64,000 bases of DNA from Bugula neritina (GCA_964035545.1 OZ037770.1:11428463-11492462); one strand, 5' to 3'; shown: positions 1 through 64,000, counted from the stretch's first letter. Made by a program: numbers and translations. The notes: generated by a model not told the origin, from the sequence alone.

Positions 1-875
1 AGGGAATATACATGTATTTGACTATAAACTGCGTTTTGTTCGTTTGCTCCCGCCCCCCCCCTCCCTTCCGTACTCCAGCCACAAACCGAAGCCATGCACC
101 TTAGCTACAAATCATAGAAAAAAATCCACTCGAATTTTTGTAATACATGTTACTAAAGTTTTTTCTGATAAAAGTTTTTCTGAAGTGAAATTAAAAACAC
201 ATTTTTAGTTCTGAACAGTAATGATAATGGCACCGTAGAACTGAGTAATGTGCGTTTGATTTTGTCTTCCTCTGCTATCCGTGGTGGCACAAACTGTACA
301 GCTAAAACATGAATGTCGCTGAAGGCCTGAAAGAATATTTTTATTTATTTGTAATATTAAATAAATAAAGATCAGATGCAACAAAATTTGCAAAGTTTCA
401 ATATATTTGCTGTGTCCCACTCAGTGGCCCATTGTACCTCGGTACCAAGGCACAATGGGCCGATTTTTTCGTCATGAAAATTTCATTATTTTGAAAGTTG
501 TGAGAGAGATAGTAACAACAAACTGATACCTGTAATAGACAACAGATGCAGCATTAAGACTAGAAATTATTGCACTAGTAACTTCAAAAACAGACGAATG
601 AGAGCAAAAAATTCAAAATTCGGCCCTTTGTGCCCACCCCCCCCTCGGTTACCCCTACTAACAGTTTAACATAACATGCAGTCTAACCAATATGTACTAG
701 CATGTAGTACAGGCTGTACTAATTATTGCAAGTACCAAAGAGTGAATTTTGTACTTTTTATGTTACAGTACCATGTAACAACTTCTTTACTATGCAAATC
801 ATATTTTAACAATCTATTGTAGTAAGTCAGAAAATAACACAAACACAAAATACTAAATGCTCTCATTACAGTGAA

Positions 876-3800
876 ATGGCTGCAGCAAAAGAAGTTGAGT
901 GTGGATTCTGTTTACTAAAAGAAGGTTTAGAGAATCCCAAGTGCCTACCATGTGGTCATGTACACTGTTTACTATGTCTTACTCGTAATGTTGATGTGAA
1001 TGACATGATCAGGTGTCCCTGGTGTAGGTAAGTTAGTTTTGTATAGGCAGAGCTGAGACATACTATTTGTAAAGAGTTGATGATTTACATCATATGTTTT
1101 ACCTTCCTCTAAATTATTGCATTCCATTATATATAGTTTCAATTATTACTAAATAATTATGGGTCTTGTCACAGGGAAGTGTTTGATGTGAGAGTGGAAA
1201 GTCTTCCATCTGCTGATGTAGTAGACAACTCCGTATCATGTGACGTCTGCACTAAGAAAGGGATAGAAAAAGTACCAGCAGTCATATACTGTACTGTGTG
1301 CCGGAAACTTCTCTGCAGAAAACATGATGAGGTGATACTTTCATTAAATATTTCTTCAGTTGATGTTCAACACTGCATACACTAACTCAGCCTCTGATTA
1401 CATGAATGTTGGTTTGTCAGAAAACATTTAGAACTCATATTTTACTTTTGTTTTTTGTTTTTCAATAAATGTATATTCTGCTATATTCAGTCACATGATG
1501 ACACCAATGATGACCACCAAAAGATGACCATCTCGGACTACAGAATACAAGCCAAGAGACTGGAGAAAAGAGTTTGTCCCAAACACACAGCATATCCTTA
1601 CTCGCTGGGGTGCAGAGTTTGTGTACAGCTGTTTTGTTTGAAGTGTGCTTCTTCGGGCAACTTGTGTGTTGGAGGTAAGAAAGTTCTGCTGAAGGTTAAT
1701 TCATATTTAGTTTAGTATATCTAATAAACTATATAACCTCTTCAGTGCGGGAGAAGTGGGTGCAGTGTTGGAGAAATTGAGAATAGCCTGTGTTCTATAT
1801 TAGAAATATATCAGGAGAAGTTACGCTCTAGCGAGAATTTCAACCCGCGCCCTAAACCAAAGTTTAGCAGCAAAATTAAAGAGTTTAGTTTGTCTCAATT
1901 TCTCTACTACTAAATGATGTGCAAGCAGCTGTGGTGGTTAGAGCACTGATATTAGTTTGAATCTCAGACATAGTCAGTGGTTGAATTCCGAAGGTTATGA
2001 TGTCAGGAATTGCTTCCCTGTGCTTAGCCTACTTTAAACATCTATTTTACGAGGGGTTCTCACACCTCTGAAACCTACATATTTTATTTGGGGCTCTCAC
2101 ACTAATGGCAACTTTAAAGTCATGTGAATTTTATGACCTCTTCAGTAAATCTATTATTAGATAAGAATAGATAGACTGTAGAGTTTGAGTAGAAGTGCTA
2201 GGAAGCAATGTGTGTTATTATTACTTTAAGAACTTATATCTTCTCATAACCTGTACATCTTGTCTGAAACTTGCCATTCCTATAACTCCTTACATTTCTA
2301 CAGTGATCAGGGTTTTTTAAATATTGACTGCCTAAACAAAGAATTCACTGACATATTAAACTTGTGATCTACCATATAGCATATCATATGGTGATATTTC
2401 AGCTTTTCACCACCTTCTTGTTATGTAGTACTGGCCTTTTAACTGTTTAACTATTGCAAGGTTATATTGCTGTAATGCTATCAGGTTAGTGAAATGTGAG
2501 CTATTTTCTTCATTTACTCTCATTTCAATTTTAGACTCTAAACATGACATGGTTAATCTAGATGACTTAATCAAAGAGCTTATCAATATAGATGATCTTC
2601 TCACCACTGAAGACAAGATGTCTGCTTTCTTCAAACATCTTTCTAAAACTGTGTCAGACTTTGATAATGAGACGGAGGAATTGCTGAATATTCTTCATAC
2701 ACAGCGTGATGAACAGGTTCTGTGTTTATAGAAATACTTTGTGTTACTCTGTAATCTGCATTCTGTAGTCAGGTGTTAGTAAAGCATTGTAATACTAATA
2801 CTTAGGAGTAAAATTTAGGTAATTAGCTACTATTCTATGTGAATTATACCACTATTTTTTGTTTAAGGATTTAGGAATGTTATGCGAAATTATCTATGCT
2901 GTTTTTTGACATAATTCTGAAACACTTTCTCTAATAAGTTGTCAATATTCTACAATGTGCTGATACAATGTATGATGTAGTTGACTGAAGTGAGACTAAA
3001 GTATGAGAAACTGGAGAAGGAATTCTTAGCTAGTAGAAAGAAGAATAAAGAGGAACTGAACAAATACATGGAGAGAGAAGTTGGAACTGTTTTGTCTCAA
3101 CTGAGTAACAGTAGAATGAAGATAGACGCTCAACTTAGACAAAACCATCAGGTGAGCAGTGTTCACCATCTGTTTATATTTAGAATATATTTAGAATATT
3201 GTTTTTATAGGTCTTTAAAGGCCGTAAGCATCCAGGTTATTTATGACATTTGAGCAAAAGTTTGCATGCTTTTCAACTGTTTTATCAGCATTTTATCCAA
3301 TTTCTTATACGAAAACACTACAAAAATGCAAGTAAAAGTGGTCATATTAGGTGTCTTAGACTTGCCCAGACTTGCCCGCGAGCTTGCCCTCCGTGTCCTA
3401 TTCTGACGTGGGGATGGCAAAATAGCCCTATTGTAGCGTGAGTTTATATCGCGTAAAGTTATTAAGAAGCGGGTTTGTCACAGATTCTCGTTATTCGTAG
3501 CTCAAATCACTTGCATGTTACTCTTCGGGCGGCTACTAATAACTAACGTTAGCTACGCAACATCAAGAAAGGTAACTAATTTGACTGTTTTCAAATGGAC
3601 TATTCCATTTCGCTAGTTTGTAACTTGCTGTAAATCACAAAATAATTATTTTTCCTATTTTAATTTCAATTATCATGTCGACCACACTACCAGAAAATCA
3701 CTCTTAAATATGCAGTAAATGATGATTTTCAACCGTTTTGTGATGAACTATAGGTTAGTAGTTGTCTACGTAAAAACAAGTTTTAAAATTTGTAATTGAA

Positions 3801-6800
3801 TCAGTGAATCACAGTATCACTATCACTTATCAGTATGAGTATCACTAGTCTATGTCTATGACTCTCACTCTAAGTCTATGACTATCGCCTATTAGTATTG
3901 GTGAACTATTATTAATAATATCCAATGGTTATATTTATTAATACCATTATTAGTCATAATGATAATCATATGACAGTATCAGTATGTTAATGTTACGGAG
4001 CAGGATCAGTTTCGAAACTAATACTTGTAATATTAGTTATAACTATAAGTATAAGTTATACCGATAGCATTAGCTATATTAACATAAATATTTATATTCA
4101 TAGTAATACTAACAGCAAATCTAATATTATTATGTTAATAGTTATACTTGTAAGTTATAATATAGAGCAAACGACACAAGTATTAATTTGAACTGTTGGT
4201 CTTAAAATAAAAAGTAAAATAAATGTAAATAATAAAATATAAATTATAATAATTTAATTATACTAATACTAATAGCAATACTTATACAGTAATATAATTA
4301 TAATAAATTTAAAAAAACTTAAACAACTTTAGATTTAAGGAACAATTTTAAATACAAACATAAAGATAACATTAAATAATTATAATCATAATGATCATAA
4401 CAATAAATATAATTATGATTCCAATAATTATCAATATATTATATAATATTTAAATTATTTTAATTTATAATTATAATCATAATTTTTTTATTTATAGTGA
4501 ATAAATTCAATTTGACATAATAACTATAATATTATAAAGCAGTCAGTCTATCTCTAATGCTGATTGATATTCAAATTGTTATGACTGTATCATCATTCAC
4601 TAACTCTAAGAGTAAGTGACTACAATTATTAGTATCAATGTTGTGTTAGAGTACTATACCCATTGGAATTTTGATATATCCATTATATTTACAACTCTGC
4701 CTGTTACAGCTATAAATAAATTGAACCAAAATACCAACAGTGCCTAATCATCGCCTTATTTATAAAATAATCACAATCATAATGCTCAAGTTAATAGATT
4801 GGAAATTATTGAAAATTATGTTGATGCCAATATAAATATGACATTGTATGTATCCAAGTAGTGATGTTGTAATATATCTTGGAAGATAATTACAATATAA
4901 TAAGAGTTAAATTCCTCTACGTAACTTTTTTTGCAATTATTCCTTAGAATAACTATAACTTATACTCCTAACATTTAGCAGCGCATTAGTTTTAGATAGA
5001 GCTACTAATTGTATTTATTGCATGTGAAGGTTAGTTATTCTCCATCAGCTGCATGAATGTGACTGGTAAATTCTGTAACCTTTGGCAGTAATAACTTTGT
5101 AGCATAAATTAGACACATTTTTATAAAAATACATAATTTTAATGCTATAGCTGCTAGTAATTCTAATGGGTGTAATAATATTACAGCATTAATTTTTATT
5201 TTGTTCATGCTTCATGAAGCATTTTCTAAATTCTTTTTTGAATAAATTTCTACAATACATATAATGTGCTGAATAGATTACATATGTTGGGGTTCTTCCT
5301 ATACTGCAGCTCAGCCTACACTCCCGCCACAAATGTTCCTAAACTACTAGCTTCATCAGGATACGGATTGATGGAGCTGTATTGATAAAAACTTCTCTTT
5401 TTAGCAGTAGAGGCATCATGAAAAAAAAGGTAAGTATTTTACTCAATAAGAATGCGGTTTTTTACTTCTACAAATTTGATAGCCTACACTATTCTATTTA
5501 AATGGAGACTGGTCTGACATAATGTGTCTGCAATTTATTAGTTATAATATAGTAAATACTATGCGGGCCTATAGATCAAATGGCTCAAAAAAAAAATTAA
5601 ATAAAATATTACACAATGCTGTATTTATTAGCAATGTGATACTTAGCAACTAATTTCACATTATTATTGTTTGCAAAGTTTTATATATCTACATATGTTT
5701 GTTCAATTCAGTGTTCTGAAGAAGAAGGTTCCAACAGCAGGGAAAAGCCTTGAACAAGATATTATGTTCTACATCTCCAACTCATTTTAACTTTGCTGGT
5801 CAGTTCATTGTGTATCTGGAGCATAGTTTTGTATTTTCAAGTAGTTCATCAGATACCTTTGTAGATAGTAAAGATTAAAATGTTTGTGCAATGATGTCCA
5901 TAATGTTGAACTGATTTATTGAAACTAAAACTGTTCTTAATTATAACAAAACTTGACAATCTTTACATAAAGAATAATGTCCTATAATCTATCTTCATTG
6001 TAAACAAAATTAGAAAGTTCCACATCAGCAAATTGTTTATCATCATCTGTAGGTGGAAGAAGCTTGCACTCAGTTATAAAGGCAAGCTGACGGTGGTTTT
6101 CTTTGCCTTCTATGAAGATTTGGAAAGAGCCAGAAAATTAATACTCTATAACTGCAAAACCATGTTGTAGTGTCTTGTGTTATTGATTGAATCATCTAAA
6201 AGAAAAATTGTTGTATCATTATAATTTTACTGTTAAAATGAATTAGCAAATCTACTTATCTTGGTAAATATATTCAAGAACAAATACTATAGTGTAACTC
6301 AGTTTTGGTTATGTGTATGCTCCTTAAGCGAATTTACAGCAGATATCAAACTATATATTAGAGACTGATATAGGAATTAAATTTAAGCTAACCATGATGA
6401 TGTAAATAGCTGTTGAATGTGACTTCGAGAACTCTGCTGGCCATGTCAGTTCAAATACACCAGGGTGATATGTTACGAATGTCATGTCATTATTGAAATT
6501 CAGCTTTTTCAAGTGCCTCTTCACAACTCTGGCAGCATTCTGACTGCTCCTTAGCTTTCTGCGCCTGAAATTTCTTCTACTTGCACCATTCTTCTATTGG
6601 TGGAATGTTAGCCTATAACAAACAGGTGTACCAAAGCTAAAAAATATCTAATTCACTGCACTAGGATATTATTCAACTCATTTAAATTTAATATATAGTA
6701 GTAAAACAATCACATACTTGTATTTATTTTATCAGCTTTACTTTACAAAGCTGAACCATATGATTTAGTAACTTGTCACCATAATAAACATTGTACAACA

Positions 6801-9800
6801 TACAAGTTGAAAACCTGATGTGATTGCTTTTTTAATAGAATATACATCACAAACATGTTACTTTGATAAGCGTGTTCATAATAAAAGTATTAAACCAGTT
6901 TGAAAAAAATTATTTTGTTATGTAATGGATCACAAAACTACATAATTTTAGACCTGTAGCTTGATGTTCTTCAAGCAACGGGCTGCTATGACTAATTAAT
7001 TTTCTATCATTGCATTTGATTGTTCTACTCATAGTGTATTGGCGAGTTAAAATTATTGGTAATTTAATGTATATTTTAGCTACCTCTGTACAATCAATGT
7101 TATAGTAATATCAATTAGGTTTTAAATTTCACTGAGTTTATAGTAAATTATTGCAACTGTTACATAACATTTGGCTAGTTCTCTAGTTCATTAAATAACC
7201 ATACAAACTTAAATTTACAACATGACAAAACACACAAAGCAAAATTAAAATAAGCATATTATGAACCAATGTAATTGATAAGTGATAATGCTGTTGTAAA
7301 ACATGAATTATCAAATTTAAATAGTTGTTATTACTATTAGTATTACTATCATTATAACAACTATAATCATTATTACTATTACTATTAGTATTAGCATTAG
7401 TAGTAAAAAATGAGTAGAGTTCAACATATACAATCTAGCGTACTATAAAATTAAAAGTAGAAGTAGAACTTCTAAAACTATCATCTGCATCATTATCAGA
7501 ACTATGAGTAATACTAGTAGTTGTACTAAGAGTAATACTAATTATTAATACTAATAGACAATAGTAATAGTATCACTATGAGTATGAGACTTGGGCTGGC
7601 AGTGATTATCAGTATCAGCATCGTCATAGTCAAAAGTTACAAGAATTAGAAGCCATATTCATATTGATATTCTCATTGAGTTATGCATAGTCATATTCAT
7701 AGTAATAGACATAGTCAATCACTGATTGAGTTAATGTCATAGTGATACTCATACTCATTATAATTAATTTATACGATACTCATACTCATAGTTATAGAGT
7801 ATCATAGTCATAGTGACACTTCACCGTGAATTTAATAATAATTTTAATTTAATATTATCATTGTTGCTAATGCGGGCTAGTAAGACATAATATTACCATT
7901 AGTAATGGTAATATTATGTCTTACTCTTAGTCTAACAGCAGCTTTATGAAAAAGTTAAACATAACTGATAACAAAACAAATTTAAAAAATAATACTGTAA
8001 CAACCAATATAATGTATATCAATATGCTAGCAACCTAATTTTCAGCTCACTTCATTAACTTTCCGTGCAGTATTGTGATGAAATAATATATTTATTAATG
8101 GTGACCTTGACATCTTTGTCCAAACGCCTTTCACGTCAAGCCCCGAACCAATTTGTAAAAATTTTGGATTTTTTACTTTTGATTATTTTTTACGAAAAGA
8201 GCTTCAAAATAAATTTAAAAAAAAGTGAGCTGTTGTCCACATGAAAAGAAATATATGAGCCAATTTTCTAAATTCAAAAAGTTACCAGAGGGTCACAATA
8301 TTTTTTTTTAAAAATCTGTATTTTCACGGCAAGCTCTATACGTTAATATAGAAAAATAGAAGACAACTCTTCTTTCAGATTTTTCATGTGCCACGGTCAC
8401 GTCAATATCAGTGCTATTAACACATATATTTTAATTCATTTTTTCTGGTATATTGAGTTGAGATTTTTTTTAAATATTTTGTGAATGCAACTAAAAAAGT
8501 ATGAACTTTTAATTAACAGTAATTGATTTTATCGAAATAACCTGGATGCCTACGATGTTTAAGAATGGCTATCGTGTGGCCCTATGCTAAGTTTATCTTT
8601 GTCGTTTATTTCTGTTTCAGCTGTCCTACGATGTTGAAAAATAAAATGAAAATAAAAGAATTTATACAAGTTATTATTTTACATTTGCAGCAATTTTCTT
8701 CACACCAGTCTTGATTATTTACTTCTTTTACAGGTCTTTGGTTTTATGCAAAAGTGTAAACAATCTGCAAGCTATGACATCATATCTGTATAGCTATGAC
8801 ATCACATATGTATAGCTATGACATCATAGCTGTATAGTTATGACATCATAGCTGTATAGTAATGATGTCATAGCGGTCTAGTTATGACATCATAGCTGTA
8901 TAGTTATGGCATCATATCTGTATAGTTATGGCATCATATCTGTATAGTTATGAAATCAGAGCTGTATAGTTATGACATCATAGTTGTATAGTTATGACAT
9001 CATATCTGTATAGTGATGATATCATATCATTTAGTTATGACATCATAGCTGTATAGTGATGATATCATATCATTTAGTTATGACATCATAGCTGTATAGT
9101 TATGACATCATAGCTGTATAGTTATGACATCATAGCTGTATAGTTATGATGTCATAGCTGTATAGTAATGATGTCATAGCTGTATAGTTATGACATCATA
9201 GCTGTATAGTTATGACATCATGATTATACAAATTAGTCAGACCAAGTAAAGTTGTAGAGCTCAAAACCAGACCTAAAGAAAGACTTGAATTTGTTAATAT
9301 CACAATTTCCACCTCCAGATTTTACCTCACAACTACACCTAGAAATAGATTACTATGTACAGTTTATATTAGTATTTGTTTGTCACCACATTTCTGTTCC
9401 GTGTGCACCATATGTATTGTAATTAAGTGAAATTATCTCCACATAACTCTGTATGCTGATATTTGTTATATACTGTAGGTGGATCTGGTTGAAGGATTTG
9501 CAGAGATTAAAGAGAGAATACAGAGACTGATATCTGTTGAGATACCTAAACTAGAGCTGTGTGATGTCATGTCTCTAAAGGTCAAAGGTTAGTATACTAA
9601 ACTAGAACTGTGTGATGTCATGTCTCTAGAGGTCAAAGGTCAGTATACTAAACTAGAGCTGTGTGATGTCATGTCTCTAGAGGTCAAAGGTCAGTATACT
9701 AAACTAGAACTGTGTGATGTCATGTCTCTAGAGGTCAAAGGTTAGTATACTAAACTAGAGCTGTGTGATGTCATGTCTCTAAAGGTCAAAGGTTAGCATA

Positions 9801-11097
9801 CTAAACTAGAGCTGTGTGATGTCATGTCTCTAAAGGTCAAAGGTTAGCATACTAAACTAGAGCTGTGTGATGTCATGTCTCTAAAGGTCATTAATATTTG
9901 GCATTTTATTTGAAAAGTAACCTCATGTGTGTGAAACTATTGGTTTGAAAATTTTAGTTTCTGTTGAAATAGCCCTGTGTCTAGGTTTACTCAGAGCTTC
10001 TATTAATAGAATTTATACACATACTCACTTTTATATGACATACATATTTTATACATACTCACTTATATATAAGTATACACAGGTACACACATATTCACAT
10101 GTATATTGTAGAAGAGAAGAGAGAAATAGAAATAGACTTGGTTCCTACAGCAGACATGATTATTAGTTTAGATCAAGGAGTGACAACTCCTACTCCTCAT
10201 AAATCTCTCAAACTCTTACAGACTGTTGATGTTTCTAGTTACTGTTGGTCTGTCTGTAAATATGATGGCAACACTTATGTAGGGCTGAGTGGTGGAGCAG
10301 GGATAGACAGAATAGATGATAATTTCAGTGTTTTCAAATCATTCATTTCTCTTACCAATTCTGTAACTGGAATCACAGTACATAGGAACAAGCTGTATGC
10401 TGTACAGGGTATCACCAGCACTAATTGGACAGTACATGTGTATGATCTTACTGGGAAACAGGTGACCAGCTGGTCTCATCATGATAGTAGTTGGGCTGTA
10501 AACAAACTTGCTATTGTTGATGATCAGGTTGTAGTTCCTGATAGAGGCAGTAAAAGACTTACAATTTACTCTCTTACTGGGGAGGTAATTAAACATGCTT
10601 CCTGCCCTCTACTCAGCAATAGTAATACAGCAATATGTGCAGCAGACAGACATTGTGTAGTAGTTTCTGACTCCGGTTCCTTTCAAGTATTTAAATTAGA
10701 CTTGACAACAGCGAAAGTCATCTGGACATGCAAGGATGTATCTCAACCAGAAGGTGTGACCTGCTATAGAAGTAAATATATTCTTGTGACTAACCGCAGC
10801 AGTAAAACCACCATCTGGATACTGGATGTGGAAACAGGTTAGTTGTACATTGGTTAGTCAACTACTGTGACCAATATATTAGTATTTCTCACAGTCTCAC
10901 ACTATAAAATATACTATTTTAAGTACTAGTGATGACACACCAATACATCGTTTCCTGTTACAGGTACACAACTGTCCAAAGTAGAAGATCCAACTGATAG
11001 AGCTGAGAGTGGTGTGTATGATCTTCATGTGTATAAAGACACTCTGATTGTACCTAGATACAGTGAGAAGAAAGTTCTGTTTTACCAGCTAAACTAA
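876..11097 (+). CDS. TRIM-family E3 ligase-like protein, copy 1 (RING-HC, B-box x2, coiled coil, NHL-like beta-propeller), about 604 aa
   Basis: Exons with GT/AG boundaries and consistent phases: 876-1027, 1175-1331, 1491-1674, 2535-2716, 2981-3151, 9479-9587, 10112-10837, 10964-11097 (1815 nt, open, ends TAA). Exon 1 encodes CGFC..CGHVHCLLC..CPWC (C3HC4 RING); exons 2-3 encode CDVC..CTVC..CRKH and CPKH..CRVC..CLKC (B-boxes); exons 4-6 are helical/coiled coil; exons 7-8 are repeated beta-strand blades. Confidence 0.88.
3219..8558. mobile_element. Non-autonomous Kolobok-like DNA transposon (5340 bp) in copy 1 intron 5
   Basis: TTAA TSD (3215-3218, 8559-8562); copy 3 has the empty site GTCTTTAAGAATGG. 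Imperfect 24-bp TIR AGGCCGTAAGCATCCAGGTTATTT versus AAATAACCTGGATGCCTACGATGT. Carries a degenerate KolX-like gene on the - strand. Confidence 0.8.
5983..6612 (-). pseudogene. Degenerate KolX / P2X7-C-terminal-like cysteine-rich gene remnant
   Basis: Manual minus-strand translation gives EEWCK*KKFQAQKAKEQSECCQSCE..FVTYHPG (about 6390-6612) and SYRVLIFWLFPNLHRRQRKPPSACLYN* (about 6070-6155), resembling the WC..ECC..HPG and YR...W......R..P.C motifs of that family. Stops and frameshifts are present. Confidence 0.55.
8771..9220 (+). repeat. 22-bp minisatellite (TATGACATCATAGCTGTATAGT), about 20 units, copy 1 intron 5
   Basis: Direct tandem units visible in the sequence. Confidence 0.95.
9547..9890 (+). 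repeat. 51-bp tandem repeat spanning the exon-6 donor, about 7 units, copy 1
   Basis: Unit CTAAACTAGAGCTGTGTGATGTCATGTCTCTAAAGGTCAAAG|GTTAGTATA. Confidence 0.95.
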
Positions 11098-12591
11098 ACA
11101 GGTATTTGACAGGATATTATTCCATCTTGTGGTACATTTATTATATTGTTTATCACACTAGACTCTGTTTGAATACATTTGGTGCTCAACTCTGTGTTTT
11201 CTACTAATGTACATATTTGTGATGATATGTCTGAGATGTACAACTTCTACATATACTCTGTGTCTGTTATTTCTAGACGATTCTCAAAGTTGACTCGGTA
11301 GACTGAGTTCTTCAACACAGAGCTATGAAAGAGTGTGGGAGGCTATATGACGTTTCAGTAACTAACTTATACACCTAAACCTAACTATTTCAAGTAATAA
11401 TTCATTTTCACTTTTATCAAGCCTCTTCCACACAACCTGCAAGACTTCACGGTATTAACTAGCCTGTAACTTTATATATCTAACATGATTTGCATTGAAT
11501 GGTCATGTAGAGATCAATGTGATCCTCATGGTAACTCTAAGTCTAAGTCTACATTTCCTACAGACTGAAATACTATTATATCACAATGTTTATTGTTTAC
11601 TATCAAATACTAACCACTACTACTGCATTAATTTTGCTGTTATAAAGTTGTGTATTTTGACTGATGGCCATAATACATGATTTATTACTTGATTTTTGTC
11701 TACACAAGAATTAACTCCATATTGCTAATTAGATTGTATGTTTGAATTTGATTCTTATTTTCTTTAAATATTCTGTGAAATAAATTGCCTTTTTTGTAGG
11801 CTATAAATATTCTTGATGGGACTTCTGAATGCAACATCACAGAGTTATGTAATAGTTGACTGTATGGTTGTTTTACAGGAATTTTTGAAACATCACATGC
11901 CATGGCATCCTTGTTTGGAAATCGATTTAGGCAGCAAAAAGTTTGGGGTCACTGAGTGCATTTTCCAAAGACTTCTCCAGTTTGGGTATGGACCTCAAAT
12001 GATATTGTTCACTGAACATTGAACTCAGTGACCTTGAACTTTGTGCTACCCTTAACCATAATTTATTAATTTCAACCATATATAGTGCATAGTTTACTAC
12101 ATATTTATGACCTACACTAGAGGTGTCCAAATTCAGGTACCAAAGCTACACGTGATGCCTAACCTTTATACCATTTATTGCTAACATGGTGAGAGCTAGT
12201 CCCTTTGTTTTAAGGTTGTCACATGGCTATCTATTGTAAAGCATAGAAGTGAGGTTTGTAAAACGATGGACAAACATAAAATGATGGGCAAACATAAAAT
12301 GATGGGCAAACTACAATGGCCTGAAGCTATCAGCACATAATATACAGTGTACCCTCTTTATCTCACTAAGCAACAGGTGTAAAGCCTCAATACACACATC
12401 AGCAACAAAACAGGGTCCAAGCTGTTCTCGTGACCTATAGAAATTCGTGAGAAAGGGGTCCTTGAGATCCACTGTATCAAATACTATCTTTTGGGTATAG
12501 GTTTTGTGTGGAAAGATAACTCTGAAGGAGGAACCGATACGTTAATGATGCTGCAACGCTCATCAATAGTGTTATTACTGCGTGTGTTAGT

Positions 12592-12603
12592 GGGGAATTC
12601 CCC
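12592..12603. promoter_or_regulatory. Palindromic NF-kB-type site upstream of copy 2
   Basis: GGGGAATTCCCC, conserved in paralogous upstream blocks. Confidence 0.6.
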
Positions 12604-12872
12604 CAGTCCAGGGTAAGCGTTATTTTAATCCCGCATCTGCGCAGAAAGGTCTAACACTAACAGGAACTATAAGTAGTTCTGTAGGTCTTCTGTGACGAGG
12701 TGAAGTTTGCCCCATTAATTGTTTACCAACAGCAATAACTGTAAGTGTTAGCAAACTTGAAAGCGATGTTGATTGTTTTCAAATTTTAGTTTTAAAGTCA
12801 ACTTATTGTAGTTCTATTATCTCTAGTTTCGGATAGTTATACTGATAGTGACACTCATAGTCATACTAATAC

Positions 12873-13224
12873 TGTAGTAATTTGTGCAATTACTGAGCGT
12901 GAGTTATTTACTTGCGTATAGTTAGCTGGTTATTCTGCTAGCAATTACTAAGGTAGCTGTCGAGTAATTATATTTATTATCCACAATAAAGCATAAAACA
13001 AACATCACATCAAATTATCCTATACATCAGTCAACTACTAACACATGTTACTACTTCAAGCCTCCGCTTACAACAACGTGATATAATGTTAATAGCCCGG
13101 GAAGTGTCACGTGAATCGGAAGCATATCTTCCGGAGCTGCTAATTGGTTGCTACATAAGGGCTAAGTATTCCAAGAGTAGGGAGAGGGCGATTCCCGTAT
13201 TTGTGCGTTGCACTACTCACTACA
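12873..13224 (-). mobile_element. Solo LTR, family A (352 bp)
   Basis: TGTAGT...ACTACA termini, ATAC TSD; absent from the paralogous region near 50860; reverse complement of 30796-31148. Confidence 0.8.
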
Positions 13225-15250
13225 ATACTCATACTCATACTGTTTCACACAGTCTCACTCACTTGACTCATAGTGATAGTCAGTGACAGTCACACTGACA
13301 CTCACTTACAGTGCCACGTCTAGTCTTGCTGTCACACTCACTGCCACAGTGTTTTGATAATGACAATCACAATGATTATGATAACATTTCTCATCATCAT
13401 CAACTGCAAGATACTTGTGATTTAGTTACTATTTGTCAGTCTCGTGATCATCTTCTTCTTGAGTTTGTACTTTACGTTCTCATGATGATGATGCTGGTTA
13501 TCATAGTCATAATCATAATGATGTTGAAGTTTAAATTATCAAATGATACAAATTAAAGTATTAGTAAAGCATATGTTTCGTAATTTTATAAAACTGCTCA
13601 ACAGAACTTATTAAACTTACAGGCTTCTACTGTAGACTGTAGAGGTAGATGCAGTAACAGAAGCATTAGAAACCACGTATATTCATACTTATTTACAATA
13701 GAACAATTTCAACTTCTCCACATTGTATTGAATGTCAATAAAATGTATCATTTTTTGGAATATTGAGTGAATTGCAAGGAAAATCTAATTCCAGAACCTT
13801 TAAAATATTTATTGGCTATTAGTATCAATTCTTAGAATATTTATTAAGTGGACTCCTCTTATTAATTTTTTTATTATGTAATAGCTCTGGACCATTATCT
13901 GCAGGTACTGCAGTATGCAAATGTGTATTTAAATCATGGTATTACAATATATAGTTTATTATACAGCAAGGGTTCATTATTGAAAAGATCGTTTTTAAGT
14001 TTTAGAGAGTGCTTAAAATACATTATATCAGCACTGCAGTTTTATAGTTGAGTCACATTCTACAATCTTTAAAGATATTAAATAGTGAGTCAGAAGAGAC
14101 AAACATAGACTACTAAATTCTCTCATTACAGTGAACTACATGGGATCTGAATACACTGTATAATATGTTCTCCTGTTTTATAATATAGAGTTGAGTGAAA
14201 TGGCTGCAGCAGAAGAAGTTGAGTGTGGATTCTGTTTACTAAAAGAAGGTTTAGAGAATCCCAAATGTCTACCATGTGGTCATGTACACTGTTTACTATG
14301 TCTTACCCGTAATGTTGATGTGAATGACATGATCAGGTGTCCCTGGTGTAGGTAAGTTAGTTTCGTATAGGCAGATCTGAGACATATTGTTGGTAGAAAA
14401 ATAGTGATTTACATCATGTGTTTTAACTTATACTGAATTTTTACATTACGTTTTATATATTTTTAATTACTACTGAATAATCATGTGTCTTGTCACAGGG
14501 AAGTGTTTGATGTGAGAGTAGAGAGTCTTCCATCTGCTGATGTAAAGGACAACTCCGTATCATGTGACGTGTGCACTAAGAAAGGGCTGAAAAAAGTACC
14601 AGCAGTCATATACTGTACTGTGTGCCGTAAACTCTTCTGCAGAAAACATGATGAGGTGATACTTTCATTAAATACTTCTTCAGTTGATATTCAACACTGC
14701 ATACTCTAACTCAGCCTCTGATTACATATTGGTGTACTTGAATGTTGATTTATAAGAAAGCACTGAGAGATCATGTTTCACTTTTATCTGTTTTATCTGC
14801 TCTTATGTAAACTGCACATTTATTTTTAGACTTTGCGTTAGTGGGATTTTTTTATGTTCCTATAAATATTTGTAAATGTTTATATCATGTATTTGCAAGT
14901 TTTGTTTCTTTTCCACTAGATGAATAGTTGTGTTATATTTCTCAGTAAATATATATTCTGTTATATACAGTCACATGATGACACTAATGATGACCACCAG
15001 AAGATGACCATCTCGGACTACAGGATACAAGCCAAGAGACTGGAGAAAAGAGTTTGTCCCAAACACACAGCATATCCCTACATACAAGGATGTAGAGCCT
15101 GTCTTCAGTTATTCTGTATGCAGTGCACATCTCAGACTAACTTTTGTGTTGGAGGTAAAAGAATCTACTGAAAGTTATTTGCTAAACATTGGGAAATTTG
15201 ACAAACTATATTACTACCTCAGTAACTCTTGTAATAAAGCTGCCTCCTCT

Positions 15251-15311
15251 AGGAATCAAACTTCAGTCCTCCAACTAGCAAGCTAACGTGCTACCCATTG
15301 CACTATGAGGG
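15251..15311 (-). mobile_element. Degenerate tRNA-derived SINE head
   Basis: Minus strand shows A-box-like TAGTGCAATGGGTAGCAC and B-box-like GTTTGATTCC; no complete cloverleaf. Confidence 0.35.
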
Positions 15312-16909
15312 CTACTAGGGTATCACAACACTAGAAATCTGAAGCTAGTATAGAGAGATGGTGTACTAACTTTACTTATGGTAGAATTATCTAACTCGTT
15401 ATTTTTAAACTAGAGATTCAGCAGTAGGCAAATCATTCTTAAATTTTAAAATGTAGGCGATTGAACATTTAAGATAAAAATTAGAAATAATGAATGTAGG
15501 GCAATAGTAAGGCATTCATGATGATATATAATAATAATTATTTATGTAGCTATTATTATGTCTATTAGTATAGATAGAAATTTCCAATTTTGTCAAGTCT
15601 GCACAATTAATGCAAAAGTTGTACAAGTAGTGGTTATGAGTGCTGTATTCCGTCAAATCTGAGTGAATTTTTGTAAATTCAAATGTCACTCACTTATACA
15701 GCCTGTCTAAGCTTTGTCACGATTTTGCCACGGTGAAGTTTAGTTTTTATTTTCATTTTAGACTCACCACATCACATGGTTAATCTAGATGACTTAATCA
15801 AAGAGCTTATCAATATAGATGATCTTCTCACCACTGAAGACAAGATGTCTGCTTTCTTCAAACACCTTTCTAAAACTGTGTCAGACTTTGATAATGAGAC
15901 GGAGGAATTGCTGAATATTCTTCATACACAGCGTGATGAACAGGTTGTGTGTTTATAGATAATACTTTCTGTTACTCTGTAATCTACATTCTGTATTCAG
16001 GTGTTAGTAAAGCATTGTAATACTAATATTTAAGAGTAACAGTTAGGTGACTAGCTACTATTCTGAGTAAATTAAAACTCTATACTTGGTTAAAATATGT
16101 GATTTTTACAACTCAATTTTTTATGGAATGTTTTCTCTAATGTGTTGTCCATTTTTTACAATGTGATGATACAATGTATGATGTAGTTGAGTGAAGTGAG
16201 ACTAAAGTATGAGAAACTGGAGAAGGAATTCTTAGCTAGTAGAAAGAAGACTAACGAGGAACTGAACAGATACATGGAGAGAGAAGTTGAAACTGTTTTG
16301 TCTCAACTGACTAACAATAGAATGAAGATAGAAGCTCAACTTAGACAAAACCAACCGGTTAGCAGTGTTCACCATCTGTTAATGAAATATGTATATAATC
16401 TTGTTTTCTTTCTCCCAATCTCTAATCATTTACTTTCTTCACACCAGTCTTGATCATTTACTTCTTTTACAGCGTCATGATTTTGTGCAAAAGTGTAAAC
16501 AATCTGCAAGCTATGACATCATAGCTGTATAGTTATGACATCATGATTATACAATTTTGTCAGCCCAAGTAAAGTTATAGAGCTTAAAATTTGGCTTAAA
16601 GCAAGATCTAAATTTGTGAATGTCACAATTTCCACCTCCAAATTTCACCTTACAACTACACTTTAAAATAGAATATTATGCGTAGTTTATATTAGTATCT
16701 GTTTGTTACCACATTTGTGTTCTGTGTGTACCATATGTATTCTAATTGCGTAACGTTATGTAAACATACACAGCGCTGAGGTCTCTAATTAGGTGAAGTT
16801 ATCTCCACATAACTCTGTATGCTGTTTGTTATATACTGTAGGTGGATCTGGTTGAAGGATTTGCAGAGATTAAAGAGAGAATACAGAGACTGATATCTGT
16901 TGAGATACC

Positions 16910-17420
16910 TAAACTAGAGCTGTGTGATGTCATGTCTCTAAAGGTCAAAGGTTAGTATACTAAACTAGAGCTGTGTGATGTGATGTTTCTAGAGGTCAAG
17001 GGTTAGTATACTGAACTAGAGCTATGTGATGTCATGCCTCTGCAGGTCAAAGGTAAGTATACTCAACTAGAGCTGTGTGATGTCATGTCTCTAAAGGTCA
17101 AAGGTTAGTATACTAAACTAGAGCTGTGTGATGTGATGTTTCTAGAGGTCAAGGGTTAGTATACTGAACTAGAGCTATGTGATGTCATGCCTCTGCAGGT
17201 CAAAGGTAAGTAAACTCAACTAGAGCTGTGTGATGTCATGTCTCTAAAGGTCAAAGGTTAGTATACTAAACTAGAGCTGTGTGATGTGATGTTTCTAGAG
17301 GTCAAAGGTTAGTATACTAAACTAGAGCTGTGTGATGTCATGTCTCTAGAGGTCAAAGGTAAGTATACTCAACTAGAGCTGTGTGATGTGATGTTTCTAA
17401 AGATCAAAGGTTAATATACT
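16910..17420 (+). repeat. 51-bp exon-6 donor repeat, 10 units with 3-unit higher-order structure, copy 2
   Basis: Variant order A-B-C-A-B-C-A-B'-C'-B''. Confidence 0.95.
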
Positions 17421-17988
17421 AGACTGTAAAATTCTTGTACTGGTGCACTTTTGTTAAAATATTTAAAATAATCATGTATCTGCATCGAATCTGATAAGTG
17501 CTCTTCATGTGTGTGAAACTGCTGGTTAGAAAATTTGAATATCTGTTGAAATAGCCCTGTGTGTAGGTTTACTCAGAGTTTCTATTAATAGAATTTATTC
17601 ACATACTTACTTTTATATGACATACATATTATATATACAGAATCACCTATATATAAGTATACACACATACACACATATTCACATGTATATTGTAGAAGAG
17701 AAGAGAGACATGGAAGTAGACTTGCTTCCTGCAGCAGACATGATTACCAGTTTAGATCTTCCTAAATCTCTCAAACTCTTACAGTCTGTTGATGTTTCTA
17801 GTTACTGTAGTTCTGTCTGTAAATATGAGGGCAACACTTATGTAGGGCTGAGTAGTGGTGCAGGGATAGACAGAATAAATGAGAGTTTCAGTGTTTTCAA
17901 GTCTTTTATTTCTCTTACCAACTCTGTAGCTGGAGTCACAGTACATAGGAACAAGATGTATGCTCTACAGTATATCAGCAGCACTAAT

Positions 17989-20428
17989 AGAGGCTTTTCA
18001 CAAGCCCTTTGGGGACATTTGTATTTTGAAGTTGTCTCCTCCCAAACGGGCGAAGTGTAGTCTCCATGATATATAGAACAAGCACATAAAATCAGTAGAA
18101 ATTTAAGGTTTGTGTGAAGACTATTGCTAGTACGAGTTTCATTTTTTCTGAGATTATTATTTTGGCATAAGCACACAGGTTAGCAGTTCCAGAAAAATTT
18201 TAAAAATTTTCTTTCTTCAAAAATCTTGAGAGAAATTAACTTCAAAGCATGTTTGTGGTTTTGGTTACTGCATGAGCAAGCTGAATTGGCAGCTATGAGA
18301 TAAGTCCCATTAATCATTTGTTATGCTGGCTGTCATATTCAATTTATAGCTGTTGACCTTTCAACTCTTTGGTCAGAATGTGCTGTTAACACAGTGTGAA
18401 AGCACTGCTACTCTGCTAGTGCACTGAATGAGACAGCAGATTAGCTGTGTTAGCCTTTTTATTACACTTACACGCTTATGCTATGAGAATAGCTAGACTA
18501 TTACCTCAACATCCATCATTTTCACAAAAAGCATTCTCACAAAGCTATAGATATATATTAAATAGACAGATTTAATTTTGTAGTATGGAACGAATATGAA
18601 ATGTGCTTTGATACATGTCGGTTAATTTTCTAATACAGGTTAAATGCATCTATTGCAATTGTAACAATTGTGCTCAAATAAATATATATCTAGATAATTT
18701 AATCAAAAACCGAGATAGCCTTTTAGCAGTTAGCATTCAGGCCCTTGTGTTACAGCTTTGTTATTTCTTAATTATGCATGTGGCTTGTAGCATTTAGGAG
18801 CATGCAGTAGTGAAGAAATTGAGATAGATTAAGTTCTTTAACTTTCGTTACAAATGTTGGTGTTGCGTATAACACAACTTTTTTGCTACATTTCTAATCT
18901 AGAACAAAGGCTTTTCTCAATTTCTCCATTAGTACTGCATCTACCTCGTGTGTAGTAGTCATCTCCGTCAACTGCGGTAGATTCAAGATCCTAGTTAATG
19001 TATGGTATGTTAAAATATAGTTATATAATAAAATGGATATACAATATAAAATAGGTAAACTAAGCTAATCACTACTGCACCTGAAAGCCCAAGTTTCCCA
19101 ACTCATCAAATTGCAGCATAAACTGAATTCTCTGAAAATTACTTTAGAAGGAAATTCTGGTTGAAAAGTATTAAGCAGATTCTTACAAGTGAAGCAGTGA
19201 AAGCATGTTGATAAAATTGGGTAATTAACATTTTGCTTGGGTTTTCAGTTAAACTGTTTAATGTTATAGCTCCTCAACTTCTCATGCTTCAAATATCATG
19301 AGCTAGTGTTATTGACACTCAACTGCAGTTATACAACTAGCTTGGCTGATCCCATGGGTCACAAAATGTTATAAAATATAAAGCCTTTCTTAAATTTGAG
19401 ACTCATATTTGAATGACATAAAATTTTAGAGGTTGGCTATAAGTCACGACAGCACCAATTAGAATATTACAGGTATTATCTTAAAATAGGCATGAGCGAG
19501 GATATGTAAGTTAAAATCAAGTATAACATTTCAATTAAATCTTTTAAATAAAACTATTAGACCTGTTGTAAAATATGCAATGAAGATTTAGAGCCGATAA
19601 AATATTTCAAGATGGATCGATACTGAATAAAAAGATGCCTGCCTAAATATAAAGTGTTTTTAATAAATTTTTGCATAAACTGAGCTTTGCTTTTTTTGGT
19701 AATATTTTTCTTTTAAAGAAGTTTTTAGCCATAACATGAAACTATGTAAGGCATTTACGGTCCTTTGAACATAATGTAGCACAAACTCTTCAAAGTGTAA
19801 TTAAGTGCACATGCTATCACACATCATTTTGATACTACAAATTTAATCTGTCTATTTAATATATATCTATAGCTTTGTGAAAATGCTTTTTGGGAAAATG
19901 ATGGATGTTGAGGTAATAGTCTAGCTATTCTCATAGCATAAGCGTGTAAGTGTAATAAAAATGCTAACACAGCTAATCTGCTGTCTCATTCAGTGCACTA
20001 GCAGAGTAGCAGTGCTTTCACACTGTGTTAACAGCACATTCTGACCAAAGAGTTGAAAGGTCAACAGCTATAAATTGAATATGACAGCCAGCATAACAAA
20101 TGATTAATGGGACTTATCTCATAGTTGCCAATTCAGCTTGCTCATGCAGTAACCAAAACCACAAACATGCTTTGAAGTTAATTTCTCTCAAGATTTTTGA
20201 AGAAAGAAAATTTTTAAAATTTTTCTGGAACTGCTAACCTGTGTGCTTATGCCAAAATAATAATCTCAGAAAAAATGAAACTCGTACTAGCAATAGTCTT
20301 CACACAAACCTTAAATTTCTACTGATTTTATGTGCTTGTTCTATATATCATGGAGACTACACTTCGCCCGTTTGGGAGGAGACAACTTCAAAATACAAAT
20401 GTCCCCAAAGGGCTTGTGAAAAGCCTCT
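17989..20428. mobile_element. Non-autonomous foldback DNA transposon (2440 bp, about 600-bp TIRs, AT TSD; ISL2EU/PHIS-like)
   Basis: 17989-18586 is the near-perfect reverse complement of 19832-20428 (AGAGGCTTTTCACAAG...CTTGTGAAAAGCCTCT). Paralog empty site ACTAATTGGGAGG shows an AT duplication. No transposase ORF; superfamily is inferred from the TSD and termini only. Confidence 0.9.
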
Positions 20429-20904
20429 ATTGGGAGGTACATGTGTATGATCTTACTGGGAAACAGGTGACCAGCTGGTCTCACCATGATAGTAGTTACG
20501 GTGTAAACAAACTTGTTATTGTTAATGATCAGGTTGTAGTTCCTGATAGACACAGTAAAAGACTTACAACCTACTCTCTTACTGGGGAGGTAATTAAGCA
20601 TGTGTCATGCTCTTTACTCAGCAGTAGTGATACAGTAATATGTGCAGCAGACAGACATTGTGTAGTAGTTTCTGACTCTGATTCCTCTAAAGTATTTAAA
20701 TTAGACTTGACAACAGAGAAAGTCATCTGGACATGCAAGGATGTATCTGAACCACAAGGTGTGACATGCTATAGAAGTAAATATATTTTTGTGACTAACT
20801 GCAGCAGTAAAACCACCATCTGGATACTGGATGTGGAGACAGGTTAGTTTTACATTGGTTAGTTGACTACAGTTCCTAATATATTAGTATTTCTCAAAGT
20901 CTTA

Positions 20905-21354
20905 GTGTAGCGCCACACGACGCGTTTTTACACGTTCGTGACGTGCGAGAATACACACTAGTGACCTGCCACACACAGTGTGTATGTTGTGAGTGCAAAA
21001 ATCTATTAGCCAATGATGTCAGCATTAAAGTTTACTGCTTGCCTACAGACATTTGTTTTTAAAATGACGTCATCGGCAAAGTGACTTGATTAAATTAGAT
21101 ATTATAAAAGCGGAAATGCAAATTATATGAAACTGTTTTAATTCAGTTTGCTAAAAGCTAAAACGTGAATTGAAATAAAAAAAAATGCTCGGTAAATGAT
21201 AATAAGCCAGTTAGATCAAAAATGCACGAGCTTGCCACTGAGCTCGCTCAGCATGCTAGACGCATGAAAATCCCGCTCCTGACGTCCAATTTTCGGGCTG
21301 AACGATATTTCTCCCGCGTCACGCGCGTGTAAAGCGCGTCGTGTGGCCCTACAC
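20905..21354. mobile_element. Harbinger/Tourist-like MITE (450 bp) in copy 2 intron 7
   Basis: TTA TSD; about 48-bp imperfect TIR GTGTAG(C/G)GCCACACGACGCG; absent from copies 1, 4 and 5. Confidence 0.85.
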
Positions 21355-22835
21355 TTACACTATAAATATCCTATGCTAAGTACCAGTGATGACACACTAA
21401 TACATCATTTCCTGTTGCAGGTGCACTACTTTCTAAAGTAGAAGATCCAACTGATAGAGATAGGACTTATGTGTATGATCTTCATGTGTATAAAGACACT
21501 CTGATTGTACCTAGATTCAATGAGAAGAAAGTTCTGTTTTACCAACTAAACTAAACAGGTGTGTGACAGGATATTATTCCATCTTGTGGTACATTTATTA
21601 TATTGTTTATCACACTAGACTCTGTTTGAATACATCTGGTGCTCAACTCTGTGTTTTCTACTAATGTACATATTTGTGATGATATGTCTGAGATGTACAA
21701 CTTCTACATATACACTGTGTCTGTTATTTCTAGATGATTCTCAAAGTTGACTCTGTAGACTGAGTTCTTCAACACAGAGCTATGATAGAGTGTGGGAGGC
21801 TATATGACGTCCCAGTAACTAACTTATACACCTAAACCTAACTAATTTCAAGAAATAATTTATTATCACTTGTACCAAACAGCCTTTTCCACACAACCTG
21901 CAAGACTTCACGGTATTAACTAGCCTGTAACTTTATATATCTAACATGATTTGTATTGAATGGTCATGTAGAGATCAATGTGATCCTCATGGTATCTCTA
22001 AGTCTAAATTTACTAAAAACTGAAATATTTTTATATCACAATGTTTACTATTAATTGCCATCAAATACTAACCACTACTGCTACTTTCATTTTACTTTAT
22101 ACTTTATATACTAGTTTCAATTCACTGTATTTGTATATGTCAAGTTTTTATTTTATATAATGCATTCTATAACCTGTTTGATATTGTGTGATCATCTCAT
22201 CATTTGATTGGCTGTCATAGAATATAATAGTCAAAGTGATTAATTATTCCAGTATATTCTATAAACAGTGAATAAATTAAAGTAACTATGGTTACTAATG
22301 GCAAAATATTTTACAATAAACACATCACCATGTCTTATTTCTGTAAAATAGTTTACAGCAGTTCTACTCTGTGTAGAGTATAACATTAGCAATGCTGTAG
22401 TTACTTGTAGATGCAGAGTTGTAGATTCTTACTTGAGTTAGAACTTGGGTTATTAGAGAAGTTGGCTTACCTTGACATCTTGCTATCAGCAAATATACCA
22501 TGTAGACCACCTTTTATTCATGTTCAGTAAAATGTTTATAATGTATAGAAAGAAAATTACTATTAAAATATTGGTAAAGCATGTAAATTCTTGCTCATGT
22601 TGGGTTATTGGATAAGCAAAGTGCTTTTACGTCTTGCTATTAGAAAAATTGTCATAAATTGATCATTGCTTTAACATAGGATGACTAAGAGTTATGTAAT
22701 ACACCACTTTTATACATGCCCAGCCAGTTTCAAGGGCATGCATGAGATGGACACAAATCAAAGCTGATGTCAAGTAAAACGTTGCTTTATTGCGGCTGGA
22801 GACAAAACTGATACTTCGGAATAAATAATTATAAA

Positions 22836-22837
22836 TA

Positions 22838-22882
<45 letters not shown>

Positions 22883-22885
22883 ATA
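22836..22885. repeat. (TA)n microsatellite
   Basis: Run of TA dinucleotides. Confidence 0.9.
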
Positions 22886-24514
22886 ATAAATAATATTTTA
22901 TATCTCGGACTGATTTTTTTAAATAAATAATTAGAGCTCAAAATTTGTACTAATATCCATATCATGTAACAGAAATTTAAATCTCTCCATCTCTCTAACT
23001 ATAATATATGTTATACAGTAATATATACCTTTTGAAATATTTCTATTAAATAGATCTATACACAGTATTTGATTTAATTATTAACTAATATAACTAGACA
23101 GTCTAGCATAAGTTACCTGCATAAGTTACCTGCACAAGTTACCTGCATAAGTTCCAGCCATACTTACAGGTTTCTCCTGCATCATGCTAGTGAATTTATA
23201 TGTTTTACAACTGCATAAATGTTTTATATAAGCTTAGTGCAAAAGTGCTAAATAAACGAGCAATGGCTCTACATATAGTTATTTTAGACTATAAGATGAT
23301 CACTATAATATTGAAATAAAAATTGAGTTTTGAGAACTTGTTTTGAGTTGTGGGCAAAGGCTGACTTCATAGCATAACATGTACGAAACTACTTCTATTT
23401 GTGACAGTTTGATGCATAAAACGCAGCTGTTTATGCTTGTATTGTTGTAAGGGTTTATTTACATAACACAGAGTGCAAATTATAGTTTTATTTGGAGCTG
23501 TATGTCGCTTGGTCACGTGGCCGTTTAACCATAGAGACATGTCATTGTGATGTGCAGCTAGAATCGTCCCCGAGCAATTATCAATTTTAACTTCAGTAAT
23601 ATTTGTACAAAAACAAGAGGGGGTAACCCTTAGAACAAAAAAATTCAGCTAGTTTGACGTCATTTCCGAAAGAGGCGTTTTACTGTTCCGGGCAAAGTTC
23701 TACTTTGAGTTTGACTGCAAATCGCGAAAGGAAGCTGTCCTTGGAGTCAAGCTCTTGCCCGAAGAACAGGGTATCAGTTGAAGATTCTCTCTGTTACAAG
23801 GCTCCATTGTGTGAGATTGGGAACTTGAGCAAAACGTAGGTTAGTTTGATTTGCATTAATATAATTCTACTACGTGCTACCATAAGTGTGAGGGTGTCAT
23901 TCAGTTTCAGTTAGACAAAAGAATACTTCTGAATATCTTTAAATACCTTTGAGTTTGAAAACATAGAACATTTGGGAACACTCTAGGTTATGGAAGTGTC
24001 TCATTTTTTTTACTGCGTGGAGGGGTGTTAGGTGATACTTATGTTGATTTTTATTTTATATGCTTTCTCTGGTGTATCTTATGGTTTCTTGAAAAGCTGA
24101 CTGCCAAGGTGCACTTCTGAGTTTGTGTATTTAGATTTTAGTTAACCGCGAGCAGCAGACCTAGTGTTTATTGACATGTTTTGGTGACCTCCTGTGATCT
24201 CACCATATGCTATATGCCAAATTTGAGTGTTGTTGTTCTTTGTGTAAAATGAGCATAAGAAGATTGAGTCGGTGAGTCTTTCGTCTCTGTTTTGAGAGAC
24301 TGAAGGTCAAGCTGAGAGCATACCTCGGTGACACTTTCTCGTCCCTTTAATCCAGCAATATATCTAACCACCCTGTGCTGTAGCATTTCTAGAGACTCAA
24401 TGTCAGAAGAAACACAAACATAAACTACTAAATGATCTCATTACAGTGAACTACATGGGATCTGAATACACTTTATAATATGTTCTCCTGTTTTATAATA
24501 TAGAGTTGAGTGAA

Positions 24515-27500
24515 ATGGCTGCAGCAGAAGAAGTTGAGTGTGGATTCTGTTTACTAAAAGAAGGTTTAGAGAATCCCAAGTGTCTACCATGTGGTCATGT
24601 ACACTGTTTACTGTGTCTTACCCGTAATGTTGATGTGAATGACATGATCAGGTGTCCCTGGTGTAGGTAAGTTAGTTTTGTATAGGCAGAGCTGAGACAT
24701 ACTGTTGGTAAAGAGTTAATGATTTACATCAGATGTTTTATCTTATACTGAATTTTTACATTACGTTATATATATTTTAGATTATTACTAATTAATTATG
24801 TGTCTTGTCTCAGGGAAGTGTTTGATGTGAGAGTGGAAAGTCTTCCATCCGCTGATGTAGAAGACAACTCCGTATCATGTGACGTGTGCACTAAGAAAGG
24901 GCTGAAAAAAGTACCAGCAGTCATATACTGTACTGTGTGCCGTAAACTCTTCTGCAGAAAACATGATGAGGTGATACTTTCATTAAATACTTCTTCAGTT
25001 GATGTTCAACACTGCATACTCTAGCTCAGCCTCTGATTACATACTGTTGTACTTGAATGTTGATTTATAAGAAAGCACTGAGAGATCATGTTTCACTTTT
25101 ATCTGTTTTATCTGCTCTCATGTAAACTGCACATTTATTTTTAGACTTTGTGTTAGTGGGGAATTTTTATGTTCCTATAAATATTTGTAAATGTTTATAT
25201 CATGTATTTGTAAGTTTCTTTTCTTTTCCACTATATGGATAGTTGAGTTATATTTCTCAGTAAATATATATTCTGTTATATACAGTCACATGATGACACC
25301 AATGATGACCACCAGAAGATGACCATCTCGGGCTACAGAATACAAGCCAAGAGACTGGAGAAAAGAGTTTGTCCCAAACACACAGCATATCCCTACTCGC
25401 TGGGATGTAAAGTCTGTGTACAGCTTTTCTGTTTGAAGTGTGCTTCTTCGGGCAACTTGTGTGTTGGAGGTAAGAAAGTTCTGCTGAAGGTTAATTGGTA
25501 TTTAGTTTAGTATATCTAATAAACTATATAACCTCTTCAGTGCGGGAGAAGTGGGTGCAGTGATGGAGAAATTGAAAATAGCCTGTGTTCTAGATTAGAA
25601 ATGTATCAAGAGAAGTTACGCTCTAGCGAGAATTTCAACCCGCACCCCAAACCAAAGTTTAGCAGCAAAATTAAAGAGCTTAGGTTGTCTCAATTTCTCT
25701 TCTACTAAATGGTGTGCAAGCAGCTGTGGTGGTTAGAGCACTGATATTAGTTTGAATCTCAGAAATAGTCAGTGGTTGAATTCCGAAGGTTATGATGTCA
25801 GGAATTGCTTCCCTGTACTTAGCCTACTTTAAACATATATTTTACGAGGGGTTCTCACACCTCTGAAACCTACATATTTCATTTGGGGCTCTCACACTAA
25901 TGGCAACTATAAAGTCATGTGAATTTCATGACCTCTTCAGTAAATCTATGATTAGATAAGAATAGATAGACAGTAGAGTTTAAGTAGAAGTGCTATGAAG
26001 TGATAGGCTTTATTGTTACTTTGAGATCTATTATCTTCTCATAACCTGTACATCTTGTCGGAAACTTGCCATTTCTATAACTCATTACATTTCTACTGTA
26101 GTCAGTGTTGTTTCAAATGTTGACTGCTTAAACAAAGAATTCAATGACATATTAAACTTTATCCAGTGAGAAGAAATGAAAAGAACTGTTTCTATATATA
26201 ATATTAGTTTGTTGTTTATCCAGTAGTCATAGCATACCATATGGTGATGTTTCAGCTTTTCACCACCTTCTTGTTATGTAGTACTGGCCTTTTAACAGTC
26301 TAACTATTAAGTTATATTACTGTAGTGCTATCAGGTTAGTGAAATGTGGGCTATTTTTCATTTACTCTCATTTCAATTTTAGACTCTAAACATGACATGG
26401 TTAATCTAGATGACTTAATCAAAGAGCTTATCAATATAGATGATCTTCTTACCACTGAAGACAAGATGTCTGCTTTCTTCAAACACCTTTCTAAAACTGT
26501 GTCAGACTTTGATAATGAGACGGAGGAATTGCTGAATATTCTTCATACACAGCGTGATGAACAGGTTCTGTGTTTATAGAAAATACTTTGTGTTACTCTG
26601 TAATCTACATTCTGTAGTCAGGTGTTAGTAAAACACTGCAATACTAATACTTAAGAGTAACAGCTAGGTAACTAGCTACTATGCTGTGTGAATTAAAACT
26701 CTATACTTGGTTGAAATACGTGATTTTTAAACTCAATCTTTTATGGAATGTTTTCTCTAATGTGTTGTCCATTTTTTACAATGTGCTGATACAATGTATG
26801 ATGTAGTTGACTGAAGTGAGACTGAAGTATGAGAAACTGGAGAAAGAATTCTTAGCTAGTAGAAAGAAGACTAAAGAGGAACTGAACAGATACATGGAGA
26901 GAGAAGTTGGAACTGTTTTGTCTCAACTGAGTAACAGTAGAATGAAGATAGACGCTCAACTTAGACAAAACCATCAGGTGAGCAGTGTTCACCATCTGTT
27001 TATATTTAGAATATATTTAGAATATATTTAGAATATTGTTTTTATAGGTCTTTAAGAATGGCTATCGTGTGGCCCTATGCTAAGTTTATCTTTTTCGTTT
27101 ATTTCTGTTTCAGCTGTCCTACGATATTGAAAAATAAAATGAAAATAAAAGAATTTATACAAGTTATTATTTTACATTTGCAGCAATTTTCTTCACACCA
27201 GTCTTGATTATTTACTTCTTTTACAGCTTTATGGTTTTATGCAAAAGTGTAAACAATCTGCAAGCTATGACATCATATCTGTATAGCTATGACATCACAT
27301 ATGTATAGCTATGACATCATAGCTGTATAGTTATGACATCATAGCGGTATAGTAATGATGTCATAGCTGTATAGTTATGACATCATAGCGGTATAGTTAT
27401 GACATCAGATCTGTATAGTGATGATATCATATCATTTAGTTATGACATCATAGCTGTATAGTTATGGCATCATAGCTGTATAGTTATGACATCATGATTA

Positions 27501-29541
27501 TACAAATTAGTTAGACCAAGTAAAGTTGTAGTGATTAAAACCAGACCTAAAGAAAGACTTGAATTTGTTAATATCACAATTTCCACCTCCAGATTTTACC
27601 TTACAACTACACCTAGAAATAGATTACTATGTATAGTTTATATTAGTATTTGTTTGTCACCAGATTTCTGTTCCGTGTGCACCATATGTATTGTAATTAA
27701 GTGAAATTATCTCCACATAACTCTGTATGCTGATATTTGTTATATACTGTAGGTGGATCTGGTTGAAGGATTTGCAGAGATTAAAGAGAGAATACAGAGA
27801 CTGATATCTGTTGAGATACCTAAACTAGAGCTGTGTAATGTCATGTCTCTAGAGGTCAAAGGTTAGTATACCAAACTAGAGCCTTGTGATGTCATGTCTC
27901 TAAAGGTCATTAATATTTGGCATTTTATTTGAAAAGTAACCTCATGTGTGTGAAACTATTGGTTTGAAAATTTTAGTTTCTGTTGAAATAGCCCTGTGTC
28001 TAGGTTTACTCAGAGTTTCTATTAATAGAATTTATTCACATACTTACTTTTATATGACATACATATTATATATACAGAATCACCTATATATAAGTATACA
28101 CACATATTCACATGTATATTGTAGAAGAGAAGAGAGACATGGAAGTAGACTTGGTTCCTGCAGCAGACATGATTACTAGTTTAGATCTTCCTAAATCTCT
28201 CAAACTCTTACAGTTTGTTGATGTTTCTAGTTACTGTAGTTCTGTCTGTAAACATGAGGGCAACACTTATGTAGGGCTGAGTAGTGGTGCAGGGATAGAC
28301 AGAATAGATGAGAGTTTCAGTGTTTTCAAGTATTTTATTTCTCTTACCAACTCTGTAGCTGGAGTCACAGTACATAAGAACAAGCTGTATGCTCTAGAGC
28401 TTATCAGCAGCACTAATTGGGAGGTACATGTGTATGATCTTACTGGGAAACAGGTGACCAGCTGGTCTCACCATGATAGTAGTTACGGTGTAAACAAACT
28501 TGTTATTGTTAATGATCAGGTTGTAGTTCCTGATAGACACAGTAAAAGACTTACAACCTACTCTCTTACTGGGGAGGTAATTAAACGTGTCTCCTGCCCT
28601 CTTCTCAGTAGTCTCACTGTAGCAATATGTGCAGCAGACAGACATTGTGTAGTAGTTTCTGACTCTGATTCCTCTCAAGTATTTAAATTAGACTTGACAA
28701 CAGAGAAAGTCATCTGGACATGCAAGGATGTATCTCAACCACTAGGTGTGACATGCTATAGAAGTAAATATATTCTTTTGACTAACTGCAGCAGTAAAAC
28801 CACCATCTGGATACTGGATGTGGAGACAGGTTAGTTTTACATTGGTTAGTTGACTACAGTTCCTAATATATTAGTATTTCTCAAAGTCTTAGTGTAGCGC
28901 CACACGACGCGTTTTTACCTGTTCGTGACGTGCGAGAATACACACTAGTGACCTGCCACACACAGTGTGTATGTTGTGAGTGCAAAAATCTATTAGCCAA
29001 TAATGTCAGCATTAAAGTTTACTGCTTGCCTACAGACATTTGTTTTTAAAATGACGTCATCGGCAAAGTGACTTGATTAAATTAGATATTATAAAAGCGG
29101 AAATGCAAATTATATGAAACTGTTTTAATTCAGTTTGCTAAAAGCTAAAAAGTGAATTGAAATAAAAAAAAATGCTTGCTAAATGATAATAAGCCAGTTA
29201 GATCAAAAACGCACGAGCTTGCCACTGAGCTCGCTCAGCATGCTAGACGCATGAAAATCCCGCTCCTGACGTCCAATTTTCGGGCTGAACGTTATTTCTC
29301 CCACGTCACGCGCGTGTAAAATGCGTCGTGTGGCCCTACACTTACACTATAAATATCCTATGCTAAGTACCAGTGATGACACACTAATACATCATTTCCT
29401 GTTGCAGGTGCACTACTTTCTAAAGTAGAAGATCCAACTGATAGAGATAGGACTTATGTGTATGATCTCCATGTGTATAAAGATACTCTGATTGTACCTA
29501 GATGTAATGAGAAGAAAGTTCTGTTTTACCAGCTGAACTAA
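24515..29541 (+). CDS. TRIM-NHL-like copy 3, about 597 aa
   Basis: Exons 24515-24666, 24814-24970, 25286-25469, 26383-26564, 26807-26977, 27753-27861, 28125-28829, 29408-29541. Same splice sites and phases as copy 1; open frame. Confidence 0.88.
27264..27493 (+). repeat. 22-bp minisatellite, about 10 units, copy 3
   Basis: Same unit. Confidence 0.92.
28892..29341. mobile_element. Same MITE at the paralogous site in copy 3 intron 7
   Basis: Same position, TTA TSD and near-identical sequence to 20905-21354, so inherited by duplication or conversion. Confidence 0.85.
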
Positions 29542-30795
29542 ACAGGTGTGTGACAGGATATTATTCCATCTTGTGGTACATTTATTATATTGTTTATCTC
29601 ACTAGACTCTGTTTGAATACATCTGGTGCTCAACTCTGTGTTTTCTACTAATGTACATATTTGTGATGATATGTCTGAGATGTACAACTTCTACATATAG
29701 ACTGTGCCTGTTATTTCTAGATGATTCTCAAAGTTGACTCGGTAGAATGAGTTCTTCAACACGGAGCTATGATAGAGTGTGGGAAGCTGTATGACGTCCC
29801 AGTAACTAACTTATACACCTAAACCTAACTAATTTCAAGAAATAATTTATTATCACTTGTACCAAACAGCCTTTTCCACACAACCTGCAAGACTTCACGG
29901 TATTAACTGGCCTGTAACTTTATATATCTAACATGATTTGCATTGAATGGTCATGTAGAGATCAATGTGATCCTCATGGTAACTCTAAGTCTAAGTCTAC
30001 ATTTCCTACAGACTGAAATACTATTATATCACAATGTTTACTACTTGCTATCAAATACTAACCACTACTACTGCATTAATTTTACTTTATAGTTTACATA
30101 TTGTTGTGCACAATAGTTACGTGGGTTTTCTAGTGAGTCCAATTAGTGTTAAGTATACGACAATTCAATGTTTACTATCAAATATCAACCACTACTACTG
30201 CGTTAAGTTTACTGTATGGTTTATATGCTAGTTTCAATTCACTGTATTTGTATGTCAAGTTTTTATTTTATATAATGCATTCTATAACCTGTTTGATATT
30301 GTGTGATCATCTCATCATTTGATTGGCTGTCATAGAATATAATAGTCAAAGTGATTAATTATTTCAGTATATTCTATAAACAATGAATAAATTAGAGTGA
30401 CTATGGTTACTAATGGCAACATATTTTACTATAGATAACATCAGCATGTCTTATTCCAGTAAGATAGTTTACAGCATTTCTACTCTGTGTAGAGTATAAC
30501 AATAGCAATGCTGTAGTTACTTGTAGATGCAGAGTTGTAGATTCTTACTTAAGTTACAACTTGGGTTATTAGAAAGGTTTTTGAAAAATTACATGCCATG
30601 CCATGGCATCCTGGTTAGTAGATTGTATTGTGCAGCACAAAGTTTGGGGTCACTGAGTGCAATGGCTGGGGACTTCTCAAGTTTGGATATGAACTTTGGG
30701 TGATGATGAGCACTGAACAATGGACTTGGTGACCTTGAACTTTGACTGCATGATTGTTGTTTCACAGGAAGTTTTTAAAAAGTTACATGTGATAG

Positions 30796-31148
30796 TGTAG
30801 TGAGTAGTGCAAAGTACAAATACGGGAATCGCCCTCTCTCTACTCTTGGAATACTTAGACCCTTATGTAGCAACCAATTAGCAGCTCCGGAAAATATGCT
30901 TCCGATTCACGTGACACTTCCCGGGTTATTAACATTATATCACGTTGTTGTAAGCGGAGGCTTGAAGTAGTAACATGTGTTAGTAGTTGACTGATGTATA
31001 GGATAATTTGATGTGATGTTTGTTTCATGCTTTATTGTGGATAATAAATATAATTACTCGACAGCTACCCTAGTAATTGCTAGCAGAATAACCAGCTAAC
31101 TATACGCAAGTAAATAACTCACGCTCAGTAATTGCACAAATTACTACA
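30796..31148 (+). mobile_element. Solo LTR, family A (353 bp)
   Basis: TG...CA termini, ATAG TSD, internal AATAAA. Confidence 0.8.
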
Positions 31149-32072
31149 ATAGCACTGATTGATGCAGTACAACGTTTGGGGTCGCTGAGTTCTTTAGCAC
31201 CCAGGACTGGCACTTAGGCCATCGTGTGTACTGTTTCTTACATGCATTTCAAATAATTACTATTATATTACTACAGCAGATATCGTAGCTACAATAAATC
31301 ATGACACATTTTTTATTATCCATATAATTAAACCTAATTAGCCAAATAAATGATAGACCAAGACCATTTTCATCACAAAATTATTAGTGTTTTCAAGGTT
31401 GGAAAAATTGAGTATTCTTACGAAGATAAAGGGCATGGTAACATACACAACATAGTTTGTTGGTCTTTAAACTGTAGATCTAAATGCCAGACCACAATAT
31501 AATACTACATCTACATTAGTTTGAATACAACTTTATAGCTTATATGCATATAACATATTGAATGACTAAATTCCACACCCATTTCCATATATCCATCCAT
31601 ATTCCAATTAATATTATTCTTCCCAATAATTGCGGAGTAATTCATCTACAGATCGAATACTTTAAAGTTTAAAACCTAGTTTACACTTATAAACAGTATA
31701 ACAGAAGAGTCACTATACAAGAAATAGTTGTAGTCTGTATTGATTAGTAAGGTCATAGCTGCTCCACTGCTAGTACAAACAGAAACTGCACTCAAACCCA
31801 AAGATGCCAACATGGTGAGAGCTCCCTTTGTTTTAAAGGCTGTCATATGGATATCTACTGTATAAAGCATAAAAGTGAGATTCATAAAATGATGGGCAAA
31901 CTACTTAATGGCATATGAAGCATCCAGCACATTATAATATACAATGCTCCCTCTGTATCTCACTAAACTCTAAAACCTCAAACTGTGATATCTTAGAATA
32001 TGTCAGGTTTCGTTAAAATTGATCATTTGGTCTCTATGCACATGTACATCAGCCAAAAAAACAGGGCCCCAG

Positions 32073-32494
32073 TGTAGTGAACTTTTCTGTATAATAATTT
32101 AGAGTTGTCTTTCCAACTTTCTATTGTATATAATAACTTTTGTGCAATCATGTAAGCTGATTTCGGCTGAGAATCGGAGGTGTGAGGATGTCGGGATCGC
32201 CGACTGGGTTCGCGACATGCGATCGGACAAGTCGTAATTTGACATCTTCTCGGTGACCCCGATTTTCGGACGCGATCGGCAGAAGTTTCTCGAAGGGATT
32301 TTTATCCAGTATATAAGGAGGCGAGCTCACAGAGTAGATCAGCCTACCACTGAAACTCACAGGATACAGCCAAACACACAGATACTCTTATACCTTGCAA
32401 TAAAGATTAGTCTACTCAACTTGGACAACCTTGTTTCTTATATTACGGAGTTATGCTCCCCACCTAATTGCGTTCTACCCACAACACTACTATA
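32073..32494 (+). mobile_element. Solo LTR, family B
   Basis: TGTAGT start, TATAAGG and CAATAAAGATTA motifs (the latter shared with the full Gypsy LTR). Absent from paralogous sites near 12420 and 50415. TSD degenerate. Confidence 0.65.
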
Positions 32495-32684
32495 TAAGCT
32501 GCTTTCGTGACCTACAGAAACTCGTGAGAAAGGGGTCCTTAAGATACAGGGAACACTGTATCTAATATTAATTGCGCCAGGTTTTGTTTGGAAAGATAAC
32601 TCTGAAGGAGGTACCCGATACGTAAATGTAGCTGCAACGCTCATCAATAGTGTTATTATTTTGGATTTACTGCATGCGTTATGA

Positions 32685-32694
32685 GGGAATTCCC
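32685..32694. promoter_or_regulatory. NF-kB-type site upstream of copy 4
   Basis: GGGAATTCCC at the paralogous position. Confidence 0.55.
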
Positions 32695-33953
32695 CCAGTC
32701 CAGGGTAAGTTTTCTTTTAATCTCGCGTCTGCGCAGAAAGCTCTAACACTAAAAATATCTGTTACTGGTTACTAAGTTACTAAAGTCTTCCGCGTCGAGG
32801 TGAAGTTTGTCTCATTAATTGTTTACCGGCAGCAATAGCTGTAACTCTGTAAGAGTTAGCAAACTTGAAAGTGATATTCACTGTTATAAATTTTCAATTT
32901 TAAAGTCAACTTATTATAATTTTATCATCTGTAGTTTCATCAAAGTTTCGGTTACACAGTTATACTGATAGTCATACAGATAGTGATACTCATACTCATA
33001 CTGTTTCACTCAATCTCACTCTGATTCACTTTACTCATAGTCAGTGACAGTCACACTGACACTCATTCACAGTACCACACTTAGTCTTGCTATGACAGCA
33101 AATGATCTAGTGTCAGTCACCGTGCCACATAGTTTTGAAAATTACAATGATTATGATAGCATTTTTAATCAGCAAGATACTTGTGAATTAGTTACTATTG
33201 CTCAGTCTCATGATCATCTTCATTTTGAGTTTTTACTTCACGTGCTCATGATGATGATGATCATAGTCATACTCGTAATGATATTGAAGTTTAAATTATC
33301 AAATGATAAAAATTAAAATATTAGTAAAGCATATGTTTTGAAATTGAATAAAACTGCTCAACAGAACTTATTTAACTTACAGGGCCTCTGCTGTAGACCG
33401 TAGAGGTAGATGCAGTAACAGAAGCATTAGAAACTACATATATTTATAACTATTTAAAATAGAAAAATTCCAACTTTTCCACATTGTATTGAATGTCAAT
33501 AAAATGTATCATTTCTTGGGATATTGAGTGAATTGCAAGGAAAACCTAATTCAAGGACCTTCATAATTTCTTTGGCTAGAAGTCGGGTTTCTTTGAATAA
33601 TTTTAAAAAATTGCTCTTGTTACTAATTGATTTATTATGTAATTGCTCTGGACCATTGTCTGCAGTACACAAGTGTGTATTTACATCATGGTATTACAAT
33701 ATATAGTTTATTATACAGCAAGGGTTCATTATTGAAAAGATCGTTTTTAAGTTTTAGAGAGTGCTTGAAATACATTATATCAGCACTGCAGTTTTATAGT
33801 TGAGTTACATTCTACATTCTTTAAAGATAGTAAGTAGTGAGTCAGAAGAAACGCAGAAATAAACTATTAAATTCTCTCATTACAGTGAACTACATGGGAT
33901 CTGAATACACTTTATAATATGTTCTCCTGTTTTATAATATAGAGTTGAGTGAA

Positions 33954-36900
33954 ATGGCTGCAGCAAAAGAAGTTGAGTGTGGATTCTGTTTACTAAAAGA
34001 AAGTTTAGAGAATCCCAAATGTCTACCGTGTGGTCATGTACACTGTTTACTATGTCTTACTCGTAATGTTGATGTGAATGACATGATCAGGTGTCCCTGG
34101 TGTAGGTAAGTTAGTTTTGTATAGGCAGAACTGAGGCATGCTGTTAGTGAAGAGTTCACGATTTACGTCATATGTCTTAACTTATACTAAATTATTGTAT
34201 TCTATTATATATAGCTTGAACTATTGCTAAATGATCATGTGTCTTGTCATAGAGAAGTGTTTGATGTGAGAGTGGAGAATCTTCCATCTGCTGATGTAGC
34301 AGACAACTCCGTATCATGTGACGTCTGCACTAAAAAGGGGATGAAAAAAGTACCAGCAGTCATATACTGTACTGTGTGCCGTAAACTCTTCTGCAGAAAA
34401 CATGATGAGGTGATACTTTCATTAAATACTTCTTCAGTTGATATTCAACACTGCATACTCTAACTCAGCCTCTGATTACATACTGTTTTACTTGAATGTT
34501 GATTCATAAGAAAACACTGAGAGATCATGTTTCACTTTTATCTGTTTTATCTGCTCTCATGCAAACTGCACATTTATTTTTAGACTTTGTGTTGGTGAGA
34601 ATTTGTATGCTCCTATAAATTTTTGTAAATGTTTATATCATGTATTTGTAAGTTTCGTTTCTTTTCCACTATATGGATAGTTGAGTTATATTTCTCAGTA
34701 AATATATATTCTGTTATATTCAGTCACATGATGACACCAATGATGACCACCAGAAGATGACCATATCTGACTACAGAATACAAGCCAAGAGACTGGAGAG
34801 AAGAGTTTGTCCCAAACACACAGCATATCCCTACATACACGGGTGTAAAGTCTGTTTACAGCTGTTCTGTTTAAAGTGTGTCTCTTCAGGCAACTTGTGT
34901 GTTGGAGGTAAGAAAATTCTGCTGCAGTTATCTGCTAAAGTTTAGTAAATTTAACAAACAACAAGACCTCCTTCGTAGGAGAGCAACACTAGTGTAGTCG
35001 TTAGAGCACTGGTCAATGGTTTGGAGTCCTAGTGAAGGTCATTGGTGATGCTAGGAAGAGCGTTTAGTCATAACTATTTAATTGTCACAATAGAAAACAA
35101 TACTTTAACCTACTTCCATCAGATGTTTGTTTGTTTGTTTTCATCAATATATATACATACATAAAGTAAAAAAAAATACAAGGGATCACCCAAAGGAGGT
35201 AATGATGAGGCCCAATAGTGCGCCATAGCAGAGGTTAGTCAAAGCCAGAGCCTGAATTGATTAACAATTAGTCAGTTAAGCCAGTCAAGTTATGTGAATT
35301 AAGTTAAGTCGGTTAAGTAAGTCAGTAAAGTAAATCAGTTAAGTTAAGTCATAGCTCTCCGGCAAAAACGCAAAAACTCACACTCGCCCTGAATGCACCG
35401 TGATCAGACTGGTTTTTAAGCTCAGGTTTTAACCTGTTCCCTAGCACTGACTCCCGATAACATGTACTTCTTTGACCTGCAATGGTAGAGAAAAAAGGAA
35501 CGGGAAGATTTGATATTGAGAAGCGTGTACTGTAGGAGTGAACAATTAAACTTTTGTTAGTGCTAGAGTAGTAAAATTTATGGGCTTTTTGCAAAATTTT
35601 CAGCTTATATAAATTTTCTATTTGAAGAATGCTAGCTTTTTTTTTAAAGAGAGGGGCTGTGTGATGCAAAATTTTTTTTAAAAAATATACTGCAAAATTT
35701 TTTTTGCAGTATATTTTTAAAAAAGATTTTTTGCATCACACAGCCCCTCTCACAGGAGTGGCTGTTATAAACCATTTGAGTTTTATGACCCCCTCAGTAG
35801 ATCTGAGATTAAATTAAATTAAATCAATGGTAGAGTTTGAGTCAATGTGATATTAAACGATCTGTTTTATTATTGCTTTTAGAATTATTATGCTTTCATA
35901 GCTTTTTGTTATGTCATTGAGGAATTAAAATAACCTTACCTATGTGATAACTCTATCCAGCAGGCTGTAATGCAAAAAATTGTTTCTGTATATAATATTA
36001 GTTTGTTGTTCATCCAGTAGTCTTAGCATGTAGTGATATTTCAACTTCTCACTACCTTCTTGTTATGTAGTACTGGTTACTTGACTGTCTAACTACTGTG
36101 AGGTTATATTACTGTAGTGCTATCAGGTTAGCGAAATGTGGGCTTTTTTCATTTACTTTCATTTAAATTCTAGATTCTAAACACGACATCGTTAATCTAG
36201 ATGATTTAATCAAAGAGCTTATCGATATAGATGATCTTCTCACCACTGAAGACAAGATGTCTGCTTTCTTCAAACACCTTTCTAAAACTGTGTCAGACTT
36301 TGATAATGAGACAGAGGAATTGCTGAATATTCTTCATACACAGCGTGATGAACAGGTTCTGTGTTTATAGAAATACTTTCTGTTACTCTGTAATCTACAT
36401 TCTGTAGTCAGGTGTTAGTAAAACATTACAATACTAATACTTAAGAGTAACAGCTAGCTAACTAGTTACTATTCTGTGTTTATTAAGGCACTATTTTGAC
36501 TTTAGAATTTAGAAATGTTATGCGGAAGATATGTGCAGTTTTTTAACTCAGTTTTGGAAAAAAATTTTCTAATAAGTTGTCAATATTCTACAATGTGATG
36601 ATACAATGTATGATGTAGTTGACTGAAGTGAGACTGAAGTATGAGAAACTGGAGATGGAATTCTTAGCTAGTAGAAAGAAGACTAAAGAGGAGCTGAACC
36701 GATACATGGAAAGAGAAGTTGAAACTGTTTTGTCTCAACTGAGTAACAGTAGAATGAAGATAGAAGCTCAACTTCGACAAAACCATCAGGTGAGCAGTGT
36801 TTATGAAATATATTTATAATAGTGTGGTAAATTTATGTTGTGTGTGTGTGTCCTTTGTTGCCGAGATCGGTACTTCGGTCCTCCGAAACACCGATATGCC

Positions 36901-39900
36901 GATTCTCGGCATATCGGAACACCGAAGTACCGAAATGCCGGATTCGGCATTTCGGATTCCCGAAGTACCGATATTCGGTATTTCGGGCCTCCGATCTCGG
37001 CAAACAAAGGAATGTCTTTGTCCTGCATGTATATAAAAGCCAGCGAGTTCCAGTATAGTTCAGTCTGCTACTGGAGCTCGCTGGATAAAGACCATTGATT
37101 CACTCGGACTATACTACAATAAAGATTATCTACATTTTACCTTATTTCTCGCCTTGTTTCTCATACAAGCATGTAACAGCACTAGTTTCATTCACAATCC
37201 ACAAAACTATCACATTGGTGGCAGCGGTGGGATTCTACGAATAGCTAGTTGCTAAGAGAAATAGGATGGCCCCAGGGGACCCAGCCCCTGAGGCAGCAGC
37301 ACCACCAGCCCTCACTATTGAGGCGCTGGTCACAGCCCTCCAGGGATTGCGGGGGCAAGGACAGGCAGCACCTGGTGACAGGTATCGCCTCCAGCCCCCG
37401 ACTTTCGGAGGAGATGGAGACGTGGAACAGTTCATCAAGGAGTTCGAGGACGTGGCCGCCACCGCTGAATGGCCAGTACGGGTGCGCGTCCTCCAACTCC
37501 GGGCCTGTCTGACAGGCCGGGCCAGGAACTTCGCACTGGGACCCGACGAAGCCCACATCCTGCGGGCTCTTAGGGCCCGGTTCGGGTTGACCACGGAAGA
37601 GGCGTCAGACCAGCTACAAGTGATGAGGAGAGACCGAAGGACATCTCTGGAAGATCACGCTAACGAGGTAGAGCGCCTGGCTCAGGCTGCTTTCGGTCAC
37701 GCCACTGGCGACGATCGGAAGCGCCTCGTTTTTAACGCGTTCTTCCGGAGTGTGAACCACCCGGACCTCCAGCGGTACTGGCTAGCCGCAAAGGTCAAGA
37801 GCCTGGACGAAGCACTAGAGATGGGGAAGGCCTACTTCCAGGTGGAAGAGCCACGGAGGGCGAACTACGCAGCTCGCCAGGTGGCCGGAGATGCAGAAGA
37901 GATACCCCCAACCCCACAAGTGGCAGCAGCAGCTACCCCGTCACCTGAGCAGACGCAGCTCAACATGCTGATGAGCATGATGAAAGGCCTGCAGGCTACA
38001 GTGACGGAGTTGCAGCGCAACCAGACGGACAGGCGGGCTCCCCGCTCGCGGGACGACCCTGTCCGCCCCCCTATGCCCACTTGCTGGGAGTGCGGGATGC
38101 CAGGACATGTGAGAAGGCACTGCCCTAAGGGACAGAAGCCTTTAAACACCCGAGGCTCACGGTGAATTCCGCCACCCGTGGGCCCCACGCCAATTCGGTC
38201 CGGGATAGGACTCGGAAGACAACAGAAGAGACCTCTCCAGAGTCGACCTATATCGAGTGGCACGCAAACCGGAGATCTCGGAGACCGAAAGGCCTACCCG
38301 ATCCTCCTGCCCTGCCACTCGATACCCGGATGGAACTAGAAGAAACCGGATGGCAGGCACCTCGGAGATCTCGGAGGCCGCAAGGTCTACCCGATCCTCC
38401 AGCCTGGCCACTCCGTAACCGGTTCGCGGGGTTGCCCGAGGAGGTTGTGGAGGAGGATTCAGCTTACTCGCAAGAGTATCCCAAGCTACCCTCCCGACCT
38501 CAGAAAACCCCCGTTGTCTCTAAGACGAAGAGGAGGCCCGCTGTGCGGACCCAAGTCGTGTCTCCCCCAGAGACTGACCGCTCCAGGAGCACCCAGCCGT
38601 ATGGAAGCAGCTACTTCCTGCCCGGAAAGATTTCGGGTAAAGCTGCCACATTCCTACTGGATACTGGGTGCACTACCAACCTGCTGAGTAGGCGTCTCTT
38701 TGACACCCTTGGTGCACGAGAGCGGGCGAGCCTCGAGCCGTATGAAGGTGCGCATGGTACGTTGGCGGACGGATCATGCATTCCTTTCTACGGCGTCATT
38801 TCACTACCTGGACGCGTCCGTGATCAAGCAGTTCACGAGACGTTCATAGTCAGCCAGCTGAAGGAGGACGCCATCTTGGGAATGCCCTTCCTGGAGAAAC
38901 ACCAGTGCCACATGGATTTCCAGAAGTCAGTGGTGGTGATGGCTGGGAAGGAACTTGTCTGTGTTGACAAGTTTGGCAGGCCCTTGGTGGGCGGAGTCCA
39001 GGTAGTGCGGGACTGCACAGTTCCGGGGAGGTCCCAGGCGACTCTCCGATGCAGAGTCAACTGCAAGGAGATCGCCGGCCTGGGGATGGTTGAAGGAACG
39101 CACGGAGCCATCCGACTAGCAAACAGCCTGAATCGGCTAGATTGTCGGCAAGAGCTCCTCGTGCAGTGCATCAACCCCTTCACGGAACCTGTCCATTTAT
39201 CGGCTGGAGCGCTGGTGGGGAAGTACCACTCCATCCAGGAAGCGGATGTGGGTCCGGCACTGGAGACAGTGGCCGACAACCAGGGAAATCCCCCTCACAC
39301 CAGACGAGAAGCAGTCCCGGAGCATCTGGCTGACCTGTATGGCGGAGCATGCGGAAACTGTACGAGTAGTACTGAACGCCAAGTACTGGCTCAACTACTC
39401 GCGGAGTACAGTGATGTCTTCAGTCGTGGCGATAGAGACATGGGGCTGACTAAGGTTATCTCTCACGAGATACCCCTGGCAGCCGACACCACTCCCATCA
39501 GGCAGCCTACCCGACGTCTGGGCCCGGAGAAGGAGAAGGAGGTGAGCCGACAGGTACAGGATCTTCTGGACCGGGATCTGATTGAGCCTGCCCACGGTGC
39601 GTGGAGCTCCCCAGTGGTCCTGGTCAAGAAGAAGGATGGTAGCTGGAGATTCTGCGTGGACTACCGCAGACTCAACAACGCTACCATCCAGGACGCCTAC
39701 CCTCTCCCCCGGATAGATGAGTCTCTAGACGCCCTCGCGGGTAGCAAGTACTTCAGTACTTTGGATCTGCTTAGTGGGTACTGGCAAGTGCCCCTCAGCC
39801 CTGATGCACAGGACAAAGCAGCATTCATTACTCGTGACGGGCTCTGGAAATGGAAAGTACTGCCATTCGGACTGACGTCCGCTCCGGCAACATTCCAACG

Positions 39901-42900
39901 ACTCATGGAGCAAGTCCTCAGTGGGTTACACTGGAAGACCCTCCTCATCTATCTGGACGACGTCATTGTCATCTCCCCAGACTTCTCGACTCATGTCAGC
40001 CGTCTGCGGGAGGTCTTTGACCGTCTCCGGGCTGCTGGACTGAAGCTGAAGCCCTCCAAGTGTGCACTCCTGCAGCCAGAAGTCACGTACCTGGGCCATG
40101 TGGTTGGCCGTGATGGGGTCGCTACCGATCCAGAGAAGGTACAAGCTGTGAAGGAGTGGACTGTTCCCCGTGACCTCCCTGAGTTGCGTGCTTTCCTGGG
40201 CCTAGTAGGGTACTACCGGCAGTACATACCTAGGTTCGCAGGAGTGGCTCAACCGTTAAATCGGCTGACCGCGAAGGTAGTCCGGTGGCAGTGGACACAG
40301 GAGGAGCAACAGGCATTCGACCACCTCAAGCAACGGCTAATGGAAGCGCCAATCCTGGCGTATCCTGATCCAGCCAAGAAGTACATCCTGGACACCGACG
40401 CCAGCGACCACAGCGTGGGAGCCGTCTTGTCTCAAGTCCAGGGTGGAAGTGAAGTGGTCGTGGCTTACTATAGCAAGACTCTCGCGGCCGCCGAGAAGAA
40501 CTACTGCACCACTAGGAAGGAACTCCTAGCAGTAGTCAAGGCGGTCAAGCACTTTCGGCCATATCTGTATGGGAAATCGTTCCGTCTGCGAACAGACCAT
40601 GCATCACTGATATGGCTGTGTAAACGTGCAGAGCCCTCGAGCCAGGTGGCTCGTTGGCTAGAGATTCTTGCTGAGTTCTCCTACCGGATAGAGCACCGTG
40701 CAGGCCGGAAGCATGGGAACGCCGACGGCATGAGCCGCCGGCCGGTAGAGGACTGTAAGCAATGCCTACACATTGAACGGCGGGACGGGGGACCCGCTCG
40801 CCTTGACGTGGAAGCAGGACTAGTGGAGGGCACCACCTACCAGTGGGAGCACGGCCATCTTCGGACCGAAACCCACCAGGACGGTGTCCAGGCACTCCAC
40901 GCCAACCCTACTCTGCACCAGAACGTCAAGGAGCTGTGCCGACTCCAGGAGACGCTACCCGGCGCGGTAGCAGACATCTTCCGGGCCAAGAAGGAGAGCC
41001 GACGGCCTAGCGAGGAACAGCAGCGACAGGGGGACGTTGAGTTCCAACTCCTCTGCCGTCGCTGGGATGCCCTCAAGGTCAGTCCCGATGGCCTCCTGAT
41101 GATAACGTTAGCAGCAGACAACCGCCAGCAGAAGAGGGACCGCGTCGTCTGTCCACGCGCCCTCCGGCGGGAACTGATCTGGGACACCCATAAGCAGGCT
41201 CATGCTGGAGTCAGTCGGGTCATCAGGTGTCTGCGGCTACGTTGGTATTGGCCCGGAATGACTCGGGACGTACGACTGCGGGTACGGCAATGCGAGGTCT
41301 GCCAAGCTAGCAAGCATGGCCGCTCCACGGAAACCACTGGTCGACGCCGGCTGTACGCTGGTCGACCGTGGCAAGTAGTGGCGGTAGACCTCGTCGGGCC
41401 TATGCCGTTATCCACCAGAGGGAACACCTGGATACTGGTGCTCACGGACCACTTTACCCGGTGGGCGGACGCTCTGGCTATTCCAGACGCCACCGCCCCC
41501 ACGGTGGCCCGGACCCTGGACCAACATGTATTCTGTTACCTCGGTTTGCCCGAGCAGATACATACAGACCAGGGTGCCCAGTTCCAGTCCCAGCTCATGG
41601 GAGACCTCTGCCGGATATGGGGGGTGAACCAGAGTCGGACCACCCCATATCACCCGCAAGGGAACGGAGTCGTCGAGAGGAACAACAGGATGTTGGGTGA
41701 CGCGCTCCGGAGCCTGCTGCTTGGTCGAGGTCAGGAAGAATGGGACGTGGTGCTGCCGCAGATCATGCGGGCTTACCGCAGCACACCACACTCCGCCACG
41801 CAGGAGACCCCAAACTTCCTGATGTTAGGCCGAGAGACGCGGGTCCCGGAACACCTGACGTACCATGTTCCTGCCCCCGAGTCACCGGTACACGAATATG
41901 TGGAGGGTCTGATGGACATCATGGGCAAAGCTCATGATGCGCTGCGCACCCAGCAGTGGCAGACCCGCACAGAGGACTCAGAGGAGCCCCCGTTGTACCA
42001 AGTGGGAGACTGGGTCTGGATGGTGAGTTACCGTAGGCGGCGCGGACAGTCGGCTAAGCTTCAGCCCAAGTTCGTCGGCCCCTACTGCGTAGTAGAGGTG
42101 CTGCCCAACCACACATACCGTGTGGAGCGCTCTGGACAGGTCTCTGTCCAGAGCGAGCAGCGCCTCAAACCTTACCATGCCAGCCCAGACGCGGTGGGTC
42201 AGGCTCCACCCCTCTTTGAGCCCCACCGTCAGCCCAACCGACGTGGACGGGCCACCCGGCCCCGTGAGGTGGAGATTATGGTCCCCAGGGAGGCAGACCA
42301 GGAGCAAGCCGCCCTGATAGAGCAGCTGGAGCGACAGCAGAGAGCGGAGCGGGAGCAGGAACAGCAGCAAGCCCTTGGCTCACAACCCTTCCCGGGGGAG
42401 GACACCCCCACCCCCGTACGGGGTGAAGACGGGGACCCCCCTACCAGGGCAGCCCAGGAGCCACCAACACCACCAGAGTCTGTTCCACTTGAGAGGAGCC
42501 AGCGGCCAAGAAGACCTCCCAGGTACCTGGCAGACTATGCTGTAGGACACCTGGAGGGGCCCCCTCCTGAGGAAGACCCCCCCCCCACACTGACTGCCAC
42601 CCCATCTTGGTTGGAAATTCCCTCCATCACCCCGGAGAATTCCACCAAGAAGAAGAAATGGCCGACCGAATTTCGGAAGACACTCGATCACGCGAGTTGT
42701 CTTCTCGAAATCCGGGGGAAATTCCCACGAGTCACGCGACTCGGGCTTCAGCAGGTAAAACTTCTGAAGCACGAGGTTCGGCCATTTCTCATTCTGACTT
42801 CACACAGCTCGCACGGCAGTTGCAACTCAAACTAAATTCTGATTCTAATACTCATTTTTACTTTACCACTGTTCTCCGTACGCTATCAGCAGCTATGGGA

Positions 42901-45900
42901 ATTACTCTACCAGATACACAATCAGGTATTTCTTCTAGATTAGATCCTCCAGTTGCGGAGTCTAGTCAAATTACAGTAGACTGGTCTTTACTAGACTTAC
43001 TTGGTTCTGATCTCTTAGAACCGGAGGCCGAGATGGATCTTGGAGATGACTCTGCCATTGATACATTGTTGAATCACGATGTAGGCTCAGTCAATTTCTG
43101 CGATACACCTCGGCCCTCGGTTTTTAACTTATCTCCATACACACCTGTGCCGAATAGTGAGACCGCCTTCTCACAGCCTCTACTATCTATTCTAGAGGAG
43201 CGAATGGACGTTGAGGAGGCCAGTCGGTCCGACTCCCCTCTCCCACCGGCCCTTGCTTCGGCTTCTACCAGCCAGCAGGCCGCCACCTCCTCCACAGAGG
43301 TGTGTTCCGCCATGGTTGGCCCTGACCCCAAACCGGTCGAGCTTCAGCTCACGGCCGGGGAGGAGCAGGGCATCCTACACGGCGACCACCTGCCAGCAGG
43401 AGAAGATACCTCCCCAATACTGGCCCTGCCTCGGGCCCTGGTCGCCCGCCAGTATTGGGTGACTGGACCCACCAACCTGAAAATTGGTGATGCTTGCGGT
43501 GAGCCGGGCAACCGCATCTGCCATGAGTGTAAGAGGAAATTCTCCTCTGCACGGCGGTTGCGCGTACACGCCCCACAGCACTACATCAACGTGTTTTGCC
43601 CGTGTGGGGAGTTCTCCTACCAGAGAGACTATGTGTTGAGACATCAACGCATAGCTCACTGCCACACGGGCTACACGTTTGCTGTAGACCAGGCCTCCTT
43701 TCCCGAATTTCGGGACCTGGTGCTGCCACACGTGGCGGATCCCCACAAACGGGCTGCTCTCGCCCTGGGATTCCCCGCGTGTAGGCCTGTTCGGGAAGAA
43801 GAAGGGGAGCCCGCCGCGACACCCCAACCGGCAGCCACCCAGCCACTTCGGGTCATGCTGGCACGGGTCGGACCAGGTGCCAGGGCCGATTCATCGGACC
43901 TGGGCCCCCGACCCTCGGCGGCGGGCGAGAAGCAGACGCACCGCCAGCGACGTCCTGCCCGTGGTACTACCGACCGCCCTAGGCACCAGACGTCAGCTCA
44001 GTTGGCAGAGGAGGTCCACCAGTTACGCCGGCAGCTCCGCAGATATGAAGAGGAGCTGGGGCAACTCCGGAGACGAGTTAGCCGCCTGGAGCGGGGTCGA
44101 TCTGGCGACCGCCGCTGAGACTATTTGTATAGTTTTTTTTTTCTTTTCTACTCTTATTCTTTGTTTGTTTATTATATGTGTGTAAGTTCTTCATGTAATG
44201 CATGTACCTATTCATGCTCTGTTTTTCTTGTGTGTGCACAAATCTTCCCTGTTTTTTTTTGTTGTTATCATTGTATTATTACTATCACTGCATGTTTACC
44301 ATATTTTTTTTTTTTGTGTGTTAATTTCAACTGTGCGTTTTATTGTCGTGTCATTCCCTGTTGTGTGTTTGTGTTGTGTACGCCTCTTTATCGGAAAGCA
44401 TGCTTTCCGATGGGGGGTGTGTGTGGTAAATTTATGTTGTGTGTGTGTGTCCTTTGTTGCCGAGATCGGTACTTCGGTCCTCCGAAACACCGATATGCCG
44501 ATTCTCGGCATATCGGAATACCGAAGTACCGAAATGCCGGATTCGGCATTTCGGATTCCCGAAGTACCGATATTCGGTATTTCGGGCCTCCGATCTCGGC
44601 AAACAAAGAAATGTCTTTGTCCTGCATGTATATAAAAGCCAGCGAGTTCCAGTATAGTTCAGTCTACTACTGGAGCTCGCTGGATAAAGACCATTGATTC
44701 ACTCGGACTATACTACAATAAAGATTATCTACATTTTACCTTATTTCTCGCCTTGTTTCTCATACAAGCATGTAACAGCACTAGTTTCATTCACAATCCA
44801 CAAAACTATCACAATAGGTCTTTAAAAATAACGAAGCTTATTATTGTCATTTATTTCTGTTTCAGATTTACTTCAATATTAAAAAAAAGTGAAAATAAAA
44901 TAATTTACACAACTTATTGTTTTACATTTGCTGCAACTATCTTCACACCAGCCTTGATTATTCACTTCTTTTACAGCTGTAAAAGTGTTAACAATCTGCA
45001 AGCTAGGACATCATATCTGTATAGCTATAACATCATATCCGTATAGTTATGGCATCATATCTGTATAGTTATGGCATCATATCTGTATAGTTATGATATC
45101 ATAGCTGTATAGTTATGACATCATAGCTGTATAGTTGTGACATCATAGCTGTATAGTTGTGACATCATAGCTGTATAGTCATGACATCATGATTATACAA
45201 TTTTGTCAGCCCAAGTAAAGTTGTAGAGCTTAAGACTTGGCTTAAAGCAAGACTTGAATTTGTGAATGTTACAATTTCCACCTCTAAATTCCACATTACA
45301 ACTACACTTTGAAATAAAATACAATGTATAGTTTATATTTGTATCTGTTTGTCGCCACATTTGTGTTCCGTGTGTACCATATGTATTATAATTGGTAATG
45401 TTGACATTTTTATGCATATCGTTATGTAAACATACACAGGGCTGACAACAATTATTAAATGAAGTTATCTCAACATATCCCTGCATGCTGATGCTTAGTG
45501 CATACTATGCTATGCTTGTTTACTGTAGGTGGATCTGGTTGAAGGATTTGCAGAGATTAAAGAAAGAATACAGAGACCGATATCTGTTGAGATACCTAAA
45601 CTAGAGCTGTGTGATGTCATGTCTCTAAAGGTCAAAGGTTAGCATACTACGCTAGAGATTCTAGCACAGTATTATACTACTAATATTTTTAAAAGCTTCT
45701 AATAATCATGTATCTGCATTATATAATATAACTTTAACATTTGGCATCTTATCTGAAAATTAACCCCATGTGTGTGAAACTACTGGTTCGAAAATTTGAG
45801 TTTCTGTTCAAATAGCCCTGTGTGTAGGTTTACTCAGAGTTTCTATTAATAGAATATATACACATACTCACCTTTATATGACATACATATTATATATACA

Positions 45901-46888
45901 TACTCACTTACATATAAGTATACACACATACACACATATTCACATGTATATTGTAGAGGAGAAGAGAGATGCAGAAGTAGACTTGGTTCCTGCAGCAGAC
46001 ATGATTATTAGTTTAGATCCTCCTAAATCTCTTAAACTCTTACAGTCTGTTGATGTTTCTAGTTACTGTTATTCTGTCTGTAAATATGAGGATAACACTT
46101 ATGCAGGGATAGACAGAATAGATAGAAGTTTCAGTGTTTCCAAGTCTTTTATTTCTACTACTAACAATGTAACTGGAGTCACAGTACATAGGAAAAAGCT
46201 GTATTCTGTACAGGGTAATACCGTGTCTGTGTATGATCTTACTGGGAAACAGGTGACCAGTTGGTCTCACCATGATAACTGTGGGTATATAAACAAACTT
46301 GTTATTGTTGATGATCAGGTTGTAGTTCCTGATAGAGGCAGTAAAAGGCTTACAATCTACTCTCTTACTGGGAAAGTAATTAAACATGTCTCCTGCCCTC
46401 TACTCAGTAAGGATGCTGTAGCAATATGTGCAGCAGACAGACATTGTGTAGTAGTTTCTGATTATGGTTCCTCTCAAGTATTTAAATTAGACTTGACAAC
46501 AGAGAAAGTCATCTGGACATGCAAGGATGTATCTCAACCACTAAGTGTGACCTGCTATAGAAGTAGATATATTCTTGTGAGTAACTACAGCAGTAAAACC
46601 ACCATCTGGATACTGGGTGTGGAGACAGGTTAGTTTTACATTGGTTAGTTAACTACTGTGACCAATATAATAGTATTTCTCACAGTCTCACACTACAAAA
46701 TATACTATGCTATGTACTAGTGATGACACACTAATACATCATTTCCTGTTACAGGTACACAACTGTCCAAAGTGGACGATCCAACTGATAGAGCTGAGAG
46801 TAGTGTGTGTGATCTCCATGTGTATAAAGACACTCTGATTGTACCTAGATACAGTGAGAAGAAAGTTCTGTTTTACCAGCTAAACTAA
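33954..46888 (+). CDS. TRIM-NHL-like copy 4, about 586 aa (Gypsy element in intron 5)
   Basis: Exons 33954-34105, 34253-34409, 34724-34907, 36174-36355, 36619-36789, 45529-45637, 45957-46628, 46755-46888. Exon 7 has two in-frame deletions (18 and 15 nt). The sense-oriented LTR element in intron 5 may impair expression. Confidence 0.8.
35124..35696 (-). mobile_element. 5'-truncated LINE (CR1/L2-like) 3' fragment in copy 4 intron 3
   Basis: Minus-strand peptide HTAPLFKK..ILQIENLY..HSYSTR..GQRSTCY..NRL typical of the LINE ORF2 C-terminus, followed by a 3' UTR and an (AAAC)n tail. Confidence 0.7.
36823..37214 (+). repeat. 5' LTR
   Basis: TGTGG...TCACA termini, TATAAAA near 37032, AATAAA near 37118; near-identical to 44422-44813. 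Confidence 0.95.
37216..37235 (+). promoter_or_regulatory. Primer binding site, tRNA-Leu
   Basis: TGGTGGCAGCGGTGGGATTC immediately after the 5' LTR is complementary to the 3' end of eukaryotic tRNA-Leu (GAATCCCACCGCTGCCA-CCA). Confidence 0.85.
37266..38165 (+). CDS. gag: Gag (299 aa)
   Basis: First ORF after the PBS; capsid-like PPTFGG..F..EFE motif and CCHC zinc knuckle CWECGMPGHVRRHC. Confidence 0.92.
   Translation: MAPGDPAPEAAAPPALTIEALVTALQGLRGQGQAAPGDRYRLQPPTFGGDGDVEQFIKEFEDVAATAEWPVRVRVLQLRACLTGRARNFALGPDEAHILRALRARFGLTTEEASDQLQVMRRDRRTSLEDHANEVERLAQAAFGHATGDDRKRLVFNAFFRSVNHPDLQRYWLAAKVKSLDEALEMGKAYFQVEEPRRANYAARQVAGDAEEIPPTPQVAAAATPSPEQTQLNMLMSMMKGLQATVTELQRNQTDRRAPRSRDDPVRPPMPTCWECGMPGHVRRHCPKGQKPLNTRGSR
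38141..38197 (+). promoter_or_regulatory. -1 ribosomal frameshift signal (slippery heptamer plus stem/pseudoknot)
   Basis: T TTA AAC in gag codon phase (38141-38147), 6-nt spacer, stem GGCTCACGG (38154-38162) pairing with CCGTGGGCC (38176-38184). Confidence 0.75.
38162..42835 (+). CDS. pol: Pol polyprotein (protease, RT, RNase H, integrase), probably expressed by -1 frameshift from gag
   Basis: FLLDTG (protease), LPFGL..YLDD (RT), LDTDAS (RNase H), H-x3-H..C-x2-C plus D,D,E (integrase), FVGPY motif. Uninterrupted; in the -1 frame relative to gag. Confidence 0.95.
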   Translation: MNSATRGPHANSVRDRTRKTTEETSPESTYIEWHANRRSRRPKGLPDPPALPLDTRMELEETGWQAPRRSRRPQGLPDPPAWPLRNRFAGLPEEVVEEDSAYSQEYPKLPSRPQKTPVVSKTKRRPAVRTQVVSPPETDRSRSTQPYGSSYFLPGKISGKAATFLLDTGCTTNLLSRRLFDTLGARERASLEPYEGAHGTLADGSCIPFYGVISLPGRVRDQAVHETFIVSQLKEDAILGMPFLEKHQCHMDFQKSVVVMAGKELVCVDKFGRPLVGGVQVVRDCTVPGRSQATLRCRVNCKEIAGLGMVEGTHGAIRLANSLNRLDCRQELLVQCINPFTEPVHLSAGALVGKYHSIQEADVGPALETVADNQGNPPHTRREAVPEHLADLYGGACGNCTSSTERQVLAQLLAEYSDVFSRGDRDMGLTKVISHEIPLAADTTPIRQPTRRLGPEKEKEVSRQVQDLLDRDLIEPAHGAWSSPVVLVKKKDGSWRFCVDYRRLNNATIQDAYPLPRIDESLDALAGSKYFSTLDLLSGYWQVPLSPDAQDKAAFITRDGLWKWKVLPFGLTSAPATFQRLMEQVLSGLHWKTLLIYLDDVIVISPDFSTHVSRLREVFDRLRAAGLKLKPSKCALLQPEVTYLGHVVGRDGVATDPEKVQAVKEWTVPRDLPELRAFLGLVGYYRQYIPRFAGVAQPLNRLTAKVVRWQWTQEEQQAFDHLKQRLMEAPILAYPDPAKKYILDTDASDHSVGAVLSQVQGGSEVVVAYYSKTLAAAEKNYCTTRKELLAVVKAVKHFRPYLYGKSFRLRTDHASLIWLCKRAEPSSQVARWLEILAEFSYRIEHRAGRKHGNADGMSRRPVEDCKQCLHIERRDGGPARLDVEAGLVEGTTYQWEHGHLRTETHQDGVQALHANPTLHQNVKELCRLQETLPGAVADIFRAKKESRRPSEEQQRQGDVEFQLLCRRWDALKVSPDGLLMITLAADNRQQKRDRVVCPRALRRELIWDTHKQAHAGVSRVIRCLRLRWYWPGMTRDVRLRVRQCEVCQASKHGRSTETTGRRRLYAGRPWQVVAVDLVGPMPLSTRGNTWILVLTDHFTRWADALAIPDATAPTVARTLDQHVFCYLGLPEQIHTDQGAQFQSQLMGDLCRIWGVNQSRTTPYHPQGNGVVERNNRMLGDALRSLLLGRGQEEWDVVLPQIMRAYRSTPHSATQETPNFLMLGRETRVPEHLTYHVPAPESPVHEYVEGLMDIMGKAHDALRTQQWQTRTEDSEEPPLYQVGDWVWMVSYRRRRGQSAKLQPKFVGPYCVVEVLPNHTYRVERSGQVSVQSEQRLKPYHASPDAVGQAPPLFEPHRQPNRRGRATRPREVEIMVPREADQEQAALIEQLERQQRAEREQEQQQALGSQPFPGEDTPTPVRGEDGDPPTRAAQEPPTPPESVPLERSQRPRRPPRYLADYAVGHLEGPPPEEDPPPTLTATPSWLEIPSITPENSTKKKKWPTEFRKTLDHASCLLEIRGKFPRVTRLGLQQVKLLKHEVRPFLILTSHSSHGSCNSN
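42658..44118 (+). CDS. Retrotransposon ORF3: acidic/low-complexity N-terminus, two C2H2-type zinc fingers, C-terminal coiled coil; not env-like
   Basis: Open from 42571 to TGA at 44118; ATGs at 42658 (486 aa) and 42895 (407 aa). Contains CHECKRKFSSARRLRVHAPQH, CPCGEFSYQRDYVLRHQRIAH and heptad LAEEVHQLRRQLRRYEEELGQLRRRVSRLE. No signal peptide or transmembrane segment is evident. Confidence 0.75.
   Translation: MADRISEDTRSRELSSRNPGEIPTSHATRASAGKTSEARGSAISHSDFTQLARQLQLKLNSDSNTHFYFTTVLRTLSAAMGITLPDTQSGISSRLDPPVAESSQITVDWSLLDLLGSDLLEPEAEMDLGDDSAIDTLLNHDVGSVNFCDTPRPSVFNLSPYTPVPNSETAFSQPLLSILEERMDVEEASRSDSPLPPALASASTSQQAATSSTEVCSAMVGPDPKPVELQLTAGEEQGILHGDHLPAGEDTSPILALPRALVARQYWVTGPTNLKIGDACGEPGNRICHECKRKFSSARRLRVHAPQHYINVFCPCGEFSYQRDYVLRHQRIAHCHTGYTFAVDQASFPEFRDLVLPHVADPHKRAALALGFPACRPVREEEGEPAATPQPAATQPLRVMLARVGPGARADSSDLGPRPSAAGEKQTHRQRRPARGTTDRPRHQTSAQLAEEVHQLRRQLRRYEEELGQLRRRVSRLERGRSGDRR
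44422..44813 (+). repeat. 3' LTR
   Basis: Direct repeat of the 5' LTR, preceded by a G-rich PPT-like tract (GATGGGGGGTGTG). Confidence 0.95.
45002..45190 (+). repeat. 22-bp minisatellite, about 8.5 units, copy 4
   Basis: Same unit. Confidence 0.92.
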
Positions 46889-49800
46889 ACAGGTGTGTGA
46901 CAGGATATTATTCCATCTTGTGTTACATTTATTATATTGTTTATCACACTAGACTCTGTTTGAATACATTTGGTGCTCAACTCTGTGTTTTCTACTAATG
47001 TACATATTTGTAATGATATGTCTGAGATGTACAACTTCTACACATACACTGTGTCTGTTATTTCTAGATGATTCTCAAAGTTGACTCGGTAGACTGAGTT
47101 CTTTAACACACAGCTATGATAGAGTGTGGGAGCCTGTATGACGTCCCAGTAATTCACTTACTCAAGCTATGCATAGTGTGAGAGGACATATGACATCTCA
47201 GTAACTAACACGTACAGCTTAACATTACTAATTTCAAGGAATAATTTACTTTCACTTGTACCAAGCCTATTCCACACAACCTGCATGACTTCACGGTATT
47301 AAGTAGACTATAGCTTTTTATATATCCAACCTGATTTGTATTGAAAGTCATATAGAGATCAATGTATTGATAGTGTCTACATTTCCTACAGACTGAAATA
47401 CTATTATATTATAATGTCTACTATTTACTATCAAATATCAACCACTACTGCTGCATTAATTTTGACTGATGATCATAATATATGATTTATTACTTAATTT
47501 TTGTCTTTGCAAAATTTGATTCCATAATGCTAACTAGATTTTATGTTTGAATTTGGTTTTTATTTTCTTTAAATATTCTGTGAAAATAAATTGCCTTTTT
47601 TAGGCTATAAATACTCTTGATTGGACCTCTGAATGCAACATCACAGAGTTATGTAATAGTTGACTGTATGGTTGTTTTACAGGAAGTTTTTGAAAAATTA
47701 CATGTCATGGTGTCCTTGTTCGGAAATCGATTTAGGCAGCAAAAGCTTGGGGTCACTGAGTGCATTGGCTGAGGACTTCTCAAGTTTTGGTATGGACCTC
47801 GAATGATAGTGTTCACTGAACAATGAACTCAGTGACCTTGAAGTTTGTGCTGCCCTTAACCATAATTTCTTAGTTTCAACCATAGTGCATAGTTTACTAC
47901 ATAGTTATGATGTATACTAGAGGTGTCCAAATTCAACTACCAAAGCTACATGTGATGCCTAACCTTTAACCTTTAAATCATGATACTATAAAAGTGTCCA
48001 ATTTCAATCACAATAGGTCTGTGTGGACCAACTAATATCTGCTTGTAAACCAAATGGTAGAGTCTAGAACCAGTAAAGGTTATGATAGCTTTACTTCCTG
48101 TTTACCTGGTTTCCAATAGCAACAATGTTACATGAATATCAGTCAGGTATTGTGAGGGTAGACGAAACCTGTATAAGTGTAGTTGTTAAGTAATTACTAA
48201 TGTGACAGTAGTATATAGTATTGGACAGTCTCTGATATGTTAGTAACATCTTTGAGTTGTTACACCTGACTTCTCCATATGGTGATGGTAAGATTCTTTA
48301 ACCTCAGGTCTAGTCTACTGACCATTTGTAGCTCTTTTGGTTTGAGTGACAGTTTGAGATCCTTGAGTGGCAACATAACCATCATAATCATTTGATTGGC
48401 TGTGTTAGAATAATAGTCAAAGTGATTTATTATTCCAATAATTATATTCTATAAACAGTGAATAAATTAAAGTGGTTACAGCTACTATTAGCAAAATATT
48501 TTACTATAAACGCATCACCATGCCGTATACCTGCAATAAAATTTACAGAATTTATATTCTGTGTAGAGTATAACATAAGCAGTGTAACAGCCTGTTATAT
48601 AGAGATACTTGGAGACTCTTGCTGGGGTTATGTTCAACTTTATTGACTCAGCACTTCGGTTTAGAAAATGGTTGCTTTATTACATTCCCAGACAGTATTT
48701 CACATGCTGTAGAGTTTGAAGTAGCTACACCAGTGTAACTGTTACCAAGTATTCACAACTGTTTCCTGTAAATAGAATAATCACATTGTGATAAGCTGTC
48801 AGACTGGTATATCACTAAATACAACTAACAGGACTAGTTTTATAATGATGCTGGATATAAATAACTCAGACATCCTCTGTGGGGGAGACAACACCCTGTA
48901 TTATGAACTCATGGTCTTTCTGACAGCATATCTTAGTGCTGATGCACTTTCTGCTATATTGGTATCTGTTTCATTTGTATCTCAAAGAGTTGGACTTTAT
49001 TTTGAATGCATAAAGTTATATATAACAATAAGGCTCTATGATGCAGTAACTGATTCATGTACATTTTCTTTTTTACATGCATTTCAAATAATTACTATAC
49101 TATTATTTATTGCAGCAGATATTGTAGCTACAATAAATCATGACAATTGTTTTATTATAGATAAAATTAAACCTAATGAGTCAAATAAATGGTGGACCGA
49201 TACCATTTTCGTCACAAAAAATGTTATTAGTGTCTCAAGTTTGAAAAAATTGAGTATTCTTACGAAGATAAAGGGCATGGTAACATACACAACATATAGT
49301 TTGTTGGTCTTTAAACTGCAAATCTAAATGCCAGACCACAATATAATACTACATCTACATTAATTTGAACACAACTTTATAGCTTATACATACATATATA
49401 TTGAAAGACTAAATTCCACACCCATTTCCATATATCCATCCATATTCCAATTAATATTATTCTTCCCAATAATTGTGGAGTAAATCATCTACAGAATACT
49501 TTAAAGTTTAAAGCCCAGTTCACACTTATAAACAGTGGAGTCACTATTCAAGAAATAGTTGTAGTCTGTATTGGTTAGTGAGGTCATAGCTGCTTCACTG
49601 CTAGTACAAACAGAAACTGCACTCAAACTCAAAGTTACCTACATGGTGAGAATTTTCTTTGTTTCAAGGATTGTCACATGGATATCTACTGTAAAGCATA
49701 AAAGTGAAATTCATAAAATGATGGGCAAACTAAAATGGCATATGAGGCTTTCACAGCACATTATAACATACAGTGCTCCCTCTGTATCTCCCTAAGCGAC

Positions 49801-50583
49801 AGGTGTAAAGCCTCAACTCGTGTCATATTAGAATGCCAGATTCAACTCACGGATCAGTTGAAATTGGTGATTAGGTTCCTATACACACATACATCAGCCA
49901 CAAAACAGGGGTCAAACTGCTTTCGTGACCTATAGAAGTTCGTGAGAAAGGGGTCCTTGAGACACAGAGGGAGCACTGTCTCTAATACTAATTGCACACA
50001 GGTTTTGTTTGGAAAGATAACTCTGAAGGAGGAACCGATAAGTACATGGTGCTGCAAAGCTTATCAATAGTGTTATTACCATTGAACTATAACTATAGTT
50101 TCAGTTCAGTGTTATTACTGCATGGGTTAGTAGAGTATTCCCTAATTATCTATTATCCTGCTACTACATTATGAGATTGATTGGATTATTAACAATGTGT
50201 TAACTGACTATACACTGATAAACCCCACAAGAGCAAATTCATAACACTATTGTAAAGCATAGAAGTGAGATTGTAAAATGATGAACAAACATAAAATGAT
50301 GGGCAAACTACAATGGCCTGAAGCTATCAGCACATTATATACAGTGCACCCTCTTTATCTCACTAAGCGACAGGTCTAAAACCTCAATACACACATCAGC
50401 AACAAAACAGGGTCTAAGCTGTTCTCGTGACCTATAGAAATTCGTGAGAAAGGGGTCCTTGAGATCCACTGTATCAAATCTATTGGGCACAGGTTTTGTT
50501 TGGAAAGATAATTCTGAAGGAGGAACCGATACGTTAATGATGCTGCAACGCTCATCAATAGTGTTATTACTGCGTGCGTTAGT

Positions 50584-50595
50584 GGGGAATTCCCC
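50584..50595. promoter_or_regulatory. NF-kB-type site upstream of copy 5
   Basis: GGGGAATTCCCC. Confidence 0.6.
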
Positions 50596-51839
50596 CAGTC
50601 CAGGGTAAGCGTTATTTTAATCCCGCATCTGCGCAGAAAGGTCTAACACTAACAGGAACTATAGGCTAAGTAGTTCCATAGGTCTTCCGTGACAAGGTAA
50701 AGTTTACCAACAGCAATAACTGCAAGTGTTAGCAAACTTGAAAGCGATGTTCATTGTTTTCAAATTTTAGTTTTAAAATCAACTTATTGTAGTTCTATTA
50801 TCTCTAGTTTCGGATAGTTATACTGATAGTGACACTCATACTCATACTCATAGTCATACTGATACTCATACTTATACTGTTTCACACAGTCTCACTCACT
50901 TGGCTCATAGTGATAGTCAGTGACAGTCACACTGACACTCACTTACAGTACCACGCTTGGTCTTGCTGTCACACTCACTGCCACAGTGTTTTGATAATGA
51001 CAATCACAATGATTATGATAACATTTCTCATCATCAGCAACTGCAAGATACTTGTGAATTAGTTACTATTTGTCAGTCTCGTGATCATCTTCATCTTGAG
51101 TTTGTACTTTACGTTCTCATGATGATGATGCTGGTAATCATAGTCATAATCATAATGATGTTGAAGTTTAATTTATCAAATGATACAAATTAAAGTATTA
51201 GTAAAGCATATGTTTTGTAATTTTATAAAACTGCTCAACAGAACTTATTAAATTTACAGGGCCTCTGCTGTAGACCGTAGAGGTGGATGTAGTAACAGAA
51301 ACATTAGAAACCACATATATTTATAACTATTTACAATACAATAATTCCAATTTCTCCGCATTCTATTAAATGTCAATAAAATGCATCATTTTTTGGAATA
51401 TTGAGTGAATTGCAAGGAAAACCTAATTCAAGAACCTTCATAATTTTTTTGGCTACAAGTCCCAATTCTTAGAATAATTATTAAGAAAATTCCTCTTGTT
51501 ACTAATTGATTTATTATGTAATAGCTCTGGACTATTGTCTGCAGATACTGCAGTACACAAGTGTGTATTTACATCATGGTATTTCAATATATAGTTTATT
51601 ATACAGCAAGGGTTCATTATTGAAAAGATCGTTTTTAAGTTTTAGAGAGTGCTTAAAATACATTATATCAGCACTGCAGTTTTATAGTTGAGTCACATTC
51701 TACAATCTTTAAAGATATTAAGTAGTGAGTCAGAAGAGACAAACATAGACTACTAAATTCTCTCATTACAGTGAACTACATGGGATCTGAATACACTGTA
51801 TAATATGTTCTCCTGGTTTATAATATAGAGTTGAGTGAA

Positions 51840-54800
51840 ATGGCTGCAGCAGAAGAAGTTGAGTGTGGATTCTGTTTACTAAAAGAAGGTTTAGAGAATC
51901 CCAAGTGTCTACCATGTGGTCATGTACACTGTTTACTATGTCTTGCTCGTAATGTTGATGTGAATGACATGATCAGGTGTCCATGGTGTAGGTAAGTTAG
52001 TTTTGTATAGGCGGAGCTGAGACATATTGTTGGTAGAAAAATAGTGATTGACATCATGTGTTTTAGCTTATACTGAATTTTTACATTACGTTATATATAT
52101 TTTTAATTACTACTGAATAATTATGTGTCTTGTCACAGGGAAGTGTTTGATGAGAGAGTGGAAAGTCTTCTATCTGCTGATGTAGAGGACAACTCCGTAT
52201 CATGTGACGTCTGCACTAAAAAGGGACTGAAAAAAGTACCAGCCATCATATACTGTACTGTGTGCCGTAAACTCTTCTGCAGAAAACATGATGAGGTGAT
52301 ACTTTCATTAAATATCTCTTCAGTTGATGTTCAACACTGCATACTCTAACTCAGCCTCTGATTATATATTGTTATACTTAAATGTTGGTTTATAAGAAAG
52401 CACTGAGAGATCATGTTTCACTTTTATCTGTTTTATCTGCTTTCATGTAAACTATACATTTATTTTAAGACTTTGTGTTAGTGGGAACCTTTATGTTCCT
52501 ATAAATATTTGTAAATTTTTATATCATGTATTTGTAAGTTTCATTTCTAATCCACAATATGGATAGTTGAGTTATATTTCTCAGTAAAGATGTATTCTGT
52601 TATATTCAGTCACATGATGACACCAATGATGACCACCAGAAGATAACCATCTCGGACTACAGAATACAAGCCAAGAGACTAGAGAAAAGAGTTTGTCCCA
52701 AACACACAGCATATCCCTACATACAAGGATGTAAAGTTTGTGTACAGCTGTTCTGTGCGCAATGCACATCTTGCACTAACTTTTGTGTTGGAGGTAAGAA
52801 AGTTCTGCTGAAAATTATTTACTAATTATTGATAAATCTGATAGGTTGCATAACTACCTCAGTAACTCTTGTAAGATAGCTGCCCTCACCATGAATTGAC
52901 CTGCAAACCTCTATCATGCAACTTCCACTATATGGGCTACTGGGTAATCACAGCACTACAAATTTGAAGCTAGCATAGATAAAGAGTTTATTTTGAGTAG
53001 AAACTCTGTTCAAAAGTATAGTCCATTATTCATTGAGAAATTTTAAAATAGGCAAATAATTCTTAAAATATAAAAAATTAATTGAACGTTTAAAATTGAA
53101 AAAGAGGTCAGAAGTCAGTGAATTGAAGTGCCTCTCACTCGCACAGCGTGTCCAAAGTTTTATATTTTGTTTTTCAATGGCCACGCTGGAGTTTAGTTTT
53201 TCATTGTCATTTTAATTTTAGACTCACCCCATCACATGGTTAATCTAGATGATTTAATCAAAGAGCTTATAAATATAGATGATCTTCTCACCACTGAAGA
53301 CAAGATGTCTGCTTTCTTCAAACACCTTTCTAAAACTGTGTCAGACTTTGATAATGAGACGGAGGAATTGCTGAATATTCTTCATACACAGCGTGATGAA
53401 CAGGTTCTGTGTTTATAGAAAATACTTTGTGTTGCTCTGTAATCTACATTCTGTAGTCAGGTGTTAGTAAAACATTGCAATACTAATACTTACGAGTAAC
53501 AGCTAGGTGACTAGCTACTATGCTGTGTGAATTAAATCACTGTATTTTGTTTAAAAAGTTGCAACTTTTGTAATCAATTCTGAAAAACTTTCTCGAATAT
53601 GTTGTCCACTTTCTGCAATGTGCTGGTACAATGTATGATGTAGTTGACTGAAGTGAGACTAAAGTATGAGAAACTGGAGAAGGAATTCTTAGCTAGTAGA
53701 AAGAAGACTAAAGAGGAACTGAACAGATACATGGAGAGAGAAGTTGAAACTGTTTTGTCTCAACTGAGTAACAGTAGAATGAAGGTAGAAGCTCAACTTA
53801 GACAAAACCATCAGGTGAGCAGTGTTCACTATATGTTAGCATAAGAAATTTAGGCTATGTCTTTTGTGTGAATCTTTAATAATGCACTAGCATGCTGTAT
53901 AGGCATGAAATGCGTTGAAAATTAAAGGAAATAATGTAAGACTCACGTTGACCATCTCCATGCCTAATTATTTATATTCGTTTTAGCTCTATAGTTGTGT
54001 GCTTACAAACTTCAATGTCTTCCAATATGGTGAGTAAAAGAATTGTTTTAAAGTTGTATTGTTCTAAATTTGTAAAATTCACAACTTTTACCAAAGTCTA
54101 TATGTTCCTAAATAGTAGGTATACTAACTATAGTTGATCTAAATAGTTGATTTGGTGCAATATGCTTGTACCAGGCACACCAAGCTTTTTACCCATTTGT
54201 TACTTTATTGGAACTGTCGCACAAAAGATTAGGAAGTTCTCACTAAAAAGACTATCCTTTTAGCCCCACTGACCAATGCTATGCTTGTTCACTGCAGGTG
54301 GATCTGGTTGAAGGATTTGCAGAGATTAAAGAGAGAATACAGAGACTGATATCTGTTGAGATACCTGAACTAGAGTTGTGTGATGTCATGTCTCTAAAGG
54401 TCAAAGGTTAGTATACTAAACTAGAGCTGTGTGATGTCATGTCTCTAAAGGTCAAAGGTTAGTATACTAAACTAGAGCTGTGTGATGTCATGTCTCTAAA
54501 GGTCAAAGGTTAGCAAACTAGACTGTAGAATTCTTGTACTAGTGCACCTTTATTAAGATATTTGAAATAATCATGTATCTGCATTGCATCTGGTAAGTGC
54601 TTTTCATGTGTGTGCAACTACTGGTTAGAAAATTTGAGTATCAGTTGAAATAGCCCTGTGTGTATAAGTCAGAGTTTCTATTAATAGAATTTATACACAT
54701 ACTCACTTTTATATGACATACATATTTTATACATACTCACTTATATATAAGTATACACACATACACACATATTCACATGTATATTGTAGAAGAGAAGAGA

Positions 54801-55751
54801 GAAATAGAAATAGACTTGGTTCCTGCAGCAGACATGATTATTAGTTTAGATCCTCCTAAATCTATCAAACTCTTACAGTCTGTTGATGTTTCTAGTTACT
54901 GTTATTCTGTCTGTAAATATGAGAGTAACACTTATGTAGGGCTGAGTGGTGGAGGAATAGACAGAATAGATGAGAGTTTCAGTGTTTCCAAGTCTTTTAT
55001 TTCTTTTACTAAGTGGGTAAATGGAGTCACAGTACATAGAAATAAGCTGTATGCTCTACATTGTATCAGCAGCAGTAATTGGGAGGTACATGTGTATGAT
55101 CTTACTGGGAAACAGGTGACCAGCTGGTTTCACCATGATAGTAATCGGTATGTAAACAAACTTGCTATTGTTGATGATCAGGTTGTAGTTCCTGATAGGC
55201 ACAGTAAGAGGCTTACAATCTACTCTCTTACTGGGGAGGTAATTAAACATGTCTCCTGCCCTCTACTCAGTAATAGTAATACAGCAATATGTGCAGCAGA
55301 CAGACATTGTGTAGTAGTTTCTAACACTGGTTCCTCTCAAGTATTTAAATTAGACTTGACAACAGAGAAACTCATCTGGACATGCAAGGATGTATCTCAA
55401 CCACAAGGTGTGACCTGCTATAGAAGTAAATATATTCTTGTGACTAACCGCAGCAGTAAAACCACCATCTGGATACTGGATGTGGAAACAGGTTAGTATT
55501 ACATTAATTAGTTAACTACTGTGACCAATATATTAGTATTTCTCACAGTCTCACACTATAAAATATATTATGCTAAGCACTAGTGATGACACACTAATAC
55601 ATCATTTCCTGTTACAGGTACACTACTGTCCAAAGTAGAAGATCCAACTGGTAGAGCTGGGAGTAGTGTGTGTGATCTCCATGTGTATAAAGACACTCTG
55701 ATTGTACCTCGATTCATGGAGAAGAAAGTTCTGTTTTACCAGTTGAACTAA
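51840..55751 (+). CDS. TRIM-NHL-like copy 5, about 596 aa
   Basis: Exons 51840-51991, 52139-52295, 52610-52793, 53222-53403, 53644-53814, 54298-54406, 54790-55491, 55618-55751. Canonical splice sites; open frame. Confidence 0.88.
54366..54520 (+). repeat. 51-bp exon-6 donor repeat, 3 units, copy 5
   Basis: Same unit. Confidence 0.9.
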
Positions 55752-56309
55752 ACAGGTATTTGACAGGATATTATTCCATCTTATGGTACATTTATTATAT
55801 TGTTTATCACACTAGACTCTGTTTGAATACATTTGGTGCTCAACTCTGTGTTTTCTACTAATGTACATATTTGTGATGATATGTCTAAAATGTACAACTT
55901 CTACATATACACTGTGCCTGTTATTTCTAGATGATTCTCAGAGTTGACTCTGTAGAATGAGTTCTTCAACACGGAGCTATGATAGAGTGTGGGAAGCTGT
56001 ATGACGTCCCAGTAACTAATTTATACACCTAAACATAACTAATTTCAAGTAATTATTTATTTTCACTTTATTTTTCACGTGTATCAATCCTATTCTATGC
56101 AGCCTGCGTAATTTCAGGGTATTAAGTAGACTGTAACTTTATATATCTAACATGATTTGCAATGAATGGTCATGTAGAGATCAATGTGATCCTCATGGTA
56201 ACTCTAAGTCTACATTTCCTACAGACTGAAATACTATTATATCACAATGTTTACTACTTGCTATCAAATACTAACCACTACTACTGCATTCATTTTACTT
56301 TATTGTTTA

Positions 56310-56592
56310 CATATTGTTGTGCACAATAGTTACGTGGGTTTTCTAGTGAGTCCAATTAGTGTTAAGTATACGACAATTCAATGGTAATCTCTATTAGGAT
56401 CTTTATTGTAACCATATAATATAAAGAAAAAATATATCTATGTATCACCGTTTACTACTCTCTTACATCACTGCTAGCAACACTATATATCTAATATCGT
56501 TCTGCGTGGCTTAACACAGCCGGAGTACTAATGAGAGTGTTTGATTGGCAGAGGGCACGTGTGACGTATTTTCCACGCCCCATCACAATATG
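56310..56592. mobile_element. Possible small MITE downstream of copy 5
   Basis: CATATTGT...ACAATATG terminal inverted repeat; absent downstream of copy 2 and only partly present downstream of copy 3. Confidence 0.4.
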
Positions 56593-57160
56593 CTAGTTTT
56601 CATTCACTGTATTTGTGTGTCAGGTTATTATTTTATATAATGTATTATATAACCTGTTTGATATTGTGTGATCATCTGATTATTTGATTGGCTGTCATAG
56701 AATATAATGGTCAAAGTGATTAATTATTCCGGTATATTCTATAAACAGTGAATAAATTAGAGTAACTATGGTTACTAATGGCAAAATATTTTACTATAGA
56801 TAACATCACCATGTCTCATTCCAGTAAAATAGTTTACAGAATTTCTACTCTGTGTAGAGTATAACATTAGCAATGTTGTAGTTACTTGTAGATGCAGAGT
56901 TGTAGATTCTTACTTAAGTTACAACTTGGGTTATTAGAAAGGTTTTTGAAAAATTACATGCCATGCCATGGCATCCTGGTTAGTAGATTGTATTGTGCAG
57001 CACAAAGTTTGGGGTCACTGAGTGCAATGGCTGGGGACTTCTCAAGTTTGGATATGAACTTTGGGTGATGATGAGCACTGAACAATGGACTTGGTGACCT
57101 TGAACTTTGACTGCATGATTGTTGTTTCACAGGAAGTTTTTGAAAAGTTACATGTGATAG

Positions 57161-57513
57161 TGTAGTGAGTAGTGCAAAGTACAAATACGGGAATCGCCCT
57201 CTCTCTACTCTTGGAATACTTAGACCCTTATGTAGCAACCAATTAGCAGCTCCGGAAGATATGCTTCCGATTCACGTGACACTTCCCGGGTTATTAACAT
57301 TATATCACGTTGTTGTAAGCGGAGGCTTGAAGTAGTAACATGTGTTAGTAGTTGACTGATGTATAGGATAATTTGATGTGATGTTTGTTTCATGCTTTAT
57401 TGTGGATAATAAATATAATTACTCGACAGCTACCCTAGTAATTGCTAGCAGAATAACCAGCTAACTATACGCAAGTAAATAACTCACGCTCAGTAATTGC
57501 ACAAATTACTACA
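57161..57513 (+). mobile_element. Solo LTR, family A, duplicated with the segment containing 30796-31148
   Basis: Same flanks and ATAG TSD as the 30796 copy. Confidence 0.8.
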
Positions 57514-58401
57514 ATAGCACTGATTGATGCAGTACAACGTTTGGGGTCGCTGAGTTCTTTAGCACCCAGGACTGGCACTTAGGCCATCGTGTGTACTGTT
57601 TCTTACATGCATTTCAAATAATTACTATTATATTACTACAGCAGATATCGTAGCTACAATAAATCATGACACATTTTTTATTATCCATATAATTAAACCT
57701 AATTAGCCAAATAAATGATAGACCAAGACCATTTTCATCATAAAAATATTAGTGTTTTCAAGGTTGAAAAAATTGAGTATACTTACGAAGATAAAGGGCA
57801 TGGTAACATACACAACATAGTTTGTTGGTCTATAAACTGCAGATCTAAATGTCAGACCACAATATAATACTTCATCTACACTAGTTTGAACACAAGTTTA
57901 CAACTTATAATATATACATATAACATATTGAATGACTAAATTCCACACCCATTTCCATATATCCATCCATATTCCAATTAATATTATTCTTTCTTATAAT
58001 TGTGAAGTAATTCATCCATATCAAGCTTTGAAGTTTAAAGCTTAGTTCACACTTATAAACAGAATAACAGAAGAGTCACTATTCAAGAAATAGTTGTAGT
58101 CTGTATTGGTTAGTGAGGTCATAGCTGCTCCACTGCTGGTGAGAGCTCTAGCTGTGTTTCAAGGATTGTCACATGGATATCTACTGTAAAGCATATGAAT
58201 TAGTGAGGTTCATAAAATGATGGGCAAACTACTTAATGGCATATGAAGCTTTCAGCACATTATAATATACAGTGCTCCCTCTGTATCTCACTAAACTCTA
58301 AACTCGATCAAATTGTGATAACTAAGAATATGTCAGATTTCGTTAAAATTGGTCATTTGGTCTCTATGCACATGTACATCAGCCAAAAAACAGGGTTCCA
58401 G

Positions 58402-58813
58402 TGTAGTGAACTTTTCTGTGTAATAATTTAGAGTTGTCTTTCCAATTTTCTATTTAATATAATAACTTATGTGCAATCATGTAAGCTGACTTCGGCCGAG
58501 AATCGGAGGTGTGAGAATGTCGGGATCGCCGACTGGGTTGCGACATGCGATCGGAAAAGTCGTAATTCGACATCTTCTCGGTGACCCCGATTTTCGGACG
58601 CAGAAGTCTCTCGAAGGAATTTTTTCCACTATATAAGGAGGCAAACTTACAGAGTAGATCAGCCTACCACTGGAACTCGCAGGATAAAGCCAAACACACA
58701 GATACTTTTATACCTTGTAATAAAGATTAGTCTACTCAACTTGGACAACCTTGTTTCTTATATAACGGAGCTATGCTCCCACCTAATTGCGTTCTGCCCA
58801 CAAAACTACTACA
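58402..58813 (+). mobile_element. Solo LTR, family B, paralogous copy
   Basis: TGTAGT...ACTACA termini; same position as 32073-32494. Confidence 0.7.
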
Positions 58814-59025
58814 TAAGCCGCTTTCGTGACCTATAGAAATTCGTGAGAAAGAGGTCCTTAAGATACAGAGGAACACTGTATCTAATATTAATTGCGCACA
58901 GGTTATTTTGGAAAGATAACTCTGAAGGAGGACACGATACGTTAATGACGCTGCAACCATTGAACTATAGTTTCAGTTCAGTGGCTGCAACGCTAATCAA
59001 TAGTTTTATTACTGCGTGCGTTAGT

Positions 59026-59037
59026 GGGGAATTCCCC
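59026..59037. promoter_or_regulatory. NF-kB-type site upstream of copy 6
   Basis: GGGGAATTCCCC. Confidence 0.6.
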
Positions 59038-60012
59038 CAATCCAGGGTAAGTTTTGTTTTAATCTCGCGTCTGCGCAGAAAGATCTAACACTAAAAAGAT
59101 CTGTTACTGGTTACTAAGTTACTAAAGTCCTCCGCGTCGAGGTGAAGTTTGTCTCATTAATTGTTTACCGGCAGCAATAGCTGTAACTCTGTAAGTGTTA
59201 GCAAACTTGAAAGTGATATTCACTGTTTTAAATTTTCAATTTTAAAGTCAACTTATTATAATTTTATCATCTGTAGTTTCATCAAGGTTTAGGTTACACA
59301 GTTATACTGATAGTCATACAGATACTCATACTGTTTCACTCAATCTCACTCTGATTCACTTTACAGTTTACTCATAGTCAGTGACAGTCACACTGACACT
59401 CACTCACAGTACCACACTTAGTCTTGCTATGGCAGCAAGTGATCTGGTGTCAGTCACTGCGCCAGACAGTTTTGAAAATTACAATGATTATGATAACATT
59501 TTTAATCAGCAAGATACTTGTGAATTAGTTACTCTTGCTCAGTTTCATGGTCATCTTCATCTTGAGTTTTTACTTCACGTGCTCATGATGATGATGATCA
59601 TAGTCATACTCGTAATGATATTGAAGTTTGAATTATCAAATGATACAAATTAAAATATTAGTAAAGCATATGTTTTGAAATTGAATAAAACTGCTCAACA
59701 GAACTTATTTAGCTTACAGGCCTCTACTGTAGATCTTAAAGGTAGATGCAGTAACAGAAGCATTAGAAACCACATACATTTATAACTACATATTTACAAT
59801 GGAAAAATTCCAACTTTTCCACATTGTATTGAATGTCAATAAAATGCATCATTTTTTGGAATATTGAGTGAATTGCAAGGAAAACCTAATTCAAGAACCT
59901 TCATAATTTTTTGGCTAGAAGTTGATCTGGTTTCTTAGAATAATTTTAAAAAAATTGCTCTTGTTACTAATTGATTTATTATGTTATAGCTCTGAACCAT
60001 TATCTGCAGTAC

Positions 60013-60317
60013 TGTGGTGGCTCGTGGAGCTACCAGCAACACAGCATGCAGGGTCGCGTAATCGACCCGGAACAATGGATAGCCAATTAGCGTGTTTAAT
60101 AGTTAGCAGCAATTATAGTTTCCCGCTGCTAACTCAGTCGAAGTTAGAGTGCTGAATAGACTAGATGTGTAAATTGTCAGATGTATTTGTATCGTTTTAT
60201 AATGTATTATTGTGTGTAAAATATATACTCGTTCACTCGACTTATCCTGGTGCAGTTCTATAGCAAGTAATTAGACTCTCTGGATAGCATATCAACCCTA
60301 ACTCGAAAAACATAACA
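60013..60317 (+). mobile_element. Solo LTR, family C (305 bp)
   Basis: TG...CA termini, GTAC TSD; copy 4 has the empty site TGCAGTACACAAG near 33665. Confidence 0.75.
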
Positions 60318-60606
60318 GTACACAAGTGTGTCTTTACATCTTGGTATTACAATATATAGTTTATTATACAACAAGGGTTCATTATTAAAAATATCCTTTT
60401 CAAGTTTTAGAGAGTGCTTAAAATACATTATATCAGCACTGCAGTTTTATAGTTGAGTTACATTCTACAATGTTTAAAGATATTAAGTAGTGAGTCAGAA
60501 AAGACACAAACATAAACTACTAAATTCTCTCATTACAGTGAACTACAAGGAATCTGAATACACTTTATAATATGTTCTCCTGTTTTATAATATAGAGTTG
60601 AGTGAA

Positions 60607-63138
60607 ATGGCTGCAGCAGAAGAAGTTGAGTGTGGATTCTGTTTATTAAAAGAAGATTTAGAGAATCCCAAGTGTCTACCATGTGGTCATGTACACTGTT
60701 TACTGTGTCTTACTCGTAATGTTGATGTGAATGACATGATCAGGTGTCTCTGGTGTAGGTAAGTTAGTTTTGTATAGGCAGATCTGAGATATACTGTTGG
60801 TAGAAAAATAGTGATTTACATCATGTGTTTTATCTTATACTGAATTTTTACATTACGTTATATATAGTTTCAATTATTACTAGATAATTATGTGTCTTGT
60901 CACAGGGAAGTGTTTGATGTGAGAGTGGAGAATCTTCCATCTGCTGATGTAGTAGACAACTCCGTATCATGTGACGTCTGCACTAAGAAAGGGATAGAGA
61001 AAGTACCAGCAGTTATATACTGTACTGTGTGCCGTAAACTCTTCTGCAGAAAACATGATGAGGTGATACTTTCATTAAATATTTCTTCAGTTGATATTCA
61101 ACACTGCATACACTAACTCAGCCTCTGATTACATATTGTTATACTTGAATGTTGGTTTGTCAGAAAACATTTAGAACTCATATTTTACTTTTGTTTTTTG
61201 TTTTTCAATAAATGTATATTCTGCTATATTCAGTCACATGATGACACCAATGATGACCACCAGAAGATGACCATCTCGGACTACAGAATACAAGCCAAGA
61301 GATTGGAGAAAAGAGTTTGTCCTAAACACACTGCATATCCCTACATACAAGGATGTAAAGTCTGTTTACAGCTGTTCTGTTTAAAGTGTGTCTCTTCAGA
61401 CAACTTGTGTGTTGGAGGTAAGAAAATTCTGCTGCAGTTATCTGCTAAAGTTTAGTAAATTTAACAAACAACAAGACCTCCTCCGTAGGAGAGCAACAGT
61501 GGTGTAGTCGTTAGAGCACTGGTCAATGGTTTGGAGTCTTAGTGAAGGCCATTGGTGATGCTAGGAAGAGCGTTCAGTCATAATTATTTTATTGCCACAA
61601 TAGAAAACAATACTTTAACCTACTTCCATTAGATGTTTTTTTGTTTTCATCAATATATATATACATAAAGTAAAAAAAATACAAGGGATCACCCAAAGGA
61701 GGTAATGATGAGGCCCAATAGTGCGCCATAGCAGAGGTTAGTCAAAGCCAGAGCCTGAATTGATTAACAATTAGTCAGTTAAGTTAGTCAAGTTATGTGA
61801 ATCAAGTTAAGTCCGTTAAGTAAGTCAGTAAAGTAAGTCAGTTAAGTTAAGTCATAACTCTCCGGCAAGAATGCAAAACCTCACACCCGCCCTGAATGCA
61901 CCAGGATTAGACTGATATTTAAGCTCAGGTTTTAACCTGTTCCATAGCACTGACTCCCGATATCATGTACTTCTTTGACCTGCAATGGTAGGGAAAAAAG
62001 GAACGGGAAGATTTGATATTGAGAAGCGTGTACTGTAGGAGTGAACAATTAAACTTTTGTAAAAAATTTTTGCAGTATATTTTTAAAAAAGATTTTTTGC
62101 ATCACACAGCCCCTCTGACAGGAGTGGCTGTTATAAACCATTTGAGTTTTATGACCTCCTCAGTAGATCTGAGATTAAATTAAATTAAATCAATGGTAGA
62201 GTTTGAGTCAATGTGATATTAAACGATCTGTTTTATTATTGCTTTCAGAATTATTATGTTTTCATAGCTTTTTGTTATGTCATTGAGGAATTAAAATAAC
62301 CTTACCTATGTGATAACTCTATCCAGCAGGCTGTAATGCGAAAAATTGTTTCTGTATATAATATTAGTTTGTTGTTCATCCAGTAGTCTTAGCATGTAGT
62401 GATATTTCAACTTCTCACTACCTTCTTGTTATGTAGTACTGGTTACTTGACTGTCTAACTACTGTAAGGTTATATTACTGTAGTGCTATCAGGTTATTGA
62501 AATGTGGGCTTTTTTCATTTACTTTCATTTAAATTCTAGATTCTAAACACGACATGGTTAATCTAGATGACTTAATCAAAGAGCTTATCAATATAGATGA
62601 TCTTCTCACCACTGAAGACAAGATGTCTGCTTTCTTCAAACACCTTTCTAAAACTGTGTCAGACTTTGAGAATGAGACGGAGGAATTGCTGAATATTCTT
62701 CATACACAGCGTGATGAACAGGTTCTGTGTTTATAGAAATACTTTGTGTTAGTCTGTAATCTACATTCTGTAGTCAGGTGTTAGTACAACATTGCAATAC
62801 TAATACTTAAGAGTAACAGTTAGGTGACTAGCTACTATTCTGTTTTGACTTTAGAATTTAGAAATGTTAAGCAGAAGATATGTGCAGTTTTTTAACTCAG
62901 TTTTGGAAAACTTTTTTCTAATAAGTTGTCAATATTCTACAATGTGATGATACAATGTATGATGTAGTTGACTGAAGTGAGACTAAAGTATGAGAAACTG
63001 GAGATGGAATTCTTAGCTAGTAGAAACAAGACTAAAGAGGAGCTGAACCGATACATGGAAAGAGAAGTTGAAACTGTTTTGTCTCAACTGAGTAACAGTA
63101 GAATGAAGATAGAAGCTCAACTTCGACAAAACCATCAG
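60607..63138 (+). CDS. TRIM-NHL-like copy 6, partial (exons 1-5; continues beyond the window)
   Basis: Exons 60607-60758, 60906-61062, 61234-61417, 62540-62721, 62968-63138. Introns 3 and 5 closely match copy 4. Confidence 0.82.
61635..62060 (-). mobile_element. Paralogous LINE fragment in copy 6 intron 3, further deleted
   Basis: Aligns with 35130-35558. Confidence 0.65.
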
Positions 63139-63354
63139 GTGAGCAGTGTTTATGAAATATATTTATAATAGGTCTTTAAAAATAACTAAGCTTATTATTG
63201 TCATTTATTTCTGTTTCAGATTTACTTCAATATTAAAAAAAAGTGAAAATAAAATAATTTACACAACTTATTGTTTTACATTTGCTGCAACTATCTTCAC
63301 ACCAGCCTTGATTATTCACTTCGTTTACAGCTGTAAAAATGTTAACAATCTGCA

Positions 63355-63741
63355 AGCTAAGACATCATATCTGTATAGCTATAACATCATATCCGTATAG
63401 TTATGGCATCATATCTGTATAGTTATGGCATTATATCTGTATAGTTATGATATCATAGCTGTATAGTTATGACATCATAGCTGTATAGTTATGACATCAT
63501 ATCTGTATAGTTATGACATCATAGCTGTATAGTTATGACATCATATCCGTATAGTTATGGCATCATATCTGTATAGTTATGGCATCATATCTGTATAGTT
63601 ATGATATCATAGCTGTATAGTTATGACATCATAGCTGTATAGTTATGACAGCATATCTGTATAGTTATGACATCATAGCTGTATAGTTATGACATCATAG
63701 CTGTATAGTTGTGACATCATAGCTGTATAGTCATGACATCA
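63355..63741 (+). repeat. 22-bp minisatellite, about 17 units, copy 6
   Basis: Same unit. Confidence 0.92.
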
Positions 63742-64000
63742 TGATTATACAATTTTGTCAGCCCAAGTAAAGTTGTAGAGCTTAAGACTTGGCTTAAAGC
63801 AAGACTTGAATTTGTGAATGTCACAATTTCCACCTCTAAATTCCACATTACAACTACACTTTGAAATAAAATACAATGTATAGTTTATATTTGTATCTGT
63901 TAGTCGCCACATTTGTGTTCCGTGTGTACCATATGTATTATAATTGGTAATGTTGACATTTTTATGCATATCATTATGTAAACATCCACAGGGCTGACAA

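Follow-up and report, generated by a model that had tools for sequence, protein, structure and literature searches.

What kind of protein do the tandem TRIM genes of Bugula neritina encode, and why do their copies differ so sharply in one domain? The window, by which we mean the whole 64-kb stretch of DNA analysed, carries six copies in tandem on the + strand, with unit starts at 876, 14200, 24515, 33954, 51840 and 60607; the first of these is the ATG of copy 1, and the sixth copy, cut by the window end, is followed to the end of its exon 5 at 63138. The gene comprises eight exons and 604 codons, which specify a RING, a pair of putative B-boxes, a putative coiled coil and, at the C-terminal end, a divergent NHL-like propeller of six blades, and the AG/GT splice sites are all kept across copies, as are exon lengths. 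Copy 1 (876–11097, +) is a complete gene of 604 codons with exons E1 (RING, 876–1027), E2 (B-box 1, 1175–1331), E3 (B-box 2, 1491–1674), E4 (2535–2716), E5 (2981–3151), E6 (9479–9587), E7 (propeller, 10112–10837) and E8 (propeller end and stop, 10964–11097). Its model draws on splice sites, reading frame, sub-threshold Pfam matches for RING and B-box, and tblastn matches of Watersipora 600-aa RefSeq models, which are colinear with the eight exons; exon order is identical in a diverged B. neritina contig (L012).

The other copies, all likewise on the + strand, follow the same plan. Copy 2 (14200–21554) is a disrupted gene with E1 14200–14351, E2 14499–14655, E3 14971–15154, E4 15762–15943, E5 16187–16357, E6 16842–16950, E7 in two pieces (17696–17988 and 20431–20842) and E8 21421–21554. 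Copy 3 (24515–29541) is intact, with E1 24515–24666, E2 24814–24970, E3 25286–25469, E4 26383–26564, E5 26807–26977, E6 27753–27861, E7 28125–28829 and E8 29408–29541. The ORF is also intact in copy 1, in copy 5 (51840–55751; E1 51840–51991, E2 52139–52295, E3 52610–52793, E4 53222–53403, E5 53644–53814, E6 54298–54406, E7 54790–55491, E8 55618–55751) and in copy 4 (33954–46888; E1 33954–34105, E2 34253–34409, E3 34724–34907, E4 36174–36355, E5 36619–36789, E6 45529–45637, E7 45957–46628, E8 46755–46888), the last with two in-frame deletions, in loops of blade 1 and blade 2. The truncated copy 6 (60607–63138) retains E1 60607–60758, E2 60906–61062, E3 61234–61417, E4 62540–62721 and E5 62968–63138, its E6–E8 lying beyond base 64000.

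Transposons are active at the locus, and the gene copies hold two recent insertions. Inside E7 of copy 2 is a 2442-bp element (17989–20430, unstranded) with 600-bp terminal inverted repeats that are 99% identical; no ORF of at least 90 aa was found within it, and the AT duplicated at its insertion junction may be a target-site duplication. In silico excision of the insertion restores an intact ORF in copy 2, so the disruption is recent. A preliminary description of this locus had given the correct variant strings for copy 2 but had read straight across the element that splits its propeller exon. Intron 5 of copy 4 contains a Ty3/gypsy-type LTR retrotransposon (36823–44812, +) with 391-bp LTRs (36823–37213 and 44422–44812) differing by three mismatches, a 4-bp target-site duplication (ATAG), an open gag (37266–38165), pol (38162–42835) and a third ORF (42607–44118), and a GC content of 59% versus 35% in the background. 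With one of the five complete copies transposon-broken and loop deletions in copy 4, some members of the array may therefore be decaying. A 51-bp minisatellite in intron 6 of copy 1 (9546–9890, +) reiterates the final 52 bases of that copy's exon 6 plus the splice donor that follows them; it recurs at 16909–17425 and 54368–54524, with 0 to 10 repeats depending on the gene copy.

The RING encoded by exon 1 has the spacing C-x2-C-x13-C-x-H-x2-C-x2-C-x12-C-x2-C in all six copies, giving eight zinc ligands (C3HC4), and is matched by several Pfam models at E = 2.5e-4 to 8e-3, all below curated cut-offs. Matches of exon 3 to zf-B_box (E = 2e-4; 21.9 bits, cut-off 24.1) and of exon 2 to ANCHR-like_BBOX (E = 6e-4; 20.2 bits, cut-off 27) are also sub-threshold, and the Cys/His spacing in both exons fits a B-box as judged by eye. 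Exons 4–6 (~150 residues) are a putative coiled coil by position and can be aligned to the corresponding stretch of TRIM2-like models from Watersipora. AF2 models of the propeller reached pLDDT 86 and 88, the full-domain model having 24 strands in six four-strand blades with an N-terminal closing strand. In fold comparison the best TM-scores (0.67–0.73) were to the NHL domains of Brat, Thin and Mei-P26, with Foldseek E-values for WD40 propellers similar to the NHL ones, and the family profile matched the NHL sequences of Brat (E = 1.7e-4), Thin and TRIM3 (range to 1.6e-3). No Pfam NHL model was matched by the propeller, and there was no Pfam match to SPRY (B30.2) in this all-beta, six-bladed domain. 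Between the coiled coil and NHL domain a filamin/Ig domain is present in TRIM2/3/71/45 and absent from TRIM32 and Brat. Here, the ~40 low-confidence residues between exon 6 and the first strand have no Pfam match and no filamin domain, and the architecture is therefore of the TRIM32/Brat type. The C-terminal domain is thus predicted, from these models, to be an NHL-like six-bladed propeller of the TRIM-NHL (class VII, subfamily C) type. Neither a signal peptide nor a membrane segment was found in the protein, which begins with the RING.

Divergence between copies is distributed very unevenly along the gene. The preliminary description had reported near-constant exons 1, 4 and 6 and nine variable propeller strings; all nine are present exactly, in the order of copies 1–5, and mean nucleotide p-distances for E1, E4 and E6 are 3.2%, 3.5% and 2.2%, compared to 10–15% in introns. 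The dN/dS values of 0.15–0.21 for E1–E4 (RING, B-box and first coiled-coil exons) indicate purifying selection, and those of E5 and E6 are 0.41 and 0.60. The same description's ‘constant E3 ligase’ fits the RING exon and the coiled-coil exons, whereas the B-box 2 exon (E3), with a dS of 0.35 and three deep haplotypes, is not constant. In the propeller, it is the beta-strand scaffold and the loops opposite the D-A and B-C loops that are conserved.

The propeller is under strong diversifying selection, which strand order places on one face only. Site models were fitted to 13 E7 exons, five from the window and eight from B. neritina contigs, the latter taken from gene calls and hence open by construction, using an implementation validated by its M0 likelihood, which equals that of IQ-TREE. 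A dN/dS below 1 at the loop sites had been named beforehand as counting against diversification; instead, M2a was favoured over M1a with 2ΔlnL = 188 and ~12% of sites at ω ~7.5. The window copies alone gave 2ΔlnL = 35. Twenty E7 codons (10240–10797, +) had NEB posteriors >0.95 under M2a, with copy 1 codon starts at 10240, 10246, 10288, 10333, 10351, 10360, 10366, 10405, 10408, 10429, 10492, 10495, 10546, 10618, 10621, 10624, 10672, 10744, 10750 and 10795, and were largely recovered by segment-specific trees and by the window copies alone. For E8 (12 sequences; M2a against M1a, 2ΔlnL = 26.8) five codons were selected (11005–11064, +; copy 1 codon starts 11005, 11011, 11017, 11059 and 11062), and these fall within the D5-A6 and B6-C6 loops and where strand A6 begins. 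In all, about 25 codons, distributed among the D-A and B-C loops of every one of the six blades, show strong diversifying selection (ω ~5–13). Because the top loops taken as a structure-defined class have ω of 0.8–1.15, not significantly above 1, the claim of selection rests on the site models, whose signal can be inflated by multi-nucleotide mutations and by recombination, which is heavy here.

Indeed, E7 is a mosaic made by recombination or gene conversion between copies. At least 21 recombination events are required among the 13 sequences and at least 5 among the window copies (Hudson–Kaplan Rm), loop variants occur in differing combinations among copies, and variable patches sit between DNA stretches identical in all of them; among introns, too, nearest neighbours differ from one intron to another. 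This mosaicism did not figure in the preliminary description, nor did the Tyr-richness of the selected sites described below. Such a pattern of shared loop variants, identical intervening stretches and frequent recombination could also be produced by a mutational process targeted to the loop codons and acting without selection, such as templated conversion from donor cassettes or somatic-type hypermutation. We consider this extremely improbable, since selected codons show only slightly more synonymous difference than other codons (pS 0.13–0.15 versus 0.11 elsewhere), neither a separate cassette library nor repeats flanking the patches were seen in the window, and the differences are fixed germline differences between paralogs.

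The same data bear on whether any adaptive diversification has occurred, as opposed to relaxed loops in duplicates that are young and redundant, or neutral divergence of long standing that has survived as gene conversion homogenised the rest, with the site-model signal an artefact of recombination or multi-nucleotide change. In line with that reading are the class-wide ω close to 1, the high Rm, the copy already broken by a transposon, and the multi-nucleotide changes, which the preliminary description had rightly called numerous: where two codons differ at a selected site, they do so at two or three bases in 52% of pairs, compared to 15% elsewhere. Yet pN in the selected codons (0.42–0.46) is three times pS in the same codons, and old neutral divergence or a mutational hot spot would raise both. 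Moreover, the top-20 mean pN of 0.489 exceeded all 100 neutral simulations (maximum 0.350) and all 100 M1a simulations (maximum 0.407), and the signal persisted in each of four 60-codon segments given its own tree (2ΔlnL 25–41). Lone hypervariable codons have neighbours on either side that do not vary even synonymously, a pattern that conversion tracts cannot explain. The same 20 positions are also hypervariable in a distant genus, with 1.74 bits of entropy versus 0.49 elsewhere (p = 3e-9) across 10 Watersipora subatra paralogs. A neutral origin is therefore very unlikely.

Scatter of the variable residues over the domain had likewise been named as evidence against a recognition surface. Instead, 12 of the 20 selected E7 sites are in D-A or B-C loops and five at adjoining strand ends (17/20; Fisher p = 7e-5), two are deeper in strands and one is near a bottom loop, with none in the A-B or C-D loops or the linker. 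Across 58 family members, mean entropy is 1.78 bits in the D-A/B-C loops and 0.86 in the A-B/C-D loops (Mann–Whitney p = 8e-5), so that the clustering of differences at loop sites, noted in the earlier description, exceeds chance. Judging from strand order and propeller topology, the selected sites would occupy a single face of the propeller. The further claim that changes involve aromatic or charged residues proved half right: Tyr makes up 16% of residues at selected sites versus 4% elsewhere, with Ser, Asn and Gln also enriched, but charged residues are not (16% versus 19%).

This Tyr-, Ser- and Asn-rich variable face would be a ligand-binding surface, and its composition bears on the kind of ligand. 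Possible ligands include RNA, bound as by Brat and LIN-41, in which case the proteins would be sequence-specific post-transcriptional repressors of transposon or viral transcripts or of host mRNAs. The nearest relatives in sequence and fold are the RNA-binding NHL domains of Brat, Mei-P26 and TRIM71, in which the D-A and B-C loops make up the RNA-bearing face, and transposons are active at the locus, with two recent insertions in the gene copies. Nonetheless, we regard RNA binding as unlikely, given that selected sites rich in Tyr, Ser, Asn and Gln, with Lys and Arg amounting to 7% of residues, are more typical of protein-binding surfaces. The RNA-binding analogy drawn in the preliminary description is not backed, because the top face is not markedly basic, its 87 residues having a net charge of 0 to +6 depending on which of the five copies is taken.

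Which known systems does the array resemble? Primate TRIM5alpha and TRIM22 and the fish finTRIM and bloodthirsty-like (btr) TRIMs combine RBCC with B30.2/PRY-SPRY; their RBCC scaffold is under purifying selection, they form tandem arrays that evolve by duplication and recombination, and it is on surface loops of their C-terminal recognition domain that positive selection concentrates. The array shares with these TRIMs a putative RBCC E3 scaffold under purifying selection, tandem copies, loop selection and duplication/recombination, but has a six-bladed NHL-like propeller instead of B30.2, selected residues spread over 12 loops of one propeller face, and a bryozoan host. We rate it as TRIM5/finTRIM-like evolution on an NHL-like propeller. 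Thomas is said to have described, in 2006, expansions of F-box and MATH-BTB ubiquitin-ligase adaptors in Caenorhabditis. In these, positive selection is confined to the substrate-binding domain and pathogen proteins are proposed as targets; they are likewise large lineage-specific substrate-recognition families of ubiquitin ligases but, unlike the single-chain RING E3 of the array, are cullin adaptors with other recognition folds, in another phylum. With canonical TRIM-NHL proteins (Brat, Mei-P26, Thin/TRIM32, LIN-41/TRIM71, TRIM2 and TRIM3; Group 1) the array shares domain order, its best profile and TM matches, and a propeller of six four-strand blades with an N-terminal closing strand, but it differs in lacking a Pfam NHL match, a filamin domain and a clearly basic top face. 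Canonical members are low-copy, slowly evolving developmental regulators (Sardiello et al., 2008, PMC2533329; Marin, 2012, PMC3503706), whereas members of this family number in the hundreds and their loops evolve fast.

The array is probably a young tandem set of at least six genes. They would belong to an extensive family of TRIM-type E3 ubiquitin ligases that bryozoans keep in the cytosol, and the divergent six-bladed NHL-like propeller at the C-terminus of these proteins would provide a repertoire of recognition specificities. The coiled coil would dimerise the protein, as in other TRIMs; if the variable face is the ligand surface, paralogs would differ in target, each recognising a different one and then ubiquitinating or sequestering it. 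Such a germline-encoded repertoire would mirror the recognition role of TRIM5/TRIM22 and fish B30.2 finTRIMs, with fast-evolving non-self (viruses, transposon products and intracellular microbes) as the most likely targets. Tandem duplication, unequal crossing-over and short-tract conversion would renew the array and reshuffle loop variants, and selection would keep the loops different.

The breadth of the family is relevant to what is recognised. Its profile matches 607 clusters at 50% identity in a representative library, only bryozoans occur among the named matches, and W. subatra has many dispersed paralogs on at least eight chromosomes. Bryozoans are colonial, and colonies can fuse or reject one another, so the recognition could be between colonies or otherwise within the species, in which case balancing or negative frequency-dependent selection, and not pathogens, would maintain the diversity. 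Restriction of the named matches to bryozoans is in keeping with such allorecognition, and one-surface diversifying selection, recombinational shuffling and a multi-copy locus fit it as well as they fit immune genes. We hold this quite unlikely, as most of the allorecognition determinants known are secreted or lie at the cell surface, unlike a cytosolic E3 ligase that starts with a RING and lacks signal peptide and membrane segment, and as hundreds of dispersed paralogs are more in keeping with a repertoire than with a polymorphic locus or two. Extending the repertoire reading to the phylum, we tentatively propose, as a possibility that falls short of probable, that bryozoans possess hundreds of germline-encoded intracellular receptors in which an NHL-type propeller, with a ~25-residue Tyr/Ser-rich surface built from 12 loops, gives a TRIM E3 ligase its variable recognition module. 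Tandem duplication together with fine-scale gene conversion would renew this repertoire, which would be directed against viruses, transposons or symbionts, or serve allorecognition. If so, it would be the first diversified receptor family of such a kind to be built on a propeller, and TRIM-NHL proteins could no longer be viewed as conserved developmental regulators.

The W. subatra RefSeq proteins of the family (~600 aa; e.g. XP_067949534.1 and XP_067940943.1) are annotated as ‘uncharacterized protein’ or ‘tripartite motif-containing protein 2-like’, and no published analysis of them was found in the literature. Their propellers are only 36–40% identical to those of the window copies, and among the Watersipora proteins themselves pairwise identity is 69% for the N-terminal part against 75% for the propeller, so that the former is not the better conserved. 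Bearing on expression are these RefSeq models and a related intron-free contig.

Comparing the window with itself resolved tandem units of 9–18 kb that are 85–96% identical and carry one forward-strand gene each. The preliminary description had bounded the array at 876 and 63138, of which the former is where the ATG of copy 1 stands and the latter is where the fifth exon (E5) of copy 6 ends. In the eight-exon, 604-codon gene model, E1 encodes the RING, E2 B-box 1, E3 B-box 2, E4–E6 the coiled-coil/linker, E7 (726 bases) the bulk of the β-propeller and E8 its final strands and the stop codon; E6, an almost invariant exon of 109 bases, was revealed by aligning intron 5 from three copies. Exon lengths and AG/GT splice sites are conserved in all six copies, with E7 differing in length only by multiples of three. 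The reading frame is open in copies 1, 3, 4 and 5, copy 4 having two in-frame deletions in loops, and copy 6 ends after E5 at the window edge. Watersipora subatra RefSeq proteins (~600 residues) align colinearly with all eight exons, and E2–E8 occur in identical order on a diverged contig of Bugula neritina (L012). Single exons or database proteins were the queries in all searches and folds, the joined 604-residue model being translated only to check the frame. An assembly artefact was ruled out by the ~10% divergence between copies and by their differing transposon insertions. An Rfam scan of the window gave no match.

Pfam yielded no NHL match for the C-terminal domain and only weak matches to generic propellers. 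AlphaFold2 modelled E7, with 58 family sequences, at a pLDDT of 86 and the full domain, from a family member including the E8 homologue, at a pLDDT of 88; the 24 strands of the latter make up six blades of four strands each, with an N-terminal strand closing the propeller. Among solved structures the top matches by TM-score were the NHL domains of Brat (0.68/0.73, query-/target-normalised), Mei-P26 (0.67/0.73) and Thin (0.67/0.71), whereas seven-bladed WD40 proteins had similar Foldseek E-values but lower TM-scores. Moreover, the family profile matched the NHL sequences of Brat, Thin and TRIM3 (E = 1.7e-4 to 1.6e-3). Because of these TM-scores and profile matches, the domain is classed, from its predicted fold, as a divergent NHL-like propeller. 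The genes thus have the type of architecture found in TRIM32 and Brat, likewise without a filamin domain.

Per-exon dN/dS (Nei–Gojobori) was 0.15, 0.20, 0.21 and 0.21 in E1 to E4, values that together with the intact ORFs and splice sites rule out pseudogene decay, and 0.41, 0.60, 0.84 and 0.47 in E5 to E8. We then divided E7 residues by DSSP strand order alone into strands, D-A/B-C loops ("top"), A-B/C-D loops ("bottom") and linker, a partition defined a priori from structure and so free of ascertainment bias. With it, dN was three times higher in the top loops (0.15–0.20) than in the rest (0.05), and ω for the top loops as a class was 0.8–1.15, not significantly above 1. This modest class-wide value reflects the many invariant loop residues, and we therefore claim positive selection for a subset of sites and not for the whole face. 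Site models were fitted with a purpose-written Goldman–Yang likelihood whose M0 value equals that of IQ-TREE (−3363.91). For 13 E7 sequences, five from the window and eight from B. neritina contigs, M2a was favoured over M1a with 2ΔlnL = 188 and ω = 7.5 at 12% of sites, so that dN/dS at the variable sites, set beforehand as one test of the array's proposed diversification, is above 1. When recombination was controlled for by giving four 60-codon segments their own trees, all four remained significant (2ΔlnL 25–41, ω2 5–13). The five window copies alone gave 2ΔlnL = 35, and twelve E8 sequences gave 26.8.

A tree-free check bears on the explanations that dispense with positive selection. At the 20 selected E7 codons (NEB posterior >0.95 under M2a) pN was 0.42–0.46 versus a pS of 0.13–0.15, which argues against old neutral divergence. 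Relaxed constraint, under which the loops would vary for want of purifying selection, is likewise unlikely: the 20 most divergent codons had a mean pN of 0.489, above the maxima reached in 100 simulations per null (0.350 under uniform neutrality, 0.407 under the fitted M1a). A purely mutational origin is unlikely too, and a mutation hot spot is rejected, since pS at the selected codons is barely raised relative to the 0.11 found elsewhere.

The selected sites are far from randomly placed (Fisher's test, p = 7e-5, for the 20 in E7). Twelve lie within D-A or B-C loops, five at strand ends adjoining these loops and two three residues inside the adjoining strands; the one other is near a bottom loop, and the A-B/C-D loops and linker themselves contain none. 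The five selected E8 codons are divided among the D5-A6 loop, the beginning of strand A6 and the B6-C6 loop, and therefore, with those in E7, all six blades contribute. Judged by strand topology, the variable residues thus occupy the D-A/B-C loops of every blade, which in a standard propeller would form one face; diversifying selection on a single propeller face is supported accordingly by site placement. Every variant string in the preliminary description was found exactly as written, and the multi-nucleotide changes it had noted are borne out, with two or three base differences in 52% of differing codon pairs at selected sites. Its emphasis on aromatic or charged residues holds for the former, Tyr being at 16% versus 4%, and fails for the latter, charged residues showing no enrichment; Asn, Gln and Ser are also enriched. 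In an independent test on ten Watersipora paralogs, the 20 positions defined in Bugula had an entropy of 1.74 bits versus 0.49 at other folded positions (p = 3e-9), and hence hypervariability falls on the selected positions in both of these distantly related bryozoan genera.

Between copies, the nucleotide p-distance averaged 3.2%, 3.5% and 2.2% in E1, E4 and E6, as against 10–15% in introns, and 11.2%, 9.2% and 9.9% in E3, E7 and E8. The constant module proposed earlier is therefore real for E1, E4 and E6 and does not extend to the B-box 2 exon (1491–1674, 14971–15154, 25286–25469, 34724–34907, 52610–52793 and 61234–61417), whose dS of 0.35 is the highest among exons. Its sequences sort into three deep haplotype groups (copies 1/3; copies 4/6; copies 2 and 5), which follow the adjoining intron 3. 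Nearest-neighbour copies also change from intron to intron, the closest being 2 and 5 in intron 1 (4.8%), 1 and 6 in intron 2 (0.6%), 4 and 6 (3.6%) and 1 and 3 (6.9%) in intron 3, and 2 and 3 in intron 7 (1.9%). The array units are mosaics built from old blocks. With the selected codons removed from E7, the four-gamete test indicated at least 21 recombination events among the 13 sequences and five among the window copies. In the nucleotide alignment, hypervariable codons are bordered by runs identical across copies, synonymous sites included: the scaffold is under concerted evolution while selection holds the loop codons apart. Synonymous divergence in blade 4 (10627–10746 in copy 1 and the homologous parts of the others) is 0.055, about a third of the ~0.16 in blades 1–3, which suggests recent homogenising conversion or nucleotide-level constraint.

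The propeller codons of these genes have thus diversified under selection within a recombining array. The best-supported reading of the sequences is that the array encodes cytosolic E3 ligases that differ in their binding faces and together form a repertoire: the proteins would dimerise, the variable face would bind ligand, and the repertoire may act against pathogens. Less likely alternatives are recognition of RNA by the variable face and allorecognition, conceivable in a colonial animal. TRIM5, TRIM22 and the fish finTRIMs would be functional analogues of this candidate repertoire, the window genes using an NHL-like propeller instead; to our knowledge, all fast-evolving antiviral TRIMs known to date carry a B30.2 domain, and bryozoan immunity is almost unstudied. 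TRIM-NHL proteins are classically regarded as slow-evolving regulators. Published surveys place their genes in the conserved group (PMC2533329, PMC3503706). Our literature search found no account of this bryozoan TRIM family or of any diversifying TRIM-NHL expansion. The evolutionary logic of antiviral TRIMs, in which a constant ligase carries a hypervariable binding face and recombination reshuffles the tandem arrays, would then recur on another fold. The ~25 defined residues and their natural variants offer a means of probing what the cytosolic receptors of invertebrates recognise, and the locus displays concerted evolution and diversifying selection side by side at single-codon resolution.

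Relatives are numerous. A word search returned one Watersipora protein and 55 ORFs from JGI samples, 51–87% identical to the copy 1 propeller exon, whose contig label, AY690838, is the accession of the B. neritina mitochondrial genome; none of these relatives reaches 90% identity to any window copy. An exhaustive profile search gave 607 clusters (50% identity) at E ≤1e-3 and 191 at E ≤1e-30, and the named matches examined were all W. subatra models, on at least eight chromosomes. When full-length Bugula transcripts were sought with an alignment led by a Watersipora protein of 604 aa, the matches were all Watersipora paralogs. Metagenome contigs, in a collection from which Bugula samples are apparently absent, gave no match to a protein-alignment scan or to a 32-base degenerate pattern drawn from the best-conserved stretch, and the relatives' DNA was therefore gathered by 11 single look-ups. 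One Logan contig (L013, run SRR4125604) has at 86–1495 an uninterrupted, intron-free ORF of 469 codons that runs from the coiled coil to the propeller end, without RING or B-boxes. Because it is uninterrupted across homologues of E4–E8, it may represent a spliced, perhaps partial, transcript of a family member, a retrocopy of one, or an alternative start.

Transposon insertions into family genes seem common. The copy 2 propeller, previously read as continuous, is split within E7 coding sequence by a 2442-bp element (17989–20430) whose 600-bp terminal inverted repeats are 99% identical and which has no long ORF inside and no second copy within the window; the insertion is recent, since removing the element in silico leaves an intact ORF. 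An apparently complete Ty3/gypsy-type LTR retrotransposon of 7990 bp (36823–44812) lies in copy 4 intron 5, with 391-bp LTRs differing at three positions, an ATAG target-site duplication, open gag and pol (protease, RT, RNase H, integrase) and a third ORF (503 aa) without a Pfam match. Its GC content is 59% versus 35% in host DNA, the window being AT-rich (~35% GC) except for one block at 59%. In another B. neritina contig (L001, 3444–10001) intron 7 of a family member holds a retroelement, with RT, RNase H and integrase encoded on the opposite strand, so that 7 kb separate the propeller exon from the last exon downstream. In the window, a ~450-bp intron 7 insertion is confined to copies 2 and 3 (20903–21353, 28890–29340), whose introns 7 are 98% identical, and ~5.3 kb of very AT-rich DNA (~3220–8557, 26–29% GC), without a long ORF or similarity elsewhere within the window, occurs only in copy 1 intron 5. 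A 22-bp minisatellite of 8 to 20 units occupies intron 5 of copies 1, 3, 4 and 6 (8773–9221, 27266–27495, 45007–45190, 63361–63742). Intron 6 contains a 51-bp minisatellite (9546–9890, 16909–17425, 54368–54524), with 0 to 10 units per gene copy, that duplicates the final 52 bases of exon 6 and its GT donor; each unit offers a cryptic donor, but reading on beyond the first donor leads straight to a stop codon.
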